The notes below the pieces were generated by a model. It was not told where the DNA came from and searched no databases. It worked only from the letters and a program-made list of their open reading frames with translations. Positions 1-64,000 of a stretch of DNA of 64,000 nt are shown piece by piece. The DNA lies in contig OZ253447.1 of assembly GCA_965261115.1 (NCBI GenBank), positions 1,977,656 through 2,041,655 on the forward strand. The letters run 5' to 3'. Numbering within the stretch: the first letter of the stretch is position 1; every line of letters begins with the position of its first letter. Source of the DNA: Candidatus Poribacteria bacterium (GTDB lineage Bacteria; Poribacteria; WGA-4E; WGA-3G). The position numbers were made by a program, and so were the translations under genes.

Positions 1-1873
1 GCCCCTCAGCAACCTGACTATCTCCCCCAAAAATATAAATCTGACCATCTATAATCTCAGTCGTATGTCCCGATTTACCAACCAGCATATCCCGCGCTTC
101 ACTCCAACGATCCCTTACCGGATCATAGATTTCAATCGTTGAATGATACTTATATTCCCTATCCTCCCAAACAGAACCGCCGATAACATAGATTTTGCCA
201 TTGATAAAGTTTGCCGAGTGTCCCGCTTTCCGAGTAAACATCTCTCGCCTTTCACGCCACCGATTCGTTTTCGGATTGAACACCTCGACACTCGAAAGAT
301 ACGGATCCGACTTGCTTAAACTCGCGGACGGCCCCGTGCCACCCGTCGCATAGATTTCGCCATTGACAACACTCAGTGCCGCCCAATACCGCGCATGGTG
401 CATACGGCTCGCCGTTACCCAGAGGTCCGTCGCTGGATCATACACCTCTACAGTCGCCAACTGCCCCCGTTTTCTGCCCATCGGACCGACCGCTAACCCA
501 CCAATCGCATAGATTTTGCCATCCACAACGCACGTCCGCGTCTTTCTCGGTGTCGGCATGTCCGCTTTCTGGGTCCAGCTGTCCGTAACCGGATCATACA
601 TTTCCACAGTTGGGAGGCCTTCAGCCTCGTGTACCCAACCCGTATACATCGGGACTTTCTTAATCTTTTCGCCACCGATAGCGTAGATTTTGCCATCCAC
701 AACGGAAACCGCTACACCAGACCGCTTTGTCGGCATATCCGCCTTCCGTTGCCAAGTATCGGTTTTCGGGTCATACATCTCCACCGTTGAAATAGCGATC
801 TCCCCAAATTCGTCCTTTTCCAGTTGTAGCCTGCCCCCTATAGCGAAGATCTTACCGTCTACAGTACCCGTAGAAAAGCAAGATCGCGCTGTCGGCATAT
901 CTGCTTTCCGCTGCCACTGTAATGTAGAAAACCTAAGAGAATCCCCTTGCGTCTCGGAAACCAGCGCCGCCTCAGCAACCCGCAGTCCTGCCCTGCTATT
1001 TTTATCCGTAGCAGCCACGCGCCCGATCTGGTCCCGGACATCCGGTTTTGAATCGGCATCCAGCACAATAAAGGCATCAACAAGCTCAACCGTCGGTTCG
1101 GCGACTGCATCGAAATTATACGGTTTCTGAAAGCGGACGAGATATTGGTGCGTCGCACCCAAGAGCATCACAACCAGAAACGCCGCCAGACCAAAAGCAC
1201 CCCACGGGAGCAACGGCTTCGCAACCGGAGGCGGTGTCGGTTGCAGATCAGCGACTTGTCGCATGATATTCTCGGTGAGGTTAGCAGGGAACTGCACACC
1301 CCCGAGCACCTCCTGGACCAAGAGTTCTTGATCCTCCCGCAAACGCTTCCGCGCCCGCCAGAGCCGATTCGTAATCGTATTGACCGAGACCCCCAAGAAT
1401 TTGCTAATCTCCTTCGCCGTCATTTCACCGAGATAGTGGAGTGTCATCACCGTACGCTCACTCTCCGGCAGTTTAGACAGCAGTTTTTCGACGATCGCAT
1501 AACGATGCTCGGTCCCTTCTACTTCGCGCTGTTCCGCAGTGTAATGAACATAAGAAGATTCCGCTATCTCTTCCATAGGTGTATCCTCCAGCGATTGCAT
1601 CGCCGGTTTATGTCTTTGAAGCCAATTAAGGCAAAGTCGATTTGCGATGACATACAGCCACCCCGCAAATTGATTCGGATTTTTGAGTGTCGAGAGTTTC
1701 TTATAGGCTTGCAAAAACGTATCCTGCGTAATCTCTTCCGCATAGTGAAAATCGCTAACCTTCCGCCACGCAAGCGCGTGAACACCTCTTTGGTGCCTTC
1801 GGACCAACATATCAAAAGCAGCGTCATCGCCAGACAAAATCCTACGAATCAGTTGAGCATCATTTTCCACCAT
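1..1873 (-). CDS. ECF sigma-70 factor fused to a TM helix and a C-terminal Kelch-repeat propeller (3' end runs off the window)
   Basis: Not in the ORF track (no stop in window). Manual translation from ATG at 1873 (AGGAG RBS): MVENDAQLIRRILSGDDAAFDMLVRRHQRGVHALAWRKVSDFHYAEEITQDTF...LPESERTVMTLHYLGEMTAKEISKFLGVSVNTI, then TM PLLPWGAFGLAAFLVVMLLG, then repeated DGKIYAIGG...VEMYDPxTDxW Kelch units. Confidence 0.9.
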   Translation of the reverse strand, partial: MVENDAQLIRRILSGDDAAFDMLVRRHQRGVHALAWRKVSDFHYAEEITQDTFLQAYKKLSTLKNPNQFAGWLYVIANRLCLNWLQRHKPAMQSLEDTPMEEIAESSYVHYTAEQREVEGTEHRYAIVEKLLSKLPESERTVMTLHYLGEMTAKEISKFLGVSVNTITNRLWRARKRLREDQELLVQEVLGGVQFPANLTENIMRQVADLQPTPPPVAKPLLPWGAFGLAAFLVVMLLGATHQYLVRFQKPYNFDAVAEPTVELVDAFIVLDADSKPDVRDQIGRVAATDKNSRAGLRVAEAALVSETQGDSLRFSTLQWQRKADMPTARSCFSTGTVDGKIFAIGGRLQLEKDEFGEIAISTVEMYDPKTDTWQRKADMPTKRSGVAVSVVDGKIYAIGGEKIKKVPMYTGWVHEAEGLPTVEMYDPVTDSWTQKADMPTPRKTRTCVVDGKIYAIGGLAVGPMGRKRGQLATVEVYDPATDLWVTASRMHHARYWAALSVVNGEIYATGGTGPSASLSKSDPYLSSVEVFNPKTNRWRERREMFTRKAGHSANFINGKIYVIGGSVWEDREYKYHSTIEIYDPVRDRWSEARDMLVGKSGHTTEIIDGQIYIFGGDSQVAEG

Positions 1874-1941
1874 CAAAATCTCCTAATTTTCCCCCAGGCC
1901 CGGCTCGGTCCCCAGACCCGGTAGGTGCGGTTTGCAACCGC

Positions 1942-2265
1942 ACCGGATCCCACGCGAAAACCTCACACACCCCAAAACCACCTCTTAAAATCCGCGTCCT
2001 CCGCGTAATCCGCGTAATCCGCGATTCAGAACGCACACCGCACCGGATCCCACGCGGAAACCTTACCCACCCAAAACCACCTCTTAAAATCCGCGTCCTC
2101 CGCGTAATCCGCGTAATCCGCGATTCAGAACGTACACCGAACCGGATCCCACGCGGAAACCTCACACACCCCAAAACCACCTCTTAAAATCCGCGTCCTC
2201 CGCGTAATCCGCGTAATCCGCGATTCAGAACGTACACCGAACCGGATCCCACGCAGAAACCTTAC
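1942..2265. repeat. Tandem ~100-bp repeat, 3 copies plus a partial, containing 9-bp TCCGCGTAA subrepeats
   Basis: ACCGGATCCCACGCG recurs at 1942, 2042, 2141 and 2241 with near-identical intervening sequence. Confidence 0.9.
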
Positions 2266-2266
2266 T

Positions 2267-4318
2267 TCAAAAAGCACCCGCAACCAGCACAAGATCCTGT
2301 ATATTCACAACCCCATCCCCATTAACATCCGCAGCACTATCACCCGATGCCCCAAGATGCGATGCGACCCAAACAAGGTCCTGGATATTAACAACATCAT
2401 CCCCATTAACATCCTCCCTGCGTCCTATAGGTTCAGGCGTAGAAGGATTGACTTCCCATAAAAGTATCGTACCATCCTTACTCCCACTTGCGACGGTATT
2501 CCCATCCGGACCAAACGCCACGCCGTCAACCTCATCCGCATGCCCACTGAACGTACGGAGCTCGCTACCCGTGTTAACATCCCAAATACGAACAGTAGTG
2601 TCCCAACTCCCAGTCGCAAGGGTGCTACCATCAGGACTCAACGCTATACCGACAATCGCATCCGTATGCCCAATCAGCCTGTGTAGCGAGTTACCCGTGT
2701 TGACATCCCAGAGCCGCGCAGTGTCGTCATAACTCCCAGTCGCAAGGGTGGTCCCATCCGAAGTAAACGCCACGCTGGCGACCCCATTACTATGCCCCGT
2801 GAATGTGAGAAGCTCGCTACCCGTGCTGACATCCCAGAGCCGCGCAGTGTTATCATAACTCCCAGTCGCAAGGGTATTGCCATCCGGACTAAACGCCACG
2901 CTTCTGAGCCAATTCGTATGACCAGTGAATATGCGAAGCTCGCGACCTGTATTAACATCCCAGAGCCGCGCAGTACGGTCACCACTCGCCGTTGCGAGGG
3001 TGCTACCATCCGGACTAAACGCCACATCTCTGATCCAATCCGTATGCTCGGTAAGCCTATGTAGAAGGCGACCCGTGTTCGCATCCCAGAGCCGCGCAGT
3101 ATCGTCATAACTCCCAGTCGCGATGATGTTACCATCCGGACTAAACGTTATGCTATTGACCCACTGCGTATGCCCAGTAAGCGTGTGGAGCAGGTTACCC
3201 GTGTTCGCATCCCACAGACGGACGGTGTAGTCCTCATTCCCGCTTGCGACGGTATTGCCATCCGGACTAAACGCCACGCCGATGACACCAGACGTATACC
3301 CACTGAACGTGTGTAGCGGGGTATCCGTGTTCGCATCCCAGAGCCGCGCAGTACCGTCATAACTCCCAGTGGCAAGGGTATTGCCATCTGGACTAAACGC
3401 CACGCCGATGACCCGATCCGTATGCTCAGTAAGCGTACGAAGATGTGAACCCGTGTCGGCATCCCAGAAACGGACAGTTTTGTTAGAACTCGCCGTTGCG
3501 AGGGTCTCGCCATCTGGACTAAACGCCACGCTGAAGATCGGAGCCCAATGTCCGGTAAGCGTGTGAAGCTCGTCACCCGTGTTCGCATCCCACAGACGCG
3601 CAGTGCTGTCCCAACTCCCGCTTGCGACCGTGTTACCATTCGGACGAAACGCCACACTATTGACCCCAGACCTATGCCCGGTAAGCGTCCGGAGCCGGCT
3701 ACCCGTAGTCGCATCCCAGAGACGAATAGTGTTATCCGCAGCCCCACTTGCGAGCATCGTCCCATCCGAACTCAGTGCGACGCTGGTGACCCCATTCCGA
3801 ACCCTATTGAACATCTTTGTATGCCCGGTAAGCGTGCGGCGTTCGCTACCCATATTCACATCCCAGAGACGGACAGTAGCATCCTCACCTCCGCTTACAA
3901 GCGTCATGCCATCCCGACTAAACACCACGCTATTGACCCCAGCCGTATGTCCAGTAAGCGTGCGGAGATGTGAACCCGTATTCGCATCCCAGAGACGAAT
4001 CGTGGTATCCTCACTCCCACTTGCCATGATACTGCCATCCCGACTAAACGCCACGCTGTTGACAGCACCCGTATGCCCTCTGACGAGTTCAAGTTCTTCG
4101 CCAGTCTGTGTGTCGTAGATCCAAACACCTATAATACTCACCACTGCCAGGCGTGTGCTATCTGGCGAATACTGTATTTCATTTATTTTCCCTTTACCGA
4201 GGCGTGCCTTAGCACCTTCCGGCAATCCCAACGTTATGTAGTCTTGTGCAAAAGCATTTGTCAAAACAGCAAACACCATCAAAAGCGTAACCAAAATCGA
4301 AAAAAGTATAGTTTTCAC
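2267..4318 (-). CDS. Secreted WD40-repeat protein (~14 repeats) with C-terminal dockerin/EF-hand-like pair
   Basis: Signal peptide ending AFA-Q; GH...VAFSPDG...ATGSxDxTxRLWD repeats; C-terminal DVNGDxVVNIQDLV twice. Confidence 0.92.
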   Translation of the reverse strand: MKTILFSILVTLLMVFAVLTNAFAQDYITLGLPEGAKARLGKGKINEIQYSPDSTRLAVVSIIGVWIYDTQTGEELELVRGHTGAVNSVAFSRDGSIMASGSEDTTIRLWDANTGSHLRTLTGHTAGVNSVVFSRDGMTLVSGGEDATVRLWDVNMGSERRTLTGHTKMFNRVRNGVTSVALSSDGTMLASGAADNTIRLWDATTGSRLRTLTGHRSGVNSVAFRPNGNTVASGSWDSTARLWDANTGDELHTLTGHWAPIFSVAFSPDGETLATASSNKTVRFWDADTGSHLRTLTEHTDRVIGVAFSPDGNTLATGSYDGTARLWDANTDTPLHTFSGYTSGVIGVAFSPDGNTVASGNEDYTVRLWDANTGNLLHTLTGHTQWVNSITFSPDGNIIATGSYDDTARLWDANTGRLLHRLTEHTDWIRDVAFSPDGSTLATASGDRTARLWDVNTGRELRIFTGHTNWLRSVAFSPDGNTLATGSYDNTARLWDVSTGSELLTFTGHSNGVASVAFTSDGTTLATGSYDDTARLWDVNTGNSLHRLIGHTDAIVGIALSPDGSTLATGSWDTTVRIWDVNTGSELRTFSGHADEVDGVAFGPDGNTVASGSKDGTILLWEVNPSTPEPIGRREDVNGDDVVNIQDLVWVASHLGASGDSAADVNGDGVVNIQDLVLVAGAF

Positions 4319-4393
4319 GCGTAATTTCTCCTCATAAGTTCACCATATTTATTGTTTTATTTCTAAATAAACGCCTGTCATTAACCAAACCCT

Positions 4394-4482
4394 GGTTCGT
4401 AGTAGCGCAATTGATTGCGCCGTACTTGCCCAAATGCGCCGTGCATTATTGCGCCGTGCGATGAATCGCACGACTACGAACC
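4394..4482. repeat. REPIN-like doublet of inverted GTAG hairpins
   Basis: GGTTCGTAGT...ACTACGAACC ends; internal hairpins GCGCAAT/ATTGCGC and GTGCGAT/ATCGCAC. Confidence 0.7.
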
Positions 4483-4885
4483 ATTTTCCCCTGGCCCGGT
4501 AGGTGCGGTTTGGAACCGAACCGGATCCTACCCCAGACCCGGTAGGTTCGGTTTCTAACCGAACCGGATCTTACGCGGAAACCTTGAAGACTTCAAAACC
4601 CTCTTCAGTCGCGTAGCGACGGAATGTTTATAGCAGCTATGGTGCGGTTTGGAACCGCACCGGATCTTGGGCACAAACGCTGTGGGAACCTCATTGGATA
4701 TTTTATGAAATTACCCAATGAATAAATTAATCTTCGTATAAGGGGAATTTAGGGTTTTTCTTCCTCTCAAAGTCCCCCTGATAAGGGGGATTTAGGGGGT
4801 TTTCTTCCATAGGTTCAAAGTCCCCCTGGTAAGAGGGATTTAGGGGGTTTCTTCCAATCTTCCTGTTTTCCATCCTTCCTCTTTA

Positions 4886-5815
4886 TTATTTCACCGCTCC
4901 TGCAGGCGGGGTTTGAAACCCCGCCTGCTTAAGCCGTCCCCAAGTAATAGCAAGTTTCCCCGTCGCCTCAACCCCAAGCGGAATACCAATCTTCGCACCA
5001 TTCTTCCCCGCCAGATGATGCCCATTGCGCGACGCATCTAAAAATTCCTGTGCCCCACCCGGCTCATCAAAATGCCACAACGCAACCGTCTTCGCGTCAT
5101 CTTTGAACTTACCGCGTGGCATAAAACCCTTTTTCTCAACATCGTAACGCGCCTCCGCCGAGATACGAACCTCATCAATATAGCCAGTAAAGGAATCCAA
5201 AAACGCTTTGGCTGGCGGACGACCCGGCATCACAATTATCTTTCCAAACCCGCCAAGCACGAAGTCCTTTGGACGCAAATTACGAGGATCACGATCATGT
5301 CCGAGCGGTTGACCATTTTGATGTGTCCCCCCGAAATCATTGACGATCGCCGTTACCTGATTCCCCTTCACCTGATGAGCGATATGGTACCATTGGTTCA
5401 GTTCAAGCGAGATCGGAAAAAATAGCGTTCGACCGAACCCACCATCAATATAGGAACTCATTTGCAAGACAAGATCCCCCTTCGGTGGATCGGTATTTAC
5501 CACATTCGCCAGTTCATTGAATTGACCTTCATTATTCAAGATGACCATATCCACCTGTTGATGGAGTATCACCAATACCGTCGTCTCCGTTTTGTCGGGC
5601 GGTGCAGTCAGATATATCCAAGCTTCAAAAGTGAACTCTTCCGTGCCATCCGGTAAAAGCCAACCGAAAGTTTCAAAATCCAAAACAGCATAGTCGTCGA
5701 CCCCATCGAGAACTAAATAGTTGCCACCCGCCGGTGAAGCCGGTGGAAACGCGTCAGCACCCAGCGGCATCAGTACCACCAAAAAAACGCACATAAAAAT
5801 TTGTCGGTATCCCAT
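4886..5815 (-). CDS. Secreted LamG/concanavalin-A-like jelly-roll protein with C-terminal GKLAITWGRLK motif
   Basis: Signal peptide; LDGVDDY, FTFEAWI, WYHIA, FTGYIDEVRIS and TVALWHFDE LamG motifs. Confidence 0.85.
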   Translation of the reverse strand: MGYRQIFMCVFLVVLMPLGADAFPPASPAGGNYLVLDGVDDYAVLDFETFGWLLPDGTEEFTFEAWIYLTAPPDKTETTVLVILHQQVDMVILNNEGQFNELANVVNTDPPKGDLVLQMSSYIDGGFGRTLFFPISLELNQWYHIAHQVKGNQVTAIVNDFGGTHQNGQPLGHDRDPRNLRPKDFVLGGFGKIIVMPGRPPAKAFLDSFTGYIDEVRISAEARYDVEKKGFMPRGKFKDDAKTVALWHFDEPGGAQEFLDASRNGHHLAGKNGAKIGIPLGVEATGKLAITWGRLKQAGFQTPPAGAVK

Positions 5816-6001
5816 TTTTTCTCCTTATCAAAATATCTAACGTCCAACACGCTTTCACAGTTTACCCATATTTAACGCTTAGCCATCCAATCTCTTAAAT
5901 GTTATCATCTTATCGCGTTGCCCCTTGCAGGCGGAGTTTGAAACCCCGCCTGCAGAGTCGTCGGATGTCCGTTACCACAGAAAAACGCGTAAGTCCTCAT
6001 A

Positions 6002-6045
6002 ATTAAAGACACAATTTTTGAAAAAAAATTGTGCATCATTTGAAA
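6002..6045 (-). promoter_or_regulatory. Candidate ECF-sigma promoter motif, copy 1 (upstream of the LamG gene)
   Basis: Minus strand TTTCAAA-TGA-TGCA-N21-GTCTTTAAT; the same motif occurs at 13.2 kb and 23.1 kb. Confidence 0.55.
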
Positions 6046-6156
6046 AAAAATGAAAAATTGGTAAAGCCAAGAGATATATAGGTAGGATAATGAATTGCAG
6101 TACAACAAATTCTAACCGCACTCCCAAACCCGGTAGGTGCGGTTTGGAACCGCACC

Positions 6157-6389
6157 ATAAGTGTCAATTTAAGAAAAAATAACCGTTTCGGCCCCGGACC
6201 CGGTAGGTTCGGTTTCCTAACCGAACCGGATACTACGCGGAAATTTTGAAGACTCCAAAAACCTCTTCAGTCGCGTAGCGACGGAATGTTTATAGCAGCG
6301 CATGACCCAAAAACCTAAGCCCCGTAGGGGCGGCATGTATAGAGATATTCCTACAAAATACCGTCAAAAATCCCTAAATTGACACCTAT
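6157..6389. mobile_element. MITE family 1 (TIR ATARGTGTCAATTTA), flanked by a duplicated 21-bp REP hairpin
   Basis: ATAAGTGTCAATTTA...TAAATTGACACCTAT; GGTGCGGTTTGGAACCGCACC on both sides. Confidence 0.8.
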
Positions 6390-6623
6390 GGTGCGGTTTG
6401 GAACCGCACCGGATCGTCCGCAGAAAGCTTAGATGTAGCAAACCGCCTCTTAAAATCCGCGCAATTCGCGATTCAGAATAAGTAGGAGCGAGCTGTGCTC
6501 GCGATCTTCTTGTAGGATGGATTGTTTTTATTGGGGATGTTTTTGCGTGGGTATTTCTGCGGATTTCTTCTACGGTTTCTAACCGCACTCCCAGGCCCGG
6601 TAGGTGCGTTTTGGAACCGCACC

Positions 6624-6877
6624 ATAGGTGTCAATTTAGGGATTTTCACGGTATTTCGGCGGACCGTCTCTATAGATGCTGCAGAAACACCCAAGCAAAA
6701 ACCCCCTACGGGGCTTAGGTCTGTGAGATTGCTTTTCTCTACACAGATACCATCCCTACCGGATTCAAGAGGTTTTTGAAGTCTTCAAGGTTTCTGTGTA
6801 AAATCCGGTTCGGTTAGGAAACCAAACCTACCGGGCCTGGGGCGGAGGCGGTTGTTATTTCTTAAATTGACGCTTAT
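6624..6877. mobile_element. MITE family 1, opposite orientation
   Basis: ATAGGTGTCAATTTAG...TAAATTGACGCTTAT; flanking REP duplicated with one mismatch. Confidence 0.8.
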
Positions 6878-7043
6878 GGTGCGGTTTGGAACCGCACCGG
6901 ATCTAAGACAGGAACCTCAAATATAGAAAACGCCTCTTAAAATCCGCGTTCTCCGCGTTCTCCGCGTTCTCCGCGATTCAGACTTCTCAAAGTCCCCCTG
7001 ATAAGGGGGATTTAGGGGGTTTTCTTAGAAGCGAAGACAAACC

Positions 7044-9992
7044 TCACAACCGCGCATCAAGCGGAATATGAAACACCCCACGCCGTTGCGTAGCAATATA
7101 AAGCCGATCCTCACTGACAACCAGAGAAACAATCGTATCCGGAACACTTGGAAAAATCTGTTCCCACTTACCATGCGCATCCAAGCGATAGACACTCGCA
7201 GCATCAGCACCATAAACGCGAGCATGATGGACAGCGAACCTATCTATCACAGTCCGTTCACCCATCCCATCCGTCAGCACGCGCCAATGTTCGCCGTTCT
7301 GTGAAACCAAGACCCCGCCGTCAGTAGCAACATAAACCGTAGCACCCGCAAAGGCTATCTCTTTAAAACCCGTAAAACGAAGCGGGAGGTTCGGTGTAAT
7401 ATCTTTCCAACTGTTGCCACCATCAAGCGACTGAAAGAGGGTACCATCTCGCTTACCGACATAGACGGTATCCCCTGAAACCGCCAACTGGAAACCCCTA
7501 TCAAATCCATAAAGAGATTCGCTATTATCGATTAAACCCGTATCCGTCCATTCTGAGTCACCGGGCTTCCATTTGAAAAGGTGTCGCTTCCATTGCGCGT
7601 AGAACGTCTGCCCACTCACTGCAAACGCCCCAATATTGTGGTGTTTAGCAATAGCGTAGAGTGGATTGGGTGAGTTATCACGCTTTTCCGGGGTATTAGG
7701 CAAATCATCCCCAGTCCACAAATTAACGGACGAAGATTCGCGTTCAAAAGCGGGTGCCCCCTGAACCGGAACGAGCACATTCTCCACAGTTAACCGGAAA
7801 AGGCGCAGCGCATCTTTTTCAGGAGCAGTTCTATATTCAGGAACGATGCCGTAGAGCGTGCCGTTAGCAACGGCTAACGGCGAAGCGAGGTTAAGGTGAG
7901 AAAATTTCTGTTCTATTGTCTCACGTTCTTGGGTGTTGGCGTCAATATTAAGGTAAGAAAATTTCTGTTCCATTGCTTCTAATGCTTCACGTATTAGGTT
8001 ATTAGAGTCAATCTGTACGGTTTCCCACGTCTCACCACCGTCAACGGATCGGATAAGATTCCCACCGGTATACCCATAGATGTTATTGTTAACTGCGACC
8101 AGATACTCTATTGCTGTTTCCCTGATGCCGTTCGTAAATAAGTGCCATGATTGACCACCATCGGTCGTGCGATGAATACCGGACGGACCGGCTCTATAAA
8201 AAGTCCTTTTATCCATCGCTACAATCCCTTGGGGTAAGTGGATTTCCCCAATACCAGCCAGAACATTAATACCAATTTCTGGATTCACAAGATTTGAATC
8301 ATTTTCGTCCATTATCTGCGTCCACGATGCCCCGAAGTCAGTCGAGTGAAAAATCGCGCCCAATCTGTCTGCATTGCCATCAAATGCTATATCTGTTGTC
8401 GACTTTTGGCTCGGTTCAATCCATCGCCAGTGAGAAAGGTCAGGCCCCGTTCCAACATAAAGGCTGTTTTCAAAGCCAGTCATCCAATAGACAGGTTCCG
8501 ATGGACTTGTCGGCAAGTGTCGCCAAATACTTGAATCAAGAAGGTAGATGCCATCGCTTGTGCCCGCAAATACCTTGTTGTTAATCGCAGCGACTGCTGT
8601 AATACTTTCACCTGCCAATCCAGTTTCCAAGAGATCCCACTGTGTACCAGCATCTGTAGATCGGAAGACACCTTCACCTTGAAGCGCGAGATACATGACC
8701 ATACCTGAACGCGAGGTGTCTCCATCCGTTGCGTCCATGATAACGAATTCGATGGGGTATCCTTTCGGTCGCGAGCAGAATACCTGCCACGTTTCGCCGT
8801 TATCGATGGAGGTGAATATATTATCCACGGAGACAACGTAGAGGGTTCCACCACGCGCTGCCATCGGCATCTGAAGTCTATCAGATCGCACCTCCGTGTT
8901 GATGAGTGTCCAAGCAGTCGCGTCCACTTCGCGTCTATAGATACCGGATGATGTAGCAGCGTAAAGCGTTCTTTCAGGTGCAACAAAGATGTTGAATACA
9001 GTCCCGCCATACGGACCATTTGTTTGCGTCCATTGCGACGCGGAAGACTCGCTGAAATTTTCCTGTCGGTTGGCGGTTAGCGTTGTCTCAGGACTTTGCG
9101 GACGGGGACGAACACTGCTACCGGGATAAACAACCTGTCCCGCCTGATTCTGCACAGCCGGTTTTGCATCAATCTCAACGGTGAAGAACGCGTCAACGAG
9201 TTCAACCGTCGGTTCAGCTTGTGCCTCGAAGCTATACGGCTGCTGAAACCGAGCAAGGTATTGACTGCTTGCACCCAGCAAGAGTATAATCAAAACCGTA
9301 GCTGTACCAAAAGCCGCCCACGGCAGCAGCGGTTTCGCAACCGAAGGCGGTGCCGGTTTCATGTCGGCAACTTGTCTTGTGATGTTCTCTATGAAGTTTG
9401 TCGGTAATTGGACACCACCGAGGACTTCACTAACCAAGAGTTCATCTTTCTCTTGCAAACGCTTGCGTGCCCGATGGAGTCGGCTATGCACCGTCTTCAC
9501 AGATACACCTAAGAACTTGCCAATCTCCTTCGATGTCATTTCACCGAGATAGTAAAGCGTCACAACCGTCCGTTCACTCTCCGGTAGTCGTGCGAGCAGC
9601 CTTTTGACAGTTTCGCCTCGCAGTTCAGAGGCTACCGTCTCGCGCTGCTCCGATACATAACGCGTATACGAGGATTTTTCTACCTCTCCCACATGCGTGC
9701 TCTCCAGCGATTGCGTCGCAAGTTTTTTCTTCCGCATCCAATTAAGGCAAAGCCGATTCGCGATAACATAGAGCCATCCTGCAAACTGATTCGGATTCTT
9801 AAGTGTAGCCAATTTTTTGTAAGCTTGGAGGAAAGTATCTTGTGTAATCTCTTCGGCATAGTGAAAATCGCCAATCTTCCGCCACACAAGCGCGTGCACA
9901 CTCTTTTGATATTTTTCTACCAAAGTGCTAAACGCCGCATCATCGCCAGACAAAATGTTGCGAATCAGTTGAACATCATTTCCTCGTTCCAT
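7044..9992 (-). CDS. ECF sigma-70 factor fused to a TM helix and an extracytoplasmic BNR/Asp-box beta-propeller region
   Basis: Sigma regions 2 and 4 in aa 1-190; TM LPWAAFGTATVLIILLLG; Asp-boxes SIDNGETW, STDAGTQW, STDFGASW, TTDGGQSW, SVDGGETW, SLDGGNSW. Confidence 0.9.
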   Translation of the reverse strand: MERGNDVQLIRNILSGDDAAFSTLVEKYQKSVHALVWRKIGDFHYAEEITQDTFLQAYKKLATLKNPNQFAGWLYVIANRLCLNWMRKKKLATQSLESTHVGEVEKSSYTRYVSEQRETVASELRGETVKRLLARLPESERTVVTLYYLGEMTSKEIGKFLGVSVKTVHSRLHRARKRLQEKDELLVSEVLGGVQLPTNFIENITRQVADMKPAPPSVAKPLLPWAAFGTATVLIILLLGASSQYLARFQQPYSFEAQAEPTVELVDAFFTVEIDAKPAVQNQAGQVVYPGSSVRPRPQSPETTLTANRQENFSESSASQWTQTNGPYGGTVFNIFVAPERTLYAATSSGIYRREVDATAWTLINTEVRSDRLQMPMAARGGTLYVVSVDNIFTSIDNGETWQVFCSRPKGYPIEFVIMDATDGDTSRSGMVMYLALQGEGVFRSTDAGTQWDLLETGLAGESITAVAAINNKVFAGTSDGIYLLDSSIWRHLPTSPSEPVYWMTGFENSLYVGTGPDLSHWRWIEPSQKSTTDIAFDGNADRLGAIFHSTDFGASWTQIMDENDSNLVNPEIGINVLAGIGEIHLPQGIVAMDKRTFYRAGPSGIHRTTDGGQSWHLFTNGIRETAIEYLVAVNNNIYGYTGGNLIRSVDGGETWETVQIDSNNLIREALEAMEQKFSYLNIDANTQERETIEQKFSHLNLASPLAVANGTLYGIVPEYRTAPEKDALRLFRLTVENVLVPVQGAPAFERESSSVNLWTGDDLPNTPEKRDNSPNPLYAIAKHHNIGAFAVSGQTFYAQWKRHLFKWKPGDSEWTDTGLIDNSESLYGFDRGFQLAVSGDTVYVGKRDGTLFQSLDGGNSWKDITPNLPLRFTGFKEIAFAGATVYVATDGGVLVSQNGEHWRVLTDGMGERTVIDRFAVHHARVYGADAASVYRLDAHGKWEQIFPSVPDTIVSLVVSEDRLYIATQRRGVFHIPLDARL

Positions 9993-10379
9993 CAGAATCC
10001 TCCATAATTAACGAATCGGTTTATCAGTATAGCAATACAGCCCCTGTTTTTCCAGTAAAATCTCGTATATATCAAGGTCATTTAGTTTTCCATTTTTCCA
10101 CAGCGTTTTGCCCCCAGACACAGTAGGTTTTCCCCATGTCCGCTAGGTTTTCCCCCAGGCCCGGTAGGTTCGGTTTCCCAACCGAACCGGATCCTACGCG
10201 GAAACCTTGAAAACTTCAAAACCCTCTTCAGTCTCAGACCCAGGCCCGGTAGGTTCGGTTTTGCGGTGTACTCACCCAAATGCGACGTGCATTCCTAACC
10301 GAACCGGATCCTACGCGAAACCCTTGAAAACTTCAAAACCCTCTTCAGTCTCAGACCCAGGCCCGGTAGGTTCGGTTTC

Positions 10380-10518
10380 ATGAAGATTAATTTTTTAATT
10401 CGGTAATTTCATAAAATATCCAATGAGGTTCCCACAGCGTTTGTGCCTAAGATCCGGTGCGGTTCCAAACCGCACCTACCGGGCCTGGGGATTACCGGTT
10501 TATTTTTTTAAACTTCAT
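10380..10518. mobile_element. MITE family 2 (ATGAAG...CTTCAT) inserted in a REP loop
   Basis: Flanks GTTCGGTTTC | CTAACCGAAC rejoin to the intact REP seen near 6205; element inverted relative to the other copies. Confidence 0.75.
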
Positions 10519-10687
10519 CTAACCGAACCGGATTCTACGCGGAAACCTTGAAAACTTCAAAACCCTCTTCAGTCGCGTAGCGACGGCATGTTTATAGCAG
10601 CGTTTCCAAGCAAAACCCCAAGCCCCGTAGGGGGTTTTTGCTGGGGTATTTCTGCAGCATGTTTATATCTGTTTTGTCTATTTCCCC

Positions 10688-12163
10688 TCAAATATCCATC
10701 CGAAAAAACCTCAAAAACGCCACGGTCGTTAACACAATCGCAAAGAAACAGAGCAGCAAGAGATCCAAAGCAGCATGCTGCAGCGTCTCTCCCAAAGTCG
10801 GTTCCACCAACGGCGGAGCCGGCATCGTAGACGGGATTGCCTCGATATCGTCGTGGCTAAAAGCACCCTCTGATATTTTGCTGAAAATTTCTGCATCAAG
10901 TGTTTCATAGTAGCGAGTACCCGTTTGGAAGTAGGCATTTTTTTTCGCCTGACCCGTTTGCGTCGCATCTGTAGCGAGGAAAATGAAGGAAGCCGTAGGC
11001 GTAATTCGGGAAAAATTCACACCGATTGTATCTTGGTATTTTCTCTCTCGCGCATAACGTCTATCGAGTTGCGTCGCGAGGTCCCGGTATTTTACCCGAG
11101 CCGCTTCTTCAAGCGGTGCCATCTTCTCATTCATTTTCTCTATATGTTCTGGCCCCATTGTAAAGACGGCAGTCCCGCCCTTCGGGGGGTTAGATTTCAG
11201 CATTTCAGACATCACTTCACTCATCATTTTGCCTCTTTCCGCGTCAAGACCGGCGCGCAATTCTTCCCGCCGCGCTGTTTTTTCCCTATAGACACTCTCC
11301 GCTGTTGAAGTCGGCGCGACGATCTGTGCCGCGAGAAACCCGACCCGCGGTAAGATGAGAACAACGAACACCCAGACAGTAAATGCAACAATAAGTGCTG
11401 TCTTAGAACTGTCAAAATAGATAGAGATCACCGCCCCCACCGCAAAAAAGACCGCAATATAGAGCAACGAGACGAAGATAAGGCAGAGGATACGCAGAAA
11501 AATGTCCGATTCAGCCAGCGGAAAGCCTTGCAAGACGAGCACGAGTAAACCGATGATGACCGACATTAAGAACGGAAGGATGAAGACAAAGTATCCACCG
11601 ATGAGTTTGCTCCACAAAAATATATCGCGGGGCAGCGCATTGGCGAGCGTTATCCGAAGCGTGCCGGCTTCTCTTTCCCCAGCAACCGCATCAAACGTAA
11701 ACAATAATGCCAGCAGACTAAAGACAGTACTGACGACAAACACAAAGTCGAGATGCCCCAAAAGAAAGGCGATCGGCGCAGTAGACAGCGACGCTTCGCC
11801 CCGCGTTATGCCGTTGCGTGTCATACCGAGATAACTCGGAAGCGCAGATTCTAAACCCGTCGCAAACACACTCAAAGGCGTCGGTTTAAGAATCAGTTTG
11901 GAAGCTTCAAAACTCGTATCTGTTGCCTTTGACCTAAATTTAAAGGCGGGCACGCCTCCCGATTCTTTACCATTTTCGTCTTTGGGAGTGTTTTCATCTT
12001 CGAGCGTTTCTTGTTCCTGATAATCAACTTGGCGTTTAAGATAATGATGGTAATTAATATGCAAATTAAGCGGTATAAGCAATACACACATCAGCAGAAG
12101 CGCAACAAACCGCGCACTCAAGATATGATGCATAATCTCTTTCTGAATTAACGTCATCAACAT
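10688..12163 (-). CDS. ABC-2 type transporter permease subunit
   Basis: FDAVAGEREAGTLRITLANALPRDIFLWSKLIG signature; several TM helices; likely ATG at 12163 (GAGG upstream) rather than 12211. Confidence 0.85.
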   Translation of the reverse strand: MLMTLIQKEIMHHILSARFVALLLMCVLLIPLNLHINYHHYLKRQVDYQEQETLEDENTPKDENGKESGGVPAFKFRSKATDTSFEASKLILKPTPLSVFATGLESALPSYLGMTRNGITRGEASLSTAPIAFLLGHLDFVFVVSTVFSLLALLFTFDAVAGEREAGTLRITLANALPRDIFLWSKLIGGYFVFILPFLMSVIIGLLVLVLQGFPLAESDIFLRILCLIFVSLLYIAVFFAVGAVISIYFDSSKTALIVAFTVWVFVVLILPRVGFLAAQIVAPTSTAESVYREKTARREELRAGLDAERGKMMSEVMSEMLKSNPPKGGTAVFTMGPEHIEKMNEKMAPLEEAARVKYRDLATQLDRRYARERKYQDTIGVNFSRITPTASFIFLATDATQTGQAKKNAYFQTGTRYYETLDAEIFSKISEGAFSHDDIEAIPSTMPAPPLVEPTLGETLQHAALDLLLLCFFAIVLTTVAFLRFFRMDI

Positions 12164-12280
12164 GACAGCAACCTCATTCTTTATGTAGAATAAACTGTTA
12201 GTTTGTTCCACATCACCACCATAGGTGTCAATTTAAAAAAATAATAGCCTTGATTCCCCAGGTCCGGTAGGTGCGGTTTG

Positions 12281-12396
12281 ATGAAGTTTAAGAAAATATT
12301 TCGGTAATTCTATATTTTCCCCAGGCCCGGTAGGTGCGGTTTGGAACCGCACCGGGCTTCACCAAGAAATTACCGAATTAAAAAGTTAATCTTCAT
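12281..12396. mobile_element. MITE family 2 in a REP loop
   Basis: GTGCGGTTTG|ATGAAGTTTAAG...GTTAATCTTCAT|AAACCGAAC; carries an internal REP. Confidence 0.75.
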
Positions 12397-12584
12397 AAAC
12401 CGAACCGGATCCTACGCGGAACCCTTGAAGCCTTCAAAAACCTCTTCAGTCCCGTAGGGGACGTTATGTTTATAGCAGCGTTTTCAAGCAAAAACCCAAG
12501 CCCCGTAGGGGCGGCATCTGTGTAGAAACTTGAATCCCGTACTGACGCTAAAAGGTTCCCAAACAAACCCAGCAAGCAACCATC

Positions 12585-13142
12585 CTATTCAATAACAACA
12601 TCAATGACAACACTGTCACCGAGATCTCCAAGATTAATTATGTCGCCTGAAAGACGGGCACCGTCTATCTCTATCCACTCGACTGTCCCAATAGAATCCA
12701 ACCCCTCAATTGACGATATCTTCCAAGAATCACCGAGCTGTTCCTGCAAAACATCAACAAAGGTATCATCTACAGCCGCTGTTGCATCCAAGTTCTCAGG
12801 GCGTGCAGCAAACGCCTCGTCTTCAAGTGCATCAAGGAAGTCCGAAAACTCATCAGGCGATGCTTCTGCTGTCTCCTTGTTGATTATCTCCGGTTCCGCT
12901 GCTTCCTGTTTCACAAACAGAGGTGCCTCGGTAGTTTCAAATATCACCGTCTTTCCGAAAGTTGTTTGTGCATCAAGATTTTCCGTCGGCTCCATTTTTT
13001 CTGGAATAGGTGCGGGCAGTTCACCGAGGGATTTCTCAAAACGTTGAAGATCCCACTTGGCATAAAAATAGATCCCGACACAAAGCACGGTCATCAAAAT
13101 AGCCGTACGCCCAAGAAGTTGCGAGTAATTCATATAGTTCAT
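12585..13142 (-). CDS. Hypothetical membrane-anchored acidic protein
   Basis: N-terminal TM AILMTVLCVGIYFYA, D/E-rich remainder; start probably ATG 13142 (GAGG upstream). Confidence 0.7.
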   Translation of the reverse strand: MNYMNYSQLLGRTAILMTVLCVGIYFYAKWDLQRFEKSLGELPAPIPEKMEPTENLDAQTTFGKTVIFETTEAPLFVKQEAAEPEIINKETAEASPDEFSDFLDALEDEAFAARPENLDATAAVDDTFVDVLQEQLGDSWKISSIEGLDSIGTVEWIEIDGARLSGDIINLGDLGDSVVIDVVIE

Positions 13143-13176
13143 AATTTGCCCTCTTTTCAAATTCACGTCTTTAGTT

Positions 13177-13220
13177 ATTAAAGACACAATTTTTCGCGAA
13201 AACCTTGCATAATTTTGAAA
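13177..13220 (-). promoter_or_regulatory. Candidate ECF-sigma promoter motif, copy 2
   Basis: Minus strand TTTCAAAATTA-TGCA-N20-GTCTTTAAT, about 35 nt before the ATG at 13142. Confidence 0.55.
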
Positions 13221-13591
13221 AATATAAAAAAAAATAGATTTTATGTAGCATAGGCTGTTAGCCTGTGCCAGTCTGAATGTCTGTTATAGGCATTCAGACT
13301 GTTTGAGAGTGCCCAATTAATTATAGATTTTACTGTAATCTAAGAATTAGCAAAATTGCTTGAAATTGTGGAGAGTTTTTCAGGTAGGAGGTAAAAATCC
13401 GAACGTTATATTGCGCAATTAAACCATTCTATTCACTCTGAAACAAGGTAGGCGTTATGGCATTTGGAAAGTTAAGCAGCATCCGAACAAGAGGTGAGGT
13501 CGCAACTTCCGCTAACAGAAAGTGGGAAAAGGCATAGAGAAACTAAAATGCGGAAATTTGAATCAAGAAACGGGTATTTAGGAAACAGGCT

Positions 13592-16500
13592 TTACAATCC
13601 TTCTTCAAGTGGGATATGAAACAGCCCGCGCCGTCCGGTGGAAATGTAAAGTCTATCGTCACTAACGACAAGAGAAGCAACTGCACTCGGGACACCTGGA
13701 GCAATCTGTTTCCACTTGCCGCGATCATCCAAGCGATAGATCCCCGTATCACCCGCACCATAAACGCTCGTATGATCGACAGCGAACCTCTCTATCACGA
13801 TACGCGCTTCCATCTCATCGGTTAGCACGCGCCAATGTTCGCCGGTTCGCGAACTCAAGACCCCTTTGTCCGTTGCGACGTAAACCGTTGAACCCGCAAA
13901 AGCTATCTCTTTGAAACGGGTAAACCGAAATGGAAGGTTTGGTGTAATGTCTTTCCAGCTATCCCCCTTATCAAGCGATTGAAACAGTTTACCATCCCGC
14001 TTTCCCACGTAGACATTTTCCGCCGAAGCGGCTAACGCAAACCCATTTCTCAAGCCCCGAGTTGACTGTTTACCGAGATCTATTAACCCAGTGTTTGTCC
14101 ATTTTGAATCGCCAAATTTCCATTTGAAAAGCCCTCGCAGGTGCTCCACATAGAATACTTCGTCACTGGCAGCAAATCCACCCACTCTTGCAGAGGTTGT
14201 AATACCGCGTAATCTTTGCGTCAACTTAGGATTCTTCCCTATGTTATCAGGTAAGTGGATTCCTTCCGCCTTCGCAACAGCAGGCACCAGTGCGATGGAC
14301 AGCATCTCTCGACCAAAAGAGGGCATTTCTTGCACTCGAACGAGGGCATTACCGTCTGTAGATAGACCGAAAATACGTAGATTATCTTTTTCAGCCGAGA
14401 TCCAATACAGCCTTCCGTCTGCAACAACCAACCTTGAATCAGCAGAGAAATTAATGCGAAAATGCTGCTTTTCTATCCGTTCGCCGGTATCAATGCGCAG
14501 GCTTTCCCACGACTCACCACCGTCAGTCGATTGGACAACATTACGACCGGTAGGCACATAGAGCCTATTGTTGAACGCTACCAAATTCTTTATCTTCGTT
14601 CCTACCATCCCATTCATAAATAGGTGCCACGAGTCACCCGCATCAATTGTTTGATAAACACCGAGTGTCCCAACTGTGTAAAAAGTCTTTTCATTCACTG
14701 CTACGCTTCGCGAATTATTATGCGGAAGCAAATTTGCATTGACCCCAAGATTGGTCCAAGTTTCTCCGGCATCTGTTGAGCGAAATCGTTGGATACCTTG
14801 TGCTAAAACCGTTTTACCAGCAACCGAAAACTTTATTCCAAAGGGTGCTATAAAAGAGAGAGGTTCATTCTTAGGCGTAATCTCAGTCCATGATTCACCC
14901 AAGTCGGTTGAGTGGAAGATCCTGCCGCGTGGTAGGTTTCCACCCATCCCGACTCCCGATAGTCCAGGTTCAGACGATTTCCCCAAAAACAGGTCTGGAC
15001 CCATTCCAACATAGAGACTGTTTTCAAAGGCTGTCAAGGAAAGAACAGCATCGAAGGTTGCCACGGGTCTCTGCTCCCAAACACCAGAATTGACGCGATG
15101 GAAATCAATGTGTGCGTTAGCAATCACCTTATTCTCAAGGGATTGGGGGGTTATTGGCACTTCCTTCCAAACACCAGCGTTAAAATGGTAGAGTCCCTCG
15201 TTTGTACCAATAAACATTGTGTTTTCAACCGCAGCCACCGCGTAAATGCGTTTGTCTGTCAATCCTTCGTTAAGAGGGTCCCACTGTCCATCTATAGCCG
15301 TAGATCGGAAAACGCCTTTATCTTGAAACGCGAGATACATCGTAATATCCGCTTGTGAACTGACACCCTGTATTTCATCCATGATAATGAGTCCAACAGA
15401 GCGTCCCTTTGGACGAGGACAAAAAACATTCCACGTCTCACCATTATCGGTTGAAGCGAAGATTGCATCAGTAGAGACAATATAGAGGGTGTCCTTATGC
15501 GCTGCTATAGGCACATGAAAGCTTCCTATTGGGATATTGGTATCAATACGTGTCCACGCAGGCGAACCCACTGACAATCTATAGATACCTGTGGGTGTAG
15601 CAGCATAAAGTATCCCTTCTGATGTCGCAAAAATGTTGAAGACATCGCTACCCTGGGGACCAGTTGCCTGTGTCCACTGTGACGTGGAAAGTATGCGAGA
15701 ATCCCTCTGCACATCAGATGTCAGAAGTGTCTCGGCATCCCGCAAACCGGTATTATTTTTTTTATCAATGGTTCCAGCACGCCCGATTTGATTTCGCACA
15801 TCCGGTTTTGAATCCATATCAAGAATGACACCGGTATCAACGATTTCAATTGTGGGTTCAGATGTTGCCTCAAAACTATAAGGTTTCTGAAAACGAACGA
15901 GGTAACGATTGCTCATACCCAGTAGCAGCAGAATCAAAATCGTAGCTGCACCCAAAGCTGCCCACGGGAGGAATGGCTTCGGAGCTAAAGGCGATGTTGG
16001 GTTTATATCGGTAATTTGTCGCATGATGTTCTGACTTAAATCCGCCGATACCTGCACGCCGCTGAGAACTTCATGAACCAAGAGTTCTTGTTCCTTTTGT
16101 AAACGCTTTCGCGCGCGCTGAAGTCGACTCGTAATCGTGTTCGCCGACACACCTAAAAAATTGCCAATCTCCTTTGTTGTCATTTCACCGAGATAATAGA
16201 GGGTCATTACTGTCCGTTCACTCTCCGGTAGTTTTTTCAGAAGTTTTTTGACGAGTTCAGCGTTGTACGCATTCGCTTCCGTTTCGCGTTGTTCCGATAC
16301 ATAATGCGTATGAGATGACTCTTCTATTTCTTCCATAGGTGTGTCCTCCAGCGATTGCATCGTAGGTTTTCTCTTTCGGAGCCAAGCGATACAAACCCGA
16401 TTCGCAATGACATACAGCCATCCAGCAAACTGACTCGGCTCCTTGAGCGTCGAGAGTTTTCTGTATACTTGGAGAAAGGTGTCTTGCGTAATTTCTTCAG

Positions 16501-16633
16501 CATGATGAAAATCTCCAATCTTCCGCCATGCAAGCGCGTGAACACTCTTTTGATATTTTTCAACTAAAGTATTGAAGGCAGCGTCGTCACCCGCTAAAAT
16601 TTCGTGAATCAGTTGAACATCGTCTCTCTCCAT
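13592..16633 (-). CDS. ECF sigma-70 factor fused to a TM helix and BNR/Asp-box propeller region (paralogue of 7044..9992)
   Basis: Same architecture; similar over the full length, e.g. VYVGKRDGxLFQSLDxGxSWKDITPNLP. Confidence 0.9.
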   Translation of the reverse strand: MERDDVQLIHEILAGDDAAFNTLVEKYQKSVHALAWRKIGDFHHAEEITQDTFLQVYRKLSTLKEPSQFAGWLYVIANRVCIAWLRKRKPTMQSLEDTPMEEIEESSHTHYVSEQRETEANAYNAELVKKLLKKLPESERTVMTLYYLGEMTTKEIGNFLGVSANTITSRLQRARKRLQKEQELLVHEVLSGVQVSADLSQNIMRQITDINPTSPLAPKPFLPWAALGAATILILLLLGMSNRYLVRFQKPYSFEATSEPTIEIVDTGVILDMDSKPDVRNQIGRAGTIDKKNNTGLRDAETLLTSDVQRDSRILSTSQWTQATGPQGSDVFNIFATSEGILYAATPTGIYRLSVGSPAWTRIDTNIPIGSFHVPIAAHKDTLYIVSTDAIFASTDNGETWNVFCPRPKGRSVGLIIMDEIQGVSSQADITMYLAFQDKGVFRSTAIDGQWDPLNEGLTDKRIYAVAAVENTMFIGTNEGLYHFNAGVWKEVPITPQSLENKVIANAHIDFHRVNSGVWEQRPVATFDAVLSLTAFENSLYVGMGPDLFLGKSSEPGLSGVGMGGNLPRGRIFHSTDLGESWTEITPKNEPLSFIAPFGIKFSVAGKTVLAQGIQRFRSTDAGETWTNLGVNANLLPHNNSRSVAVNEKTFYTVGTLGVYQTIDAGDSWHLFMNGMVGTKIKNLVAFNNRLYVPTGRNVVQSTDGGESWESLRIDTGERIEKQHFRINFSADSRLVVADGRLYWISAEKDNLRIFGLSTDGNALVRVQEMPSFGREMLSIALVPAVAKAEGIHLPDNIGKNPKLTQRLRGITTSARVGGFAASDEVFYVEHLRGLFKWKFGDSKWTNTGLIDLGKQSTRGLRNGFALAASAENVYVGKRDGKLFQSLDKGDSWKDITPNLPFRFTRFKEIAFAGSTVYVATDKGVLSSRTGEHWRVLTDEMEARIVIERFAVDHTSVYGAGDTGIYRLDDRGKWKQIAPGVPSAVASLVVSDDRLYISTGRRGLFHIPLEEGL

Positions 16634-16895
16634 CAGGACCCTCCGTAATAAGAATATATCCTATCGTGCTACAAAACCTCTATGGATAACCCAAGTTGCC
16701 ACTAACAGATTTTGCACATTTCAGAAAGGTTTTCAACCTCTTTCCCCACCCCAGAGGGGTGATATATCTATAGAAAATGGTGTATTTACGCGATCGCACT
16801 CCAGCGGAGGGCTATGTGAGTAAATACGTTTCGTTGATTATCACGCTTTGGGCCGGAGTCCCCCGGCTTTAGGCAGTGAGGCTCTGGTTATTGGT

Positions 16896-17417
16896 TTATC
16901 TACTTAAGTTTATCCACTTAACGGGGAATTTCTTCTTGAGATTACCATTGAAGATTAAAAATTTTAAACCGGTTGTATGATCCTTAGTTTCCTGTAATGC
17001 GGACTTTTTACGTTTTAGCAGTTTAGCATACTTTGATGGATTAATATCGGTCAACATTTGGACTTCAATTTCAAGAATTCGGTTCAGATCCTGAAGGTCT
17101 GTTTCGTTATCCCACAACATGGCTTGATAGATTTTTACCCATTCTTCTTTGAGCGGGTGCGCGCCGTAGTAGAGACTCCCTATTTCTCTGAGAATCCCTA
17201 TACCCGTGCTCGGTGTTACCTTTTCAAGGGCATTATACATCTCCCAAAGTTCCCGAATCCGTTGATTCTTGTGGGCATCGCGTTCAACTTCAAGTTCAGC
17301 GATAGTGGGGATGGTAACCTCGTCTGCGTCGGGTTCGGTGATAGATGTGTCGTCAGGACCGCATCCGAAAAAAACTGCCTGCAAACAGATAAGATAAATA
17401 AAAAGTTTCGTGTTCAT
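16896..17417 (-). CDS. Hypothetical lipoprotein
   Basis: MNTKLFIYLICLQAVFFG-C lipobox; AGGAG RBS before ATG 17417. Confidence 0.7.
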   Translation of the reverse strand: MNTKLFIYLICLQAVFFGCGPDDTSITEPDADEVTIPTIAELEVERDAHKNQRIRELWEMYNALEKVTPSTGIGILREIGSLYYGAHPLKEEWVKIYQAMLWDNETDLQDLNRILEIEVQMLTDINPSKYAKLLKRKKSALQETKDHTTGLKFLIFNGNLKKKFPVKWINLSR

Positions 17418-17465
17418 CGGAATCTCCTTTCCGGTGGTGTTTGCGAAAGAGAAGGATTTCAAGCC

Positions 17466-17723
17466 TTATTGCTGCTGATTGCAGTCTAACGGATGTGGCT
17501 TGTGTCCCTCCTCAAGATGAAATATGAGGCGCCCGTGACTCTTCAAACCAACGTCAACGATATGACCGTCAGCATTTCTTGTAATGGTAGCTTCAACGTC
17601 AATACAATCATGGACAGCGTCCGCCGGATTCTCGCGCAGCGGCAAAACCAGTGTGAGGATTGCCGCGAGTAGACCTATGAGTAGTAGTGTTACTATGGAA
17701 CCGAGTACTTTCTTATTTTTCAT
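17466..17723 (-). CDS. Small membrane-anchored His/Cys-containing protein (85 aa)
   Basis: GGAGG RBS, MKNKK plus hydrophobic helix, then HDC...HGRLIFHLEEGHKPHPLDC. Confidence 0.6.
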   Translation of the reverse strand: MKNKKVLGSIVTLLLIGLLAAILTLVLPLRENPADAVHDCIDVEATITRNADGHIVDVGLKSHGRLIFHLEEGHKPHPLDCNQQQ

Positions 17724-18160
17724 GGGATATACCTCCAAAAAACAAAACCCTAAACAGGTGTATTTGATATCGCGAATGCAGAGCAAGAGCAGTTCGTATT
17801 CGCGACGTGATTTTACTGAAATACCGCTATTACCAGCAGGTGAATGGATGATTGTCTCTGTCCAACTATAATTGCCCTAACGCCAATAACATTCCCATTA
17901 TACGTATCTGGAAAAGAAACCCTCACTGAACCTACGAGAACCTCAGGAGATCAATGTTTACTTTCCAATGCCTTAAAGATACCGAAATTACTATTTAGGA
18001 CTTACACAGTTCCGTTTTAAAGTCCCCCATAAGTGTCAATTTTAGAAAAATAACCGCCTCAGACCCAGGTCCAGTAGGTTCGGTTTCCTAACCGAACCGG
18101 ATACGACGCTGAAACCTTGAAAACTCTGAAAACCTCTTCAGTCCTGTAAGGACGGAATGT

Positions 18161-19582
18161 TCAACCCGCGTTTAGGGCGGGTGGCACCTCAGCAAGGGAA
18201 TACGCTTGCGCTTTCGCACCAGTTTGTCGTTGATACCATTTCATCCATTCCGCGCCTTCTTTTGCAGCACCTTTTACTGTGCCTCTTGCTTCTTGGTAAC
18301 AGGAGATGAGAGCAGGTATAATCACAAAAAGGATCGGCATAGAAGCGAGAAAATCGCCATATATGAAAATAAAGGCGAGAAACCAGCACGCCAAATGAAC
18401 TATAAGAGACATCGGATGGTGTGCCATGAATTGCAGGGTCTTTTGTGCAATCTTGAAATAAGAATCGGCTTGCGCGTTTTTCGATGGTGGCGGTTCCTCA
18501 AAAGTGTCTCCCTGTCTTATCGTTTCCTGTTGCCCTTGATACCACAGCATCCACACTCGTTGTCTATCGGCAATGCCTTTCAGGTTGCCCCTCGCCTCTC
18601 GGTAACTAATCACGAAAACAATAAGAGCGATCCAAGGTAGCATTTCTCCAAACATACCTATTAACTCAAACATTTCAAAAATATCGTCAGGAACTTTTCG
18701 TGGCGGGAGCGTCGTGAAGAATAGAAACGCGTACCCCGCAATCCAACACACAAGATGAAGAATAAAAGGCTTCAGGTTACGAACCATAAAAGATAGGGTC
18801 TCTGGAATCTCCCCAAAATAAGAATAAGCCTTCATATTTTCCGATGATGGTGGCTCTTCAAAAGCACCTTCCTGAGCAATCGTTTTGATGTGTCGGGCGT
18901 ACCACTTCGTCCAGATGCCTCTCTCTATCGCGACACCTTTCAGGTTGCTTCTCGCCTCTCGGTAACTAAGCACAAGCGTGAATATAGCCGCGGGGATAAC
19001 GATTTCGGGAAGTGAACGCACAAAATTGGTTGGGTCAAATAGCACAGGAAGCGCGGACAGCGTAAACCAACATACGAAATGACCGATTAGGAGGGACGGG
19101 TGCCGAAGCATAAATAGCACTGTTTTTCGTGCGGATATGAAATAGGTGCCGCCCGGTATATATTCTGATGACGGTGGTGTCTCGTAAGTGCCCCGCTCAG
19201 CCTTTACTAACTGTTGTCGCTCGTACCACTGCATCCACACTTTTCGCTCTGTTGTAATACCGTTTCGGCTGCCCCTTGCCTCTCTATAACTAAATGCAAG
19301 TGCCAGAGGGATAACAATCATGAAAACGCCATAATGGAAATGGAAATCCCTGACGACTTCCTCAACAATGAGTGAAAAGGCTGTAACTAATTTCCAGAGG
19401 GACCCAGGTAAATCCGCAAAGGTTCCGTTTGCTGCCTCAACCGCATCTGGTAATACACCGTATACAAAAAGATCATCTGACATGGTAATTGAGGCAGAGA
19501 CCAATATGCCACAGGCAAGCGTATAGACGATAAAAGACATAGGGTTCCAAAGCATAAATAACAACGCCTGTCGGGTTTTCAT
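18161..19582 (-). CDS. Hypothetical membrane protein made of four ~110-aa repeats
   Basis: (S/C)Y(R/Q)EARG..KG......W..WY..Q motif occurs four times, each preceded by two hydrophobic segments. Confidence 0.8.
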   Translation of the reverse strand: MKTRQALLFMLWNPMSFIVYTLACGILVSASITMSDDLFVYGVLPDAVEAANGTFADLPGSLWKLVTAFSLIVEEVVRDFHFHYGVFMIVIPLALAFSYREARGSRNGITTERKVWMQWYERQQLVKAERGTYETPPSSEYIPGGTYFISARKTVLFMLRHPSLLIGHFVCWFTLSALPVLFDPTNFVRSLPEIVIPAAIFTLVLSYREARSNLKGVAIERGIWTKWYARHIKTIAQEGAFEEPPSSENMKAYSYFGEIPETLSFMVRNLKPFILHLVCWIAGYAFLFFTTLPPRKVPDDIFEMFELIGMFGEMLPWIALIVFVISYREARGNLKGIADRQRVWMLWYQGQQETIRQGDTFEEPPPSKNAQADSYFKIAQKTLQFMAHHPMSLIVHLACWFLAFIFIYGDFLASMPILFVIIPALISCYQEARGTVKGAAKEGAEWMKWYQRQTGAKAQAYSLAEVPPALNAG

Positions 19583-19631
19583 AATATATCCTTATATGCA
19601 AGATTTTTCTCAAAATCGTATTTCGCACCTG

Positions 19632-20414
19632 TTAATAAATGCGGAACAATGGCGGAGACACGCCAAAAGGGACACCTTGTGCTTTCGCTTCTTGTTGTTG
19701 GCAATACCACTCCGCCCACGCCTGTTGTACTTTGGCTACGCCTTTCACAGTACCTCTCGTTTCTTGGTAACTGGAAATGAGACCGAATATAGCAGCAACT
19801 ATAGCGAGAAAAGATACAACCGACAAAAAATTGCGAACGAAGTTCTCTGCTGTCCGAACCACATCAGCAAGATCTGGAAGTACTGTTATAAGGATTAGTA
19901 AAAAGCAAGTAAGGAGCCAGCATAAGAAGTGAATGAGGGGTAACATCGGGTTGCGAATCATGAATAACAGTGTTTTTCGTGCTTTCCTGAAATAGGAGTT
20001 GACTCGCATATTTTTCAATGGGGGTGCGGGTTCCACGAAATTGTCGCCTGCTGCTGTCGCTTCCTGTTGTTGACCGTGCCATTCCATCCATATCCGATGC
20101 TCATCACCAATGCCTTTTAGATTGCCAATTGCCTCTCGGTAACAGATAAGGAAAGGCGGCATAACGACAAGAACCCAAAATCCAGTTCTCGTTAAATCTT
20201 CTACAATTTCGTCCCAAATAATTGAGGCAGCTTTTCGATAATCGCCGATAGACACAGGCGGTTCCACAATTTTAACAACGTAGGGCCACGTCCCTTCTAT
20301 GAATGGATCGTCCGTCACGATGCCCCAAGCAGCGAGCAAAAACCAACACGTCAAATGAACGATGAGAGGTATTGGATTCCGAAACATGAACAACAACGTT
20401 TCTAAGACCTTCAT
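19632..20414 (-). CDS. Hypothetical membrane protein with two copies of the same repeat
   Basis: CYREAIGNLKGI...WMEWHGQQQE and SYQETRGTVKGV...WAEWYCQQQE; FMxRxPxxLxxHLxCW motif. Confidence 0.8.
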   Translation of the reverse strand: MKVLETLLFMFRNPIPLIVHLTCWFLLAAWGIVTDDPFIEGTWPYVVKIVEPPVSIGDYRKAASIIWDEIVEDLTRTGFWVLVVMPPFLICYREAIGNLKGIGDEHRIWMEWHGQQQEATAAGDNFVEPAPPLKNMRVNSYFRKARKTLLFMIRNPMLPLIHFLCWLLTCFLLILITVLPDLADVVRTAENFVRNFLSVVSFLAIVAAIFGLISSYQETRGTVKGVAKVQQAWAEWYCQQQEAKAQGVPFGVSPPLFRIY

Positions 20415-20423
20415 AACACCACC

Positions 20424-21863
20424 TTAAGGCGAAACAACAGAAACACGTGCCAGAAAAGCATTGGCTTTCTGATCGTCGGCACTCGTAGCGACCAATTTGA
20501 AGTGCCGACCTCGACTGAAATTGTGAAAAATGTGTCCGATACTACCGGGTGAAACATTCCATGCACCATCCAGTGCTGCATCAGCACCCTCTTTTGAGGG
20601 AAGTTCGGTGTCGTCATGAAACAACTCAAACGTCCCAGCCGACTCGCCTACACCTACCTGTATCTCAATGTGAAGGCTCCCACCACATTCAAACGGTGTC
20701 GTATCAATTTTAACAACTGTATCATCTGGAGTGTCAGTACTGGATGTGCCATAAACATGCAAAACCGCCATCAACGCTGTCCCCAAGCTGATCGGATTTC
20801 CATCTAATTTTGATTTTTTCCCTACACGAGTGCGTCTAGCTTCAAATGCTGCTACAGTATGCTTTAGCACCGTTAGGTATGCGTGCGACGGGTTCTTGTA
20901 AGGCAGTGCCGACTCCGGCTGATGCATAATGACCTCCGCATCCGGAGTCAACGCCAAAATATCCACAGAGTCAGTGTAATGCTGTTGCATTTTTTGAGCC
21001 ACAAGGCTCGGCATCTCGCCTTTCGCACCACTGATCAGTTCTGGCAATTCCCTGAGAAGCACCCATGTATTGACAAACTTCTCGTTGAGTGTCTCGATCA
21101 CTTCTGAATCGGAGAGCGGACCCGCCCTGAAATATTTACCGTTCGCTCAGCAAGATTCATCGTCTAAGCAGCCCCAGACAAGGATCGCATGAATCGGGCG
21201 GTGCGTTGCTTTCGCACGTTCAACTGCGCTCTCAATCGGCAGCCAGTCAATCTTCGCGAATGGGTAAAACTTCAATGCTAATGAACGGCGTGCTGCTTCC
21301 GCTGTGATAAAAGTCTCCCACGCAATTTCATCTTGGTCGGTCTCATCCGTAGCGAGGAGTTCCATACGTGGTACAAAGACCATATCTGCACCACCACAGG
21401 CGTTGATGTCAACATTGCTATTGCGTGCAGGTAGTGCCAACGAAAACGCACGAACCGTTCCTCTTTTCAGATTGACTAACACCTCTCCGACATATTGCGA
21501 TGGGATAAACTTGGCTTCGGACTCCCGTTCCCACCCCGGTTCAGCATTCTCTTGTTGCCACTCCTGATGGGCATCACTTCCCAATGTAAATTCGGCATGT
21601 ATTCGGAAAGTGATCTCTGCATAATCTGAAGAATATGCCCGTAAGCACGCATAAGCACCCTCCTCGCCGTTACCTAAATCAGCCCTTGCCCCCGGGTGAA
21701 ACTGATAAAGGAAAGGAACAATTCTATGTGGATCCAGTGCCCATACATCCCCTACTGCTACAGTTGAAGGCGGAAGAAATATCTTGAAATCTTCCGTCCT
21801 GTATTCCTTGACCGGATGGTGGCAACTTGGGTTAGATATAATACGGTGGTTACTTGGTTGCAT
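20424..21863 (-). CDS. Selenoprotein N (SELENON)-like protein, 479 aa, with in-frame TGA (Sec) at 21147-21149
   Basis: ORFs 21147..21863 and 20424..21101 are in one frame, joined by TGA plus 15 sense codons: WGCLDDESC-U-ANGKYFRAGPLSDSEVIETLNEKFVNTW. This aligns gap-free to the recalled human [45 protein letters not shown], GAxACL, NVD and PxMEL blocks are also shared. Confidence 0.88.
21106..21146 (-). promoter_or_regulatory. Bacterial-type SECIS hairpin immediately 3' of the Sec UGA
   Basis: UGA-GCGAACGGUAAAUAUUUC-AGGGCG-GGUC-CGCUCU-CCGAUUC: 6-bp upper stem, G-starting 4-nt loop 25 nt after UGA, possible lower stem GAACGG/CCG(A)UUC. Confidence 0.7.
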
Positions 21864-22899
21864 TTTCTAATTCCTTAATCCTACCCCAGAACCTTATCTG
21901 CTTCTCCGCACTCGGGGATACTGAGAGAAATTCCTCCGGCATCCACTCAAGATGACCAGGCACCAATCCTCCCGGCACCTCAATGGGTTCTCCACCGCCA
22001 ACGTCATCTGTCTTGGCAATACAGATGACTGAGTTATCAAAAATCTCATCTGCGGGAATCCGCGCCCCGCCGAGCAATCTTTCGACCAATTCTTCTGGCG
22101 TTTCAGTTAAAATATAGGCAATCCATTTTCCACGCGGAGACCAGACCGGTGAAGTGATTAATGTCCACCCTTCATACAACCGGGTGAGTTGACGCATATT
22201 TTTGCCATCTATGTCAATACTGAAAAGCGCATGTCCGCCAACAGCATCGTTCGGTGGGACAAAAGCGATCTCTTTACCATCAGGCGACCATGCACACGCA
22301 CCGGAAGATGTATCTGTGAGCTGCTTTACCCCTTTTCCTTCAGCACTCATGACAAAAATAAAGGATCCTATTTCTGCATCTTTCCTTTTTGCACTAAAGG
22401 CGATCGATTGGCTGTCTGGCGACCAAGCCGGTCTTTTGCAGCCCCCTCGGTTCGTCAGCCGCTTCACATTTGCGCCATCTGCATCTATTCTGTAGATGTC
22501 CATCTCCCCATCGCGTTCGGAGATGAATGCAATCCACTTCCCATTCGGAGACCAAGCGGGCCATATATCTCTACTCTCGTGGAACGTCAACTGACGTTCT
22601 ACATTTGTTCTCACATCCCTCACATAAATATCAGGATCCCCATCCTGATTAGAACCATGGGCAATGGAATGTGCATCAGGCGACCAACTGAAGCTCCCTA
22701 TACGTCCAGGGTCCACCATCAATTCTTGAAGGAGTTCTCCGTGGGTATCTATGAAATGGATGGAACGCGCTCCATTCCCTCTGGGGAGAAAAGAAATGAT
22801 CTCAGCCTCTGCCGCCCACCCATCGCTGACGAATAGGCTACCACTTAGCAACAACGCCATCCCTAATATCACATAGGTTCGCATGCGTTTCATACGCAT
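21850..22899 (-). CDS. Secreted TolB-like PD40-repeat beta-propeller with C-terminal SVSPSAEKQIRFWGRIK motif
   Basis: Signal peptide; repeated PAWSPxGxxIAF motifs; overlaps the next gene start by 14 nt. Confidence 0.88.
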   Translation of the reverse strand: MRMKRMRTYVILGMALLLSGSLFVSDGWAAEAEIISFLPRGNGARSIHFIDTHGELLQELMVDPGRIGSFSWSPDAHSIAHGSNQDGDPDIYVRDVRTNVERQLTFHESRDIWPAWSPNGKWIAFISERDGEMDIYRIDADGANVKRLTNRGGCKRPAWSPDSQSIAFSAKRKDAEIGSFIFVMSAEGKGVKQLTDTSSGACAWSPDGKEIAFVPPNDAVGGHALFSIDIDGKNMRQLTRLYEGWTLITSPVWSPRGKWIAYILTETPEELVERLLGGARIPADEIFDNSVICIAKTDDVGGGEPIEVPGGLVPGHLEWMPEEFLSVSPSAEKQIRFWGRIKELENATK

Positions 22900-22933
22900 A
22901 AATTCCTCCTATAATGCCAGAGTCATTTAGTTT

Positions 22934-23063
22934 TAACCCAAGTTGCCACTTGCCAAAGTCGATTCATGCGGTGTCGGCTCAAGGTTTTGAGTTAAAAGTG
23001 CTTTTGTTTATTATCGCAACAAGCATTAAACAGCTCTTTGAATAAAGGTAACAACTTGGGTTA
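22934..23063. mobile_element. MITE with TIR ACCCAAGTTG and TA flanks
   Basis: TA-ACCCAAGTTG...CAACTTGGGT-TA; a lone matching end lies at ~16687. Confidence 0.6.
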
Positions 23064-23080
23064 TATTATATCCTTCATAA

Positions 23081-23125
23081 ATTAAAGACGCGACTTTAGA
23101 ATGAAAAGCGTGCAAAATTTGAAAA
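23081..23125 (-). promoter_or_regulatory. Candidate ECF-sigma promoter motif, copy 3 (upstream of the TolB-like/SelN-like operon)
   Basis: Minus strand TTTCAAATTT-TGCA-N21-GTCTTTAAT. Confidence 0.55.
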
Positions 23126-23203
23126 ATAAAAAATCAAACCTTATAGTTCAACCCTGTTAAGAGATTGCATCTACAGTTCTCTGGTGAACAGGACACAAAA
23201 AAC

Positions 23204-23233
23204 TTGACATTTTTTTGACTTTAATTATAAGAT
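23204..23233 (+). promoter_or_regulatory. Putative sigma-70 promoter for the DUF1800 gene
   Basis: TTGACA followed 16-18 nt later by TATAAG/TAAGAT. Confidence 0.45.
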
Positions 23234-23349
23234 GTAGGCAATTTGATAGCGGTTTCTCCCAATCCAACAAAACCGAAACCGAAAACGGTATTCCATCAAC
23301 AGTTACCAACGTGAGGGCACGCCTCACAATAAACGCATCGGAGGTGAAC

Positions 23350-24738
23350 ATGTCTGCAAACGATGTTGCGTTAATGGCGCACCTCATGCGCCGCGCAGGG
23401 TTTGGAACAACCCGCACCGAACTGGAAGCCTACGTCGAAAAAGGCTACGAGAACGTAGTTGACGACCTCGTCCATCCCGAACGCGGGACCCCCATTGATG
23501 AAGATATTTTAGAACGCTATTTCGGCAGCGAGGGCGGGTATGTCGGCACTTGGATCTATCGCATGCTGAACAGCAGATGCCCACTGCAAGAGAAGATGGC
23601 ACTCTTCTGGCATCATGTCTTCGCGACAGGGTTAGGCAAAAATCAGCATATCCTTGCATCCACCAACCAGATTGATATGTTGCGCCGGGTCGGGATGGGG
23701 AAGATGCAGGACATTCTGCTTGAACTCTCCAAAGACCCAGCCATGATCTTCTGGCTCGACAACAACGAAAATCGTAAAGGTGAACCCAACGAGAATTACG
23801 GCAGAGAACTCCTTGAACTCTTTTCACTTGGTGTCGGCAACTACACAGAAGACGACATCAAGAACTGCGCACTCGCCTTTACAGGTTGGACGTTTGGACA
23901 ACCGATTCCGTTGTATCCCCACGGCTACTACACGCCACCTTTCCTGTTCGTTGAAGAGGAACATGACAACAGCGAAAAAACCTTCTTGGGGCATACCGGG
24001 AATCTCAACGGCGATGACATCATTAACATCATCGTCGAGCAACCCGCTTGCGCCAGATTTATCTCCAGACACCTTTACAACTTCTTTGTCGCTGATGAAC
24101 CGCAGGTGCCGTCATGGAACGTGACACCCCCGCAAGACCCAGACGCGATTGAGACACTCGCGAACGCATTCATAGCGTCCGACGGAGATATATCGCACGT
24201 CCTGGGTATACTCTTCAATGCCGACTTCTTTAAAGAAGCACGATTTAAGAAGGTGAAAAGCCCGACAGAACTCGTCACCGGTATTTTGAAACTGATAGGC
24301 ACATTCCAAAGTGGGCCAGAACCCGGAATGAATCAATATGCGAGTGCCACGCAATTGATGGGTCAGAAACTGCTCGATCCGCCGACTGTAGAAGGATGGC
24401 ACACCGGTAAAGAGTGGATCGATGGCGGGCTACTTACGGCGCGCGTCAACTTCGCTGTTCGCGAGGTCAGCGACGCTGCCAAACCCGGCATTCAGGACAT
24501 CATCACACGCCTGAAAAACAACGGGAACCCGCTCTCACCAGAAGCATTCGTCGAGAGTTGCCTTGAGTTTACCGGTCCGCTGTCAGTAGGAGATACCACG
24601 CGTCAGTATTTAACCGAGTTCGCGGAAGCAAACGGTGAGATCAATTTTCAAGATGATGACGCTGCAGAGGAGAACCAAGCACTGCTCATCAGTATGCTCC
24701 AACTAATCGTAGCATCCAGAGAATACCAGTTCGGCTAA
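23350..24738 (+). CDS. DUF1800 family protein
   Basis: AHLMRRAGFG, LQEKMALFWHHVF, PNENYGRELLELFSLG, PPTVEGW motifs; GGAGG RBS before ATG 23350. Confidence 0.9.
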   Translation: MSANDVALMAHLMRRAGFGTTRTELEAYVEKGYENVVDDLVHPERGTPIDEDILERYFGSEGGYVGTWIYRMLNSRCPLQEKMALFWHHVFATGLGKNQHILASTNQIDMLRRVGMGKMQDILLELSKDPAMIFWLDNNENRKGEPNENYGRELLELFSLGVGNYTEDDIKNCALAFTGWTFGQPIPLYPHGYYTPPFLFVEEEHDNSEKTFLGHTGNLNGDDIINIIVEQPACARFISRHLYNFFVADEPQVPSWNVTPPQDPDAIETLANAFIASDGDISHVLGILFNADFFKEARFKKVKSPTELVTGILKLIGTFQSGPEPGMNQYASATQLMGQKLLDPPTVEGWHTGKEWIDGGLLTARVNFAVREVSDAAKPGIQDIITRLKNNGNPLSPEAFVESCLEFTGPLSVGDTTRQYLTEFAEANGEINFQDDDAAEENQALLISMLQLIVASREYQFG

Positions 24739-24814
24739 CCTTTTTGTACAGCCTTCGGCTTTCAGCCGTCAGCGGTCAGTGTTACACCCTCGTAGGGCTG
24801 GGTCACCCAGCCCC

Positions 24815-25185
24815 ATAAGGGTCAATTTTAGAAAAAATAACCGCCTTCGCCTCAGGTCCGGTAGGTTCGGTTTCATGAAGTTTAAGAAAATAAATCGGTA
24901 ATCCCCAGGTCCGGTAGGTGCGGTTTGGAACCGCACCGGGTCTTAGGCACAACCGCTATGGTAACCTCATTGGATATTTTATGAAATTACCGAGTTAACA
25001 AATTAATCTTCATCCAACCGAACCGGATCCTACGCGGAAACCTTGAAGACTTCAAAAGCCTCCTGAATCCCGTAGGGATGGTATCTCTGTAGAAAAACGT
25101 TGGTTCAGAAACCTAAGCCCCGTAGAGGCGGCATCTACAGAGACCTGTCAAACATGTCGTGAGAAATCGCTAAATTGACGCCTAT
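24815..25185. mobile_element. MITE family 1 containing a nested family-2 element (24875..25013)
   Basis: Family-1 TIRs; flanks duplicate GGGCTGGGTCACCCAGCCCC; internal REP split by ATGAAG...CTTCAT. Confidence 0.8.
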
Positions 25186-25256
25186 GGGGCTGGGTCACCC
25201 AGCCCCTACGACCCCTGATGGCTAACTGCTGAAAGCCAATAAAAGGAGACCTTGCT

Positions 25257-26399
25257 ATGAATACGACAAAAAAAGCCCCGGTCCTCGTCGTTGTACAACT
25301 CACAGGCGGCAATGACTTCATGAACACACTCATCCCCTACACAAGCGGGATTTACCACGATTCCCGTCCAGTTGTCGGCATTAAAGCGGAAGACGTGATA
25401 CCCTTAGACGTAGACGATACGTTGGGCTGGAACCCACACGCCGCACCCCTCAAAGAGATGTTCGATGCCGGTGATGTCGCCGTTGTACAGGGGATCGGCT
25501 ACCCGGATTCAAACCGCTCACATTTCCGAGCGATGGACATCTGGCACACCTGTGAACCCCTGAAAATCGGCGATGAAGGGTGGGTCGGCAGACTCGTCCG
25601 GGAACTGGACCCGCAAAGCCAGAATGTTCTAACCTGCGTCAGTTTCGGACAGGGACTCCCGCGCGCCTGTGCACTCGCCGGCACCCCGGTTACCTCCGTC
25701 GGCGACCTGGATAACTACGGACTGATGACCAGCATCGGCGACGAAGGCCAACGCACAAAGGCACTTGACATATTCAAGAAGATGTACAGCGGCACAGTCG
25801 GCACCGGCATTGTGATGGACTATCTCAGCCAAACCGGGTTAGATGTCATCAAAGGTGCTGACGAACTCAAGAAGGCACCAGCGATGTATAATTCTGAAGT
25901 GGAGTACCCACAAAGTTCAATCGCCAAAAGCCTACGGGATGTCGCACGAGTCCACCTCGCCGATCTCGGCACACGCGTCTTTTACACACAACACGGCGGA
26001 TACGACAACCACGCCAACGAAGTCCCAGCGCACCCACGCCTCCTGAAAGATTTGACAGAGGCGATCCAAGCGTTCTTCACCGATTTACGCGCCCAGAACG
26101 CCTCTGAAGAGGTTGTCATGTACGTGTTCACAGAATTCGGCAGACGGATCCGGGACAACGCCAGCGGCACAGACCACGGTACCGGCGGCGGCGCGTTCAT
26201 CATCGGCGATCGCGTAAAAGGCGGACTCTACTCAGAATACCCGTCTCTCGATCCTGCGCGCTGGGTACACGGCGAAGACTTGGAGCACACCATCGATTTT
26301 CGTGGCATATACGGAACACTTTTAGAGCAGTGGATGGGTGTCAACCCAACCCAAATTGTCGGCGGAAACTTTGAACAAATCCATCCCTTTTCCTCTTAA
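25257..26399 (+). CDS. DUF1501 family protein (no Tat signal)
   Basis: LVVVQLTGGND, NRSHFRAMDIW, GGYDNHANE, TEFGRR..N...GTDHG motifs. Confidence 0.9.
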   Translation: MNTTKKAPVLVVVQLTGGNDFMNTLIPYTSGIYHDSRPVVGIKAEDVIPLDVDDTLGWNPHAAPLKEMFDAGDVAVVQGIGYPDSNRSHFRAMDIWHTCEPLKIGDEGWVGRLVRELDPQSQNVLTCVSFGQGLPRACALAGTPVTSVGDLDNYGLMTSIGDEGQRTKALDIFKKMYSGTVGTGIVMDYLSQTGLDVIKGADELKKAPAMYNSEVEYPQSSIAKSLRDVARVHLADLGTRVFYTQHGGYDNHANEVPAHPRLLKDLTEAIQAFFTDLRAQNASEEVVMYVFTEFGRRIRDNASGTDHGTGGGAFIIGDRVKGGLYSEYPSLDPARWVHGEDLEHTIDFRGIYGTLLEQWMGVNPTQIVGGNFEQIHPFSS

Positions 26400-26518
26400 A
26401 GTCCCCCTGATAAGGGGGATTTAGGGGGTTTTCTTCCTCTCAAAGTCCCCCTGATAAGGGGGATTTAGGGGGTTTTCTTCCTCTCAAAGTCCCCCTGATA
26501 AGGGGGATTTAGGGGGTT
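26398..26518. repeat. Three tandem copies of hairpin repeat AAAGTCCCCCTGATAAGGGGGATTTAGGGGGT
   Basis: 44-bp period; the same unit is dispersed at ~4770, 6990, 30880, 37760, 42065, 44105, 44330 and 54170. Confidence 0.9.
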
Positions 26519-26583
26519 AAAAAAGTTTGGTTTGTAGTAGTGCGATTCATCGCACTGCTTCGCAGTGAGAATAGGAGCATATT

Positions 26584-27597
26584 ATGGGCAGACCTTATGG
26601 ATTACTGCGTGCCGGGTTTCCATTTTACAAGACCCTAAGCATGCGGCGTACAACAAACTTTCCGATCGACATCGCAGTCGGAAAAGACGGACGGATATAT
26701 ATTATGTGCCGAAGCGACGGCACCGCGATGATCCGAAAATATACTGTTGATGACGAAGATCGCGGCACAATGGGCGGCTACGGACAAGGGGACGGACAAT
26801 TCACATGGCCTGTAACAATCATCCCCGACAGCGAAGAAAACCTCTATGTGTCCGATGAATTCCTGCATCGGATTGTCGCCTTTAACAGCGAAGGTGAACA
26901 TACGGGGACATGGGGAGAACACGGCACCGACCCCGGACAACTCAACGGACCCGCAGGCATCGCCTTCGATCCGGAGGAAAACCTCTACGTCGTTGACAGC
27001 CTAAGCCACCGGGTGCAGAAGTTCACAAAAGATGGCAAATTCCTCTTCGGGTGGGGCAGCTATGGCGACGGCGACGGCGAATTCAACATGCCGTGGGGTG
27101 TCGCTGTAGATGAACTCGGCGATGTCTACGTCGTAGATTGGCGGAACGACAGGGTGCAAAAATTCAATGCCGACGGTGAATTTCTCTTCGCATTCGGTAA
27201 ATCCGGCAGCGGCAACGGCGAATTCAACCGTCCCGCCGGGATTGACATTGACCTCCACGGCGATGTCTATATTGCTGACCGAGGCAACGACCGCATACAA
27301 CTCTTCAACGCCGAAGGCAGGTATGTACAGAAATTCCTCGGCGATGCCACGTTGTCGAAGGTATCACAAGCATATATGATGACAAACGCCAGTCCAAATC
27401 GGATGCGAGACATGGCAGACCTCGAACCCCAGAAATACTTACGTCAACCAAAATCCGTCGCAGTCAGTGACGACGGGTTGATGTTCGTACCAGACTTCGG
27501 ATCCTATCGGGTACAGGTCTACCAGAAGCAGGCAGTCCCGCTAACAGAGCAAGAATTTAGCCCACCCCGCAGATCCGTTACACTACATCAGGAATAA
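26584..27597 (+). CDS. NHL-repeat six-bladed beta-propeller protein
   Basis: GxGDGxFxxPxGxAxD...VYVxDxxNxRVQKF repeats. Confidence 0.9.
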   Translation: MGRPYGLLRAGFPFYKTLSMRRTTNFPIDIAVGKDGRIYIMCRSDGTAMIRKYTVDDEDRGTMGGYGQGDGQFTWPVTIIPDSEENLYVSDEFLHRIVAFNSEGEHTGTWGEHGTDPGQLNGPAGIAFDPEENLYVVDSLSHRVQKFTKDGKFLFGWGSYGDGDGEFNMPWGVAVDELGDVYVVDWRNDRVQKFNADGEFLFAFGKSGSGNGEFNRPAGIDIDLHGDVYIADRGNDRIQLFNAEGRYVQKFLGDATLSKVSQAYMMTNASPNRMRDMADLEPQKYLRQPKSVAVSDDGLMFVPDFGSYRVQVYQKQAVPLTEQEFSPPRRSVTLHQE

Positions 27598-27689
27598 GAA
27601 AGGGCGTACGCAGCCTCCCTTGCAGTCGGGGTTTGAAACCCCGACTGCAGTGCGTAGGTCCTGTAGCATTTAGGCGAATACGAAAATGT

Positions 27690-27730
27690 AAAAAGCCGAG
27701 CGAACGGATAGCCGAACGCTCGGCTTTTTT
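27690..27730. terminator. Intrinsic, probably bidirectional, terminator
   Basis: AAAAAGCCGAGCG-loop-CGCTCGGCTTTTTT. Confidence 0.7.
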
Positions 27731-27829
27731 GTATATCAGATGATGAAATTGATTGTTTAAGTCAACTAAAAATCTTAAGTTTACGTTAAACCATTATGTC
27801 AGCACACTAAACCGAGGTCAAAAAAATAC

Positions 27830-30325
27830 GTGAAATTAAAATTGATTACTTTTCTATTTGTGTTCATGGCACCTTTTTCTGTCCTATCCCAAACAGGCGA
27901 CATCCAAGGAACGGTCTATCAGCGCAGCACTGGAAAACCGCTTGCAGGCGCCGATGTCCGAATTACCGAAACAGAACAAACCCAAAAAACCGATGAAAAC
28001 GGCATCTTCCAATTCACAGAACTCCCCGAAGGCACATACACTCTCGTTGTCACCCATCCCACTGAAACGGCACCCACAGCAGTCTCCGTTGAGATTAGCA
28101 GCGGGGATACAACGGAAATCAAAATTTACTTAGGTGAAGCCGTAAAATTGGAAACAATTGTTGTAGAAGGAAAACGTCTACCGCCAACGATCAGTCGCAC
28201 CGAAATCCGCGGCAGCGAACTCCTACGAATTCCGGGTACCGCCAACGACGCACTCAAAGGACTAACAACCCTCCCAAGCATCGGCATTCCAAACGATTAT
28301 TTCGGCGTGCTTTACATCCGTGGCAGTGAACCCGGATCCAACCTTTACTATCTCGACCGGACACCGCTCGGATACCCGTTTCATTGGGGCGGCCTCCTGT
28401 CAACCATCAGTTCAGAAACCATTGAGGAGATCGACATCTATGCCGGTGGATACGGCGCCGAATTCGGATTAGATTCGCAAGCCGTACTTGACATCCACGC
28501 ACGCGACAGCCTTGATGAGCGACTCAGCGGAAAATTTAACCTGAATATCCTCTATTCCGAAGGGCTGCTTGAAACCAAAATCGGTGATAAAAACTACTTT
28601 TCTATCTCTGGACGACGCAGCTACTTAGACCTCATCGTTGGCCCGATCATTGAAACACAGACAGGACAAGAACAACAATTTCCCTACTTTTCAGATTATC
28701 AACTCAAATTTGCCCGCCCGCTCGGTGAAAAACATCACCTCACCCTCAACGCCCTCGCTGCAACCGACCATTTTAAAATTGTGGAAGAAACAGGGGACAG
28801 GAACTTGCCAGAAACACCGTCCACTGCCCTATTCAAAAACGGTTTTAATGGGCAAGGCATCCATCTCCGTTCAGACTTCACCGAAAATCTGACTTCACAT
28901 CTATCGCTCACCCGTGCCTTCAATTTCCTCACGATCAATTTTAAAGGCGTCGTCTCCGAGTCCCACACACTGACACCTGAAGGCGAATGGGTGTTAGACG
29001 AAGTAGACTACGCCCACTACGACGTAAATGTAAAAGTACCCGTCTACACATTTCGGGAGGATATATCCTATAAACTCACGCCGACCTTTCAACTTGAACC
29101 CGGTTTCCTCTTTTCATTTAGTCCCGCAAACAGTTTTGAGGACGGCAGGTTTCCAGAATATGAAACAAGCGCGGAAGAGGTAACAAGGGAACTTATTAAT
29201 GAAGATGGCGAGGTCGTCGGAGAGAGGACGGCTGTTGAATCGCAAACGCGACTAACGGGTATGGAGGAGATACACGATGAATTCGGACACGATTTTTATC
29301 GCACCGAGGGTTACCTACAAGGCCGCTATGATCCGCTTGCGTTCCTATCCGTAGCACTCGGTATTCGGCTCGATTATCTGAATGTAACAGAGCAACTCTC
29401 TATTCAACCGCGTGGGAGCGTAAGTCTCCAGCTGCCCAGTGGTTCTAACCTCCGTTTCGCGTATGGACACTACGAGCAGAGTCCGCTACCGTATCAGTTG
29501 CTCGCGGACGACGGCAACCGTGGTTTGGAATCGAGCCTCACACGCCACTATATCATGGAACTTGAACATGAACTTTCATCGCGAACGGAGCTCAAATTCG
29601 CCACCTATTACAAAGGGTCTCAGAAATTGGTAACAACCAAATCTTCACTATCTTCACTGTATGAAGAGTCCGGTGAAGACGTCCGATCCCTTTCGCTCGC
29701 GCCACAGGTCCGAGCACTTTCGCTCGCGCCATTCGATGAGCTCCCAAACTATCTCACTGAAGGTATGGGGTATGTTGTAGGAGCGGAGGCATTTCTGCGA
29801 CATCGAATTCCGGATAAGTTCTTCGGTTGGATCTCGTATGCCTATACGCACGCCGAGCGGCGCGAGCATATATTATATGCCTATCAACCTTATCTATTTG
29901 ATAACACACACATCCTTAGCCTCGTCGCCAACTACACCTTCACCCCCAATTTCGAGATCGGTGGGAAGTGGCAGTATTTAAGCGGGACCTCCGAGGTACC
30001 TATCAGTGCCGTCGCCCTGATTCAAGACCCCGTCACACGTGGCTTAAACCCGCTTTTGGCGAGTGCTGACGAACAATTAAGTACCGAACTCGCGCCTTAT
30101 CACAAATTAGATATCCGGATAAGTTATAAATGGAATGTCAAAGGCATGAAAATAGGTGGATTCATTGAAATCCTGAATGTATACAACCGCAAAAATACTA
30201 TAAAATTCATTTTTGAAGAAGCAACACTTGAGGTTCAAGGCGAGGCAGTCGAGATTGAACGTGATGTCTTCGACGCACCCCAATTCCCTCGAATCCCCTA
30301 CTTCGGACTAACGCTCGAATTTTAA
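27830..30325 (+). CDS. TonB-dependent receptor with N-terminal carboxypeptidase-regulatory-like domain
   Basis: Signal peptide; GDIQGTV...PLAGADV; plug IRGS...NLYYLD...IEEIDIYAGGYGAEFG; NVYNRKN; terminal F. Confidence 0.9.
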   Translation: MKLKLITFLFVFMAPFSVLSQTGDIQGTVYQRSTGKPLAGADVRITETEQTQKTDENGIFQFTELPEGTYTLVVTHPTETAPTAVSVEISSGDTTEIKIYLGEAVKLETIVVEGKRLPPTISRTEIRGSELLRIPGTANDALKGLTTLPSIGIPNDYFGVLYIRGSEPGSNLYYLDRTPLGYPFHWGGLLSTISSETIEEIDIYAGGYGAEFGLDSQAVLDIHARDSLDERLSGKFNLNILYSEGLLETKIGDKNYFSISGRRSYLDLIVGPIIETQTGQEQQFPYFSDYQLKFARPLGEKHHLTLNALAATDHFKIVEETGDRNLPETPSTALFKNGFNGQGIHLRSDFTENLTSHLSLTRAFNFLTINFKGVVSESHTLTPEGEWVLDEVDYAHYDVNVKVPVYTFREDISYKLTPTFQLEPGFLFSFSPANSFEDGRFPEYETSAEEVTRELINEDGEVVGERTAVESQTRLTGMEEIHDEFGHDFYRTEGYLQGRYDPLAFLSVALGIRLDYLNVTEQLSIQPRGSVSLQLPSGSNLRFAYGHYEQSPLPYQLLADDGNRGLESSLTRHYIMELEHELSSRTELKFATYYKGSQKLVTTKSSLSSLYEESGEDVRSLSLAPQVRALSLAPFDELPNYLTEGMGYVVGAEAFLRHRIPDKFFGWISYAYTHAERREHILYAYQPYLFDNTHILSLVANYTFTPNFEIGGKWQYLSGTSEVPISAVALIQDPVTRGLNPLLASADEQLSTELAPYHKLDIRISYKWNVKGMKIGGFIEILNVYNRKNTIKFIFEEATLEVQGEAVEIERDVFDAPQFPRIPYFGLTLEF

Positions 30326-30381
30326 TTTGTAGAATAGGCTGTTAGTCCCCAGGCCCGGTAGGTGCGGTTTGGAACCGCACC

Positions 30382-30615
30382 ATAAGCGTCAATTTAAGAA
30401 AAAATAACCGCCTCAGACCCAGGCCCGGTAGGTTCGGTTTCCTAACCGAACCGGATCCTACGCGGAAACCTTGAAAACTTCAAAAACCTCTTGAATCCCG
30501 TAGGGATGGTATGTTTATAGCAGCGTTTTCAAGCAAAACCCCAAGCCCCGTAGGGGCGGTATGTTTATATCGGTGTTACAAAATACCATGAAACAATCCC
30601 TAAATTGACACCTAT
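30382..30615. mobile_element. MITE family 1
   Basis: ATAAGCGTCAATTTA...TAAATTGACACCTAT with 21-bp REP duplication. Confidence 0.8.
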
Positions 30616-30797
30616 GGTGCGGTTTGGAACCGCACCGGGTCTTAGGTAGTCCCCAGGCCCGGTAGGTGCGGTTTGGAACCGCACCGGGTCTTAGGCACAA
30701 ACACTGTGGTAACCTCATTGGATATTTTACGAAATTACCGAATTAAAAAATTAATCTTCAGCAAACCCCGTCAGCAGTGCGTCCCCCAATCCGAGGT

Positions 30798-30826
30798 TTG
30801 CCATTTATAAAATATTCTGATATAAT
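30798..30826 (+). promoter_or_regulatory. Putative sigma-70 promoter for the lipoprotein cluster
   Basis: TTGCCA-N17-TATAAT with TGn extension. Confidence 0.55.
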
Positions 30827-30942
30827 AAGACTGTAGCAGGAAGTAGACCTCCTGCACATCGGGGGTTAAAACTACCTCTCAAAGTCCCCCTGATAAGGGG
30901 GATTTAGGGGGTTAAAACTTCCATCCAACAAGGAAAATACCT

Positions 30943-31572
30943 ATGAAAATCTTGGTAACCTTTAGTATCTCCGTCCTGATATTCACGGGCTGCACAACTG
31001 TTGAGTCCCAAAAGATGCGGGCAGAACGCGATCAACTGCTCAAAAATTACGAAGACCTCCGCGAAGAGAACAGTGAGTTGAAGATAAAAGATCGTATCAC
31101 CGATACACTTCTCGGGAAGTGGAGATTCCTAAATCTTGAAATGGCGGAAAGCGGTATCACCCAAGAAGTCGCCGAAGCCAAAGCCGCACTTTACGCTCTT
31201 GAACTAAAAAATCTCACACTCGAATTCTTTCAGGAGCGCGACATTTATTATTACCGAGGTAAAAAAGGGGGCACAGATGTCTTCGGTCAATGGACTGTTA
31301 TCACTATCCGATACGGTGATGAACCCTTCCCGTTCATCCGGTTCATCAGACGCACCGGGCCAGAGATGGAGAAACTCCTTTTCGCAGCAAGTGCGGATGG
31401 CAGGGCACTCGGATTGTCAAGCGCGCCTGGACTCGACACAGCGAGGGATGTGAGTATCTCCGTTACGCCTGACAGGCTATATCTCACAATGCACGGCAAA
31501 ATGCAATCAGGTCCGGCGGGTTGGGTACAGAGTGGTGGTGTGCGCTGTTATTTTGAGAGGATTGAAAAATGA
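30943..31572 (+). CDS. Lipoprotein paralogue 1 (possible lipocalin-like barrel)
   Basis: Lipobox FTG-C; LLGKWRF; C-terminal GWVQSGGVRCYFERI. Confidence 0.75.
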   Translation: MKILVTFSISVLIFTGCTTVESQKMRAERDQLLKNYEDLREENSELKIKDRITDTLLGKWRFLNLEMAESGITQEVAEAKAALYALELKNLTLEFFQERDIYYYRGKKGGTDVFGQWTVITIRYGDEPFPFIRFIRRTGPEMEKLLFAASADGRALGLSSAPGLDTARDVSISVTPDRLYLTMHGKMQSGPAGWVQSGGVRCYFERIEK

Positions 31573-32174
31573 AAATATTAACTGCCTTTAGCCTAATAAT
31601 ACTGACGGTTTTCGCAGGTTGCACCTCGGCGGAATACCAGCAGATGCAGAACGAACGGGAAAGACTTCGCACCGCGTACGAAGAAGCCCGAATAAAAAAC
31701 GACAGACGGATCGTTAAGAACACGCTCGATCAGGACATACTGGGGACATGGCAGTTCCTTGACATAGAAGTATTAGAAAGCGATTTGAGCAATGAAATCG
31801 CGTCAGCAGCCGCTGCACTTGCCAAGACCCGTCGTAAAAACCTAACCATCCGCTTTTTTGAACAGAACGGCATCCGTTTTTACGAAGGTGAAAACGGCAG
31901 TATTAAAGTCTCCGGTGAATTTGCTGTCAAAGTTGATCGTATCGCTGAGGTTTTGTATAGTAAAATTCACTTAGCTCAGGGTTCAGGCATTACCCCTGGC
32001 GAGTTCTTATTCAATAACGCGAAGGCATTCAGTGGTTCCCCAGGTGCATCCAACGTCTTAATTTCCGTGGAGGACGATCAACTCTACCTGACACTGGGAG
32101 CCGGTGCATCACTCACAGTTGAAGGGTGGGCACAGAGCGACGGCATCAGATATTCCTTCAAACGGGTGAAATGA
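31569..32174 (+). CDS. Lipoprotein paralogue 2
   Basis: Lipobox FAG-C; ILGTWQF; GWAQSDGIRYSFKRV. Confidence 0.75.
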   Translation: MKILTAFSLIILTVFAGCTSAEYQQMQNERERLRTAYEEARIKNDRRIVKNTLDQDILGTWQFLDIEVLESDLSNEIASAAAALAKTRRKNLTIRFFEQNGIRFYEGENGSIKVSGEFAVKVDRIAEVLYSKIHLAQGSGITPGEFLFNNAKAFSGSPGASNVLISVEDDQLYLTLGAGASLTVEGWAQSDGIRYSFKRVK

Positions 32175-32198
32175 AAATAGAACTTACACGCTGCTTCT

Positions 32199-32380
32199 GA
32201 AAGTCCCCCTGATAAGGGGGATTTAGGGGGTTTTCTGAAAGTCCCCTGATAAGGGGGATTTAGGGGGTTTTCTGAAAGTCCCCTGATAAGGGGGATTTAG
32301 GGGGTTTTCTGAAGTCCCCCTGATAAGGGGGATTTAGGGGGTTTTCTGAAGTCCCCCTGATAAGGGGGATTTAGGGGGTT
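32199..32380. repeat. Five tandem copies of the AAGTCCCCCTGATAAGGGGGATTTAGGGGGT hairpin repeat
   Basis: ~37-bp period, no unique spacers. Confidence 0.9.
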
Positions 32381-32453
32381 TTACGAAAAATCCTTAAATT
32401 CACACCTATGACTGTCAAGGCACTTGAACAGACTCATATTAAGGAAGGGAAAC

Positions 32454-33338
32454 ATGAAACTGTTAACACTGCTCACTATCTTCGTGTTAGTGTTTATAGG
32501 TTGTACCAACTTGCTGCACCAAGAATTACAGCCGGAACGCAAAAGTTCAATCGACAATTACGAAGATACGCGTATAAAATACGAGCCAGAAAAAGTCAAA
32601 AGTGAGATAAAGGCACAGTTGGTCGGCAAATGGCAATTTATGGGCATAGAAGTAGAAAAAGGGACTATCAACGCACAAGTGGCAGACGCAACATTAGAAA
32701 GGGACCAAACAGCCTCGCCTTCTGATACAAGCACACAAACGCCAACGGCACTTGAATCACCCCAGTCTAACACGGATGAGCGGATGTCTGAAAGCGATGA
32801 GGTACAATTACCGCCGATCACAGTCCACGGGACCAAAGACAACGCAAAGATAGCCGCGGCGAAAGCTGCCTTACTCACCGCCAACCGTAAAAATCTAACG
32901 CTTGAGTTTTTTGAGGAGCGTACTTCCTACTATTACCGTGGCGGCAACCGCGGCAGGAATGTCACAGGACAAATTAGCGTCATCACCTCGCGATTTGGGG
33001 ATACACCATTGCCGTTTGTCCAGTTCAGACGGCGTACGGGACCGAAAATGCTCGAGTTTCTGTTTAGTTCCGATCCTGCAAGACGTGCATCCGCCAGAAG
33101 GAAGCAAGCGTATGCCGAAAATATGCAGAGAGTTGAAGGAAAAAATTTTGTAAATACCAGTGGAAAACGTGGCGAGAAAGCCTCCCCAAGATCGGTTTCC
33201 TACAGACCAATTTCAGCAATCGGGATTGAGGTGACGGACGACCGGCTTTATCTGATTCTACATGGAGATATGGAGTTAACCCCCAAAGGTTGGACGCGAA
33301 CCGGTGGTTTGCGATGCACCTTTAAACGCATCAAATAA
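32454..33338 (+). CDS. Lipoprotein paralogue 3
   Basis: ATG 32454 after AAGGAAGG; lipobox FIG-C; LVGKWQF; GWTRTGGLRCTFKRI. Confidence 0.75.
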   Translation: MKLLTLLTIFVLVFIGCTNLLHQELQPERKSSIDNYEDTRIKYEPEKVKSEIKAQLVGKWQFMGIEVEKGTINAQVADATLERDQTASPSDTSTQTPTALESPQSNTDERMSESDEVQLPPITVHGTKDNAKIAAAKAALLTANRKNLTLEFFEERTSYYYRGGNRGRNVTGQISVITSRFGDTPLPFVQFRRRTGPKMLEFLFSSDPARRASARRKQAYAENMQRVEGKNFVNTSGKRGEKASPRSVSYRPISAIGIEVTDDRLYLILHGDMELTPKGWTRTGGLRCTFKRIK

Positions 33339-33522
33339 ACAGGGATTTTGTTGCAAGGTTAGCATTCGCTTTATAGTAAGAGCGGAAAATAAGTTTACCG
33401 TTGTAGCATAGGAGATCGTTGGTTTCCTGTGCCATCGGGACACAAAACTTCACAGCTCACACGACAATGCGAGTGTATAGGTAATTACGGAATCTACTGT
33501 AGAATAGAGGAGAAAATCAAAA

Positions 33523-34431
33523 ATGAAAATGTTAATAGTATTGGGCATTATGGCAATAGTCTTCACGAGTTGTGCGATCTTTACACCGCAAGAGACGCAG
33601 GAGGAACGACGGCGTTTGCTCGCGATGCGTGACGCTGTACGCGAGCGGCAGAACCCAGAAAGACTTAAAGATGCTATAAAGGATCTTCTCGTCGGTAAGT
33701 GGCAGTATGTCGAATTGGAGGTCGAAGAAGGGAGCGTTAACGCGCAGCGGAAAAAACCAGTGTCGCAGCAAGTAATGGACTCGCTAAATAGCGTCGTAGC
33801 GAAACTGCCTAAGAGTGTCCCGGATAAACAAGCGACAGCACCAAACACCGCTACACCAGAAAAAGGCAAACAGAACTCGGAGGTGAAGACGCCACCAGAA
33901 GGGGCAACGCGCCTACCGCCTATTGAAGTTACAGATGAGAAATCGAATCAACAGATATTAGGTGCGAAAGCCGCACTCGTTGCATCTACCCGCAAAAATC
34001 TCGTCCTTGAATTTTCAGAGGATCGGAGTTCATACTATTACAGCGGTAGCAATCGCGGCACGAACGCCACCGGACAGTGTTATATTACCACCAAGCGATA
34101 CGGAGATGATTCACTGCCGTTTATCCGTTTTAATCGGCGGACGGGACCAGAGTTGCTCGAATTCCTTTTCGGTGCCGAACCCGTAAAACAGATAGCTGCA
34201 AAGGAAAAACAGAAGCGCGCCCAGATGATACAGAGCAGAAAAATGGGAATACAAGGCGCACGGCGCGCTGCCGCAAAACGGAGCGGCTTCTTAATCGCTT
34301 CAATGGCAGGGATTACGGTCACAGATGATACACTCTCTTTAGTGCTCTACGGGGATATGCAATTAACACCGAGAGGTTGGATGCGAACCGGTGGATTGAG
34401 ATGCACGTTCAAAAGGATTGAATCAGAATGA
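33523..34431 (+). CDS. Lipoprotein paralogue 4
   Basis: Lipobox FTS-C; LVGKWQY; GWMRTGGLRCTFKRI. Confidence 0.75.
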   Translation: MKMLIVLGIMAIVFTSCAIFTPQETQEERRRLLAMRDAVRERQNPERLKDAIKDLLVGKWQYVELEVEEGSVNAQRKKPVSQQVMDSLNSVVAKLPKSVPDKQATAPNTATPEKGKQNSEVKTPPEGATRLPPIEVTDEKSNQQILGAKAALVASTRKNLVLEFSEDRSSYYYSGSNRGTNATGQCYITTKRYGDDSLPFIRFNRRTGPELLEFLFGAEPVKQIAAKEKQKRAQMIQSRKMGIQGARRAAAKRSGFLIASMAGITVTDDTLSLVLYGDMQLTPRGWMRTGGLRCTFKRIESE

Positions 34432-34928
34432 AAAACATCCGCTTTTTTGTTTTTTTATCCCTCGGTTTCGGACTGGTGTTGAGTCCAGCACTGCAGATTT
34501 CGGCACAAGCACCGAAAACCGCAAAAATCGCATTCTCATCGAATCGAGATGGCAATTGGGAAATTTATCTGATGAATCCGGATGGGAGTCAGCAAGAACG
34601 ACTGACCCGAAATAACGCATTGGATCACAGTCCTGTTTGGTCACCAACAGGAGAACAAATTCTTTTCACTTCCGATCGGGACGGGTTCAGGGATCTCTAT
34701 GTCATGGATGCCGACGGTAGCCGCACCCGGCGAGTTTTTAGGAAGGCAGCACGTCGAGTGGAATCGACTCGGTCCCCAGACGGCGAGCGGATAGCCTTTC
34801 ATTCCGAAACACCGCAATGGAGCATCCAAACGGCTACGATACACGGCGAAGATGTCAAGCAGGTCGCATTGGCAGAATCGCATGGTGGCAACCCTTCCTG
34901 GTCGGCAAATGGAAACGAGATAGCCTTC
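34428..34928 (+). pseudogene. Truncated TolB-like PD40 protein (5' half only)
   Basis: Signal peptide, KIAFSSNRDGNWEIY, PVWSP...; homology stops at PSWSANGNEIAF, after which the ORF reads the antisense of hrpB. Confidence 0.75.
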
Positions 34929-35414
34929 AAACCGGGCGAGGGGTCGCGCTGCTATCGTCGCAGACATGATAATAAGCCTCGCGTCGCGTCGCTTCTTTCG
35001 GCAGATAGCGAGAAAAAGATCCGACTCTACACCCCGCTCGTGGAATTCGTCCAAGATGATAGTGCCATACTGATCCAATTCCGGTCCCGCGGCATATCGT
35101 AAGGCAACCCCGGGCGTAACGAAACGGATGCGGGTTAAAGTATCCGAACTCACATCCTCAAAACGCACCGTATAACCGACGGAGTGTCCCAACGGTTCGC
35201 CGCGTTGTTGTGCCACCCATCGTGCGAGTGAACGGCAGGCAACGCGCCGCGGTTCCACGACCAGCACGGGGGCATCTGATAGCGCAGCACACCAAGGCGG
35301 AATTTGTGTCGATTTTCCGCTACCAGTCGGTGCCACAACCACCACCGGACCCGTTGCGATCGCCTCGTGAAATGTCGCCTTTAGTTCTGTGATTGGAAGC
35401 TCTGTTTCGTTCAT
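34926..35414 (-). pseudogene. hrpB: Truncated HrpB-like DEAH helicase (first RecA domain only)
   Basis: APTGSGKST, EPRRVA, VGYTVRFE, LDEFHER and MSAT present; no motifs IV-VI; ORF runs on into the antisense of the TolB-like gene. Confidence 0.8.
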
Positions 35415-35462
35415 AGTGGCTATTATAGCCTATAGCGGCTTTGGTATCAAGAGCGGAGTCGC

Positions 35463-35594
35463 CAGAGCTATTTAGTTCTCGGTTTTTTCGTCCAATTTTG
35501 GACCCCCAGGACCGGTAGGTGCGTGTTTCTAACCGCACCGGATTTGTAACAGAAAGCATAAAACCCGCGAATTTCTTAAAACTAAATAGTCTTG
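35463..35594. mobile_element. MITE family 3 (TIR CAGGGCTATTTAGTT, ISAs1-like ends)
   Basis: CAGAGCTATTTAGTT...AACTAAATAGTCTTG; flanks CGGAGTCGC/GGGAGTCGC. Confidence 0.7.
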
Positions 35595-35612
35595 GGGAGT
35601 CGCCAAACACTC

Positions 35613-35641
35613 TTGACATTTCCCCACGTTTCTGATATTAT
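35613..35641 (+). promoter_or_regulatory. Putative sigma-70 promoter
   Basis: TTGACA-N17-TATTAT with TGn extension. Confidence 0.5.
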
Positions 35642-35679
35642 AACCACTATATCTATCAACACACATTTGAAGGTAAATT

Positions 35680-37725
35680 ATGTTGTACCTAAATTTTATG
35701 AAACAAGCACGGACAAAAAAAACACAAAAAACGCACCTCTTGTTTGTATTGACAACGTTAGTCGGATTGTTATTCTACCAAAGCTTTGCCTATAGTCAGC
35801 AATATGTCATCGTTGACAGCGAAAACGGCGATAGGTTCACCGGTATTTGGCGCGATGGCACTGAAACGCACTTTGAAATTGAATACCAAGGACAAATTTT
35901 AAGACTCCCCTTGATGGGACATACGCTTAGCTTTACATCGGATATAGCAAATGTACCGGATCGAACCGCTGCGAAGTATTATCGCAATGGACTGGCACTG
36001 CTGGAGTTAGGACTCCCTGACTTAGCACAACAGCGGTTTGGAGCCGCGCTTGAAGAGTTTCCAAGATATCCGGCTGCGCATTATCAACTCGGCTTACTTC
36101 ACAAAGCAAATGGCGATAACGCAAATGCCTTGGAACGCTTCCGTTCTGTAGCGATCCTTGATGCAGCGAATTTTGACTTGGTGCCACATTTTCGAGAGCT
36201 TGGGGATACTGCCCTCGCCAACGAGGCTTATCCGGAAGCCGTAGATAACTATCAACTCATCCTAACGTATTACCCAGAGCACGAATCCGTACCGGGGTTA
36301 AGTTACATCACCGGATTCCTACTCGTTGAGCAACTGGGGAATGATGATGCCGGATTGGTGCTTCTCGAATCGGCGAGGCAGCAGTACCCGAACATGTCGT
36401 CGCATGAAAAAGCGTTTTTCCTCATCGGAAAACTACAAGCAAAAACCGGTCAGTTGGAAACCGCACTCTATACTTTGCAAGGGTTTATCATGCGTTATCC
36501 AATGAGCGAGTGGGTTTATGAAGCACGTCTCGTACGCGCTGAAGTCAACTTGAAATTGGGGAGAACGGCTGAAGCCGGTGATGAAGCAGCCCAAGTTCTC
36601 AATGTGAGTGTAGATGAAACGATAAGGGAACGCGCAAAACAGATTCTGGATCAGACCCGATGGACTGTCTACACCAAGGCAGATGAGCTCCCTGACAACC
36701 ATATTCAAGCCATCGCTGCCGATGGGACACGCTTATGGGTGGGTACGCCGAACGGCGTGATGCTATTTGAGACGAATTTCAATAACTGGATACCAATTGA
36801 TGAGATGCCGCAGCTAATTAACAACGCTACGGAAGAAATTCCAGACGTGAGAGCTATCGCGGCAAACGCGAAAGAGGTATGGGTCGGCACCCGTTCTCAA
36901 GGGGCAATCCATTACAACAAACTAACCGGCGAAATTCAGACGTATCCGCCTGTTGATGGATTCCCCGCTTGGGTGAAGGACATCAAGATGGATGATACGG
37001 ATATTTGGTTCGCTACAGATAGCGGCGTTGTCCGTAAAATGCGGGACACTCTCGATCCACCCCTTGTTTACAACAGACGACAAAGTTTCATCCCCGCAGA
37101 TAACATCGAGACCTTGTTGCTAACGCCTACGACGCTTTGGGGCGCGTCCGCAGACGGAGACATCGTAACCTTTGACAGGGAAACCGATGAATGGGATTCC
37201 TATCGTTTTATTGACATCGAGGAAGGCACGACAATCGTCGGATTTGATACCGCTGAAGATCAGATGCTTTTTACATGGTATAACGCCACTGAAAAAACTA
37301 ACGGTTATTTTCGCGCAGATTTGGATGGACTGAACGGAAAATCAACGACTATTGACATAGGGGTAGAGGATGAGAACGACCTAAAGAGTATTTACATCAG
37401 AGGAATTTTGGACAAGTCACCCATAGTCCCAAATGAGAATGAGACGGGGACTGTGGAAACACCGGATCCGCCGACATCCGAATTTTCGCCGGAAACGGAA
37501 TTGGTAGCAGAAGAAGTACCACCATCGCCACCGCCTACGCCTTTAGTACTCTGGATAGCGACGAACGGTTCTTTTTACACATATCATACGCGGCCTGATG
37601 AATGGGAAAATATAACAACCCCGCAAATCGTATCGGGGGACTTAATAATACACGCGCTCATCGTAGCGAACGACAGAATATGGATAGCGACGAACAACGG
37701 ATTAGCAACTACAGACATCCGATGA
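35680..37725 (+). CDS. Exported TPR-repeat protein with C-terminal beta-propeller
   Basis: Signal-like segment; TPR motifs (AHYQLGLL); propeller blades LWVGTPNG, VWVGTRSQG, IWFATDSG, IWIATNNG. Confidence 0.8.
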   Translation: MLYLNFMKQARTKKTQKTHLLFVLTTLVGLLFYQSFAYSQQYVIVDSENGDRFTGIWRDGTETHFEIEYQGQILRLPLMGHTLSFTSDIANVPDRTAAKYYRNGLALLELGLPDLAQQRFGAALEEFPRYPAAHYQLGLLHKANGDNANALERFRSVAILDAANFDLVPHFRELGDTALANEAYPEAVDNYQLILTYYPEHESVPGLSYITGFLLVEQLGNDDAGLVLLESARQQYPNMSSHEKAFFLIGKLQAKTGQLETALYTLQGFIMRYPMSEWVYEARLVRAEVNLKLGRTAEAGDEAAQVLNVSVDETIRERAKQILDQTRWTVYTKADELPDNHIQAIAADGTRLWVGTPNGVMLFETNFNNWIPIDEMPQLINNATEEIPDVRAIAANAKEVWVGTRSQGAIHYNKLTGEIQTYPPVDGFPAWVKDIKMDDTDIWFATDSGVVRKMRDTLDPPLVYNRRQSFIPADNIETLLLTPTTLWGASADGDIVTFDRETDEWDSYRFIDIEEGTTIVGFDTAEDQMLFTWYNATEKTNGYFRADLDGLNGKSTTIDIGVEDENDLKSIYIRGILDKSPIVPNENETGTVETPDPPTSEFSPETELVAEEVPPSPPPTPLVLWIATNGSFYTYHTRPDEWENITTPQIVSGDLIIHALIVANDRIWIATNNGLATTDIR

Positions 37726-37809
37726 GATGTATTCGGAGTAAGACTTACGCATCACCTTTTAAAGTCCCCCTGATAAGGGGGATTTAGGGGGTTTAAACAT
37801 CTGAAAACC

Positions 37810-38649
37810 ATGCAACCAACATCCACAAAACTTATTACGCGCTGGGCAGGGACCGAACCCACTAAGGTAGAAGATGAATTGGTTGTCGAAGAACCGCTTG
37901 AAATCCGCGTCGGACAACAGAGTCTTATCGTTGTGATGCGAACCCCAGGACACGATTTTGAACTCGCAGCCGGCTTTCTTTATACCGAAAGCCTCATAAC
38001 TCGCAGCGATGACATCGAAATCATTGCATATTGCGATGAAGAGGCTACGCAGACACAGGATGGCGGCTTAGCGTCGTACCGAAATATCGTCAACGTTCAG
38101 CTCACGAATGAACTGGATCTTGACGCACAAGCCGGATGGCAGCGCAACTTTCACGCGAATGCAAGCTGCGGACTCTGTGGCAAGATGACGATTGAATCTG
38201 TTAAACAACAGGTGTCCCCGCTGAATTCGAGGTTCTCTATGAATCAAGCGGTGCTCTATCAACTCAATGACCGACTCAGGGCAGCACAATCGGTTTTTGA
38301 ACGGACGGGCGGACTTCACGCCGCCGGGTTATTCAGTGAAACAGGTGAACTCCTGATCGTCAGAGAGGACATCGGTAGACACAACGCTGTAGATAAAGTT
38401 ATCGGGCAAGCGTTGTTGGCTGACATGGTGCCACTTGAGCGTCATATTTTGATGGTAAGCGGGCGCGCCAGTTTTGAGATTGTCCAAAAGGCACTCTTTG
38501 CGCGTATCCCGGTTATTGTCGCTGTTTCTGCTGCGTCTACGCTTGCCGTTGATCTCGCAGCGGAAGGAAACCTGACCTTAATCGGGTTCATGCGCGGACA
38601 GCGTATGGCAGTCTATACGTGCCCAGAGCGAATTTCTTGTGAGGCGTGA
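37810..38649 (+). CDS. fdhD: Formate dehydrogenase accessory sulfurtransferase FdhD
   Basis: EEPLEIR, MRTPG.D.ELAAGFL, SCGLCG, TGGLHAA, EDIGRHNAVDK. Confidence 0.95.
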   Translation: MQPTSTKLITRWAGTEPTKVEDELVVEEPLEIRVGQQSLIVVMRTPGHDFELAAGFLYTESLITRSDDIEIIAYCDEEATQTQDGGLASYRNIVNVQLTNELDLDAQAGWQRNFHANASCGLCGKMTIESVKQQVSPLNSRFSMNQAVLYQLNDRLRAAQSVFERTGGLHAAGLFSETGELLIVREDIGRHNAVDKVIGQALLADMVPLERHILMVSGRASFEIVQKALFARIPVIVAVSAASTLAVDLAAEGNLTLIGFMRGQRMAVYTCPERISCEA

Positions 38650-38745
38650 AAAAACGAAGAGAGGTGTGTGGACAAGTTTTTGCTATCTTTTTCGGAGTGT
38701 ATGTCTCTATAATAGCAAGTAAGACTTAAAAGGAGAGAAATTCTT

Positions 38746-39030
38746 ATGTTAGGCATTTTGAACGGTATCCAAGGGCTTGTCAACCTCCTATTTTTCTTGG
38801 TTATTGCTGGCACTCTGGGGGTTTCGTGGTTGTACGCACATCGGTTGCAAAAACAGTACGGCGCGGAATTTCCGTGGGGAAAAACAGCAGGCATTGTAGG
38901 GATCGAAGTCCTACTTTGGATCGGATTTAACTTATTTTGGGAAATCTTTGAAGCACTCTGGTTGCCAATTGTGATTGTTGCTATTATCGTGATTGTGCTA
39001 ATCTCGCGAAAAAAGCGAAAATATGTCTGA
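38746..39030 (+). CDS. Small three-TM membrane protein
   Basis: AGGAG RBS; three hydrophobic segments and a basic tail. Confidence 0.7.
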   Translation: MLGILNGIQGLVNLLFFLVIAGTLGVSWLYAHRLQKQYGAEFPWGKTAGIVGIEVLLWIGFNLFWEIFEALWLPIVIVAIIVIVLISRKKRKYV

Positions 39031-39133
39031 CAGAAATGGCTGTGATGGGTCAGTAGTCTTGCATTCTGGCCCATCCATTTTTCTGCAGCGTTTTGCCCCC
39101 CAGGCCCGGTAGGTGCGTGTTTCTAACCGCACC

Positions 39134-39400
39134 ATAAGTGTCAATTTAAGAAGAAATAACTGCCTCGGTCACCATATCCGGTAGGTTCGGTTTTGCGGCG
39201 TACACGCCCAAATGCGACCTGCATTCCTAACCGAACCGGATACTACGCGGAAACCCTGAGGACTTCAAAAACCTCTTGAATCCCGTAGGGATGGTATGTT
39301 TATAGCAGCGTTTTCAACCAAAAAACCCAAGCCCCGTAGGGGCGGTATGTTTATATCGGTGTTACAAAATACTGTGAAAAATCGCTAAATTGACACCTAT
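39134..39400. mobile_element. MITE family 1
   Basis: Family-1 TIRs; both flanks carry the variant GGTGCGTGTTTCTAACCGCACC (22 bp). Confidence 0.85.
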
Positions 39401-39535
39401 GGTGCGTGTTTCTAACCGCACCGGGTCCCTAAAAGAAGACGTAAAACCCGAGGATTTCTTAAAACTAAATGACCCTACACAGGAGCAGGCATTCCTCCCA
39501 AGTATAAATACTTGGGTTTCCTGCCCGAAGGTTAG

Positions 39536-39808
39536 ATGAAAGTGCATGAGTTCACACTCATTTTAACGACTGAACCTACTGAGGAAGAGGCTGATAGGTT
39601 ATTTGGCGTTTTTAACGATGCGACACTCGCTACAAGTGTCGGTGTTCCGCAAATTCGCTTTCACCGGGAAGCTTCATCCTTGGAAGAGGCTATTGATTCT
39701 GCCCTGATGAATGTTACAGAATCAGGTTTTGAGGTTATCCGTATCGAAATTGAGCCTCAGGTAGTGACCCAAAGCACGCATCGGCTCCAAAACCAAGTCG
39801 CTACCTAA
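39536..39808 (+). CDS. Small hypothetical protein
   Basis: 90-aa ORF with ferredoxin-like alternation (HEFTLIL...FHREASSLEEAIDSA). Confidence 0.65.
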   Translation: MKVHEFTLILTTEPTEEEADRLFGVFNDATLATSVGVPQIRFHREASSLEEAIDSALMNVTESGFEVIRIEIEPQVVTQSTHRLQNQVAT

Positions 39809-39907
39809 ATTTTCTAAGATTGAAGCCAGCTATCGCAAATAGGGGCGAGCGTATAGTCATAGTGGTTTGTCTATTGATGCCCCGCAGCTGATGAGAGGGA
39901 AAACATA

Positions 39908-40960
39908 ATGCGTCGAACAGGGAGAGCCGTGGTCGCGTGCGGCAAGGATTTTGAGATTCGTGAATACCCGGTGCCTGAACCTGAACCTAACACCGTGCTA
40001 CTCCGTCAAGAGTTAGCGGGAATTTGTGGAACAGACCTACATAATTGGCAGAACGGCTTCCAACAAGAAGTTTTGTTGGGGCATGAAAATGTCGGCATTA
40101 TTGAAGCACTCGGTGAAGGTGTCGAAACCGATTATGTCGGTAAACCGGTGGAAGAAGGCGACCGGGTTATCTTTGCACCCGGAACAAACTACGGTGCCTA
40201 CGGCTTCCAGTGGAATCCGGATGAAGCACCACACTTTCGCGGCGGGTTTGCGGATTATATGTATCTCAACTACCCGAATACCTGTTTTATGAAAACTGAT
40301 GCTTCGCCTGAGGTGGCTGTGCTCACAGAGCCTTTTACTGTCGGTGTTCATGCCGCAATGCGGGGTGAAATTAAACTCGGTGATACCGTCGTCGTGCAGG
40401 GTTCAGGTGCTATTGGACTCGTAACGCTTGCGTGCGCGAAATTGAGCGGTGCAGCGAAAGTGATTATGGTCGGCGGACCCGCCGGACGATTGGAACTCGC
40501 GAAACGCCTCGGTGCCGATGTAACAATAGATATTGAAGAAGTCACCGCTGTTGAAGAACGGACGGAACTTGTGAAAGCTGAAACGCCGCGGGGTGAAGGG
40601 GCGGATGTCGTCTTTGAATGCGCAGGTTTTCTCCCCGCCACGCCAGAAGGATTGGGGTACACCCGACGCAGCGGCACCTTTGTTGAAGTCGGCCACTTCG
40701 TGGATATGGGGTCAATTGACTTTAATATCAACCAGTTGCTGATGCGAAAAAATCTTCGCGTTGAGGCAATTTGGGGAAGCAGTTACGAACACTTTGTCCG
40801 CGGTTTACCCCTCCTTGAGCAGAGCGGATTGCCTTTCGCCGACATGATTAGTCACCAACTGCCACTCTCACAGGTTGAGGACGGTTTTAAAGCACTTGAT
40901 GGCGGCTATCGTATTAAGGGTGAAACAGCGATCAAAATAGCAGTTCGAGCTGAAGAATAA
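39908..40960 (+). CDS. Zinc-binding medium-chain alcohol/polyol dehydrogenase
   Basis: GICGTD, GHE, GSGAIG; lacks the four-Cys structural zinc lobe. Confidence 0.88.
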   Translation: MRRTGRAVVACGKDFEIREYPVPEPEPNTVLLRQELAGICGTDLHNWQNGFQQEVLLGHENVGIIEALGEGVETDYVGKPVEEGDRVIFAPGTNYGAYGFQWNPDEAPHFRGGFADYMYLNYPNTCFMKTDASPEVAVLTEPFTVGVHAAMRGEIKLGDTVVVQGSGAIGLVTLACAKLSGAAKVIMVGGPAGRLELAKRLGADVTIDIEEVTAVEERTELVKAETPRGEGADVVFECAGFLPATPEGLGYTRRSGTFVEVGHFVDMGSIDFNINQLLMRKNLRVEAIWGSSYEHFVRGLPLLEQSGLPFADMISHQLPLSQVEDGFKALDGGYRIKGETAIKIAVRAEE

Positions 40961-41013
40961 AGTAGTAGGCACGCGCCGCGTGCCGTACACCAAGTATAGA
41001 GGAGATAGAACTG

Positions 41014-42033
41014 ATGGCAAAAACATATCGCATTGGCTTCGCATCCCTTGTGCATGACCACGTCTGGGGCGAACTTCGCCACTGGAAGGCACACCCAAAC
41101 GTTGAAATCGTCGCAGCAGGCGATGTCAATGCGGAATTACGCACACAATTTAATAACGAAACCGGGGTCGAGAACATCTATGACTCTTGGCAAGAGATGA
41201 TAGCGAAAGAGGAATTGGACATCGTCCAAGCATCGGCGGAGAACAACGCTGGAGCCGACATCGTTGAAGCTGCAGCAGCGAAGGGTATCCACGTCGTTTC
41301 AGAAAAACCGATGGCGGCACGCCTCTCACAAGCGGACCAGATGCTTGTCGCCGCTGAGAAGGCTGGCACCTTATTGATGGTGAATTGGCCCACGGCATGG
41401 AGTCCCGCACTCAATACGGCGATGCATCTCATCAAGGACGGTGCTATCGGCGACGTTTTCTACTTTAAGTGGCGTTCTGCACACAACGGACCGAAAGAAA
41501 TCGGGTGTTCGCGGTATTTCTACGAATGGCTCTACGATGAAGAAAAAAACGGGGCTGGCGCGTTGATGGATTACTGCTGTTATTGTGCCGATATGTGCGC
41601 TTACCTCCTCGGCCTACCCCAACAGGTCACTGCTTTCCGCGGCACTTTCGTCAAAGACTATCCGATCCCAGATGATAACGCTGTCATCGTCATGAAATAC
41701 GGGAACGCTTTCGGAATCACGGAAGCCTCTTGGACCCAAAAGGTCGGTTATGTTACACCGAATCCTGTGGTTTATGGCACTGAAGGGGCGTTGATGGTAA
41801 GTGGTAACGAAGTACATCTGCATCCAGCAGGCAAAGATGCCGAAGTGGTAACCCCTGAGCAGCTCCCGGAAGGACAACGCAACGCGGCGGAGTACTTTAT
41901 TCACTGTTTGGAGACTGGCACCCCCGTTGAAGGTTTGTGCAGTCCTAAAGTCAGTCGCGATGCCCAAGAAATCCTTGAAGCAGGCTTGGTATCCGCAGAT
42001 AGTGGCCAGGTCGTCAACTTACCGATGGCTTAA
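41014..42033 (+). CDS. Gfo/Idh/MocA oxidoreductase
   Basis: HVVSEKPMA, GAGALMDY, DDNA motifs. Confidence 0.9.
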   Translation: MAKTYRIGFASLVHDHVWGELRHWKAHPNVEIVAAGDVNAELRTQFNNETGVENIYDSWQEMIAKEELDIVQASAENNAGADIVEAAAAKGIHVVSEKPMAARLSQADQMLVAAEKAGTLLMVNWPTAWSPALNTAMHLIKDGAIGDVFYFKWRSAHNGPKEIGCSRYFYEWLYDEEKNGAGALMDYCCYCADMCAYLLGLPQQVTAFRGTFVKDYPIPDDNAVIVMKYGNAFGITEASWTQKVGYVTPNPVVYGTEGALMVSGNEVHLHPAGKDAEVVTPEQLPEGQRNAAEYFIHCLETGTPVEGLCSPKVSRDAQEILEAGLVSADSGQVVNLPMA

Positions 42034-42041
42034 ATCATCAA

Positions 42042-42225
42042 TAGGACTTACGCATTGCCTCTGAAAGTCCCCCTGATAAGGGGGATTTAGGGGGTTTAAA
42101 TTAAAGTCCCCTTGATAAGGGGCGGTAAATGCCATAAGGCATTCATACCGTTGATTCTGATTCTTTAGGGGGTTTAAATTAAAGTCCCCCTGATAAGGGG
42201 GATTTAGGGGGTTGCATAAGTCCTG
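42042..42225. mobile_element. MITE family 4 (TIR (T/C)AGGACTTACGCA, 5-6 bp TSD)
   Basis: ATCAA|TAGGACTTACGCA...TGCATAAGTCCTG|ATCAA. Confidence 0.7.
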
Positions 42226-42279
42226 ATCAATATGGGTGCGCTGAGAACCACCCTACAACACTGGAGAAATGATACTTCG

Positions 42280-43041
42280 ATGAGTAATAGAGTTCCGATT
42301 GCATTACAATTGTATTCCGTCAGAGACGATTGCGCTGGCGATTTCTCTTTAACCCTACAAGCCGTCGCACAGATGGGATATGAAGGCGTTGAGTTTGCGG
42401 GTTACTATGACCGGACTGCCGAAGAATTACGAGACATGTGTGATGACCTTGGATTGAAAGTTGCCGGGACGCATACCGGATTGAACACGCTTCTCGGTGA
42501 TGAACTTGCCAAAACGGTTGCGTTTAACCAGACGCTCGGTAACCCTTACCTCATTGTGCCGGGGTTATCCGAAGAATATCGCAATTCGCAGCAGGCGTGG
42601 CGCAACACAGCAAAAATCTTTAACGACATCGCCGAAAAAATTGCCGACCAAGGGATGTTTGCCGGTTACCACAACCATACCGTCGAATTTGAAACATTGG
42701 AAGGTGAAGTTCCCTGGGATACGTTCGGAAGTAACACCCGCGATGATGTCGTGATGCAAATTGATATCGGGCATACACTTCGCGCCGGTGCTGATCCTGT
42801 GTCGTTTATTGAACGCTATCCGGGTAGATCGAAACTGGTACACATCAAAGAATACGCCAGCACGAATAACGAGGCACTCATCGGCGAAGGTGAGATCCCT
42901 TGGGACGATGTGTTCCATGCCTGCGAGACCGTCGGCGGCACCGAGTGGTACATTGTTGAGCAGGAAAGTTATCCCTACCCACCGATTGAGTGCGCTGAAC
43001 GTTGTATTGACGCACTACGAAAGATGGGAAAAATTTCTTAA
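42280..43041 (+). CDS. Sugar phosphate isomerase/epimerase (xylose isomerase-like TIM barrel)
   Basis: LQLYSVRD, GYEGVEFAG, YHNH..EF, DIG, HIKE, IVEQE; ATG 42280 after GGAG. Confidence 0.9.
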   Translation: MSNRVPIALQLYSVRDDCAGDFSLTLQAVAQMGYEGVEFAGYYDRTAEELRDMCDDLGLKVAGTHTGLNTLLGDELAKTVAFNQTLGNPYLIVPGLSEEYRNSQQAWRNTAKIFNDIAEKIADQGMFAGYHNHTVEFETLEGEVPWDTFGSNTRDDVVMQIDIGHTLRAGADPVSFIERYPGRSKLVHIKEYASTNNEALIGEGEIPWDDVFHACETVGGTEWYIVEQESYPYPPIECAERCIDALRKMGKIS

Positions 43042-43078
43042 TTAGGACTTACGTAGCTCCCCTTGCAGGCGGGGTTTG

Positions 43079-43227
43079 ATGAAGTTTAAGAAAATAACTC
43101 GGTAATCCCCAGGCCGGTAGGGTTTTTGATAGGGGTATTTGATAGGGTGTTTCTGCGGATTTCTTCACGGTTTGGAACCGCACCGGGCTTCACCAAGAAA
43201 TTACCGAATTAAAAAATTAATCTTCAG
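43079..43227. mobile_element. MITE family 2 with flanks from two different hairpins
   Basis: GCAGGCGGGGTTTG|ATGAAG...CTTCAG|TTAGCCTGTGC. Confidence 0.65.
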
Positions 43228-43303
43228 TTAGCCTGTGCCGTAGGGGTTTCTGAGTTCGGAAGATGTATAAGAAATTAAGGAATCCACTATAAAATCCAAA
43301 AAT

Positions 43304-44044
43304 ATGTTAACACCTAAAGGACAGCGACCTACCCGTCGTTCTGATAGTGTTGAATCAGATCTTTTGCTCTGGTGGGAAGACTTCTACGTCCCCGTTTTCG
43401 AGTATGTTCTCCCGAAAATGGGGACTTTGGAAGGAAAAAAAGTGCTGGAATTAGGTGCTGGAACAGGTGGCACTGCAACGCTGTTAGCGAAACGCGGTGC
43501 ATCTGTTGTCGGGATTGATCTACTCCCTTTTCGACTCGCTGAAGCACAGGCGCGAGCATCGGAACACAACGTCGCTGCGTCGGTCGATTTCGCGCTGATG
43601 GACGCGATGCACCTCGCCTTTCCTGACAATACCTTCGACTTTGTTATCTCCAAATCTGTATTGGTATTTACAGAGCATGCACAGACTGCGAAAGAGTGTT
43701 ACCGCGTCCTCAAGCCGGGAGGAAAGGCGATCTTCATGGAAAACATGCGTTATCACCCAATGGTCTGGTTATATCGCAAAGTATTTCTGAAGTATTCCGG
43801 CAAGTTACGCTATTTCTCAGTTCGAGATATTGAGACAGTCGGTGCTGAATTTGAGAGGTTGGAACACCGTGAGTTTCATCTCTCAGCGGTGAGCGCGCTG
43901 TTCTGGCAAAAGTGCCTGTCTATTCCAACGCTTTATAGAGCATCCCTCTGTCTCCTCAAAGCGATTGATACATCTCTCCTAAAATGCCTCCCCTTCCTCA
44001 AACGGCTATGCTGGATCACAGCGATGATCTGCCACAAAGATTAG
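43304..44044 (+). CDS. Class I SAM-dependent methyltransferase
   Basis: VLELGAGTG, VVGID, FPDNTFD, RVLKPGG. Confidence 0.9.
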   Translation: MLTPKGQRPTRRSDSVESDLLLWWEDFYVPVFEYVLPKMGTLEGKKVLELGAGTGGTATLLAKRGASVVGIDLLPFRLAEAQARASEHNVAASVDFALMDAMHLAFPDNTFDFVISKSVLVFTEHAQTAKECYRVLKPGGKAIFMENMRYHPMVWLYRKVFLKYSGKLRYFSVRDIETVGAEFERLEHREFHLSAVSALFWQKCLSIPTLYRASLCLLKAIDTSLLKCLPFLKRLCWITAMICHKD

Positions 44045-44145
44045 GTGGCTATCAGCATTCAGCACTCAAAAACCTAATTATTTTAGGATTTATGCATTTG
44101 CTCTGAAAGTCCCCCTGATAAGGGGGATTTAGGGGGTTAAAAACT

Positions 44146-44287
44146 CAGGGCTATTTAGTTCTGGGTTTTTCCGTCCAATTTTGGACCCCCAGGCCCGGTA
44201 GGTGCGGTTTGGAACTGCACCGGGCTTGAGAAGGCAGATTCCAAAATTTAGAGAATCCGATAATTTATCTAAAACTAAATAGTCCTG
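44146..44287. mobile_element. MITE family 3
   Basis: CAGGGCTATTTAGTT...AACTAAATAGTCCTG; flanks GTTAAAAACT/GTTTAAAACT. Confidence 0.75.
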
Positions 44288-44309
44288 GTTTAAAACTAAT
44301 ATATTATTT

Positions 44310-44411
44310 TAGGATTTATGCATTTGCTCTGAAAGTCCCCCTGATAAGGGGGATTTAGGGGGTTTAAAACTAAAAAATCCACTATCGCAGGTTAAATTTG
44401 CGTAAGTCCTG
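44310..44411. mobile_element. MITE family 4
   Basis: TATTT|TAGGATTTATGCA...TGCGTAAGTCCTG|TATTT; left part duplicated at 44084. Confidence 0.65.
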
Positions 44412-44477
44412 TATTTCATCAAATCTATTACCAGCAATTGTGAGATGAAATCAGTCTCCGAGAACACGGAATTGTAG

Positions 44478-45272
44478 CTATCCATATTTCAACCAATTGT
44501 CGAAAAGCGGTTTGAGTCGATCCGGAAGGCTTCCCAGAAAATTAGGTTCATTGAGCCACGCCTGACTCGTCGGACTTTCTGGATTTGCGGGTTCGTTCTC
44601 CGGCGGTGCGGTGAGAACCGCATAGTGAAGCGTTTGCCGTTTTGAGCCGTCAATATTGTAGCCTTTGTGGAGTATACTTGAATTATAAAAAACGATGTCC
44701 CCGGCTTTCAGTTTGACAACAAGTTGATTCGGCATCGCTGCCTTGGGTGTCTGCTGTATGACTGCACGTTCAGCATCCATGAGTTCGCGGCGATGGCTAC
44801 CCGGAACGATGTAAAGCGTCTCATCGTCATAGAGGGCACCGTTGAGTTGCACGTGGTTCCGCAGCCGACCCATCAGCGTTTCAAGCGGCACTTCTCCGTC
44901 TGGGGCGGAATCTCGGTGCCAATTGATATGATACGGTTTCCGTTCAGAACTGACGAGAAGCGTGCAGAGGTGATACCTTAACCTTTTACCGATCAGTGCT
45001 TCAATTACATCCAATATCTGTGGATGTGCAAGCGCGTTCACGAGTGCCTGCTCACGAATGCTCGGATGAAAAATGTTATTGACACCCCAGCTGTCGTCGC
45101 GTTCACCATCTATATAGCGTAGGTGATCGGCGTGTAAACCTTCAACGCGACACTTATGGAGGATACGCTCAATCGCACGCTGATAGGCTTGGATATCTGT
45201 TGGAGAAAGCGCGCCTTTACGGATGATATAACCGTTTTCAACAAACGAGTCGATTTCTGAACGGGTTAACAT
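44478..45272 (-). CDS. Phytanoyl-CoA dioxygenase family (PhyH) protein
   Basis: F.ENGY, WHRD, IVPGSHR, LKAGD.VF....LH.G motifs. Confidence 0.9.
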   Translation of the reverse strand: MLTRSEIDSFVENGYIIRKGALSPTDIQAYQRAIERILHKCRVEGLHADHLRYIDGERDDSWGVNNIFHPSIREQALVNALAHPQILDVIEALIGKRLRYHLCTLLVSSERKPYHINWHRDSAPDGEVPLETLMGRLRNHVQLNGALYDDETLYIVPGSHRRELMDAERAVIQQTPKAAMPNQLVVKLKAGDIVFYNSSILHKGYNIDGSKRQTLHYAVLTAPPENEPANPESPTSQAWLNEPNFLGSLPDRLKPLFDNWLKYG

Positions 45273-45307
45273 TGTAGTTTCCTCACAATATATGGCGAGC
45301 CCTAAGT

Positions 45308-45440
45308 CAGGGCTATTTAGTTCTCGGTTTTTTCGTCCAATTTTGGACCCCCCAGGACCGGTAGGTGCGTGTTTCTAACCGCACCGGATCTGTAACAGAA
45401 AGCATAAAACCCGCGAATTTCTTAAAACTAAATCACCCTG
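45308..45440. mobile_element. MITE family 3 with perfect 10-bp TSD
   Basis: AGCCCTAAGT|CAGGGCTATTTAG...CTAAATCACCCTG|AGCCCTAAGT. Confidence 0.85.
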
Positions 45441-45444
45441 AGCC

Positions 45445-45831
45445 CTAAGTCGAGTTGGTTGGACAGTAAAGGTCATTAAACTCAATCTCATTTCCATCTG
45501 GATCGAAGATGAAGAAAGCATGACATTTGCCGCGTGGGTCATCAAAATCAAAAGGTCCGCGAGTCCGATAGGGCAGAGCGGCAAATTGTTCAACGAGTTC
45601 GTTAATCCGTTTGGTGCTTGTCACAAAGGCGAAGTGCATCGGTCCACCTGCATCATGTCCAGGGCTCCCGGCTTCCTTGAGGACAAGATGTCCGTTTTCT
45701 AAGTAGATATAAAGCTGCCGATTGTTCCGTTCTATCACTTCAAATCCGAGCCGATCTCGATAAAACTTCGCTGCACGCTCAAGGTCTGCGACTTTAACAA
45801 ACACTTCCCCAATACCGTAATAACCATCCAT
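45445..45831 (-). CDS. VOC/glyoxalase family protein
   Basis: VADLERAAKFYRDRLGF, HFAF, DPDGNEIE. Confidence 0.9.
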   Translation of the reverse strand: MDGYYGIGEVFVKVADLERAAKFYRDRLGFEVIERNNRQLYIYLENGHLVLKEAGSPGHDAGGPMHFAFVTSTKRINELVEQFAALPYRTRGPFDFDDPRGKCHAFFIFDPDGNEIEFNDLYCPTNST

Positions 45832-45854
45832 TCTGTGTTCCCTCCGATATTGTG

Positions 45855-47000
45855 TTATTGTGGTGTCTCCGCGTGATACACTAACGCGCCACCGATAATT
45901 GTGGCTATCAGATTGATTTTATATTCTGCCGCGTCCCATTCAAAAAGAATGAGGTTTGTTTCTGATTCTACGTGTGCTTTCGCGTCGAGCAGATGCATCG
46001 GTTGTAGCGTCGCGAGCGATACTGCTTCTTTAAGCGAGATGCCCGCGAATCGGACACTATTTTCGATACCGCGCGCTAATTCAATAGCGGAACCAGCGAG
46101 ATATTCTGTACCAACGAGACGGACACACCGTTCCGCAGTCAACTCCACCGATTTTCCCGCAAACGCATAGATACCCGGTTCCATGCCTGCCAAAGCGACA
46201 GCATCGCTGACGAGAACGCATCGGTCAAGCGTCTTCGCACGCATCATTGACTTGGCAACAGAAGGTGGGAGGTGATGTCCATCGACGATAAGGCTTGCCC
46301 AGAGTTCATCGGCACCAAGCTGCTCCCAAATGTAATTCGGATGCCGCCGAATTAAGGCGTGCGCCCCATTGCCGAGGTGTGTGGAGAGTTTCGCACCAGC
46401 ATCAATCGCCGCTCGGATATCCTCCGCTGAAGCGTTCGTATGTCCCAATGCGACGACAACCCCATTTGCAACCAGTTTTTCAATAAACGGAATAGCATTC
46501 TTTTTCTCAGGTGCAAGCGTTACGATAGAGATTTGACCTTCGGCGATGGCCTGCCACCGTTGAAATTCATCCCAATCCGGGTCTCTGACGTGTTCCAATG
46601 GATGTGCACCGCGCGGACCGTCTTCAGCAGAGATATAGGGGCCTTCAAGATGAATCCCAAGTACAGAGTGCGCAACCAATGCGTCTGTTTTACACGCGTC
46701 TACAATGGCACGAAACGAATTGCATATCCCGTCAAAAGAACCGGTCACAACTGTCGGACACAAGAAACCCGTGCCGACACGCCAGAGGGCACGCACCATC
46801 GCGCAGACATCCACTGATGTGACAGTAGCAGTGTTAAGATCAAACCCTGCGAAGCCGTTCACCTGAATGTCTATCGGAGCAGGCGCGATCTGTATGTCGC
46901 TATCGGCGGCAGCGACTTCACGAACTGACTGAACGCGGTCATCGGCGATAGTGATTTCAACAGGTATGTTATTGAAAAGTGTATGTCCACTGAATTGCAT
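45855..47000 (-). CDS. nagA: N-acetylglucosamine-6-phosphate deacetylase
   Basis: DIQVNG, GIHLEGPY, RGAH, TLAPE, GHT, THLGN, DGHH, SDA, LAGS; start probably ATG 47000. Confidence 0.88.
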   Translation of the reverse strand: MQFSGHTLFNNIPVEITIADDRVQSVREVAAADSDIQIAPAPIDIQVNGFAGFDLNTATVTSVDVCAMVRALWRVGTGFLCPTVVTGSFDGICNSFRAIVDACKTDALVAHSVLGIHLEGPYISAEDGPRGAHPLEHVRDPDWDEFQRWQAIAEGQISIVTLAPEKKNAIPFIEKLVANGVVVALGHTNASAEDIRAAIDAGAKLSTHLGNGAHALIRRHPNYIWEQLGADELWASLIVDGHHLPPSVAKSMMRAKTLDRCVLVSDAVALAGMEPGIYAFAGKSVELTAERCVRLVGTEYLAGSAIELARGIENSVRFAGISLKEAVSLATLQPMHLLDAKAHVESETNLILFEWDAAEYKINLIATIIGGALVYHAETPQ

Positions 47001-47094
47001 ATAATGCGTAAGTCCTGAAAAATAAAGATTTCTCAAGGGTTCCGAACGTATCTTCTATGATACTTGAAAAACGGTTTATTACCAAGAAAAAAGG

Positions 47095-47351
47095 CAGGGC
47101 TATTTAGTTCTCGGTTTTTTCGTCCAATTTTGGCCCCCAGGCCCGGTAGGTGCGGTTTGATGAAGTTTAAAAAAATAAATCGGTAATTCTATATTTTCCC
47201 CAGGCCCGGTAGGTGCGGTTTGGAACCGCACCGGACTTCACCAAGAAATTACCGAATTAATAAATTAATCTTCATGAACCGCACCGGATTTGAAAAAGAA
47301 GATTCAAAAATTTAGAAAATCCGATAATTTATCTAAAACTAAATAGTCCTG
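47095..47351. mobile_element. MITE family 3 with nested family-2 element (47160..47275)
   Basis: CAGGGCTATTTAG...CTAAATAGTCCTG; internal REP split as GTGCGGTTTG|ATGAAG...CTTCAT|GAACCGCAC. Confidence 0.8.
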
Positions 47352-47478
47352 GAAAAAAGAGTTGCATTTTTGAGCGAAATTCGGTTAAAGTATACTAAAG
47401 CATATCTGAACCAGTTTACGAAATCACCGTCACACAAGCATCTACTGACAAAACCAACAATTGGATGTGGAGGACACA

Positions 47479-48255
47479 ATGGAATATTTAGCATACGGAA
47501 AAACGGGTTTAGAGATCTCACGGCTCTGCTTCGGCGCAGGACGGATTAAGAACACCTGCAATACCATCGAAGCGGGTAGCACGCTGATGTTGAAAGCACT
47601 CGACGAAGGCGTTACCTTCTGGGATACCGCCGAGGGATACGGAACACAACCGCATCTCGGAGACGCAGTCCGACAGATTCGCAGAGATGAAGTCGTCATT
47701 CAGACGAAGACCGGCGCGAAAGATTACGAGGGTGCCAACGCGAGCATCACGCGTTCGCTTCAGGAGCTGCAAACGGATTACTTAGATGTTTTGCTCTTAC
47801 ATGGCATTTCCACCCCTGAAGATTTGGTATCACGGGAGGGGGCATTAGACGCATTCCGAGAAGCAAAAACCGCTGGCAAAATCCGGGTCATCGGTTGCTC
47901 CACGCACATTCACACAGGGCCTGTGATGGACGCGGTGATTGATCACCCAGAACTTGAGGTTATCCTGGCGACAGCGAACAAAGAGGGTAGGATGTTAGAA
48001 GGGGGTTCCCTTGACAAGCATCTTGCGTACATCCAACGTGCCTATGACATCGGTAAAGGTATCAGTATCATGAAAGTCGTTGTCGCCGGTGATGTCCCTG
48101 AAGCAGATATACCGGAATGGATCGAGTGGGGGTTCAACCTCGAAACGGCACATGCCATCAATCTCGGTATGACGGAGTATCGCCATATCACATTAGATGT
48201 CGGGCTTGCACGCGCCAGTGCAAGACGGCGTTTGATACAACGCAAAGCAGCATAA
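47479..48255 (+). CDS. Aldo/keto reductase
   Basis: GKTGLEISRLCFG, WDTAEGYG, TK, SLQELQTDYLDVLLLH; ATG 47479 after GGAGG. Confidence 0.9.
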   Translation: MEYLAYGKTGLEISRLCFGAGRIKNTCNTIEAGSTLMLKALDEGVTFWDTAEGYGTQPHLGDAVRQIRRDEVVIQTKTGAKDYEGANASITRSLQELQTDYLDVLLLHGISTPEDLVSREGALDAFREAKTAGKIRVIGCSTHIHTGPVMDAVIDHPELEVILATANKEGRMLEGGSLDKHLAYIQRAYDIGKGISIMKVVVAGDVPEADIPEWIEWGFNLETAHAINLGMTEYRHITLDVGLARASARRRLIQRKAA

Positions 48256-48258
48256 CTT

Positions 48259-48345
48259 TTTCTTGTAGGAGGGGTTTGTAACTCCGATTTCTTGTAGGAG
48301 GGGTTTGTAACTCCGATTTCTTGTAGGAGGGGTTTGTAACCCCGA
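48259..48345. repeat. Three tandem 29-bp GTAG-REP units
   Basis: TTTCTTGTAGGAGGGGTTTGTAACYCCGA x3. Confidence 0.85.
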
Positions 48346-48359
48346 TGTTTTTATAGTGT

Positions 48360-48887
48360 ATGAAGCAACTACGCGGCAAACCGCTCAAAGATTTTCTGAA
48401 ACAGACGGGATCGCCAGAAAAAGAACTAATTTTTATCCTACAAGATGTGCAGGATCCCGTCAATGTCGGTTCAGCATTTCGGATAGCGGATGCGTGCCGT
48501 GTAAAAGAACTCATCCTAACAGGTATCAGTGCGCAACCGCCACACCCGCTTGTCCGAAAAGTCGCACGCGGGAAGCATCGACGGGTAAAATGGCGATATG
48601 TAGAGCAGGCAGCTGACGCAATCGTATCGCTCAAAGCGGACGGCTACACAAGTTGTGCTCTCGAGGTCACCGCGCAGTCAGTCCGTTACGATGCAGTGGA
48701 CTATCCGAATAAAATTTGTCTCATCGTAGGACATGAGGATCACGGCGTGACGAAACGGACGCTTGCTGCCTGCGATATGGTGATTTTCCTTCCGATGTAC
48801 GGCGCGGGAGCATCGCTGAACGTTCATGTCTCGTTAGGCATCGCCGCCTACCACATCTTGCACCACGACCGATTCATTCCTCGGTAG
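48360..48887 (+). CDS. TrmH/SpoU family RNA methyltransferase
   Basis: DPVNVGSAFR, VGHEDHG, LPMYG...SLNV SPOUT motifs. Confidence 0.9.
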   Translation: MKQLRGKPLKDFLKQTGSPEKELIFILQDVQDPVNVGSAFRIADACRVKELILTGISAQPPHPLVRKVARGKHRRVKWRYVEQAADAIVSLKADGYTSCALEVTAQSVRYDAVDYPNKICLIVGHEDHGVTKRTLAACDMVIFLPMYGAGASLNVHVSLGIAAYHILHHDRFIPR

Positions 48888-49043
48888 GTTCGGTTTCCGA
48901 ACCGAACCGGATCCTACGCGGAAATCTTGAAGACTCCAAAAACTCTTCAGTCGCGTAGCGACGGAATGTTTATAGCAGCTATTTTAATCAGAAAACGACG
49001 ATTGGTTTGTTACGTCAATCGTAGCGAGGTCCACAATTAAAAA

Positions 49044-50117
49044 ATGTCAGAAACAATGCGCGCCATTATGTGTCGCGAACCTTTCGATTACCGACTTGAA
49101 GAGGTCCCGATGCCAGAAGCGGGGCCCGGTGAAGTCGTTATTAAAGTGGATGCCTGCGGCGTTTGCGCGAGCGACATCAAATGCTACACAGGCGCGCCGC
49201 TTTTCTGGGGCGACGAGCACCGTCAGCCCTATGTAGAGGCACCCGTGATCGCTGGACACGAATTCATCGGTGAAGTCGTGGAACTTGGTCCAGGGGCAGG
49301 CGAGAAATATAAACTCGAAATCGGAGATCGCGCAATCGCGGAGCAGATCGTTCCGTGTTGGGAGTGTCGATACTGCCGAACGGGGAAGTATTGGCTCTGC
49401 CAAGTCCATAACATCTACGGGTTTCAACCAGTTGTCAACGGTGGTATGGCGGACTATATGAAGTTTCCAGCGCGTTCGCTCGTCTACAGGGTGCCTTCTG
49501 AGATGCCGATAGCCAATGCAGCGGTGATTGAACCACTCGCTTGCTCGATTCACGCTGTCCAGCGGGGTGATATTGAATTTGGTGATGTTGTCGTGGTGGC
49601 GGGGGCAGGCACGCTTGGACTGGGTATGATCGGCGCGGCAAAGTTGAAAAACCCCGGCGTACTTATCGCTATTGACCTGATGCCGAAACGGTTAGAGGTT
49701 GCTAAGAAGTTGGGCGCAGATATCGGGATCAATCCGTCGGAAACGGATGCCGTGCAAGAAGTATTAGATATGACGGAGGGGTACGGGTGTGATGTCTATA
49801 TCGAAGCGACGGGACATCCGAAAGCGGTTGAACAAGGACTGCACATGATTCGGAAGGCAGGCACGTTTGTCGAGTTCAGCGTGATGCGAGAACCGGTGAC
49901 TGTGGACTGGACGATTATCGGGGACACGAAAGAGTTGAACATCCACGGTTCGCATTTGGGGCCATACACGTATCCATTGGCGATTGACTATATCCACCGC
50001 GGTTTAATCAAGGTCGAGCATATCGTAACCCATCAATTGCCGTTGGAGGACTATCTTACGGGGTTTGAGATGGTTCAGCAAGGAACAGATTCGATTAAAG
50101 TGCAGTTAGTGCCGTGA
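49044..50117 (+). CDS. eltD: Zinc-dependent polyol dehydrogenase, erythritol/L-threitol dehydrogenase-like
   Basis: GVCASDIKCY.GA..FWGDE, GHEF, CxxCxxC...C lobe, GAGTLG; subfamily assignment from recalled similarity. Confidence 0.7.
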   Translation: MSETMRAIMCREPFDYRLEEVPMPEAGPGEVVIKVDACGVCASDIKCYTGAPLFWGDEHRQPYVEAPVIAGHEFIGEVVELGPGAGEKYKLEIGDRAIAEQIVPCWECRYCRTGKYWLCQVHNIYGFQPVVNGGMADYMKFPARSLVYRVPSEMPIANAAVIEPLACSIHAVQRGDIEFGDVVVVAGAGTLGLGMIGAAKLKNPGVLIAIDLMPKRLEVAKKLGADIGINPSETDAVQEVLDMTEGYGCDVYIEATGHPKAVEQGLHMIRKAGTFVEFSVMREPVTVDWTIIGDTKELNIHGSHLGPYTYPLAIDYIHRGLIKVEHIVTHQLPLEDYLTGFEMVQQGTDSIKVQLVP

Positions 50118-50162
50118 ATCATAATGGGCAAGAGAGATCTCTAACTGCATAGTAGGCACAAG

Positions 50163-50765
50163 TTACTGTGCCGTACTTGCTTCTTTGAAGACAGCATTAA
50201 TCGCCCCAAAAAGAGTTGGCAAATTATCCACGCTAAAGTTTATTTGATTTTGGGTGAAGGCATCCCCAACAAGGCGTCCAAATTGCCAAAAGGTGCCATC
50301 GCTAACAATACCGTATACAGGAACATCCGAATCGGCGTTAATTTTTTGCGCTGCTACTAATTCCGCGAGGCATTGGGCCCAGCCCTGCTCAAAGTCGTTT
50401 TTCTTCGCCTCAACCAGCATTATCAAGGGTGTGCCGACAACCGTCATGCCCAATTCAGATTTTGTAGCGATGAGGTAATCCGGCGTGCCGCTCAAAATCT
50501 CATCATAGATGATCGGCTCCCTTATCCAGAGGGCATAGTTATCAGCATACGCCTTGTAAACTTCCCTTAAGATCGGAAAGATAATTGCCTCACAACGTGA
50601 TGCCTCAGACGAAAGAACGTTGATATTTTGCAGGGTAAACCTAAATTCTTGAAGAAATTGCTCCGGAGGATTCGCTGCCTCAACCTTAAAAAAGTCACTT
50701 GTCATATATTTGATTCTAAATTGTTCTTGAACTTCAGAGAGTTTTTTGAAATCGCTAAATGCCAT
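50163..50765 (-). CDS. PD-(D/E)xK-like hypothetical protein (HsdR-N-like)
   Basis: SEASR, GTPDY, VEAKK, GWAQCLAEL, YGIVSDG..WQF. Confidence 0.7.
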   Translation of the reverse strand: MAFSDFKKLSEVQEQFRIKYMTSDFFKVEAANPPEQFLQEFRFTLQNINVLSSEASRCEAIIFPILREVYKAYADNYALWIREPIIYDEILSGTPDYLIATKSELGMTVVGTPLIMLVEAKKNDFEQGWAQCLAELVAAQKINADSDVPVYGIVSDGTFWQFGRLVGDAFTQNQINFSVDNLPTLFGAINAVFKEASTAQ

Positions 50766-51073
50766 TGTATTAAGCCTCCGCCTTCGGTCGAATCAAAAGT
50801 CCTTATCTTGAGTTTTCCGCTTTTCTTTTTGACCTCCATTGTTGACTTTAATTGTACTATAGTCTTGGGGAAAAAGCAAGGTGTGCGTATGATAATATCA
50901 GAGCCATTCAGTTTATAGTAAAACCCGTAATTAATTATACACCCGTCCTTGCACAAGTCGGCTCGTAGGGGCGAGGTTCCCTCGCCCGTCGGAACTAAGA
51001 CAAAGGGCAAAGCCGATGTCAAAAAATGAAAAGACATCCGCTTTGCCCAAAGATTTTTGGAATCTACTATCGG

Positions 51074-51367
51074 TTATTTCCGAACGGTCACTGTTCGAGA
51101 CGAGATAGTAATGGAACCAGCAACCACACCGATGATGAAGTCAATTGGGGTATATAAAGTTGTAATCTCATAATCGGTTGCTCCGCCTGCCATGGCGTTT
51201 GTGTCAACGTCGTTGATCGGTACGAGTCCCCATGCAATATACCATTGGCGTGCCTCTGTGGTATCATAACCTTGTGCGCCTTTCCCGACTTGATGGACGT
51301 GTGCTGAACAGCCGATGACGAACAACATTCCTACGATAAGAAAAGCAGCCGAAAGTCTTCTAAACAT
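51074..51367 (-). CDS. Bor/Iss-like small lipoprotein
   Basis: Lipobox VIG-C; WYIAWGLVP; terminal TVTV. Confidence 0.7.
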   Translation of the reverse strand: MFRRLSAAFLIVGMLFVIGCSAHVHQVGKGAQGYDTTEARQWYIAWGLVPINDVDTNAMAGGATDYEITTLYTPIDFIIGVVAGSITISSRTVTVRK

Positions 51368-51409
51368 GAATTCCTCCTTGTGGTGCGCGCTTCCACGGCG
51401 CGTCTACCG

Positions 51410-52024
51410 TTATTTGTGGATCAAATTAATAGAACCAATTGATGATTCAATGGCTCGCAGCTCCGTTTGGTAAACATCTCTGGGAACGCGATAGTCAACC
51501 TCGAAGACGAGGGTTTCTGGTGCGTCGCAGATGAGTTTGATGAGTACGAAATCGGCAGCGATAACCATCAATTGATGGATGCGAAATGCATCTTTCATAA
51601 AGATTGTCTGCTGAACCGTTGCATTTGGAAATTGGTTTCGGTAAGCAGTTGTAAGAGTTTCTAATAAAGTTTTGTCTGGCGCGATCTCCACACCATTTAA
51701 CTTTGACACAACACATATCGCCTGCGAACCTTCGTTCAAGAAAATCCAGCGCGGCACTATCTGGAGTCCCTGCATGAGTTGTGGGGCCAGTTTGTTGATG
51801 ACTTGCGCGAGCATTGAATCGTCAATCTTTTTCCAATTCTTCGGTGCACCCATTTTTATTCTCAGCGTTGTATCTGTTACCATAGGTTCAAGTCGGTTCT
51901 CATCGACCTTAAAAACAAGCGTTTCGTAAGGCTGTTTCTTAGCGTTAGGCGAATCACATCCAACGAAACCGATGATTATGATGCTACACAATAGAACTTG
52001 GAGAAATCCTGACCGATTTTTCAA
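51410..52024 (-). CDS. Hypothetical lipoprotein
   Basis: Lipobox FVG-C; 204 aa. Confidence 0.65.
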   Translation of the reverse strand: MKNRSGFLQVLLCSIIIIGFVGCDSPNAKKQPYETLVFKVDENRLEPMVTDTTLRIKMGAPKNWKKIDDSMLAQVINKLAPQLMQGLQIVPRWIFLNEGSQAICVVSKLNGVEIAPDKTLLETLTTAYRNQFPNATVQQTIFMKDAFRIHQLMVIAADFVLIKLICDAPETLVFEVDYRVPRDVYQTELRAIESSIGSINLIHK

Positions 52025-52237
52025 CGTTTGCTCCGCGACAGTGGGACTTGAAGTCTGGTTCGTGATTTATCAAGTTGATTGTACCTGAATTTAACATGAT
52101 ACCACGTTTTTAGACGATCGTCAAGTTTTTTCTTCACACAGCCCTTAGACCTGTCTGCATCCCGCAAGTTAAAGCATGGGGTCTTGACGGGAAGAGTGAT
52201 AATTGAATGCCTCTGGAGTCGGATTCAGATGTCGTTC

Positions 52238-52266
52238 TTGAAATATCTGTGAGTATTTGCTATAAT
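52238..52266 (+). promoter_or_regulatory. Putative sigma-70 promoter for trpDC
   Basis: TTGAAA-N17-TATAAT with TGn extension. Confidence 0.6.
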
Positions 52267-52298
52267 TATAAGCATCATATTTTTGGGAGGAATACTGC

Positions 52299-53309
52299 GT
52301 GATTCGTGAAGCAATTCAGAAAGTTATGGCGGGAAACGCCCTAACCGAAGCAGAGATGATTAACACCATGAACGAGATCATGGCGGGTGAGACGACGGAC
52401 GCACAAATCGCCTGTTTTCTGACTGCACTGCGGCTTAAAGGTGAAACGATAGAAGAGATTACGGGGGCAGCGCGCGTCATGCGTGACAAAGCTACACCTG
52501 TTCCCACAAAGCACCCATTGGTTGTTGACACGTGTAGCACAGGTGGCACAGGGCTGAGTCTGTTTAATATCTCAACAACTTCCGCTTTCGTCGTCGCAGG
52601 GGCAGGTGTGCCAGTCGCAAAGCACGGAAACCGAGGCGTAACACGACAGAGTGGCAGCGCGAATGTGCTAATGGCGTTGGGTGTGAATATCGAGATTGGT
52701 CCTGAACATGTTGGACAGTGCATCGATGAGGTCGGTATCGGTTTTCTATTTGCCCCGGCACTGCACGGTGCAATGAAGTATGCTATCGGACCGCGACGGG
52801 AGATTGGTATCCGAACCATTTTTAATGCCTTGGGTCCGTTGACGAATCCGGCTGGGGCACAGGCACAGGTACTTGGGGTTTACGCGCCGGAACTCACTGA
52901 AACGCATGCCAATGTGTTGAACAACCTTGGATGTAAACACGCCTTTGTTGTACACGGCGATGACGGTTTAGACGAAATCACAACGACGACAACTACGCGC
53001 GTCTCGGAGCTGCGAAACGGTGCTGTTAGTACTTATACACTTGATGCGACGACGCTTGGGATCGCCAAAGCGGAATCCGACGCACTCTTGGGCGGTAGTC
53101 CCGATGAGAATGCTGAGATTACAATCAATATTCTGAACGGTGAAAAGGGACCTAAACGCGATATTGTCGTGTTGAATGCAGGAGCAGCGATCGTTGCGGG
53201 TGGGAAAGCGGACAGTCTTGAGGCTGGGATTGAATTCGCAAACGCATCCATTGACTCAGGCACGGCACTCACAAAGTTAGAAGGCCTAAAGTCAATGTCG
53301 AATGCGTAG
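52299..53309 (+). CDS. trpD: Anthranilate phosphoribosyltransferase
   Basis: KGET.EE, FNIST, VAKHGNR, RTIFN.LGPL.NP, GLDE. Confidence 0.95.
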   Translation: MIREAIQKVMAGNALTEAEMINTMNEIMAGETTDAQIACFLTALRLKGETIEEITGAARVMRDKATPVPTKHPLVVDTCSTGGTGLSLFNISTTSAFVVAGAGVPVAKHGNRGVTRQSGSANVLMALGVNIEIGPEHVGQCIDEVGIGFLFAPALHGAMKYAIGPRREIGIRTIFNALGPLTNPAGAQAQVLGVYAPELTETHANVLNNLGCKHAFVVHGDDGLDEITTTTTTRVSELRNGAVSTYTLDATTLGIAKAESDALLGGSPDENAEITINILNGEKGPKRDIVVLNAGAAIVAGGKADSLEAGIEFANASIDSGTALTKLEGLKSMSNA

Positions 53310-53336
53310 CCTATTAACGGTAGAGGGATAAACGAA

Positions 53337-54146
53337 TTGATATTAGACACAATCATAGCACATAAACAGAAAGAGTTAGCAGCTGAACAGGCAGAGATGC
53401 CACTTGCGAAGTTGGAAACGGAGATTGAAAATCTTCCGCCGACGCGGGATTTTGGCGCAGCTTGCAAGCCAAAACTTGCTGTCAAAAGCCGTGATGCTAT
53501 TACGGAAAACCGGACTATCAAACTTATCGCAGAAGTGAAGAAAAAGTCACCCAGTAAAGGCATCATCCGAGAAGATTTCCATCCGGTTTCGATTGCTGAA
53601 ACCTACGTCAAAAATGGGGCTGCTGCTATTTCCGTTCTCACTGATAGACATTTTTTCGCCGGTGAACTCGACTATCTGCGGGCAATCCGTGCTGCTGTTG
53701 ACGTACCGCTGCTAAGAAAAGATTTTACGATAGATCCATATCATATTTACCAAGCGCGTGTCGCTGGAGCGGATGCAGTCTTACTAATTGTGGCTGCATT
53801 GACAGCAATACAGTTGCGGACGTTCATGGATGTCGCAGCGTCGTTATCATTAGCGTGTCTCGTGGAGGTACATACACGTGAGGAATTGGCGATTGCCTTG
53901 GATGTGGATGCCCAGATTATTGGTATCAACAACCGTGATTTGCATACATTTCACACGGATATTGCGACGACATTCGAGTTACGTGAAGCAATCCCGACGG
54001 ATCGGGTTGTGGTGAGTGAAAGTGGTATCTATTCGCGTGAAGACGTGATAAAGCTGCAAGAAGCCGGCATCCATGCGATGCTTGTCGGTGAGTCCTTGAT
54101 GCGGAGTCCTGACATCGGAGAGCAAGTTCGGCGTTTAATCTCTTAA
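53337..54146 (+). CDS. trpC: Indole-3-glycerol phosphate synthase
   Basis: IAEVKKKSPSKG, ISVLTD..FF.G, LRKDF, GINNRDL, SESGI, LVGE.LM. Confidence 0.95.
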   Translation: MILDTIIAHKQKELAAEQAEMPLAKLETEIENLPPTRDFGAACKPKLAVKSRDAITENRTIKLIAEVKKKSPSKGIIREDFHPVSIAETYVKNGAAAISVLTDRHFFAGELDYLRAIRAAVDVPLLRKDFTIDPYHIYQARVAGADAVLLIVAALTAIQLRTFMDVAASLSLACLVEVHTREELAIALDVDAQIIGINNRDLHTFHTDIATTFELREAIPTDRVVVSESGIYSREDVIKLQEAGIHAMLVGESLMRSPDIGEQVRRLIS

Positions 54147-54147
54147 G

Positions 54148-54315
54148 TAGGACTGACGCATTTCCTCTTAAAGTCCCCCTGATAAGGGGGATTTAGGGGG
54201 TTTTTTTGCTGGAGGTGTTTTTGCTTGGGTATTTCTGCGGATTTCTTAAAAACGTTTGAATATCTACTTTTTGTGTGAAAAATATCCGTTTCCTACTAAA
54301 TTTGCGTAAGCCCTA
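54148..54315. mobile_element. MITE family 4
   Basis: TTAAG|TAGGACTGACGCA...TGCGTAAGCCCTA|TTAAG. Confidence 0.7.
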
Positions 54316-54346
54316 TTAAGGATACAGACAAACCTATCCGCGGGAA

Positions 54347-54784
54347 CTACAAGGAAGTGATGGTAATGCCGTGGCGTTTTAGGAGGGCAGTGGTTACGCC
54401 GTCGCCAGACGTGAGCGTCCCTGAAAAAGTGCCGTCGTAGATGTCTCCACACCCACACGACGGACTTCTCGCCTTAAGAATCACTTGCGTTGCCCCGTGT
54501 GATTGTGCAACCTCTAAGGCGTGATGCGCGCCCTTCAAATATGCCGCAGTCACATCTATTCCATCAACAGTCATGACTTTCGCCTTACCATTAAGCACAT
54601 CATCCCCATCACCACCGACGATTTCTGCTGGAGGGCGCGGCGTTAACAACCCACCCGCCTCTTCCGGGCAGACAGGGATCAGTTCGACCGTTTCCGATTG
54701 TTTTATGGCTGTTTCATTTCGGCTGTCGCCACCGTCGTATCGGCAGCGGACACCAAGGAGACAGGCACTAATAACTACCTTCAT
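54347..54784 (-). CDS. DUF523 / 2-thiouracil desulfurase-like protein
   Basis: SACLLG..CRYDG, VCPE, PRPP, LKARSPSCG. Confidence 0.9.
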   Translation of the reverse strand: MKVVISACLLGVRCRYDGGDSRNETAIKQSETVELIPVCPEEAGGLLTPRPPAEIVGGDGDDVLNGKAKVMTVDGIDVTAAYLKGAHHALEVAQSHGATQVILKARSPSCGCGDIYDGTFSGTLTSGDGVTTALLKRHGITITSL

Positions 54785-55436
54785 CTTCTCGCAATTCTTT
54801 GAACTGATTCATGATTAAGTCCGTCTCACCTGCTTTCAGCTGCAGGTATGCGTCTTCTAACTCACAGAGGATCGCGCGCAGTAATGAAGCGCGGCAGACC
54901 TCGGTATTCTGATCTTCCGAGTGTGCACATGCTATCTGTACAGACGTTGCTGTCTCACGCAATTCAGGTGGAAAATCCGCTAATACGATATTGACATTCA
55001 CACCGAAGCCTAAGACAAAAAACGGGTGCTGTTGGGCATCATAAGCGAATTCTGTTAGGACCCCTGCCACTTTCCTTTTTTCGATGCGGACATCGTTGGG
55101 GGGCTTGATCCGCGCGTCAAGGCCATGCGTCTCTTGAATTGCACGTGTGATCGCAATCGCGCCGATGAAATTAGGGAGCGGGACTTGATCGCTTAGCAAC
55201 CGATGCTTAAGCACAACCGACACGAGCAGACACTTGCCCGGCGGTGCTTCCCACTTTCTGCCATATCTTCCACGACCTGCGGTTTGGTGTTCCGCAATTA
55301 TGAGTGTCCCCTCTGCTGCACCTGTTTTTCCACGCGCGATTGCAATATCATTGGTGGAGGCAACTTGCGGGTAATGCTCAATCTTACATCCGATAAGAGC
55401 AGTCTGAAGCGTTGTGCCAAAGTCCTTAATATCCAT
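54768..55436 (-). CDS. birA: Biotin--[acetyl-CoA-carboxylase] ligase (catalytic domain only)
   Basis: STND, QTAGRGRYGRKW, KPPND, KVAGVL.E, GFGVN. Confidence 0.88.
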   Translation of the reverse strand: MDIKDFGTTLQTALIGCKIEHYPQVASTNDIAIARGKTGAAEGTLIIAEHQTAGRGRYGRKWEAPPGKCLLVSVVLKHRLLSDQVPLPNFIGAIAITRAIQETHGLDARIKPPNDVRIEKRKVAGVLTEFAYDAQQHPFFVLGFGVNVNIVLADFPPELRETATSVQIACAHSEDQNTEVCRASLLRAILCELEDAYLQLKAGETDLIMNQFKELREDEGSY

Positions 55437-55441
55437 AAGTC

Positions 55442-58399
55442 CTACTGGCGTAGATGTTCTTCTGCCTCAATTTTCCACTGTTCGGGTGGATTGAGTTCAA
55501 GGAAACGTTTCCATTGTGCTTTCGCCTGCTCCCGCTTTTCAGTGTATTCATACATCAAAGCGAGGTTATAGTTCGCCGTCAAATTGCCCGGCTCCAACTG
55601 TATCACGCGTTCAAACTGCTCCGCAGCAGCACCGAGTAGATCCATACTGAAGAGATTATTCGCGTAACTCAGCAGCGTTGGAACGTGGGTGTCATCTAAG
55701 GCAATCGCCTTCTCTAAGGTCTCTTTCGCGGCGTTGTAATCCAAAGCATGCGCGTAGTAAAGGTCTCCGAGGCGTTGATAGGTCTTCGCGGCAATATCGT
55801 CACCTTTTTCAACGGGTTGTTGAATAAGCGCGACTTCCGCTTCATAGTGTTTGATTGCTTCCTTCCATACCTGTTCCCATTCTGCGATTTTGCCGAGATG
55901 TAGATGGATGCCTCTATATTTAGGGGCATAAGAGAGCATACTTTTAAAAACCTCTTTTGCAAGTTGATGCCGGTCGATTTCGAGATAAATCACACCAACT
56001 TGGTAATTTGCCTCGCGGTTTTTGGGTTGGAGTTCAGCCACCTGTTTGAAATCCTCTAAAATTTGGCTGTACCGATAAAGGGTTTCGCCAATCTGTCTAT
56101 AGCGAAGCGTGAGCATTCCGCGATAGAAGTAGGCATCCACGTAGGTTGGATTCAGAGCAATAGTTGCGGTGTATTCCTCAACAGCCATTTCCGCATGTTT
56201 GTGGTAATCATCACCGAGCGTCTCGGCATGTTGATCGAGCAGCCGCGCGTAACTGTAGTGCCAATCGAAGTTATCCGGATTGTAATGATTCGCCAACCCA
56301 TAGTAGCGAATTGCGTTCTCGCGTTCGTCCCGTTTCTCAAAAATAACGGCGAGGAGGTGATGGAGTTCAGGATGTTCAGGTTCAATCTCTAATGCAGGTT
56401 GATAGACGCGAAGAATGTTATCTTCATCGTTGCGTTGACGATAGATTGCACCGAGACGGAAGAAGGGCTCTACTTCTGTTGCTTTAACCCCTGGCATGGG
56501 CGTTTGCAAACTACGTCCGATGTCGTTTTCAAGCAGTGTCGTATCAAGCGTGATTGTTTTCTCGTAATGCACGACGGCGTTATCTATCTCGCCTTTCTGT
56601 TCAAACAGGATTGCTACGTGATAATGCGCTGCAATATCGTCAGGACTTAACCGAATAGTTTCGAGAAGTGCCGGTAAAGCATCATTAGGCTGCTGTAGCG
56701 AAAGATAAGACAGTGCCAATAGATAGTGTGCTTCAGTGGTTTCAGGGGCAATCTCAATAAGCCTCTTTAGCGTATCAACCGCTTGCTGATGCGCTTCGCG
56801 TCCCCGATAAATGTGGACCATTTTGAAAAGCACATCTGGTCGTTGTGGGTCTAATGCCAGCGTACGTTCATAAAAGGTAATCGCGCTGTCTGTATTGCCG
56901 CTTGCTTCGTAGCTTTGCCCAAGGAGATGGGTAGCACTAACATCTTCAGGAAATAGTAGAAGATGTATATTCAGCGGTTCGATAGCATCTTGATATTTTT
57001 CTTCATCGAAAGCGCGTTGTCCTTGCACCATGAATCTATCTGCCAACTCCGGATGCAACGCCAATGCCCGTTTAAAGTAGCCTACCGCTGTGTCCACATC
57101 CCCCTGTTGGTGATGAAGTTCACCGAGGTTGAAGTAAACATCGTTGAAATTTCCCAAATGGAGTTCAAGTTGCAGATAGCTTGTGTCCGTTTCGATAATT
57201 TCAAGCGTTTTCTCATAATGTTGGATGGCTTTTTCGGTGTTACCCGCATCGGCTTCAACGGCACCTGCATAAAAGGAGGAACGCGGATCGTCAGGAAGGA
57301 CGAACATCGCTTTCTCTAAAATTGGCAGTGCTTGCTCGGGTGTTATCAACCCTGCAAAGTAAGGTTCCAAGGGTTCATAGAAAGTGTCCTTGAGGCTTGG
57401 CGTGAGAGACAGGGCTTGTTGGTAATGGTGTAGTGCTGTCTCGGTGTCTCCGTTGGTATAGAAGATTTCTCCGAGTGCGAAATGCGATTGCACATGGGTA
57501 GGCTCAGCCGCAATTGTGCGTTGATAAAGCTGAATCGCGCCATCTGTATTACCTTTTTCATTGAAGATAACCGACAACTCGTGAAGCACCTGTCCTGAGT
57601 AGTCTTGATACTTGGAGCCTTTAGCATACTCTTCCAACGCATCGTCGAAAAATCCTTGTGTAGCAAGCACCTGTCCAAGTTTGAAGTAAGCGGGCGCGAA
57701 CTTTTTCTTTTGATGCGTAATATTTTCAAACATTTCGCGAGCGCGATCCATCTCACCTTGTGCGAAGTAGACTAACCCGATACCGTATTGTGGGTATTCC
57801 CATTTTCGATTTAAATTTCGCGCAGTGTCGAAGGCTTGAAGTGCCGCCGTGTAATTCTGCTGTTTTAAGTGGATTTCACCCATGCGATAATAAACCGGGT
57901 AGTAGTTAGGGTTCAAACGGACGCAAGCCTCAAATTCCGCAAGTGCCGATGCGTCTTCGCCTTGTTGTTGATGGATGCCACCAAGGTTGAAATGTGCCCA
58001 AAACAGGTCCGGTTGAATTTCGAGGGCGTGTTGTAGATAGGTAACGGCTGTATCAAACGGCGCACCGGCTTTCGTAGCCTCAAGAGCGTGTACGTAGCCT
58101 AAACCGTAATAAAACGCCGCCTCCATCGCAGGGGAAGATGACTGCTGTCCTTGACGGTTCTCTTTTGCTGTGTCATAAAGGGTTAGGAGTGTGGAAATTC
58201 GTCCCTGTTTCTGCCATTTGAGGATGAATTCGCGGTGTTTCTCGCCTGGCTTTTTCTTCTCTCGCAGGACCTTTGTAAAATCTTTTCTTATGTCCTTTTC
58301 CCATTTTTCCGCTGCTATGGTAACCTGTGAGAAAGACGCACTGAATATTAAGTTGATAATTAGCACGATAAATATGGGGTTTAGCACTATTTTTTTCAT
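55442..58399 (-). CDS. Large exported TPR-repeat protein
   Basis: Signal peptide; many 34-aa TPR units (A.FNLG...A...). Confidence 0.9.
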   Translation of the reverse strand: MKKIVLNPIFIVLIINLIFSASFSQVTIAAEKWEKDIRKDFTKVLREKKKPGEKHREFILKWQKQGRISTLLTLYDTAKENRQGQQSSSPAMEAAFYYGLGYVHALEATKAGAPFDTAVTYLQHALEIQPDLFWAHFNLGGIHQQQGEDASALAEFEACVRLNPNYYPVYYRMGEIHLKQQNYTAALQAFDTARNLNRKWEYPQYGIGLVYFAQGEMDRAREMFENITHQKKKFAPAYFKLGQVLATQGFFDDALEEYAKGSKYQDYSGQVLHELSVIFNEKGNTDGAIQLYQRTIAAEPTHVQSHFALGEIFYTNGDTETALHHYQQALSLTPSLKDTFYEPLEPYFAGLITPEQALPILEKAMFVLPDDPRSSFYAGAVEADAGNTEKAIQHYEKTLEIIETDTSYLQLELHLGNFNDVYFNLGELHHQQGDVDTAVGYFKRALALHPELADRFMVQGQRAFDEEKYQDAIEPLNIHLLLFPEDVSATHLLGQSYEASGNTDSAITFYERTLALDPQRPDVLFKMVHIYRGREAHQQAVDTLKRLIEIAPETTEAHYLLALSYLSLQQPNDALPALLETIRLSPDDIAAHYHVAILFEQKGEIDNAVVHYEKTITLDTTLLENDIGRSLQTPMPGVKATEVEPFFRLGAIYRQRNDEDNILRVYQPALEIEPEHPELHHLLAVIFEKRDERENAIRYYGLANHYNPDNFDWHYSYARLLDQHAETLGDDYHKHAEMAVEEYTATIALNPTYVDAYFYRGMLTLRYRQIGETLYRYSQILEDFKQVAELQPKNREANYQVGVIYLEIDRHQLAKEVFKSMLSYAPKYRGIHLHLGKIAEWEQVWKEAIKHYEAEVALIQQPVEKGDDIAAKTYQRLGDLYYAHALDYNAAKETLEKAIALDDTHVPTLLSYANNLFSMDLLGAAAEQFERVIQLEPGNLTANYNLALMYEYTEKREQAKAQWKRFLELNPPEQWKIEAEEHLRQ

Positions 58400-58538
58400 T
58401 TTATTTTTCCTATGGTCGAATATAAAAAGCGGTTTCTGTTGTGAAATTATTACTTTTCAAGTTTTATAGTAAAACCTGAAGATATGTTTACACTTTGACA
58501 GATAATATCTACCTATATCCCACTGCAGGCGGGGTTTG

Positions 58539-58654
58539 CTGAAGTTTAAGAAAATATTTCGGTAATTCTATATTTTCCCCAGGCCCGGTAGGTGCGGTTT
58601 GGAACCGCACCGGACTTCCTCAAGAAATTACCGAATTAATAAATTAATCTTCAT
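58539..58654. mobile_element. MITE family 2 in the loop of a GGCGGGGTTTG/TAACCCCGCC hairpin
   Basis: GGCGGGGTTTG|CTGAAG...CTTCAT|TAACCCCGCC. Confidence 0.75.
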
Positions 58655-58689
58655 TAACCCCGCCGCTGTAAAGATAATTACGGGTTTTA

Positions 58690-59622
58690 CTATAATAGCT
58701 GCTCAATTTTTGCGCGTGTTGGCATAGAAGGGGTCGCACCGATGACAGTGACTGCCGCTGCACCCGCAGCATTTGCAAACGCAACTGCTGAATGTAAGGT
58801 TTCACCACTTGCCAAGGCGGTCGCGAGCGCGCCACAAAATGCATCGCCTGCACCTGTTGTATCTACGGGTTCGACAGGCAGAGCGGAGACATGTTCGGAT
58901 GTTGTCGCTGTTAGCATTAATGCCCCTTGCTCGCCGAGGGTTAACACGACGGCAGTGTTTGCAGTATCCACCATACGTGCACGCAACACCTCCGCCGCGC
59001 AGCGCGCCGCTTCGTGGCTGCTAACCTTCATTCCCGACAGCAATTCCGTTTCGGATTGGTTCGGCGTAAGAATATCAACAAATCCCAAAAGACTATCCGG
59101 CAACGGTTGCGCAGGTGCAGGATTTAACACCACTGTTGTACCGTGTTGCTTCGCAGTAGCTGCAGCGTGTTCGGATGCCGCAATCGGAGTCTCCAATTGC
59201 AAAAGAAGTACATCCGCGTCTGCGATGCAATCGACGGCAGCATCTATATCAGCAGTCGTGAGTGCCATGTTTGCGCGCGGGACGACGATGATGCTATTAT
59301 CACCATCCGGTTCAATGACAATCGTCGCTACGCCTGTCCCGATGTCTGTACGTTTTGTGACAAACCTACTGTTAATATGTTCATTTTCTACTGCGGTGAG
59401 TAGTATCTCGGCAAATGGGTCCGTACCGACACTTCCGACGAGTGTGACTTCGGCACCTAACCGTGCTGCAGCGGTTGCCTGATTAAATCCTTTCCCGCCT
59501 GTAAAAATATCAAAAGCATCCCCGATGAGCGTTTCGCCTTTATCAGGCCGCCGTATTGCGTGGCACACCAGATCAATGTTTAGACTGCCAACGACAGTAA
59601 CTTTCGGTGTTACGTGGTTCAT
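58690..59622 (-). CDS. rbsK: Ribokinase
   Basis: GSLNIDL, GGKGFNQA, LQLE, NPAPA, VDTTGAGDAF. Confidence 0.92.
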   Translation of the reverse strand: MNHVTPKVTVVGSLNIDLVCHAIRRPDKGETLIGDAFDIFTGGKGFNQATAAARLGAEVTLVGSVGTDPFAEILLTAVENEHINSRFVTKRTDIGTGVATIVIEPDGDNSIIVVPRANMALTTADIDAAVDCIADADVLLLQLETPIAASEHAAATAKQHGTTVVLNPAPAQPLPDSLLGFVDILTPNQSETELLSGMKVSSHEAARCAAEVLRARMVDTANTAVVLTLGEQGALMLTATTSEHVSALPVEPVDTTGAGDAFCGALATALASGETLHSAVAFANAAGAAAVTVIGATPSMPTRAKIEQLL

Positions 59623-59865
59623 CGCAACTGACTCCTAATTTCTTTTAACGATTTTGGACAATTATAGTTGACATGCGGTGCTATTGTCAAGGACTTATAG
59701 CCAGAGCCACAAACGCAAACCAAAGTCAAAACCGAAAACTGAGTAGTCCTGATGAGATCCACAAGAAACTTGCAATTTATGCTCAGATGGTATAACATAT
59801 CAAGGTGCGTCTCAGATAAAAAGGCAGTTCCCTTGTAGCACAACGCCATAAAAAGAGAGAAAAAA

Positions 59866-60345
59866 ATGATCCGACACTATAAACCCAGCGACCTGCAAAC
59901 CCTTCGACAGATCACCGCTATCTGTTTCGAGAAAGTGTCTATAGACAAGAATATTGAAGACCGATTTGGACGTATTGGGGATATGGACTGGAAAGAACGC
60001 AAAATGTCCCATATCGATGACGATACGGAAATAAACTCAGATGGGATTTTTGTGGCAGAAGTAGATGGCGAGATCGCTGGTTACATCACAACTCGAATTA
60101 ATCACGCAACTCGGATTGGTGGTATTCCGAACCTTGCTGTGCTACCACAGTTCCAACGCCGTGGTATCGGCAGACAACTGATCGAAAAAGCGTTAGCGTA
60201 TCTACAGTCGGAAGGGATGCTTTATGCCCGTATTGAAACTTTAGAGCAGAATCCAGTAGGTGCAAGTTTTTATCCGACTATGGGTTTCACAGAAATCGCA
60301 AGGCAGATTCACTACATCCAGCCGCTATCGAAGCCGAAGGCATAA
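59866..60345 (+). CDS. GNAT family N-acetyltransferase
   Basis: LAVLPQFQRRGIGRQL acetyl-CoA motif. Confidence 0.9.
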   Translation: MIRHYKPSDLQTLRQITAICFEKVSIDKNIEDRFGRIGDMDWKERKMSHIDDDTEINSDGIFVAEVDGEIAGYITTRINHATRIGGIPNLAVLPQFQRRGIGRQLIEKALAYLQSEGMLYARIETLEQNPVGASFYPTMGFTEIARQIHYIQPLSKPKA

Positions 60346-60423
60346 TAAATCGCGCAATACTCAAGAAAGAGTAGCACCGGTTGTTCCCTTGTGGCATTTG
60401 ATGTCCGTCCGTTCAAACTTTAA

Positions 60424-60516
60424 TAGGACTTACGTAGTCCCCACTGCAGGCGGGGTTTCAAACCCCGCCTGCAGTGCTTCGGATGTCCGTTATCATGGAA
60501 AAATGCGTAAGTCCTG
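60424..60516. mobile_element. MITE family 4
   Basis: CTTTAA|TAGGACTTACG...TGCGTAAGTCCTG|CTTTAA. Confidence 0.7.
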
Positions 60517-60518
60517 CT

Positions 60519-62465
60519 TTAAAATAAAAACCGATACATCGGTTGGTTCGTCGTAATCCCTATGATACTCCACACGCTGCCGACGATAAATTCGCCTAAG
60601 ATTAGACCGAGAAAGAACGGAATCAGTTTTCGGTGCGCACTCACACCACCGTGCCGAAGAATAATCCACTTGATGACCGAACTCACCAAGATCGAAAACC
60701 AGAACACATTCATCGACCAACTGCTGGAGATAGCAAATCCGGCAGGATGAAAGGGCCACCAAAAAAGCCGCATCCGCATTATCATCAGGAAACCGGTAAT
60801 TAGGAACCCGATACACATCGCAACAATCGCTGGCACATCCGGTGCTCTCGGCGAAGTCAACCAACTCTGGAGTCGATTGAAAGGGCGTCCCGCGAACCAA
60901 TCGCGCGCCCCTTCAATATAAGAGATATGATAGAATGCCCAGAACGAAGCGAACGTACCAATAACAATCGCAATACACATCGCGATTAATAACCGTCGAT
61001 TGGAGATTCCTGTCCGTTCCGCTAATTTAAATCCCTCCAAAATGTGTGGCATTGGGTGCCCGCGATAGGCACGGTTAAAAAAGAAGAGATACGCCATTAT
61101 CGTCAAGTTGTGTGGACCGAGCAGTCGCGTTCCGAAAATACGCGGCATCATCTCATCGGGGCCAATAAAGTGTAGATCATGCACCGGCGAACCGAGTTCC
61201 GCTCGCATTCGGGTTACCGCAGTAGAGATGGCATAATAGATCCCAAAAAATACGAGGATCACCCAGATAGACATACCCGCCGTTTTACAGAATCCGACGA
61301 TAAAGATAAGACTTGCGATAAGTCCTAACACCGTCACCCGATAGGACATCGGTTCGTCCGAATCGTCAACACGCGGGTCGTTTCTAAACAACTTACGTCC
61401 GACTTGTGCGAGATGCTTTCGTGTCGCCACAATCGCGATAACAAATAAACCGAGATATGCTCCGAAAGACTGCTCATCCGTGAACGGAAAGTTCGGCATA
61501 CCCCGCACGCCTAACGCATCTCCAAAGACACGCTCCACCTTCCAAAAAAGATAGAAAAACCAGCATGAAAACGATAAGTCAAGCGGGATAAAGAAAGCGA
61601 TACCCACTGCAAACGGAAAGACAGCGATAGGGGTCCAACCCACTGCACTCCACGGTTTCTGTGTAAAGAATGGACGTAAATCGTAGAGCCTTCCACCCAA
61701 ACTCGGCACACTCGGATAGAGATAGTGAAGCCCATTGAGGATGTCAATTGCACCCGCAATCCCGAACCCAAGCCACATCATCTTATTTGTCAACAAGTTC
61801 GTGCGACCGCCGCTCGTCAATTCAAGCGGCAACTGAATAATGGGATAACTCAGCTTCTCATGCTCCGTCCACTGTTTCCGCACGAGACTGTTGATACACA
61901 CCATCAGGAACACCATCACGCATAGGAAGCCTCCCCAAGCGACCGTTGTCGTGAACCAACCTTGAACAGTCTCCCATTGGTAAAGGGTTGTCTCACCGCG
62001 ATAATACTCCGTTAAAAAAAGCCGCTCTTTGACAGCCATCCAATCCGGGATATACCGATGGAACAGGTCTGCCCAGTCATTTTCTGGCGTTGCATACCAG
62101 AACGCATACGGGATCATCGGAATCAAAACGCGAAGCACATCGTGCCCCGCCAACGAAGAAGCGATTGCCAGCATGACGTAAACCGTCAGCAACTCGCCTT
62201 GTTGCATAGCAATCCCAGGGGCTACCCGGACCAAGACGAGGTTAACACCTGTGATGGCAAAAACGCAAAAAATGACGTTAAAATAGAGAGAAATAGTCGT
62301 CGGATACCCTTGCCCGGCAGAGTCCAGAATCCAGTACATGTTCGGGATGATAAGGACAGTGCCGAGTAGAATCGCTCGCCAGGACGCGCCAAACTTAAGG
62401 TTTCGACTATTTTGTTCGGTAGGTGCTCTGAATCTATAAGGTTCTGAAGTCAATTCGCTTTTCAA
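60519..62465 (-). CDS. Multi-pass membrane protein (DUF6785/DUF6784, OPT-like putative transporter)
   Basis: About 16 hydrophobic segments; RKQWTEHEKLSYPI, WWPFHPAG, PFFLGLILGEF. Confidence 0.75.
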   Translation of the reverse strand: MKSELTSEPYRFRAPTEQNSRNLKFGASWRAILLGTVLIIPNMYWILDSAGQGYPTTISLYFNVIFCVFAITGVNLVLVRVAPGIAMQQGELLTVYVMLAIASSLAGHDVLRVLIPMIPYAFWYATPENDWADLFHRYIPDWMAVKERLFLTEYYRGETTLYQWETVQGWFTTTVAWGGFLCVMVFLMVCINSLVRKQWTEHEKLSYPIIQLPLELTSGGRTNLLTNKMMWLGFGIAGAIDILNGLHYLYPSVPSLGGRLYDLRPFFTQKPWSAVGWTPIAVFPFAVGIAFFIPLDLSFSCWFFYLFWKVERVFGDALGVRGMPNFPFTDEQSFGAYLGLFVIAIVATRKHLAQVGRKLFRNDPRVDDSDEPMSYRVTVLGLIASLIFIVGFCKTAGMSIWVILVFFGIYYAISTAVTRMRAELGSPVHDLHFIGPDEMMPRIFGTRLLGPHNLTIMAYLFFFNRAYRGHPMPHILEGFKLAERTGISNRRLLIAMCIAIVIGTFASFWAFYHISYIEGARDWFAGRPFNRLQSWLTSPRAPDVPAIVAMCIGFLITGFLMIMRMRLFWWPFHPAGFAISSSWSMNVFWFSILVSSVIKWIILRHGGVSAHRKLIPFFLGLILGEFIVGSVWSIIGITTNQPMYRFLF

Positions 62466-62670
62466 ATTACGTGGTGCTTCCTCTCTCTCACGTCCGTACG
62501 CGCCCAGTTAAAGTTAATAATTTTACGAACGTCTTGAAAGCCAAACATTACATACTACCCAAATAAAATTGCTTTGATTTTTTTCAATATATCTTATATA
62601 ATGCATAGCAGGATATTAGGTCTTGATCCATAGATCAAGGCTACTTTCAGCATTACCAAAGGATAAACCT

Positions 62671-63510
62671 ATGGATACTATGACTGATGCTGCCGAAGCA
62701 GCCCTGTTTACACCACAGCATAAAGAGTTTGTCGAAAACAACGGGTATCTGTTGATTCGGAACGCCTTACCCCCCGATGTCGTCGCGGAAATTGATGCCG
62801 CTGTTGACGAAGTGTATGCCAAAGAAGAAGCCGCGGGGAACCTTGAAGCAGGCGGTAAGTTGAATCTCCGTAACTGCATCACGCACCACGAAGCATTTCT
62901 CCAACTCCTTGATTGGCAGAAAACCGTGCCGCTCGCCTACGGCGTGCTTAATTGGAACGTACAGATGATTACGTCCCACCTCATTGTACTCCCTTCAAAA
63001 GAGGAACCACCGCCTGAAGTAAAGAACCGTATCGGCTTGCACCGCGACGGTGGCACATCACATGCCGAAATGCAGGAACCCCATCCCCGGATCATGCTTA
63101 AGATTGCTTACGCTATCAGCGACCAATCCGATCCCGCCTCTGGCGCGACTGTGCTGGTACCCGGAAGTAACCGATTGACAGGCAGACCCGCAACCGATCC
63201 AGATACCGGTTGGGCACGCGGTGCGATTTCTATGAATGTCAACGCGGGAGATGCGTTCCTCTTTGAACAACGCACATGGCACGGGATCGGACACAACTGG
63301 TCCGGTATGCCACGCAAAACCATCTTCATGGGATACGCCTATCGCTGGGTCAAACCGATGGATTATATCACTATGCCTGACGAACTCGTTGCCAAATGCA
63401 ACCCGATCCAGAAACAATTAATCGGAGTCGTCAGCGATCCGCTCAGCTACTATCTGCCGAAGGATCAAGATGTACCGTTGCGCGCCGCACTCAATTCGGA
63501 AACACAATAA
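62671..63510 (+). CDS. Phytanoyl-CoA dioxygenase family (PhyH) protein
   Basis: LHRD, GAT..VPGS, AGDA..F....WH; ATG 62671 after AGGA; TTGATT-N17-TATAAT upstream. Confidence 0.9.
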   Translation: MDTMTDAAEAALFTPQHKEFVENNGYLLIRNALPPDVVAEIDAAVDEVYAKEEAAGNLEAGGKLNLRNCITHHEAFLQLLDWQKTVPLAYGVLNWNVQMITSHLIVLPSKEEPPPEVKNRIGLHRDGGTSHAEMQEPHPRIMLKIAYAISDQSDPASGATVLVPGSNRLTGRPATDPDTGWARGAISMNVNAGDAFLFEQRTWHGIGHNWSGMPRKTIFMGYAYRWVKPMDYITMPDELVAKCNPIQKQLIGVVSDPLSYYLPKDQDVPLRAALNSETQ

Positions 63511-63546
63511 CCGACAAACGCGTAAAGCAAAGATGGGCACCCCTCA

Positions 63547-64000
63547 CTATTCAAGTTTGCTCTTCAGCGAAAGGCTATAATCAAGAAGGGCATTCGCGTA
63601 TGGGATATTGTGGAGTCCATACCCGCTATCGCCTTTAACCATATCGTAGTTCAGTTTCGCGTCCAGATAGTCCTGTGAAGTTTTGTCAGGCGCAGCATCC
63701 AACATCGCTTTGACGGCTTGCATCTTCGATGCTATCTCAGCACGATACTGCGGTAACTTCGTCTCCATGTTATTATCCGCACTATCGTGACAACCCGCAG
63801 TACTGCATAGCGAAAAGTCAGCAATAAATGTATGGCCACCATGTTTCGCAACTGCCTCGGGGTCCTCTTTCGCCATGTGGCAGTGTACACACCGTTTTTT
63901 CATCGCGCGTACGTGCGGCGACGGCATCCGTTTTACACCAGCACCCTCACGTCCAAGAAACATCTCCGATTGAGACTGGTGAACGATACCAGCACCCGCA
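63547..64000 (-). CDS. C-terminal part of a multiheme c-type cytochrome (5' end beyond the window)
   Basis: CVHCH, GGHTF, CSTAGCH, DSGYGLHN..YA..LL; frame is open to the window edge. Confidence 0.8.
   Translation of the reverse strand, partial: AGAGIVHQSQSEMFLGREGAGVKRMPSPHVRAMKKRCVHCHMAKEDPEAVAKHGGHTFIADFSLCSTAGCHDSADNNMETKLPQYRAEIASKMQAVKAMLDAAPDKTSQDYLDAKLNYDMVKGDSGYGLHNIPYANALLDYSLSLKSKLE

Follow-up and report, generated by a model that had tools for sequence, protein, structure and literature searches.

Putative single-pass receptors of Candidatus Poribacteria that join a SigW-like ECF sigma factor to varied ectodomains through a common membrane-anchor cassette

The window, that is, the whole stretch of 64,000 nt from a Candidatus Poribacteria genome that was analyzed, contains three large ORFs, designated genes A, B, and C, all of which are present on the minus strand (Table 1). 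They encode, in the same order, an ECF sigma factor with regions 2 and 4, a tether of about 40 residues, a hydrophobic helix, a juxtamembrane segment of about 50 residues (the cassette), a spacer, and a propeller. The 3′ end of gene A lies outside the window at its left edge, and its start codon is either the TTG at 1876 or the ATG at 1873. Sigma70_r2 (residues ~24-90) and Sigma70_r4_2 (residues ~128-180) were detected above the Pfam cut-offs in all three proteins. Membership in the ECF sigma factors (group 4) was indicated by the restriction to regions 2 and 4, with neither region 1.1 nor region 3, by a match to Sigma70_ECF above the cut-off, and by a score of 103.3 bits for TIGR02937 (sigma70-ECF; cut-off, 42.9). 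The earlier note had recognized a shared N-terminus of about 320 residues, followed by Kelch repeats in one gene and BNR/Asp-box propellers in two, and both observations hold. The three proteins align without gaps over about 321 residues up to a common QW and diverge afterwards, the N-terminal 321 residues of gene B being 62-63% identical to those of genes A and C (E = 3e-131 and 4e-128, respectively, far beyond chance). Pfam agrees on the propellers, genes B and C matching BNR, Sortilin-Vps10, PSII_BNR, and DUF6242; the ectodomain of gene A also matches the NanM-like family PF24996 (69.6 bits; cut-off, 45).

Table 1. Genes, protein segments, and promoter-like sites in the window.
Feature	Position	Strand	Basis or remark
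Gene A, sigma-tether-TM-cassette-Kelch fusion	2..1876	-	655 aa when completed from the genome
Gene A, ECF sigma core (region 2, aa 24-90; region 4, aa 128-181)	1334..1807	-	Pfam
Gene A, single hydrophobic helix (aa 222-240, KD 2.13)	1157..1213	-	Hydropathy
Gene A, conserved juxtamembrane cassette (aa 241-290)	1007..1156	-	Alignment
Gene A, Kelch beta-propeller ectodomain	2..913	-	Pfam, six Kelch repeats
Exported WD40 propeller protein, sigma-less, 683 aa	2267..4318	-	
Exported LamG/concanavalin-like lectin protein, 309 aa, putative target	4886..5815	-	Signal-peptide-like start
Family promoter-like site before LamG gene	5997..6042	-	PWM, 37.3 bits
Gene B, sigma-tether-TM-cassette-double propeller fusion	7044..9992	-	982 aa
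Gene B, ECF sigma core	9450..9923	-	Pfam; AF2 pLDDT 80-94
Gene B, cytoplasmic tether (aa 182-221)	9330..9449	-	Conserved short helix of N-L-T-E-N-I-M-R type
Gene B, single hydrophobic helix (aa 222-240, KD 2.08)	9273..9329	-	Hydropathy
Gene B, juxtamembrane cassette (aa 241-290)	9123..9272	-	YLxRFQxPYxFxAxSExT.E..D ... KPxVRxQxG
Gene B, variable spacer	9030..9122	-	Low conservation; sub-clade QW at its end
Gene B, GH74-like ectodomain with two Asp-box propellers in tandem	7047..9029	-	Pfam, AF2, Foldseek
ABC-2-type polytopic membrane protein (PF12679)	10688..12211	-	Recurrent family companion
ORF for a small one-helix membrane protein of about 185-200 aa	12585..13187	-	First gene after site 13172..13216
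Family promoter-like site before small membrane ORF and ABC-2 gene	13172..13216	-	PWM, 44.1 bits
Gene C, sigma-tether-TM-cassette-double propeller fusion	13592..16633	-	1013 aa
Gene C, ECF sigma core	16094..16567	-	Pfam
Gene C, single hydrophobic helix (aa 221-239, KD 2.19)	15917..15973	-	Hydropathy
Gene C, conserved juxtamembrane cassette	15767..15916	-	Alignment
Gene C, BNR/Asp-box double-propeller ectodomain	13595..15673	-	51% identity to gene B ectodomain
Exported PD40 propeller protein, 349 aa, putative target	21850..22899	-	
Family promoter-like site before PD40 gene	23076..23121	-	PWM, 39.6 bits

The earlier note had described these three fusions, but the family is much larger: the genome encodes 71 sigma paralogues (E < 1e-45), 52 of which carry the cassette and 19 of which are helix-less. 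Of 176 genomes from the phylum, 144 have the cassette: families f1-f3 were positive, families f4-f11 were not (0 of 24 genomes), and two genera, g1 and g6, include many genomes with at least 27 matches. Relatives at E ≤ 1e-30 comprised 1,161 cluster representatives, and, among the 120 matches listed, the organism-bearing names were Candidatus Poribacteria in six of six cases. As judged from such sequence matches, the family is specific to Poribacteria; the bacterium analyzed here is associated with sponges and corals. A few members are truncated or split (226 aa in L057; 145 aa followed by a 673-aa frame in L069; 159 aa in L088), as would be expected if the fusions were artefacts or products of decay, that is, sigma and anti-sigma genes joined by frameshifts, or non-functional sigma domains. 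This explanation is highly improbable and is largely refuted by the uninterrupted frames in 52 paralogues and, across independent assemblies, in hundreds of orthologues, by the synteny of the cluster in other genomes, and by the conservation of the sigma core, which is the best-conserved part of the protein. Column identity was 0.75-0.93 for region 2 and about 0.8 for region 4; conservation extended to residue ~290, where the cassette ends, and column identity then dropped to ~0.3.

The proposal that the hydrophobic segment spans the membrane is supported by hydropathy on the Kyte-Doolittle scale, which was used as the basis of topology rather than a dedicated predictor. The best 19-residue window starts at residues 218-227 in the 52 cassette-bearing paralogues, with scores of 1.58-2.46 (median, 2.18), and the classical threshold of 1.6 is reached in 51 of them. 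The net charge is +1.83 on the N-terminal side of the helix and +1.04 on the C-terminal side, and we infer that the sigma factor lies inside and the sensor outside. Apart from a single gene without a sigma domain and the downstream fragment of the split gene, all the ORFs matched by an HMM of tether, helix, and cassette belonged to the family. In the AF2 models, the pLDDT was 37-48 for the tether and 26-36 for the cassette, which is predicted to be without a fold, and the tether showed no confident anti-sigma-like packing. In addition, no Pfam match to ZAS, RskA, or FecR was obtained at E ≤ 0.01 in the proteins of genes A-C. With no anti-sigma domain and low pLDDT values in the tether and cassette, nothing beyond tethering is seen to keep the sigma factor inactive.

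With respect to proteases, an RseP-type M50 protease (230 bits) and three S41 proteases are encoded in the genome; PrsW was not found there, and no site-1 protease was identified. It might be considered that the sigma factor is active while tethered and needs no proteolysis, RNA polymerase being recruited to membrane-near DNA in the manner of ToxR or CadC, and ligand binding altering the oligomeric state or accessibility. The lack of an anti-sigma-like domain, of confident tether-sigma packing, and of an identified site-1 protease would suit such a scheme, as would the tether, which is short but flexible and Pro-rich in parts. We nevertheless consider it unlikely, because the juxtamembrane segment is strongly conserved although predicted to be foldless, which suits a common site of processing or docking more than it does a passive linker, and because the only characterized fused sigma/anti-sigma protein requires Prc and RseP, as described in PMC8999054, and an RseP-type protease is present here. 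As M50 and S41 genes are near-universal housekeeping genes, their presence is compatible with a proteolytic route rather than an argument for it.

The earlier note had also proposed a modular receptor family in which the sensor is exchanged at a fixed junction. The modularity is evident, one unit of sigma factor, tether, helix, and cassette being shared by 52 paralogues with 10 kinds of outside domain (eight recognizable classes and two unmatched singles), and further kinds occur in relatives. The C-terminal domains of the sigma fusions in this genome include 29 BNR, 14 WD40, three LRR-type, and one Kelch; the WD40-type members (14 of the 71 paralogues, 12 identified by Pfam and two by clustering) include none of genes A-C. 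WD40, LRR-type, and Kelch domains all lie behind the membrane helix, as do BNR domains except in two members, and the BNR double propeller is almost exclusively sigma-fused, with one distant sigma-less relative. The comparison of sigma and sensor trees that had been suggested was carried out and revealed discordance: the sensor classes need 25 changes on the sigma tree, against a minimum of 12, and AU tests reject monophyly of the members with BNR domains (P = 5.5e-74) and of those with WD40 domains (P = 8e-10). The modules have been recombined, since the two trees disagree. The junction is not one point, but the ends of cross-class similarity do cluster in two zones, one after the cassette (residues 280-329; 1,284 of 3,890 ordered pairs) and the other at the end of sigma region 4 (residues 180-219; 1,723 of 3,890), the latter being used by the 19 helix-less members. 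Similarly, the QW endpoint applies to a sub-clade, whereas the family-wide block ends at residues 285-290 (KPxVRxQxG), and the QW closes the variable spacer ~30 residues farther on.

Sigma-less relatives of the sensors are found near the fusions: for 13 of 54 members, a paralogue of the C-terminal domain that lacks the sigma part is encoded no more than 6 kb away, and, in one relative, the sigma-Kelch orthologue adjoins a Kelch gene that has no sigma part and is preceded by the family promoter. On balance, we favor the view that the family grew by duplication in co-directional arrays and by the repeated joining, through recombination, of differing sensors to the sigma/anchor cassette. Another type of sigma-less product could arise within the fusions themselves, if an internal RBS and ATG yielded a tether-helix-sensor protein acting in trans as an anti-sigma factor or competitor. 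Such a Met is found in frame at residues 179-196 after a Shine-Dalgarno-like run in 28 of 69 family genes, typically in the context K-K-E-E-P-M, and one natural sigma-less gene begins exactly there. Two products per gene are, however, decidedly improbable, the internal start being a prediction, and, since genes A-C read E-L-L-V at this place and have no Met, the scheme cannot explain these three.

A promoter motif of the ECF type (TGCA[A/C]C, a T-tract, about 18 nt, and CGTC) was found at 129 distinct sites in the genome, merged from 171 raw PWM matches of at least 16 bits, compared with 4 matches in the reversed-sequence control. Fifty-eight sites lie before 54 of the 71 family genes, 58 before other ORFs, and 13 before none; the median distance to the start codon is 70 nt, and the likeness between sites is limited to the motif itself. 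The −10 flank covaries with the sigma clade (TAT 16 and TAA 5 in clade I; TAT 4 and TAA 17 in clade II), and a family gene is found no farther than 5 kb from 29 of the 71 non-family sites, compared with 9.5% of random positions. The putative non-family targets encode mostly exported or envelope proteins, and three of them are in the window, where the PD40 gene is the first of a co-directional run reaching gene C. Genes A-C have no site of at least 16 bits within 400 nt, and gene C has none on its own strand within 6 kb; the site at 13172..13216 probably also drives gene B. RNA-library contigs cover the cluster in parts, with a depth profile that parallels that of a DNA run from the same sample. 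By position and analogy, the fused sigma factors would be the readers of the motif; two ordinary stand-alone ECF sigma genes also lie behind it, and one of these could be the true reader.

That no anti-sigma gene adjoins the fusions, as had been noted, is correct insofar as none was recognizable by a Pfam domain, but a recurrent ABC-2-type membrane protein gene lies upstream of gene B in the same direction. The genome has 49 ABC-2 genes of this type, including the one in the window; 30 of the 49 are within 6 kb of a family gene, all 30 co-directionally, and helix-less fusions have one or two of them 11-165 nt downstream. In two other genomes of the genus, a run headed by a promoter site, consisting of the small ORF and the ABC-2 gene in one and of the ABC-2 gene alone in the other, stops 61-68 nt before the gene B orthologue. 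These arrangements speak for the possibility that the ABC-2 protein and the small membrane ORF are the real regulator or sensor that holds or releases the sigma factor, with the fused ectodomain as an effector or co-sensor and the helix-less members wholly dependent on ABC-2 proteins. We regard this, too, as unlikely, given that only 19 of the 71 family genes have such a neighbor within 6 kb, that genes A and C have no directly adjacent ABC-2 gene, and that ABC-2 genes, 4 of 49 of which have a promoter site of their own, may be mere members of the regulon.

The AF2 model of the gene B ectodomain (pLDDT, 75.8; pTM, 0.68) consists of two tandem seven-bladed Asp-box propellers, as in the GH74 fold. 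The top Foldseek matches were GH74 xyloglucanases (TMq, 0.53-0.56; best, 2cn3_A, with E = 7.5e-21 and TMq 0.53), and the periplasmic glycan-sensor domains of the Bacteroides hybrid two-component systems BT4663/BT4673 were also matched (E ~2e-16; TMq ~0.31), at a sequence identity to these proteins of 10-16% (14-15% in the comparison with GH74 enzymes). Both known groups bind glycan chains in or between propellers, and the gene B model resembles both, although the output of the BT4663/BT4673 systems is a kinase/regulator and that of the fusions a sigma factor. The ectodomains of genes B and C are most likely glycan binders, the type of ligand being suggested by this resemblance, and could be enzymes rather than pure binders.

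Among known systems, the closest sigma factor by sequence is SigW of Bacillus subtilis, which is also the closest solved chain to the sigma core (5wuq_A, E = 1.6e-33). The SigW-type promoter consists of TGAAAC, a T-tract, and CGTA, and the motif found here resembles it; RsiW is removed via regulated intramembrane proteolysis. The family is nevertheless not SigW itself, scoring 113.4 and 107.9 bits for the equivalogs NF007223 and TIGR02948 (cut-offs, 209 and 243, respectively), and it differs from SigW/RsiW, which has a ZAS protein of its own as the anti-sigma factor and relies for site-1 cleavage on PrsW, absent here. Jogler et al. are said to have reported in 2012 that ECF01-Gob is a single-helix WD40 fusion. 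ECF57 and ECF01-Gob of Planctomycetes, as described in PMC7826278 and PMC8999054, are similar to the present family in that an ECF sigma factor, unaccompanied by a separate anti-sigma factor, is extended by a membrane-spanning part that may terminate in a beta-propeller; unlike them, the fusions here have a conserved juxtamembrane cassette common to many sensor types. ECF57 is given in PMC7826278 as 100% planctomycetal, with about two helices and an invariant pair of Cys residues, one each in sigma 2 and sigma 4. Its WD40-like propeller has counterparts in 14 of the 71 paralogues, whereas the Cys pair is absent, only C82 in sigma 2 reaching 90% in the alignment of 52 and none being conserved in region 4; there is one hydrophobic segment (residues 218-227), and the named relatives are Candidatus Poribacteria.

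The ECF128 group, described in PMC7826278 as confined to Actinobacteria, pairs a sigma factor with a separate single-pass putative anti-sigma factor at +1, which has a BNR/sortilin/Ycf48 ectodomain and a short cytoplasmic part without a Pfam domain. Genes B and C, which likewise match BNR, Sortilin-Vps10, and PSII_BNR on a single-pass protein, look like a fusion of these two proteins as far as the described architectures are concerned, but differ in being single uninterrupted frames, in Poribacteria. ECF48/52/53, with a ZAS between sigma factor and helix according to PMC8999054, were rejected because no zf-HC2 or other anti-sigma match was found and the tether has no Cys/His motif. The family was set apart from ECF57, ECF128, and ECF48/52/53 by their published descriptions, and Poribacteria are not named in the available main and supplementary text of PMC7826278. 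IutY of Pseudomonas putida (ECF243), a fused sigma/anti-sigma protein activated by Prc and RseP proteolysis, has the same layout of an N-terminal ECF sigma factor, one membrane pass, and an outside sensor in one polypeptide (PMC8999054). It differs in having a FecR-type anti-sigma part, in working with a TonB-dependent transducer, and in being a single gene rather than a family of 50-70 members with exchangeable sensors, and the sigma core here is nearest to SigW, not to FecI. An IutY-type hybrid was rejected, FecR being found neither in the three full proteins (E ≤ 0.01) nor in 68 C-terminal parts (E ≤ 1e-6, 1e-8). The family is a variation on the known fused sigma/anti-sigma design, and the activation of IutY is adopted, by analogy, as the model for the Poribacteria fusions.

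Taken together, we lean toward the interpretation that genes A-C encode single-pass receptors from which a SigW-like sigma factor is released to read the family promoter, with feedback and envelope targets; release through regulated proteolysis is plausible by the same analogy. The sigma factor would be held in the cytoplasm at the membrane via the tether of ~40 residues and one helix, with the conserved segment of ~50 residues and the variable spacer linking the helix to a ligand-binding domain outside. A change in the ectodomain would bare the common juxtamembrane segment to a shared site-1 protease, an RseP-type site-2 protease would cleave inside the helix, and the freed sigma factor would join RNA polymerase and read the family promoter. 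The location of this promoter before most family genes would result in positive feedback, and it would also control a set of exported and envelope proteins, represented in the window by the LamG gene, the PD40 gene, and the operon of the small ORF and ABC-2 gene, which runs into gene B in relatives.

Fused sigma/anti-sigma proteins have so far been isolated cases, mostly sequence predictions. What is new here is a cassette reused 52 times in one genome, with more sensor types across the phylum, together with a recognizable shared promoter, a candidate regulon, and an ABC-2-type companion gene. The family also bears on the literature on sponge and coral symbionts, parts of which treat WD40 and similar repeat proteins as "eukaryotic-like proteins," because WD40, LRR-type, Kelch, and BNR domains are here fused to sigma factors. 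With the predicted promoter sites, the hypothesis can be put to a direct test in a heterologous host, and such a natural library of sensors swapped on a constant output may be useful for understanding single-pass sigma signaling and for building orthogonal sensors. More tentatively, Poribacteria may possess a sigma-based receptor array, in which dozens of single-pass receptors per cell share one cleavable sigma/anchor cassette, differ in their ectodomains (GH74-like, WD40, Kelch, LRR, lectin, LamG, peptidase-like, and others), and control exported binding proteins and the receptors themselves through one shared promoter family. If so, new receptors would arise via the capture of a copy of a target gene, and sponge symbionts would use many of their "eukaryote-like" repeat proteins as sensors and not as host-manipulating effectors.

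Three long minus-strand frames lie in the first 17 kb of the window (genes A, B and C, listed in the table below), and their translations align colinearly over about 321 residues and diverge afterwards. Pfam matches to Sigma70_r2 and Sigma70_r4_2 were above the cut-off in all three, together with six Kelch repeats in gene A and BNR/Asp-box, Sortilin-Vps10, PSII_BNR and DUF6242 matches in genes B and C. The 321-aa shared part of gene B was 62-63% identical to those of genes A and C (E about 1e-128 to 1e-131). On the basis of these frames, alignments and domains, the earlier note was right at the sequence level in describing three ECF sigma fusions with a common N-terminus and different sensors. 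When the same 321 residues were used as a query against the source genome (6.67 Mb, single contig), 94 places were found, and 71 ORFs, among all genome ORFs of at least 100 aa, matched the sigma part at E<1e-45. In 52 of these 71 family members, the sigma part is followed by a single hydrophobic segment and then by a conserved linker; the other 19 have the sigma part only, in some cases with the tether helix too, and no hydrophobic segment. The best 19-residue hydropathy window in the 52 has its first residue at aa 218-227 and a score of 1.58-2.46 (median 2.18), and the net charge around the helix is +1.83 before it versus +1.04 after it. The family genes are largely clustered, with 46 of the 71 in 14 co-directional arrays, the largest of which holds 10 genes of mixed sensor types. 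The possibility that the fusions are assembly artefacts was rejected. One family gene, L069, is in two overlapping frames, the first of 145 aa with sigma 2 and the second of 673 aa with region 4 and everything after it, and is likely a frameshift or pseudogene.

The C-terminal parts were classified by a Pfam scan of 68 of them and by BLAST clustering of the 67 proteins longer than 330 aa. The BNR double propeller has 29 members and WD40 has 14, followed by an unknown type, unkA (4), LRR-type and AhpC/redoxin (3 each), a second unknown type, unkB, and the DnaN (beta-clamp)-like and M61N-like types (2 each), Kelch, C-type lectin, peptidase M16_C and S9/PD40 (1 each) and unmatched singles (4); four more family members are short or truncated. 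Among the helix-bearing 52, the sensors are 27 BNR, 14 WD40, 3 LRR, 2 unkB and 2 unmatched, with single representatives of Kelch, lectin, M16 and M61N-like. The genome holds one sigma-less relative of the BNR double propeller, a distant one of about 25% identity, and for 13 of 54 family members a sigma-less gene paralogous to the member's own C-terminal domain lies no more than 6 kb away. Several helix-less members are built differently. In L045 and L090, the sigma core runs straight into a protein resembling DnaN, the beta clamp of DNA polymerase III, with all three clamp domains present in L045 (E 4e-29, 2.6e-24 and 2.6e-17) and an ABC-2 gene 21 nt downstream of L090. In L072 and L073, the tether helix is kept, the membrane helix and the cassette (the conserved juxtamembrane segment of about 50 aa) are absent, and the BNR double propeller directly follows sigma, with an ABC-2 gene 96-165 nt downstream of each. 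L091-L093 are three helix-less sigma fusions with a C-terminal AhpC/redoxin domain, each adjoining a sigma-less paralogue 63-65% identical to its own C-terminal part; two ABC-2 genes follow each of L091 and L092, and one further ABC-2 gene lies between L092 and L093.

The segment comprising tether, helix and cassette (108 aa) had matches in 144 of 176 phylum genomes. By family within the phylum, the segment-positive genomes were 108/111 in f1, 9/11 in f2, 26/29 in f3 and 0/24 in f4-f11, with at least 27 matches per genome in many members of the genera g1 and g6 and 1-4 in f2 and f3. From 1.84 billion cluster representatives, a profile of the 330-aa module retrieved 1,161 at E<=1e-30, and all of the best 150 had E values below 1e-87. 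In a collection of 5.8 billion proteins, 520 of 982 candidates matched the tether-helix-cassette segment, and the six organism names among the 120 matches listed were all Candidatus Poribacteria bacterium. Of the best 150 representatives, 137 were longer than 400 aa, and 117 of these belonged to classes known from the source genome. The remaining 20 formed 18 clusters, and the 18 of the 20 that were scanned with Pfam added transglutaminase-like, Reg_prop, Trypsin_2+TPR, CarboxypepD_reg, double LamG, PD40, CarboxypepD_reg+AhpC and beta/gamma-crystallin domains, with no Pfam match beyond sigma in 10. A SelN-like C-terminal domain, for which the earlier note had proposed a check, was found neither among the Pfam matches listed for the 68 C-terminal parts, up to 25 families per protein, nor in these 18 representatives.

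A fixed sigma/sensor junction had been proposed at a shared residue pair, QW. Column conservation in the 52 was 0.52-0.75 across the tether, helix and juxtamembrane segment to about aa 290, and over the three 10-residue blocks that follow it was 0.42, 0.30 and 0.27. When members of different classes were compared, their N-terminal BLAST alignments ended at aa 180-219 in 1,723 of 3,890 ordered pairs, namely those with a helix-less or truncated member, and at aa 280-329 in 1,284, namely those between helix-bearing classes; same-class alignments continued past aa 400 in 924 of 1,016 pairs. The ends are thus clustered and not scattered, as proposed, but they fall in two zones, neither of which is one residue, and QW is the end of a variable spacer of about 30 aa that is common to one sub-clade only. 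On a sigma-core tree of 69 rows, the C-terminal classes required 25 changes versus a minimum of 12, and well-supported branches alone forced minima of 4 (BNR) and 6 (WD40). AU tests, whose groups were named only after sight of a first tree, rejected holding together the BNR bearers (delta lnL 429, p 5.5e-74) and the WD40 bearers (delta lnL 324, p 8e-10). Furthermore, the two main sigma clades were interleaved with full support on the BNR ectodomain tree. The discordance between sigma and sensor trees is in keeping with the proposed diversification by sensor exchange; it would be explained by recombination between cassette and sensor and equally by gene conversion acting on the cassette inside the arrays.

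The nearest solved structure to the sigma core is SigW (5wuq_A, E 1.6e-33), which is also the nearest NCBIfam model, with a score below the equivalog cut-off. In an AF2 model of the 330 N-terminal residues, made with 52 paralogues, the pLDDT was 80-94 for sigma 2 and sigma 4, 37-48 for the tether (about 40 aa between sigma core and helix) and 26-36 for the helix and cassette; neither anti-sigma-like packing of the tether nor a fold in the cassette was seen in this model, which is of low confidence in those parts. A complex prediction of the sigma part (aa 1-182) with the tether (aa 183-222), both given as alignments, scored 0.02, a value that speaks neither for nor against binding. As modeled, the cassette appears to behave as a conserved linear segment. 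The ectodomain model of gene B (pLDDT 75.8, pTM 0.68) best matched GH74 xyloglucanases, whose two tandem seven-bladed propellers it shares (E 7.5e-21, TMq 0.53-0.56), whereas the periplasmic glycan-sensor domains of Bacteroides hybrid two-component systems were weaker matches.

This design is that of a known class, ECF sigmas fused to their own membrane-spanning regulator, the one studied case of which, IutY, is released by Prc and RseP according to passages of PMC8999054. The source genome encodes an RseP-type M50 protease and three S41 proteases, and PrsW was not found in it. We infer proteolytic release, the membrane topology and the assignment of these sigmas to the promoter-like motif described below. 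A rival explanation is that the sigma works while tethered. Another is internal initiation. Its signals, an in-frame Met at aa 179-196 with a Shine-Dalgarno-like run before it, occur in 28 of 69 family genes and are absent from all three in the window. They sit where sigma meets tether, chiefly in genes of sigma clade I, and the window genes read E-L-L-V at the Met position. A sigma-less gene (796-aa frame) was also observed between two fusion genes; it starts at the conserved K-E-E-P-M-I-R junction, behind AAGGAGG, and retains the tether, helix and WD40 domain. For proteolytic release, the cassette, which is conserved and predicted without a fold, would be the leading candidate for a shared site-1 or docking element.

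The words enriched upstream of the 71 family genes resolved into AATTATGCA[C/A]C-nTTTT-(about 8 nt)-AA-(3 nt)-G[C/T]GTC-[A/T][C/T]TA[A/T], a motif that, as far as its sequence goes, has the build of ECF promoters. A first regular expression was too strict (11/71 matched), and a PWM built from 31 sites, with a threshold of 16 bits or more, was used instead. It gave 171 raw matches in the genome versus 4 in the reversed sequence. Merging left 129 sites, of which 58 precede family genes (54 of the 71), 58 precede other ORFs and 13 have no ORF behind them; the median from site end to start codon was 70 nt. That the motif is a piece of a larger dispersed repeat was rejected, since HSPs joining two sites reach a median of -6/-1 nt past the motif and the long extensions run into homologous coding sequence only. 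The -10 flank was TAT in 16, TAA in 5 and other in 5 cases in clade I, and TAT in 4, TAA in 17 and other in 11 in clade II, counts that are not independent because duplicates take promoters along. Non-family sites lay within 5 kb of a family gene in 29 of 71 cases versus 9.5% of random positions, and for 12 of the 17 family genes without their own site, one lies 1-5 kb upstream on the same strand. A candidate regulon, taken from the ORFs that follow non-family sites (51 clustered, 32 scanned with Pfam), consists mostly of proteins that are exported or belong to the envelope: LamG lectin-like proteins, PD40 and WD40 propellers, LRR+GHL15+dockerin, a C-type lectin with CarboxypepD_reg, Trypsin_2+TPR, giant TPR proteins, AhpC/redoxin, two STAS proteins, a Reg_prop/SpoIIE protein, ABC-2 permeases, an ABC ATPase, MacB/FtsX, MoxR, an M16 peptidase and two ordinary ECF sigmas. 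Paralogues of sensor ectodomains, without sigma, occur several times in this set, for example an 810-aa exported WD40 protein with 49% identity over 712 aa to the ectodomain of the adjoining fusion.

Coordinates of the window cluster and of other loci observed (family sites scored by PWM)
Feature	Sequence	Position	Strand
Gene A, Kelch fusion (open at window edge)	window	2..1876	minus
Gene B, BNR double propeller fusion	window	7044..9992	minus
Gene C, BNR double propeller fusion	window	13592..16633	minus
Strong family site ahead of PD40 gene	window	23076..23121	
Strong family site ahead of small membrane ORF and ABC-2 gene	window	13172..13216	
Strong family site ahead of LamG gene	window	5997..6042	
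ORF between PD40 gene and gene C	window	16896..17462	minus
ORF between PD40 gene and gene C (106 aa)	window	17466..17786	minus
ORF between PD40 gene and gene C	window	18161..19582	minus
ORF between PD40 gene and gene C	window	19632..20414	minus
ORF between PD40 gene and gene C	window	20424..21101	minus
ORF between PD40 gene and gene C	window	21147..21863	minus
Intergenic repeat stretch	window	1900-2229	
Intergenic repeat stretch	window	4359-4857	
Intergenic repeat stretch	window	6120-7029	
Intergenic repeat stretch	window	10146-10667	
Intergenic repeat stretch	window	12217-12528	
Hairpin and T-run	window	6319-6331	minus
Hairpin and T-run	window	10616-10632	minus
Hairpin and T-run	window	12500-12512	minus
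Run of ABC-2-type genes	G000:C1 (source genome)	1122925-1137986	one strand
L045, DnaN-like fusion	G000:C1	1228505-1230235	
L069, sigma-2 piece	G000:C1	2804121-2804558	
Overlapping frame of split L069 gene	G000:C1	2804525-2806546	
L072, helix-less BNR fusion	G000:C1	3146643-3149444	
L073, helix-less BNR fusion	G000:C1	3151253-3153997	
Sigma-less 796-aa frame	G000:C1	3883737-3886127	
L090, DnaN-like fusion	G000:C1	5839350-5840735	
L091-L093, AhpC/redoxin fusions	G000:C1	5874566-5892157	
Sigma-less Kelch gene	L135 (G162:C1, same-genus genome)	7168-8264	

In the window, all genes from 23 kb down to position 1 are on the minus strand, and the PWM found no family site of their own for genes A, B and C. 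The cluster is syntenic in two other genomes of the genus, in both of which the ABC-2 gene has a family site ahead of it; in one of them the small ORF is interposed. The ABC-2 gene in these genomes, behind the site, ends 61-68 nt before the start of the gene-B orthologue, and therefore gene B is, from this gene order, probably the last gene of the site/ABC-2 operon; the corresponding gap in the source genome is 695 nt, filled with dispersed repeats. ABC-2 genes of this type number 49 in the genome, including that of the window; 30 are within 6 kb of a family gene, all co-directional with it, and the helix-less fusions have one or two ABC-2 genes 11-165 nt downstream. Regulation via this ABC-2 partner is a further rival to proteolytic release. 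Elsewhere, ten ABC-2-type genes form a tandem run about 20-33 kb from the nearest family gene, the first of them with the family promoter motif.

Further features of the cluster were observed. The five intergenic stretches are dense with dispersed repeats of about 150-450 genome copies (up to 410 at 4738-4857 and up to 446 at 6934-7029), and the cluster's repeat stretches have very high contig depth in three runs. A recurring G+C-rich hairpin followed by a T-run, terminator-like, lies between cluster genes in three copies, at least two of them within repeat stretches. The PD40 gene and gene C are separated by a run of six co-directional ORFs, two of which encode polytopic membrane proteins (8 and 3 hydrophobic segments); the five scanned, all but the 106-aa one, had no Pfam match. 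In the same-genus genome G162, at L135, the gene directly preceding the sigma-Kelch orthologue is a sigma-less Kelch gene that has a 39-bit family site ahead of it and is 57% identical to gene A aa 320-620; gene A has no sigma-less Kelch neighbour in the source genome. Contigs of RNA library X11, a coral metatranscriptome (Logan), cover portions of gene A, gene B, the small ORF and the WD40, LamG and ABC-2 genes with 88-95% similarity; they are without starts and are no proof of transcription because their depth profile parallels the same sample's DNA run.

Among described groups, ECF57 (Planctomycetes; about 2 helices, a Cys pair and some WD40) and ECF128 (Actinobacteria; a separate single-pass partner with a BNR/sortilin/Ycf48 ectodomain) are close in design to the Poribacteria family, although, compared by their descriptions in portions of the supplement of PMC7826278, neither fits as its group. 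No mention of Poribacteria occurs in the main text of that ECF reclassification paper or in the portion of its supplement that was covered. A literature search for Poribacteria and ECF sigma returned no paper, and one for Poribacteria and sigma factor returned none on fused sigma receptors, as judged by title or abstract. Taken together, the system is of an ordinary-looking kind, a fused sigma/anti-sigma-like receptor, and it is real and in extraordinary expansion, one that, as read from the genomes, combines a constant cassette, many sensors, a shared promoter-like motif and a recurrent membrane companion.

Follow-up and report, generated by a model that had tools for sequence, protein, structure and literature searches.

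A probable SELENON-family selenoprotein gene in Candidatus Poribacteria, divided by annotation at an in-frame UGA codon

Two neighbouring open reading frames on the minus strand of a Poribacteria contig raise the question of whether they encode two proteins or a single protein read through a UGA codon. The DNA analysed (the window) was a stretch of 64,000 nucleotides, in which translation table 11 gave one frame at 21147..21863 (238 aa, ATG start) and another at 20424..21101 (225 aa, GTG start). A preliminary description had treated these as one frame, and its only break was indeed the TGA at 21149..21147, directly after Cys238; the peptide HAILVWGCLDDESC-U-ANGKYFRAGPLSDSEVIETLNEKFVNTWVLL given there was recovered with every letter identical. 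Reading the TGA as U yielded a 479-residue product in which U239 was the sole non-standard codon, and the plus strand at 20424-21863 had no open frame, with stops throughout. Within the window 22 of 66 long frames end in TGA, so this codon has not been reassigned across the genome. The features of the locus were as follows.

20424..21863, minus strand: whole predicted SelN-like selenoprotein gene, 479 codons plus a TAA stop at 20426..20424
21872..21876, minus strand: AAGGA, a putative Shine-Dalgarno-like sequence by sequence reading, 8 nt 5′ of the ATG at 21863
21819..21863, minus strand: 5′ end not homologous to orthologues, where nucleotide homology stops; overlaps the upstream PD40 gene
21309..21863, minus strand: N-terminal beta-rich domain (residues 1 to ~185), a homologue of the SELENON N-domain by alignment A1 and models
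20829..21308, minus strand: thioredoxin-like domain (residues ~186-345) by fold match, carrying the predicted C238-U239 redox pair
21147..21149, minus strand: predicted Sec codon UGA (U239) directly 3′ of the Cys238 codon, in the motif DDESC-U-ANGK
21112..21129, minus strand: putative bacterial SECIS hairpin, by conserved pairing, covariation and codon constraint
20427..20783, minus strand: C-terminal beta-sandwich module (residues 361-479), by model strands and fold matches

Compared with five orthologues, dN/dS was 0.18-0.30 upstream of the TGA and 0.18-0.26 downstream, and purifying selection acts on both halves around it. We consider it highly probable that the locus is one gene for a bacterial SELENON-family selenoprotein, a thiol-disulfide oxidoreductase in which UGA239 would be recoded via SelB, tRNA-Sec and the hairpin.

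The 5′ end of the window copy was unusual. Nucleotide homology to 10 orthologous loci covered only window positions 21819..20426, and the orthologues were longer by ~31 residues at the N-terminus, a segment with a strand that is conserved in bacteria and animals alike. Because the 5′ end lacked homology to the orthologues, a rearrangement breakpoint was placed near codons 10-15. The frames upstream of 21863 were checked and none encoded the missing N-terminal strand; the 3′ end of an upstream PD40 beta-propeller gene (21850..22899) overlapped the start of the SelN-like gene. By tblastn, five window neighbours matched only low-identity PD40 repeats in 80 loci, with no conserved neighbourhood. 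As the window copy had no signal peptide and had lost the first strand, we are less sure that it is active than that the family is. It is conceivable, though we think it unlikely, that the family is real and this copy a 5′-truncated remnant that is decaying into a pseudogene. Such a history would suit the earlier start of orthologues 91-95% identical in nucleotides, the absence upstream of their conserved strand, the start of homology at 21819 beside an overlapping PD40 gene and the want of any gene context shared with the orthologues; the RNA contigs described below also come from orthologues with flanks unlike those of the window copy. It sits less easily with 479 codons that are all open apart from the Sec TGA, with the low dN/dS on both halves (0.18-0.30, from a divergence that may mostly predate the truncation), with the AAGGA 8 nt before the new ATG, and with a confident AF2 model of the truncated protein (pLDDT 89.3), which is not proof of stability.

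Searches of Pfam, NCBIfam and PDB sequences with the read-through protein returned nothing significant. Thioredox_DsbH (PF03190) scored 12.9 bits (E 0.11), below the family's gathering cut-off of 27, and a Pfam search of 58 family members (alignment A4) gave one weak DsbH match (1/58 at E<=0.01). The 479-aa protein itself had no Pfam match at E<=0.01 and, as described before, neither a transmembrane segment nor an EF-hand. Its fold was more informative. Residues 202-345 of the thioredoxin-like domain matched 3f9u, 1sen (ERp19) and 7tkv (Thioredox_DsbH) with VIA Z scores of 13.7, 13.3 and 13.0, respectively. The model ran from a strand (224-229) through a loop with C238-U239 into a helix (240-247), and a profile alignment to 3ira placed U on the first Cys of CHWC; in the predicted structure, Sec is at the CxxC nucleophile position of the thioredoxin-like domain. 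The N-domain, modelled with high confidence, had no clear solved relative among 48,161 chains (best Z 5.7). A beta-rich C-terminal extension, previously put at ~130 aa, was found to be about 120 aa long (residues 361-479); it had no Pfam match and resembled many unrelated beta-sandwiches and jelly rolls at Z 9-11 (the C-domain of the subtilisin Tk-SP, GOLD, the ColG/ColH CBD, PPC-type domains and viral capsids). The extra Cys noticed earlier (WGC) was present and limited to the orthologue group of this copy.

SELENON (SEPN1) is an animal ER membrane glycoprotein that is mutated in SEPN1-related myopathy, a human muscle disease. A phmmer search of 1.84 billion representative proteins with the read-through protein gave 505 matches at E<=1e-3, including those from wombat (2.6e-26), Nematostella (9.3e-23) and hagfish (3.5e-18, an entry named ‘Selenoprotein N’). 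By BLASTP the hagfish protein was 30% identical over 294 columns, spanning residues 51-312 across the TGA (E 5e-32), and E-values for animal SELENON were 5e-32 and 4e-34. The resemblance to animal SELENON proposed for either side of the TGA was significant by both methods, and the motifs attributed to SELENON occurred in the wombat, hagfish and Nematostella sequences. The Cys-Sec motif of animal SELENON is SCUG. The window copy read DDESC-U-ANGK where animal gene models had DDQSC-[gap]-SGR in the same columns with the U skipped; from this flanking alignment and the SCUG motif, we infer that the window U and the animal Sec would share one column. Among the bacterial rows of alignment A1, nothing corresponded to the EF-hand region found in P0194, P0225 and P0267. 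That SELENON is largely animal did not hold as a strict rule, a few algae also being listed in the available text of PMC7539508.

Rather than the lone sponge-symbiont copy first supposed, this gene was one of 13 SelN-like Sec paralogues in the source genome, within a large bacterial family. Of 81 genomes sampled from the phylum, 63 had matches, with up to 15 in one genome. The Poribacteria expansion included tandem arrays, duplicated beta-sandwiches (one or two per paralogue), and TlpA-like and ECF-sigma fusions. Outside it, relatives with the TGA and the hairpin occurred in 21 non-Poribacteria-like metagenome contigs, including some from non-sponge metagenomes. Most members of the wider bacterial family had predicted export-type N-termini (signal peptide or lipoprotein-like). 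A search for Cys forms gave 16 metagenome proteins. The commonest organism recorded for the family was Candidatus Poribacteria, and a Planctomycetota lead was weak (score 0.77).

Phylogenetic trees were built with FastTree (116 rows) and by a quick LG+G4 analysis of 46 chosen rows; the clades poriA and poriB, called Poribacteria here, include P-numbered rows of unassigned organism. In both trees the four eukaryote-type rows formed a clade of their own on a branch of ~1.0, whose nearest rows were not Poribacteria, and the Poribacteria paralogues fell into two clades nested among other bacteria. The host-symbiont transfer suggested earlier thus had no support from the trees; an AU test of eukaryotes with either Poribacteria clade as one group did not reject a sister relation (p 0.23 and 0.19). 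We regard recent horizontal transfer between a sponge host and Poribacteria, in either direction, as very improbable. The source genome is that of a sponge-associated Poribacteria relative, and the AU test did not reject the grouping of eukaryotes with either Poribacteria clade; but the eukaryote rows were separate and long-branched beside Poribacteria paralogues nested among bacteria (in trees without sponge SELENON), the 21 metagenome contigs carried relatives with the identical TGA and hairpin, and the recoding hairpin was of the bacterial, in-frame type. Tentatively, SELENON may in origin be an ancient and large bacterial family of mostly exported Sec-dependent thiol-disulfide reductases, to which the animal form added a TM anchor and an EF-hand. 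The expansion in Poribacteria would then hint at a varied set of redox or surface-sensing proteins suited to life in a host.

Conservation of the UGA was followed in the best 80 of 153 loci retrieved from a 10-row close alignment, all 80 of them from Poribacteria. With the window included, TGA stood at the Sec column in 94 of 95 sites, the other being a TGG in one orthologue (L072), and in 21/21 metagenome loci. Among the matches listed from 81 genomes of the phylum, 149/150 contained TGA. As the preliminary description had anticipated, the alignment of homologues showed TGA or Cys in this column and TAA or TAG in none of 121 unique sites; Cys replaced Sec in P0132, P0140, P0148, P0150 and P0152. 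Splitting of the gene by annotation, also anticipated, was evident: gene callers gave two ORFs, database entries were mostly halves, and 104 of the best 150 representative homologues terminated exactly at the Cys preceding the Sec column, a recurrence that chance would not give. RNA libraries from three studies contained contigs that spanned the TGA of orthologues ~95% identical to the window copy; as DNA may be present in such libraries, this is weak evidence. These contigs represent orthologues from other strains, and among the 40 of 209 differences listed none lay at 21147-21149.

A stem of 6-7 bp started 17 nt 3′ of the UGA (alignment columns 21-27 pairing with 32-38, numbered from the U of UGA) and was closed by loops of GGUC, AGGU or AGUU among the loci. 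In the window copy the loop was GGUC (21122..21119) and the outermost stem pair a C-C mismatch, leaving 6 bp. The hairpin bases also encode a conserved peptide, LRAGPLS. Stem cells were paired in 92.7% of cases, against 39-76% in slid controls; covariation was 0.19 vs 0.12 (0/500 shuffles as high), and compensatory stem changes were seen in both Poribacteria and metagenome loci. Synonymous codons were nearly fixed within the hairpin (Arg AGR 118/120, Gly GGT 109/109, Leu CTC 115/118). The published bSECIS model has rules for the distance from the UGA and for a G in the apical loop. Since the 81 nt 3′ of the TGA folded no more stably than shuffled sequences (z −0.03) and an Rfam scan around the TGA gave matches at chance level only, the case for a SECIS is one of conservation alone; the hairpin and the codon constraint after the UGA would fit a bacterial SECIS.

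A search of the genome for selA, selB, selC and selD, proposed in the preliminary description, found the full Sec machinery. Aragorn identified a tRNA-Sec(tca) gene adjoining selB, and selA (605 bits), selB (338 bits) and a Sec-type selD (361 bits) all exceeded their cut-offs.

That the TGA is instead a true stop, with the 238-aa N-terminal protein and the 225-aa protein (GTG 21101) made separately, is just the split that standard gene callers produce and that the mostly halved database entries repeat, C-terminal halves being predicted as proteins of their own (P0124, P0127), but it is scarcely credible given that it would sever the thioredoxin fold at its active site, that the stop is never TAA or TAG across the 121 unique sites, that full-length relatives with Cys in this column exist, that the stretch between the TGA and the putative GTG start (ANGKYFRAGPLSDSEV) is conserved and can be aligned with animal SELENON, and that the genome has the Sec machinery and the locus a conserved hairpin.

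On the single-gene reading, UGA239 would be decoded as Sec by SelB and tRNA-Sec, with a short bacterial SECIS inside the coding sequence as the signal. The product would have three parts: a beta-rich N-domain, a thioredoxin-like domain and, at the C-terminus, a beta-sandwich module. In the second of these, Cys238-Sec239 may occupy the thioredoxin CxxC site, Sec standing where the attacking Cys would be. The protein would most likely be a thiol-disulfide oxidoreductase, and probably a reductase, cycling via a Cys-Sec selenenylsulfide; Sec insertion and redox chemistry, like substrate and cellular location, are what we infer. Thioredoxin reductase, which ends in GCUG, has a chemistry resembling the proposed Cys-Sec cycling.

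A literature search for selenoprotein N or SELENON in bacteria or Poribacteria found no description in the texts available, and among papers on Poribacteria selenoproteins only one, on hydrogenases, was found. The accessible portions of PMC9312934 and PMC7539508 contained nothing on bacterial SELENON, and a term search for selenoprotein N was negative in the accessible parts of the 2008 GOS survey, reviews of 2022 and 2026, and BSepDB, supplements excluded. Chernorudskiy 2020 was considered as a source for a Poribacteria homologue and ruled out, the string ‘bacteri’ being absent from its available text. Of the suggestion that a Poribacteria SelN-like sequence might already have been published, only the name could be traced, as automatic annotation already uses selenoprotein N; no paper was found in the sources available.

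The chemistry of SELENON is poorly defined, and sequence and fold searches found no solved structure of it or of a close relative. A bacterial family with the SELENON N-domain, the Cys-Sec site and natural Cys variants could offer soluble, expressible models and, if the present reading is true, its Cys or recombinant forms would make the human myopathy protein tractable, in structure and in chemistry, for the first time. Such a family would also reframe the origin of SELENON and, for microbiology, add a widespread selenoprotein family that annotation halves and that is strikingly amplified in sponge symbionts. It may serve as a clear case of a SECIS within a coding region that synonymous-codon fixation alone is enough to reveal.

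Animal SELENON is localised in the ER and has reductase activity towards SERCA2; a redox role has reportedly been proposed for its Cys-Sec motif (Marino 2015, Chernorudskiy 2020). It shares with the bacterial protein a homologous beta-rich N-domain and thioredoxin-like domain (alignment A1), the context ...LDD[EQ]SC-U... of the Cys-Sec pair, and the motifs FRIHAEF, PRMEL/PQMEL and FVNTW/FISTW; its SCUG motif is proposed to cycle comparably to Cys238-Sec239. The animal protein, however, has an N-terminal TM anchor and an EF-hand, neither of which occurs in the 479-aa protein, and a SECIS in the 3′UTR in place of the putative in-frame bacterial hairpin. The bacterial form, unlike the animal one, carries the additional C-terminal beta-sandwich and reaches 13 copies in a single genome. 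Its bacterial relatives mostly begin with a signal peptide or a lipoprotein-like segment, and in a few of them the protein is fused to domains of ECF sigma factors.

Structures of the Thioredox_DsbH/DUF255 (PF03190; 7tkv, 3ira), ERp19 and AGR3 type share the fold over residues ~202-345 (Z 12.6-13.7, rmsd 2.2-3.5 Å, 115-145 aligned residues). Thioredox_DsbH-type proteins have their redox residue at the same helix N-terminus, but use CxxC where an adjacent C-U pair is predicted here, and here the fold is joined to an N-domain without a solved counterpart. Bacterial SelW-like, Prx-like and DsbA-like selenoproteins likewise have an in-frame UGA in place of a redox Cys, with rare Cys homologues, and a hairpin shortly after the UGA, and they need selA, selB, selC and selD; in contrast to these, only the present family combines a predicted C-U dyad with the SELENON N-domain.

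Under translation table 11 the SelN-like gene was split into two frames, as the preliminary description had predicted of standard annotation:

21147..21863, minus strand, ORF of 238 aa
20424..21101, minus strand, ORF of 225 aa

Reading TGA as U turned window:20424-21863:- into a single 479-residue frame ending in TAA. Its sole non-standard codon was U239 (TGA at 21149..21147), immediately 3′ of Cys238 in the context ...HAILVWGCLDDESC-U-ANGKYFRAGPLSDSEVIETLNEKFVNTWVLL...; the coordinates and junction peptide proposed earlier matched this translation exactly. Standard annotation thus mis-splits the gene.

The read-through protein gave nothing significant in Pfam, NCBIfam or PDB sequence searches. 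A phmmer search of 1.84 billion representative proteins yielded 505 matches at E<=1e-3, 269 at E<=1e-10 and 38 at E<=1e-30, among them a wombat "EF-hand domain-containing protein" (P0194, E 2.6e-26), a Nematostella protein (P0225, E 9.3e-23) and a hagfish protein named "Selenoprotein N" (P0267, E 3.5e-18). By BLASTP, the hagfish protein aligned with the window gene at 30% identity over 294 columns (residues 51-312, E 5e-32), spanning the TGA, and the wombat protein at E 4e-34, so the similarity to SELENON on both sides of the TGA given in the preliminary description was significant. In a 30-row alignment, whose animal rows were gene models omitting the U, similarity extended from the first N-domain strand through the whole thioredoxin-like domain, with common blocks including FLP.., P(A/S)QF.G, NVD, P(R/Q)MEL, FY.F..(I/V).(W/Y).P and LDD(E/Q)SC. 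The window gene is a real variant, from a bacterium, of a selenoprotein family known from eukaryotes.

The SelN name was already present for bacterial proteins in automatic annotation: IMG labels P0139, another match, "selenoprotein N", and an ESM Atlas cluster whose commonest phylum is Candidatus Poribacteria was auto-named "Putative selenoprotein n 1 (Fragment)". A literature search covering passages of papers turned up no description of bacterial SELENON homologues; in the passages covered, neither the GOS survey nor the BSepDB paper, nor the prokaryotic-selenoprotein reviews of 2022 and 2026, mentioned them. SELENON is recorded for a few algae in one paper (PMC7539508).

Among the 150 top representatives, 104 stopped precisely at the residue preceding the Sec column, their last residues forming a ..D(E/Q)xC-type motif. 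Of 153 relatives, the best 80 were Candidatus Poribacteria loci with named genome records; in these, the site was located by pattern at the primary match in 78 (none at L070 and L091), with TGA in 77 and TGG in one; with flank paralogues and the window added, TGA stood at 94/95 sites. The exception, L072:3700-3702, was an orthologue with TGG (Trp) and a retained downstream hairpin, which may reflect natural Sec loss or a sequencing error. TGA followed DDESC in 21/21 metagenome loci, which were collected with a profile of signal-peptide-type relatives. Where the contig did not end first (contig ends interrupted L108, L109 and L110 at 62, 56 and 2 codons), their frames ran on for 94-356 codons past the TGA and kept the blocks GSGK.LRAGPLS...FVN.W...YPVD.

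Pooling all loci gave 121 unique sites with TGA. TAA or TAG, which would have spoken against selenocysteine, occurred at none of the pooled sites, though the pattern admitted any stop. The column also held the expected Cys forms (..SCC.. or ..ACC.. in P0132, P0140, P0148, P0150 and P0152), besides A in P0196, F in P0161 and W in P0123, the last most likely a caller translating TGA as Trp. TGA terminated 22/66 long frames in the window, indicating that the genome is not generally recoded. Against five orthologues, dN/dS was 0.18-0.30 before the TGA and 0.18-0.26 after it, indicating that both halves evolve as coding sequence.

The genome, a single 6.67-Mb contig, contained all the Sec machinery looked for: tRNA-SeC(tca) directly adjoining selB (338 bits), selA (605 bits) and selD (361 bits). 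The selD gene (C1:4073587-4074510) itself had one in-frame TGA, indicating a Sec-type selenophosphate synthetase. On sequence grounds, UGA239 most likely encodes Sec.

A hairpin, a putative bSECIS, started 17 nt past the UGA, with the consensus GAG(G/A)GCG-GGUC-CGCUCUC, or GAGGGC-AGGU-GUCCUC and variants in other paralogue groups; its loop G and 24-nt distance presumably fit the published bSECIS model. In 85 sequences (84 distinct), 92.7% of cells were paired vs 38.8-75.9% with the 3′ arm slid, and the covariation score was 0.190 vs a shuffled mean of 0.121 (attained in 0/500 shuffles), figures that overstate independence because the sequences are related. Both sides had changed in 3/7 stem pairs. 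Individual compensatory changes were C26-G33 to U-A (L062, L086), G21-C38 to C-G in five rows (e.g. L069, L071, L075, L078) alongside Ser to Cys, and A22-U37 to C-G in metagenome L114 alongside Arg CGA and Ala GCC.

Fixation of synonymous sites is the strongest argument for a recoding signal. Among proteins only 35-95% identical, with the same genes as background, the hairpin codons were AGG/AGA for Arg in 118/120 (background 19%), GGT for Gly in 109/109 (29%), CTC for Leu in 115/118 (25%), CCG for Pro in 86/89 (46%) and GCG/GCA for Ala in 109/109 (62%). Counting against a signal, the 81 nt after the TGA in the window folded with ordinary energy (z -0.03), Rfam gave no match for the hairpin region, and the window copy had a C-C mismatch at the outermost pair. 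A metagenome relative (L107:3766-3825) read LRESLLG after the TGA, nearer the animal LRE..LE motif, and had a different predicted hairpin at an unchanged distance from the TGA.

Thirteen SelN-like genes, each with an in-frame TGA, were found in the genome, including tandem arrays of six (C1:1894560-1905088) and three (C1:2744414-2751084); in the paralogues the C-terminal beta-sandwich module occurred singly or as a pair. Two further architectures were seen. A 469-aa protein (C1:2655321-2656727) had a SELENON-type N-domain split by a ~200-aa coiled-coil insert, with neither thioredoxin part nor TGA, and a 696-aa Sec paralogue (C1:5864989-5867076) ended, by eye, in TPR-like repeats and a TlpA/AhpC-like thioredoxin module. 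SelN-like matches occurred in 63/81 sampled genomes of the phylum (by family, f1 51/53, f2 6/6, f3 5/13 and f4-f8 0/8), up to 15 per genome, with TGA in 149/150 of the matches listed. The family is greatly amplified in sponge-associated Poribacteria.

Outside the window gene's Poribacteria group, which lacked it, a hydrophobic N-terminal segment was present in 81/93 full-length N-terminal representatives, so these relatives are probably exported or anchored. P0125 (by eye) and P0150 (by Pfam) were fused to ECF sigma-70 domains. The same layout, which pairs a sigma factor with an outside domain, was seen in a 1013-aa window protein (13592-16633, minus strand) joining ECF sigma-70 regions 2 and 4 to BNR/Sortilin-type beta-propeller repeats.

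Orthologues (P0002, L014 and others; 88-95% nucleotide identity) started ~31 residues earlier, and this extra N-terminus held a strand, ..VRVHAHWEPIA.., conserved into animal proteins. Nucleotide homology of the window copy to them was confined to 21819..20426, and the missing strand was encoded in no frame upstream. Judged from these alignments, the window copy is N-terminally truncated. It may be a decaying remnant, though this seems the less likely reading. An AAGGA motif lay 8 nt ahead of its ATG. Its neighbours, none redox-related, were not conserved beside orthologues:

21850-22899, minus strand, PD40 beta-propeller gene, upstream and overlapping the new ATG
23215-24738 and 25257-26399, plus strand, DUF1800/DUF1501 pair

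Metatranscriptomic contigs from four runs in three studies bridged the TGA of orthologues uninterrupted, in libraries that can also contain DNA. One, of 1,522 nt, covered 20431-21812 with 66 differences from the window; the contigs parted from the window sequence at 21812 and at 20425-20431, indicating that they came from relatives and not the window strain.

Unrooted trees were built with FastTree (116 rows) and IQ-TREE (LG+G4, 46 rows). In both, the eukaryote-type rows (three named animals and P0266, whose origin was guessed) formed one clade on a branch ~1.0 long, apart from the Poribacteria paralogues, which split into two clades, each lying within other bacterial rows. Host-symbiont transfer, suggested in the preliminary description, is unsupported as a recent event, though forcing eukaryotes with either Poribacteria clade, at a cost of 13.1 or 18.8 log-likelihood units, was not rejected by the AU test (p 0.23 and 0.19). 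A bacterial origin of the SELENON family is plausible from its breadth, although these trees carry no root.

An AF2 model of the window protein (58-row alignment; mean pLDDT 89.3, pTM 0.79) had a thioredoxin fold over residues about 202-345, matching 3f9u (Z 13.7), ERp19 (1sen, 13.3), the Thioredox_DsbH protein 7tkv (13.0) and AGR3 (12.6), with rmsd 2.2-2.8 Å over 115-128 aligned residues. Residues 361-479 formed a beta-sandwich with generic matches only (Z 9-11). Among 48,161 solved representative chains, none convincingly resembled the N-domain, which was modelled from the intact orthologue P0290 (pLDDT 92.5); the best match, a nitrobindin-like barrel (Z 5.7), was below the search tool's trust level. 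C238-U239 occupied the CxxC position, in the loop that follows strand 224-229 and where helix 240-247 begins, and a weak profile-to-PDB match (E 0.038) aligned U with the first Cys of CHWC in 3ira. This fold, with C-U at the CxxC position, suggests a thiol-disulfide oxidoreductase that would work through a Cys-Sec selenenylsulfide, the chemistry proposed for animal SELENON.

Follow-up and report, generated by a model that had tools for sequence, protein, structure and literature searches.

A probable bacterial-type SECIS hairpin inside the coding sequence of a SelenoN-like gene from Candidatus Poribacteria

On contig OZ253447.1 of a Candidatus Poribacteria bacterium, a gene resembling animal selenoprotein N is interrupted by a single in-frame UGA, with a short hairpin directly downstream and inside the coding sequence. 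Does this hairpin serve as a bacterial selenocysteine insertion sequence (bSECIS), or is it a by-product of the peptide that the same nucleotides encode? The original prediction was that of a bacterial-type SECIS built into the ORF of an animal-like selenoprotein. It is borne out by the homology of the protein, the UGA, the Sec machinery of the genome and a conserved, covarying hairpin. The window, that is, the whole stretch of DNA that was analyzed, is 64,000 nt long and holds the following features, in window coordinates:

20424..21863, minus strand: SelenoN-like selenoprotein gene, 479 codons, predicted Sec at codon 239, stop TAA
21147..21149, minus strand: in-frame UGA, probably read as selenocysteine
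21129..21146, minus strand: spacer from UGA to stem, 18 nt, GCGAACGGTAAATATTTC, codons A N G K Y F, a direct reading
21123..21128, minus strand: 5' arm of the stem, AGGGCG, codons Arg-Ala, within the MFE structure
21119..21122, minus strand: apical loop GGUC, Gly codon GGT plus the C of Pro
21113..21118, minus strand: 3' arm of the stem, CGCUCU, codons Pro-Leu and the start of Ser
21106..21112, minus strand: 3' half of a proposed lower stem, CCGAUUC, partner GAACGG at 21139-21144, in the window copy only and unconserved

The gene spans two ORFs (21147..21863 and 20424..21101) that share one frame, with the TGA as sole interruption, and around Sec the predicted protein reads ...WGCLDDESC-U-ANGKYFRAGPLS... 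A BLASTP search against UniRef aligns it, across the TGA, with the 'Selenoprotein N' of the hagfish Eptatretus burgeri (P0282; 30% identity over 294 aa, E 5e-32), and phmmer matches it to P0209 (E 2.6e-26), P0240 (9.3e-23) and P0282 (3.5e-18). These sequence comparisons make the window protein a homologue of animal selenoprotein N. AF2 predicts a single unbroken fold (pLDDT 86, pTM 0.76), in which a thioredoxin-like domain occupies the middle and an additional beta-sandwich domain the C-terminus; the fold search was used for naming the domains only. Pfam, NCBIfam and PDB-sequence searches with the window protein gave nothing meaningful. Pfam reports no family whatsoever in it, and so no EF-hand, and the EF-hand-like stretch of P0209 and P0282 lies in a region absent from the bacterial proteins. 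The bacterial proteins have in common with animal and algal SELENON an N-terminal FRIHAEF-type domain, the thioredoxin-like domain and a Sec at the same place. They differ in the extra C-terminal domain, in the absence of a Pfam EF-hand and, for the window copy, in having SCUA in place of the SelenoN redox motif SCUG (PMC12839072), which is exact in 10 of the 13 paralogues of the genome. The window copy is also shorter than its orthologues by ~45 N-terminal residues. Like selenoprotein N of algae, which is almost exclusively Sec-containing according to an excerpt of PMC7539508, the bacterial SelenoN-like family almost exclusively contains Sec. Gene callers split the family genes at the UGA, and most database matches stop at residue 238. 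These genes form a large and uncurated bacterial selenoprotein family that is homologous to a human disease protein, and in the literature searched, with subscription papers and supplements outside view, we found no description of bacterial SelenoN homologues. SelenoN-like genes occur in multi-copy arrays within one genome, some paralogues carry signal peptides or fused AhpC/TSA domains, and some family copies have additional stops.

The TGA occupies the active-site position: it aligns with the Sec site of animal SelenoN, and its place is taken by Cys in one gene, L079 (TGC), and in the CC-type proteins P0147, P0155, P0163, P0165 and P0167; P0176 and P0196 are also of Cys type. All 13 paralogues of the genome have TGA at this column, and the codon at the site, read in 139 family members, is TGA in 136, TGG in one and TGC in one, with one deletion artefact; two rows of the phylum scan that seemed to lack TGA come from a point variant to TGG (L058) and from an internal deletion (L059). 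In Poribacteria, 131 of 176 genomes have a match, and among the rows listed all except 8 contain exactly one TGA. The phylum and class scans of Planctomycetota match 14 of 401 and 28 of 339 genomes, and every site-spanning row has one TGA. The frame is continuous across exactly one TGA in hundreds of copies from two phyla. The genome has selA (605 bits), selB (338 bits), selC (77.5 bits) and selD (360.7 bits), all above curated cut-offs; selC adjoins selB, which lies at C1:4984907-4986802, SelB is full-length (profile positions 1-579 of 581) and the selD gene itself carries a TGA. TGA is also a genuine stop in the SelenoN-like family, with four of the 13 paralogues terminating at it. As the triplet is both stop and Sec codon, context must decide its reading. 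Assembled contigs from the metatranscriptome-labelled runs X15, X16, X17 and X18 bridge the TGA at 90–99% likeness; these transcript-library contigs show bridging only, and neither transcription, ends nor recoding.

The hairpin AGGGCG-GGUC-CGCUCU is read directly from the minus strand at 21128-21113, where it begins 18 nt past the UGA as first described, and has 6 bp including one G-U. RNAfold places this upper hairpin in the MFE structure, and in a 49-nt context of the window copy the pair probabilities are 0.94–0.97 for the upper stem and 0.85–0.94 for the lower stem. Taken by itself, the window copy is no better than chance, and the significance of the hairpin comes only from the comparison of homologues. 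A 57-nt fold of the window copy has a z of +0.85, with 165 of 200 shuffles folding at least as well, and synonymous recoding gives a z of -0.98 (p 0.16). Genome-wide, a hairpin of equal quality in the fixed register follows 4520 of 241283 TGA triplets (1.87%), and TAA, TAG, TGG, TGC, TGT and TCA are followed by one at the same rate. Rfam, run over the whole window at the gathering threshold and over 20950-21300 at E <= 10, returned two chance-level matches and no SECIS family, and it finds no eukaryotic-type SECIS in the window.

Across the family, the hairpin is kept and covaries in TGA homologues from two phyla and from metagenomes. In a flexible search for hairpins, a stem of at least 6 bp is found at the site in 118 of 125 unique TGA sequences compared with 26.6% of 55334 other in-frame sites of family genes, and a stem of at least 7 bp in 68% compared with 12.4%, where the shared descent of the family sequences means that the counts overstate independence. 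The spacing from UGA to stem is identical and gap-free in 95/95 aligned sequences, and of the 125 unique sequences 13 have a loop beginning at +22 and 112 one beginning at +26–28. The bSECISearch rule asks for a small apical loop whose first or second position is a conserved G; a G stands at position 1 or 2 in all 125 unique Sec sequences, 81 of which have the loop GGUC. Pairing over the 95 sequences amounts to 92.3% for 22-27 with 32-37. For the structure 21-27:32-38 it is 91.7%, compared with 87.2 +/- 0.4 in shuffles (0/500), and slid registers reach at most 73.8%. Double changes are seen in four of the seven pairs (24 cells), with C-G, U-G and U-A at 26:33 and G-C, A-U and G-U at 27:32, where L147 has U-A.

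The lower stem GAACGG/CCG(A)UUC, proposed together with the upper one, is present in the window copy but unconserved, with 67.5% of cells paired across the 95 sequences, and we reject it as a conserved feature. In three of its six pairs, pairing is absent from 42–53 of the 95 sequences (7:43 in 53, 9:40 in 42), and in most orthologues C38 pairs with G21 rather than in the lower stem, a position at which the window copy has C21 (TTC).

Constraint on synonymous sites is evident in 48 orthologues of 54–96% protein identity: nowhere in the gene is synonymous codon choice more conserved than in the hairpin. The codons of L-R-A-G-P-L have a diversity H of 0.05, 0.12, 0, 0, 0 and 0.08, compared with a mean H of 0.46 over 146 conserved 4- and 6-fold codons. 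This is the lowest-H six-codon window of the gene, matched by 0 of 100000 random draws, and a second set of 32 other paralogues gives an H of 0.365 vs 0.586 (p 0.002). GGT is invariant (48/48), and CCG (47/47) and CTC (44/46) are kept despite 4- and 6-fold degeneracy, while the Arg of the 5' arm is AGR in 112 of 125 unique sequences. GC-rich copies (GC3 0.81–0.93) use AGA at the stem Arg in 8/8 cases compared with 5 of 349 Arg codons elsewhere in those genes, and GGT at the loop in 7/8 compared with 22/215 elsewhere. Where orthologues do vary (AGA, GTG, CTT, CCC) pairing is maintained, and L150 recreates the GGUC loop in another codon frame.

A single consensus structure for the whole family proved too simple, and sub-families use shifted registers. 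In paralogues with RAG[VA]LS or RAV[AV]LS the pairing register is shifted by 2, with loops AGGU and AGUU, and a CGT-type subgroup in Planctomycetota has the stem 15-21:27-33 with loop CGUGC. One TGA copy, L073, has a hairpin broken by CAG TTC. Cys forms are rare: a scan of genome contigs gave one locus that turned out to be a Sec form, the loci from a metagenome scan comprised three Sec forms and a single true Cys form, and no Cys form was found in the Planctomycetota phylum and class scans.

Could the hairpin be a by-product of coding constraint, with a conserved L-R-A-G-P-L-S encoded by self-complementary codons and the RNA functionless? The peptide R-A-G-P-L does predispose to a stem because the paired bases are mostly first and second codon positions; the amino acids thereby fix most paired bases, and random synonymous recodings of the peptide still fold to about -5 kcal/mol. 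Compared with such recodings, 98 of 100 sequences have an MFE at z < 0 (median -1.78), and 45% reach p <= 0.05 in what is a moderately powerful test only, so that 55% of the Sec sequences are individually non-significant. The Cys homologue L079, the single one with DNA, retains a 6-bp hairpin with loop GGUC, which is no more stable than its own synonymous recodings (z +0.79, from this one Cys sequence). The original prediction also held that RAGPLS departs from the human residues through having been shaped by the RNA, and this stands in part: amino-acid changes track the stem, but RAGPLS or RAGPLA is also found in the Cys-type proteins P0155, P0165 and P0167. A departure from R-A at codons 7-8 is seen in four of eight non-Sec proteins compared with 8 of 125 Sec forms. 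What makes a mere by-product very unlikely is that third codon positions, unconstrained by the protein, are near-frozen here and nowhere else in the gene, and that the rare AGA and GGT persist in genes of such high GC3. Furthermore, amino-acid replacements come with compensating changes in the opposite arm (A->V with CCG->CCA, P->L with GCG->GCA, P->Q with GCG->GCT), and the sub-families with other peptides (RAGVLS, RAVALS, RARVLN) keep a hairpin at the same distance in a shifted register.

The hairpin closely resembles bacterial SECIS elements, which have 16–37 nt between UGA and loop (PMC10778597, in excerpt); the distance in the window copy is 24 nt. The likeness to Escherichia coli fdhF, suggested at the outset, is confirmed by the MG1655 record, which reads UGA ... 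GUU GCA GGU CUG CAC. Both elements directly follow an in-frame UGA within the ORF and consist of a short stem capped by GGUC, the tetraloop encodes Ala-Gly-(Leu/Pro) in both, and three family members (L081, L082 and L093) contain the exact fdhF nonamer GCA GGT CTG. There are differences: the loop is at +22..+25 in fdhF and at +28..+31 here, 6 nt more distant; the SelenoN-like stem is a plain helix of 6–7 bp with no bulged U evident in the 5' arm; the family conserves no equivalent of the long fdhF lower helix; and the host protein families differ. A comparison with the other selenoprotein genes of the same genome (fdhA-like, AhpC-type and selD), proposed as a check, finds hairpin loops that begin with GG at similar distances.

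We regard it as highly improbable that the hairpin works independently of SelB, whether by slowing termination or promoting read-through in a general, SRE-like way or through mRNA stability. Such an action has a precedent in the human SELENON SRE, which lies in the same stretch, promotes UGA recoding and supports some Sec-independent read-through without a SECIS (PMC4561486, in excerpt). However, the genome encodes a full-length bacterial SelB, the loop is of the fdhF type and at bSECIS distance, the other selenoprotein genes have their own GG-loop hairpins, and selection keeps the loop sequence beyond what stability asks for, as in the rebuilt GGUC of L150. That the TGA is a true stop, separating two genes or marking a pseudogene next to an irrelevant or terminator-like hairpin, is scarcely credible: split gene calls, matches ending at residue 238, the short N-terminus of the window copy and the extra stops in some copies speak for it, whereas the one-TGA frame continuity in two phyla, the homology to single-chain animal SelenoN across the site, the high-confidence thioredoxin-like domain predicted to span it and the Cys of L079 speak against it.

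Hence, we conclude that the hairpin is probably (roughly 85%) the bSECIS of the SelenoN-like mRNA, a reading that draws on comparative sequence evidence and in which SelB binding and Sec insertion are the expected consequences. The ribosome would reach the UGA at codon 239 with the stem-loop 21–38 nt downstream (6–7 bp stem, loop GGUC). The genome's own SelB, loaded with Sec-tRNA(Sec), would bind the hairpin through its C-terminal domain, deliver selenocysteine and pre-empt termination by release factor 2. Translation would then yield a redox protein at its full length of 479 residues, with the active site SC-U lying in a thioredoxin-like domain. Because the element lies inside the ORF, the same nucleotides encode L/F-R-A-G-P-L-S, so that codon choices and some amino-acid choices would be shaped by the RNA.

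The bSECIS reading also bears on animal SELENON. The SRE of human SELENON/SEPN1 is a coding hairpin immediately past the homologous Sec-UGA of the homologous protein, and patient mutations assigned to it (G463V, R466Q, R469W/Q) fall in codons +1 to +7 past U462 (PMC3541580, in excerpt). In the protein alignment, codon +7 of the human SRE (Arg; same excerpt) is the codon that opens the bacterial stem. As judged from the aligned proteins, the bacterial hairpin thus occupies the same codons as the human SRE, a correspondence of codon position alone. The human SRE is not itself the SECIS; it is a helper beside a 3'-UTR kink-turn SECIS, SBP2 and EFSec. Mariotti et al. 2015 proposed that eukaryotic hairpins beside a Sec-UGA descend from bacterial SECIS elements (PMC4561486, in excerpt). 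The available portion of that paper covers SPS/SelD, mentions SEPN1 only as a characterised SRE and contains no discussion of bacterial SelenoN. As in the SPS case described there, a second gene now shows Sec forms of both kinds side by side, those of bacteria with a bSECIS and those of eukaryotes with an SRE. It is conceivable, if doubtful, that the animal SELENON SRE is a remnant of a bacterial SECIS, the gene having moved when already Sec-encoding and the hairpin having been demoted to a helper.

The family provides a rich natural data set in which one stretch of RNA is both SECIS and coding sequence, with over 100 variants, three structural registers and base-pair changes that go along with amino-acid changes. 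The hairpin could guide the correct annotation of SelenoN-like genes, and a soluble bacterial SelenoN would offer a tractable model in which to study how the human protein works biochemically. The codons shared with the human SELENON SRE, the hairpin mutated in SEPN1-related myopathy, make it possible to test concretely whether eukaryotic SREs have bacterial SECIS elements as their ancestors. If the remnant reading is true, SelenoN passed between bacteria and early eukaryotes already Sec-encoding, and the in-ORF SelB-binding hairpin was kept and became a helper once a 3'-UTR SECIS took over. The bacterial family, with two phyla, up to 13 copies per genome and almost always UGA, would then be the missing ancestral state, and the bSECIS-to-SRE hypothesis of Mariotti et al. 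2015 would become testable base by base for the best-studied SRE.

The hairpin that follows the in-frame TGA (codon 239) of the window's SelenoN-like gene is, with a probability of roughly 0.85, a bacterial SECIS element (bSECIS) for the genome's own SelB; SelB would bind the hairpin and selenocysteine (Sec) would be inserted at the UGA. On the minus strand, ORFs 21863-21147 and 21101-20424 lie in one frame and are split by the TGA at 21149-21147 alone, and the 479-residue read-through product contains ...HAILVWGCLDDESC-U-ANGKYFRAGPLSDSEVIETLNEKFVNTW.... Read directly, the hairpin has exactly the place and form of the original prediction:

21128-21113, minus strand: hairpin AGGGCG-GGUC-CGCUCU, 18 nt past the TGA, 6 bp with one G-U

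The upper hairpin is part of the MFE structure (RNAfold). It is real, yet taken alone it is not above chance, because a hairpin of the same quality and register follows 1.87% of the genome's 241283 TGA triplets and, with a flexible search, stems of at least 6 bp turn up at 26.6% of the other in-frame positions in family genes; in the genome-wide count the rate is equal after six other triplets. The window-copy fold is not better than shuffles (z +0.85) and synonymous recoding gives p 0.16. Most orthologues have a further pair, G21 with C38; position 21 is C (TTC, Phe) in the window copy, which shortens its stem by one pair. A lower stem, GAACGG/CCG(A)UUC, had also been proposed; it is present in the window sequence but is not conserved (67.5% of cells paired). 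The window copy starts ~45 residues later than its orthologues (window 21850-21900), an example of which, L029, has an extra N-terminal segment (...VRVHAHWEPIADATF...) absent here, and its ATG overlaps the end of a neighbouring beta-propeller-like gene (21850-22899); the copy may have lost its 5' end. Two adjacent minus-strand ORFs (18161-19582 and 19632-20414) encode internally repeated, membrane-like proteins with the repeat motif ...SYREARG(N/T)(L/V)KG...(E/Q)W(Y/H)..QQ....

For the window protein, no match was found in Pfam, NCBIfam or a PDB sequence search. With HMMER, 505 relatives at E <= 0.001 were found in a full search of 1.84 billion representatives; most of them end precisely at query residue 238 and were therefore cut at the TGA by gene callers. 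Three animal proteins are among the site-spanning matches: P0282 from Eptatretus burgeri (UniRef name 'Selenoprotein N'), P0209 from wombat and P0240 from Nematostella. The alignment to P0282 crosses the Sec site with 30% identity over 294 residues (BLASTP, E 5e-32). A confident AlphaFold2 model built from a 46-sequence alignment (pLDDT 86, pTM 0.76) runs on unbroken through the TGA position and has, at about residues 224-345, a beta-alpha-beta thioredoxin-like unit for which the top PDB match is a Thioredox_DsbH domain, and then a C-terminal beta-sandwich. The description of the product as an animal-like selenoprotein is thus borne out by the P0282 match and the continuous thioredoxin-like model. 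Animal SelenoN has an EF-hand region, whereas the window protein is without it, and the redox motif is SCUA in the window copy rather than the SCUG of 10/13 paralogues. The beta-sandwich (residues 366-476) is also joined to domains of the Redoxin, AhpC or GPx type in other proteins (database entries P0122-P0136), and it is doubled in some paralogues, for example L123. Another database member of the family, P0138, has W at the Sec position, probably from translation of its source contig with a code reading TGA as Trp; some public predictions would then hide the Sec codon as Trp.

The genome, a single 6.67-Mb contig, contains 13 SelenoN-like paralogues with TGA at the same column in all:

G000 (the window's genome) C1:1894557-1905091, 2744411-2751210, 2757825-2759078, 1144166-1145740 and 5864986-5867085, minus strand: twelve paralogues besides the window copy, all with TGA

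Six of the twelve form a tandem array and three a group; the N-termini of some resemble signal peptides, and one (at 2758163) is shortened by additional stops. The paralogue at 5864986-5867085 and its orthologues (L003/L108/L109) have, besides a TPR-like stretch at the C-terminus, a thioredoxin-like domain of the AhpC/TSA type, with the motif W-C-G-F-C in L109 and a degenerate W-N-S-F-C in the G000 copy. Across the phylum, 131/176 genomes have a match, and a single TGA is present in all but 8 of the matches listed. In Planctomycetota, the TGA form occurs in MAG L078, in 14/401 phylum-sampled genomes and in 28/339 class genomes, with one TGA in every match spanning the site. The codon and downstream sequence were read in 139 members, giving 136 TGA, one TGG, one TGC and one deletion artefact. 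The TGG is a point variant replacing TGA with the hairpin intact (L058, G025:C1:2214500-2216600), and the artefact is an internal deletion that brings the Sec region and the C-terminal domain together (L059, G135:C167).

The hairpin is kept among TGA homologues: a stem of at least 6 bp is found in 118/125 unique TGA sequences (loop start +22 or +26-28) against 26.6% of other in-frame sites, although all family counts overstate independence because the sequences share ancestry. The loop is GGUC in 81/125, and G occupies loop position 1 or 2 in 125/125. One member keeps the TGA with a broken hairpin (GGT CAG TTC; L073, G026:C2:5461000-5463500). Since the peptide L-R-A-G-P-L already fixes most stem bases, selection on RNA had to be separated from constraint on protein. 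At the level of sequence comparison this is answered by four results, namely synonymous constraint, covariation, rare codons and sub-families with other peptides, which argue for RNA-level selection.

For the window gene, 48 orthologues with protein identities of 54-96% were compared. Synonymous diversity at the six codons that form the hairpin is 0.05, 0.12, 0, 0, 0 and 0.08; over 146 conserved 4/6-fold codons it averages 0.46. Of all six-codon stretches in the gene this is the least diverse, with 0/100000 random six-codon draws as low, and each of the rare variants (AGA, GTG, CTT and CCC) preserves or strengthens pairing. The trend recurs in 32 other paralogues, analysed as a second set (0.365 vs 0.586, p 0.002). 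In 95 unique sequences, which align without gaps, pairing in helix 21-27:32-38 reaches 91.7%, compared with 87.2 +/- 0.4 in shuffles (observed value reached by 0/500) and at most 73.8% in slid structures. Double changes at 4/7 pairs (24 cells) supply the covariation that the original prediction called for: C26-G33 becomes U-G and then U-A, Ala->Val being coupled to silent CCG->CCA, and G27-C32 becomes A-U and U-A, Pro->Leu or Gln being coupled to GCG->GCA or GCT. Rare codons persist in GC-rich copies (GC3 0.81-0.93): the Arg codon of the stem is AGA in 8/8 vs 5/349 Arg codons elsewhere in the same genes, and the loop Gly is GGT in 7/8 vs 22/215. Where the peptide differs, a hairpin still forms with the UGA distance unchanged: RAGVLS and RAVALS sub-families shift the register by two (loops AGGU or AGUU), in a CGT-type group the stem is 15-21:27-33 around a CGUGC loop with C-G/G-C swaps among members, and in L150 the codons GCG GTC recreate the GGUC loop in another frame. 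Synonymous recoding of 100 sequences gives z < 0 in 98, individually significant in only 45%.

A true Cys form, L079 (metagenome contig, TGC at the site), is the only Cys homologue with DNA examined. Its 6-bp GGUC hairpin persists, with C22-G37 replacing A-U, and has no excess stability under synonymous recoding (z +0.79, one sequence); L079 may have changed from Sec to Cys recently. In protein sequence, codons 7-8 are other than R-A in 4/8 non-Sec forms vs 8/125 Sec forms.

The genome encodes Sec machinery and further candidate selenoproteins:

tRNA-Sec gene, adjoining selB: 77.5 bits
selB, adjoining the tRNA-Sec gene: 338 bits
selA: 605 bits
selD, itself broken by a TGA: 360.7 bits
G000 C1:4035918-4037186, 780361-780735, 1678688-1679509, 6130728-6131099, 4163458-4163844, 1637815-1638150 and 4073587-4074510: fdhA-like, AhpC/TSA-type and selD genes

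Six AhpC/TSA-type genes and the formate-dehydrogenase-like molybdopterin gene have one in-frame TGA each; as in selD, a hairpin with a loop starting GG follows (UGCC-GGUCU-GGCA in the fdhA-like gene), as the comparison proposed originally brings out; this is a selenoprotein-rich genome. TGA is also an ordinary stop here, terminating 4/13 SelenoN-like paralogues. The UGA-to-loop distance of 24 nt in the window copy falls within the 16-37 nt given for bacterial SECIS in excerpts of PMC10778597. The proposed likeness to E. coli fdhF holds for the apical loop, identical (GGUC) in the MG1655 record; the fdhF loop lies at +22..25. Loop and spacing, together with synonymous constraint, covariation and the Sec machinery, support a putative bacterial-type SECIS within the ORF. 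Four metatranscriptome-labelled runs yield contigs that span the TGA and have the orthologue-type G21; contigs are no proof of transcription or recoding.

The RNA element itself belongs to the known bSECIS type; its host family, judged by the literature searched, seems undescribed. No description of a bacterial SelenoN was found there, subscription journals and supplements lying outside its coverage, and a 2026 review of prokaryotic selenoproteomes has a single 'selenoprotein N' match, with SelenoN not the subject in three excerpts of it. In SelN, according to excerpts of reviews (PMC12839072), a hairpin just past the TGA aids Sec insertion. Patient mutations G463V, R466Q and R469W/Q fall inside this Sec redefinition element (SRE) of human SELENON, according to parts of PMC3541580; they occupy codons +1 to +7, and the bacterial stem begins at the Arg of codon +7. 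The SRE/HRE hairpins of SPS genes have been proposed as bSECIS descendants (Mariotti et al. 2015, PMC4561486, in part). Descent of the human SELENON SRE from a bSECIS is a hypothesis that we consider rather unlikely; the bacterial SelenoN family is the comparison needed to test the bSECIS-to-SRE idea on the best-studied SRE.
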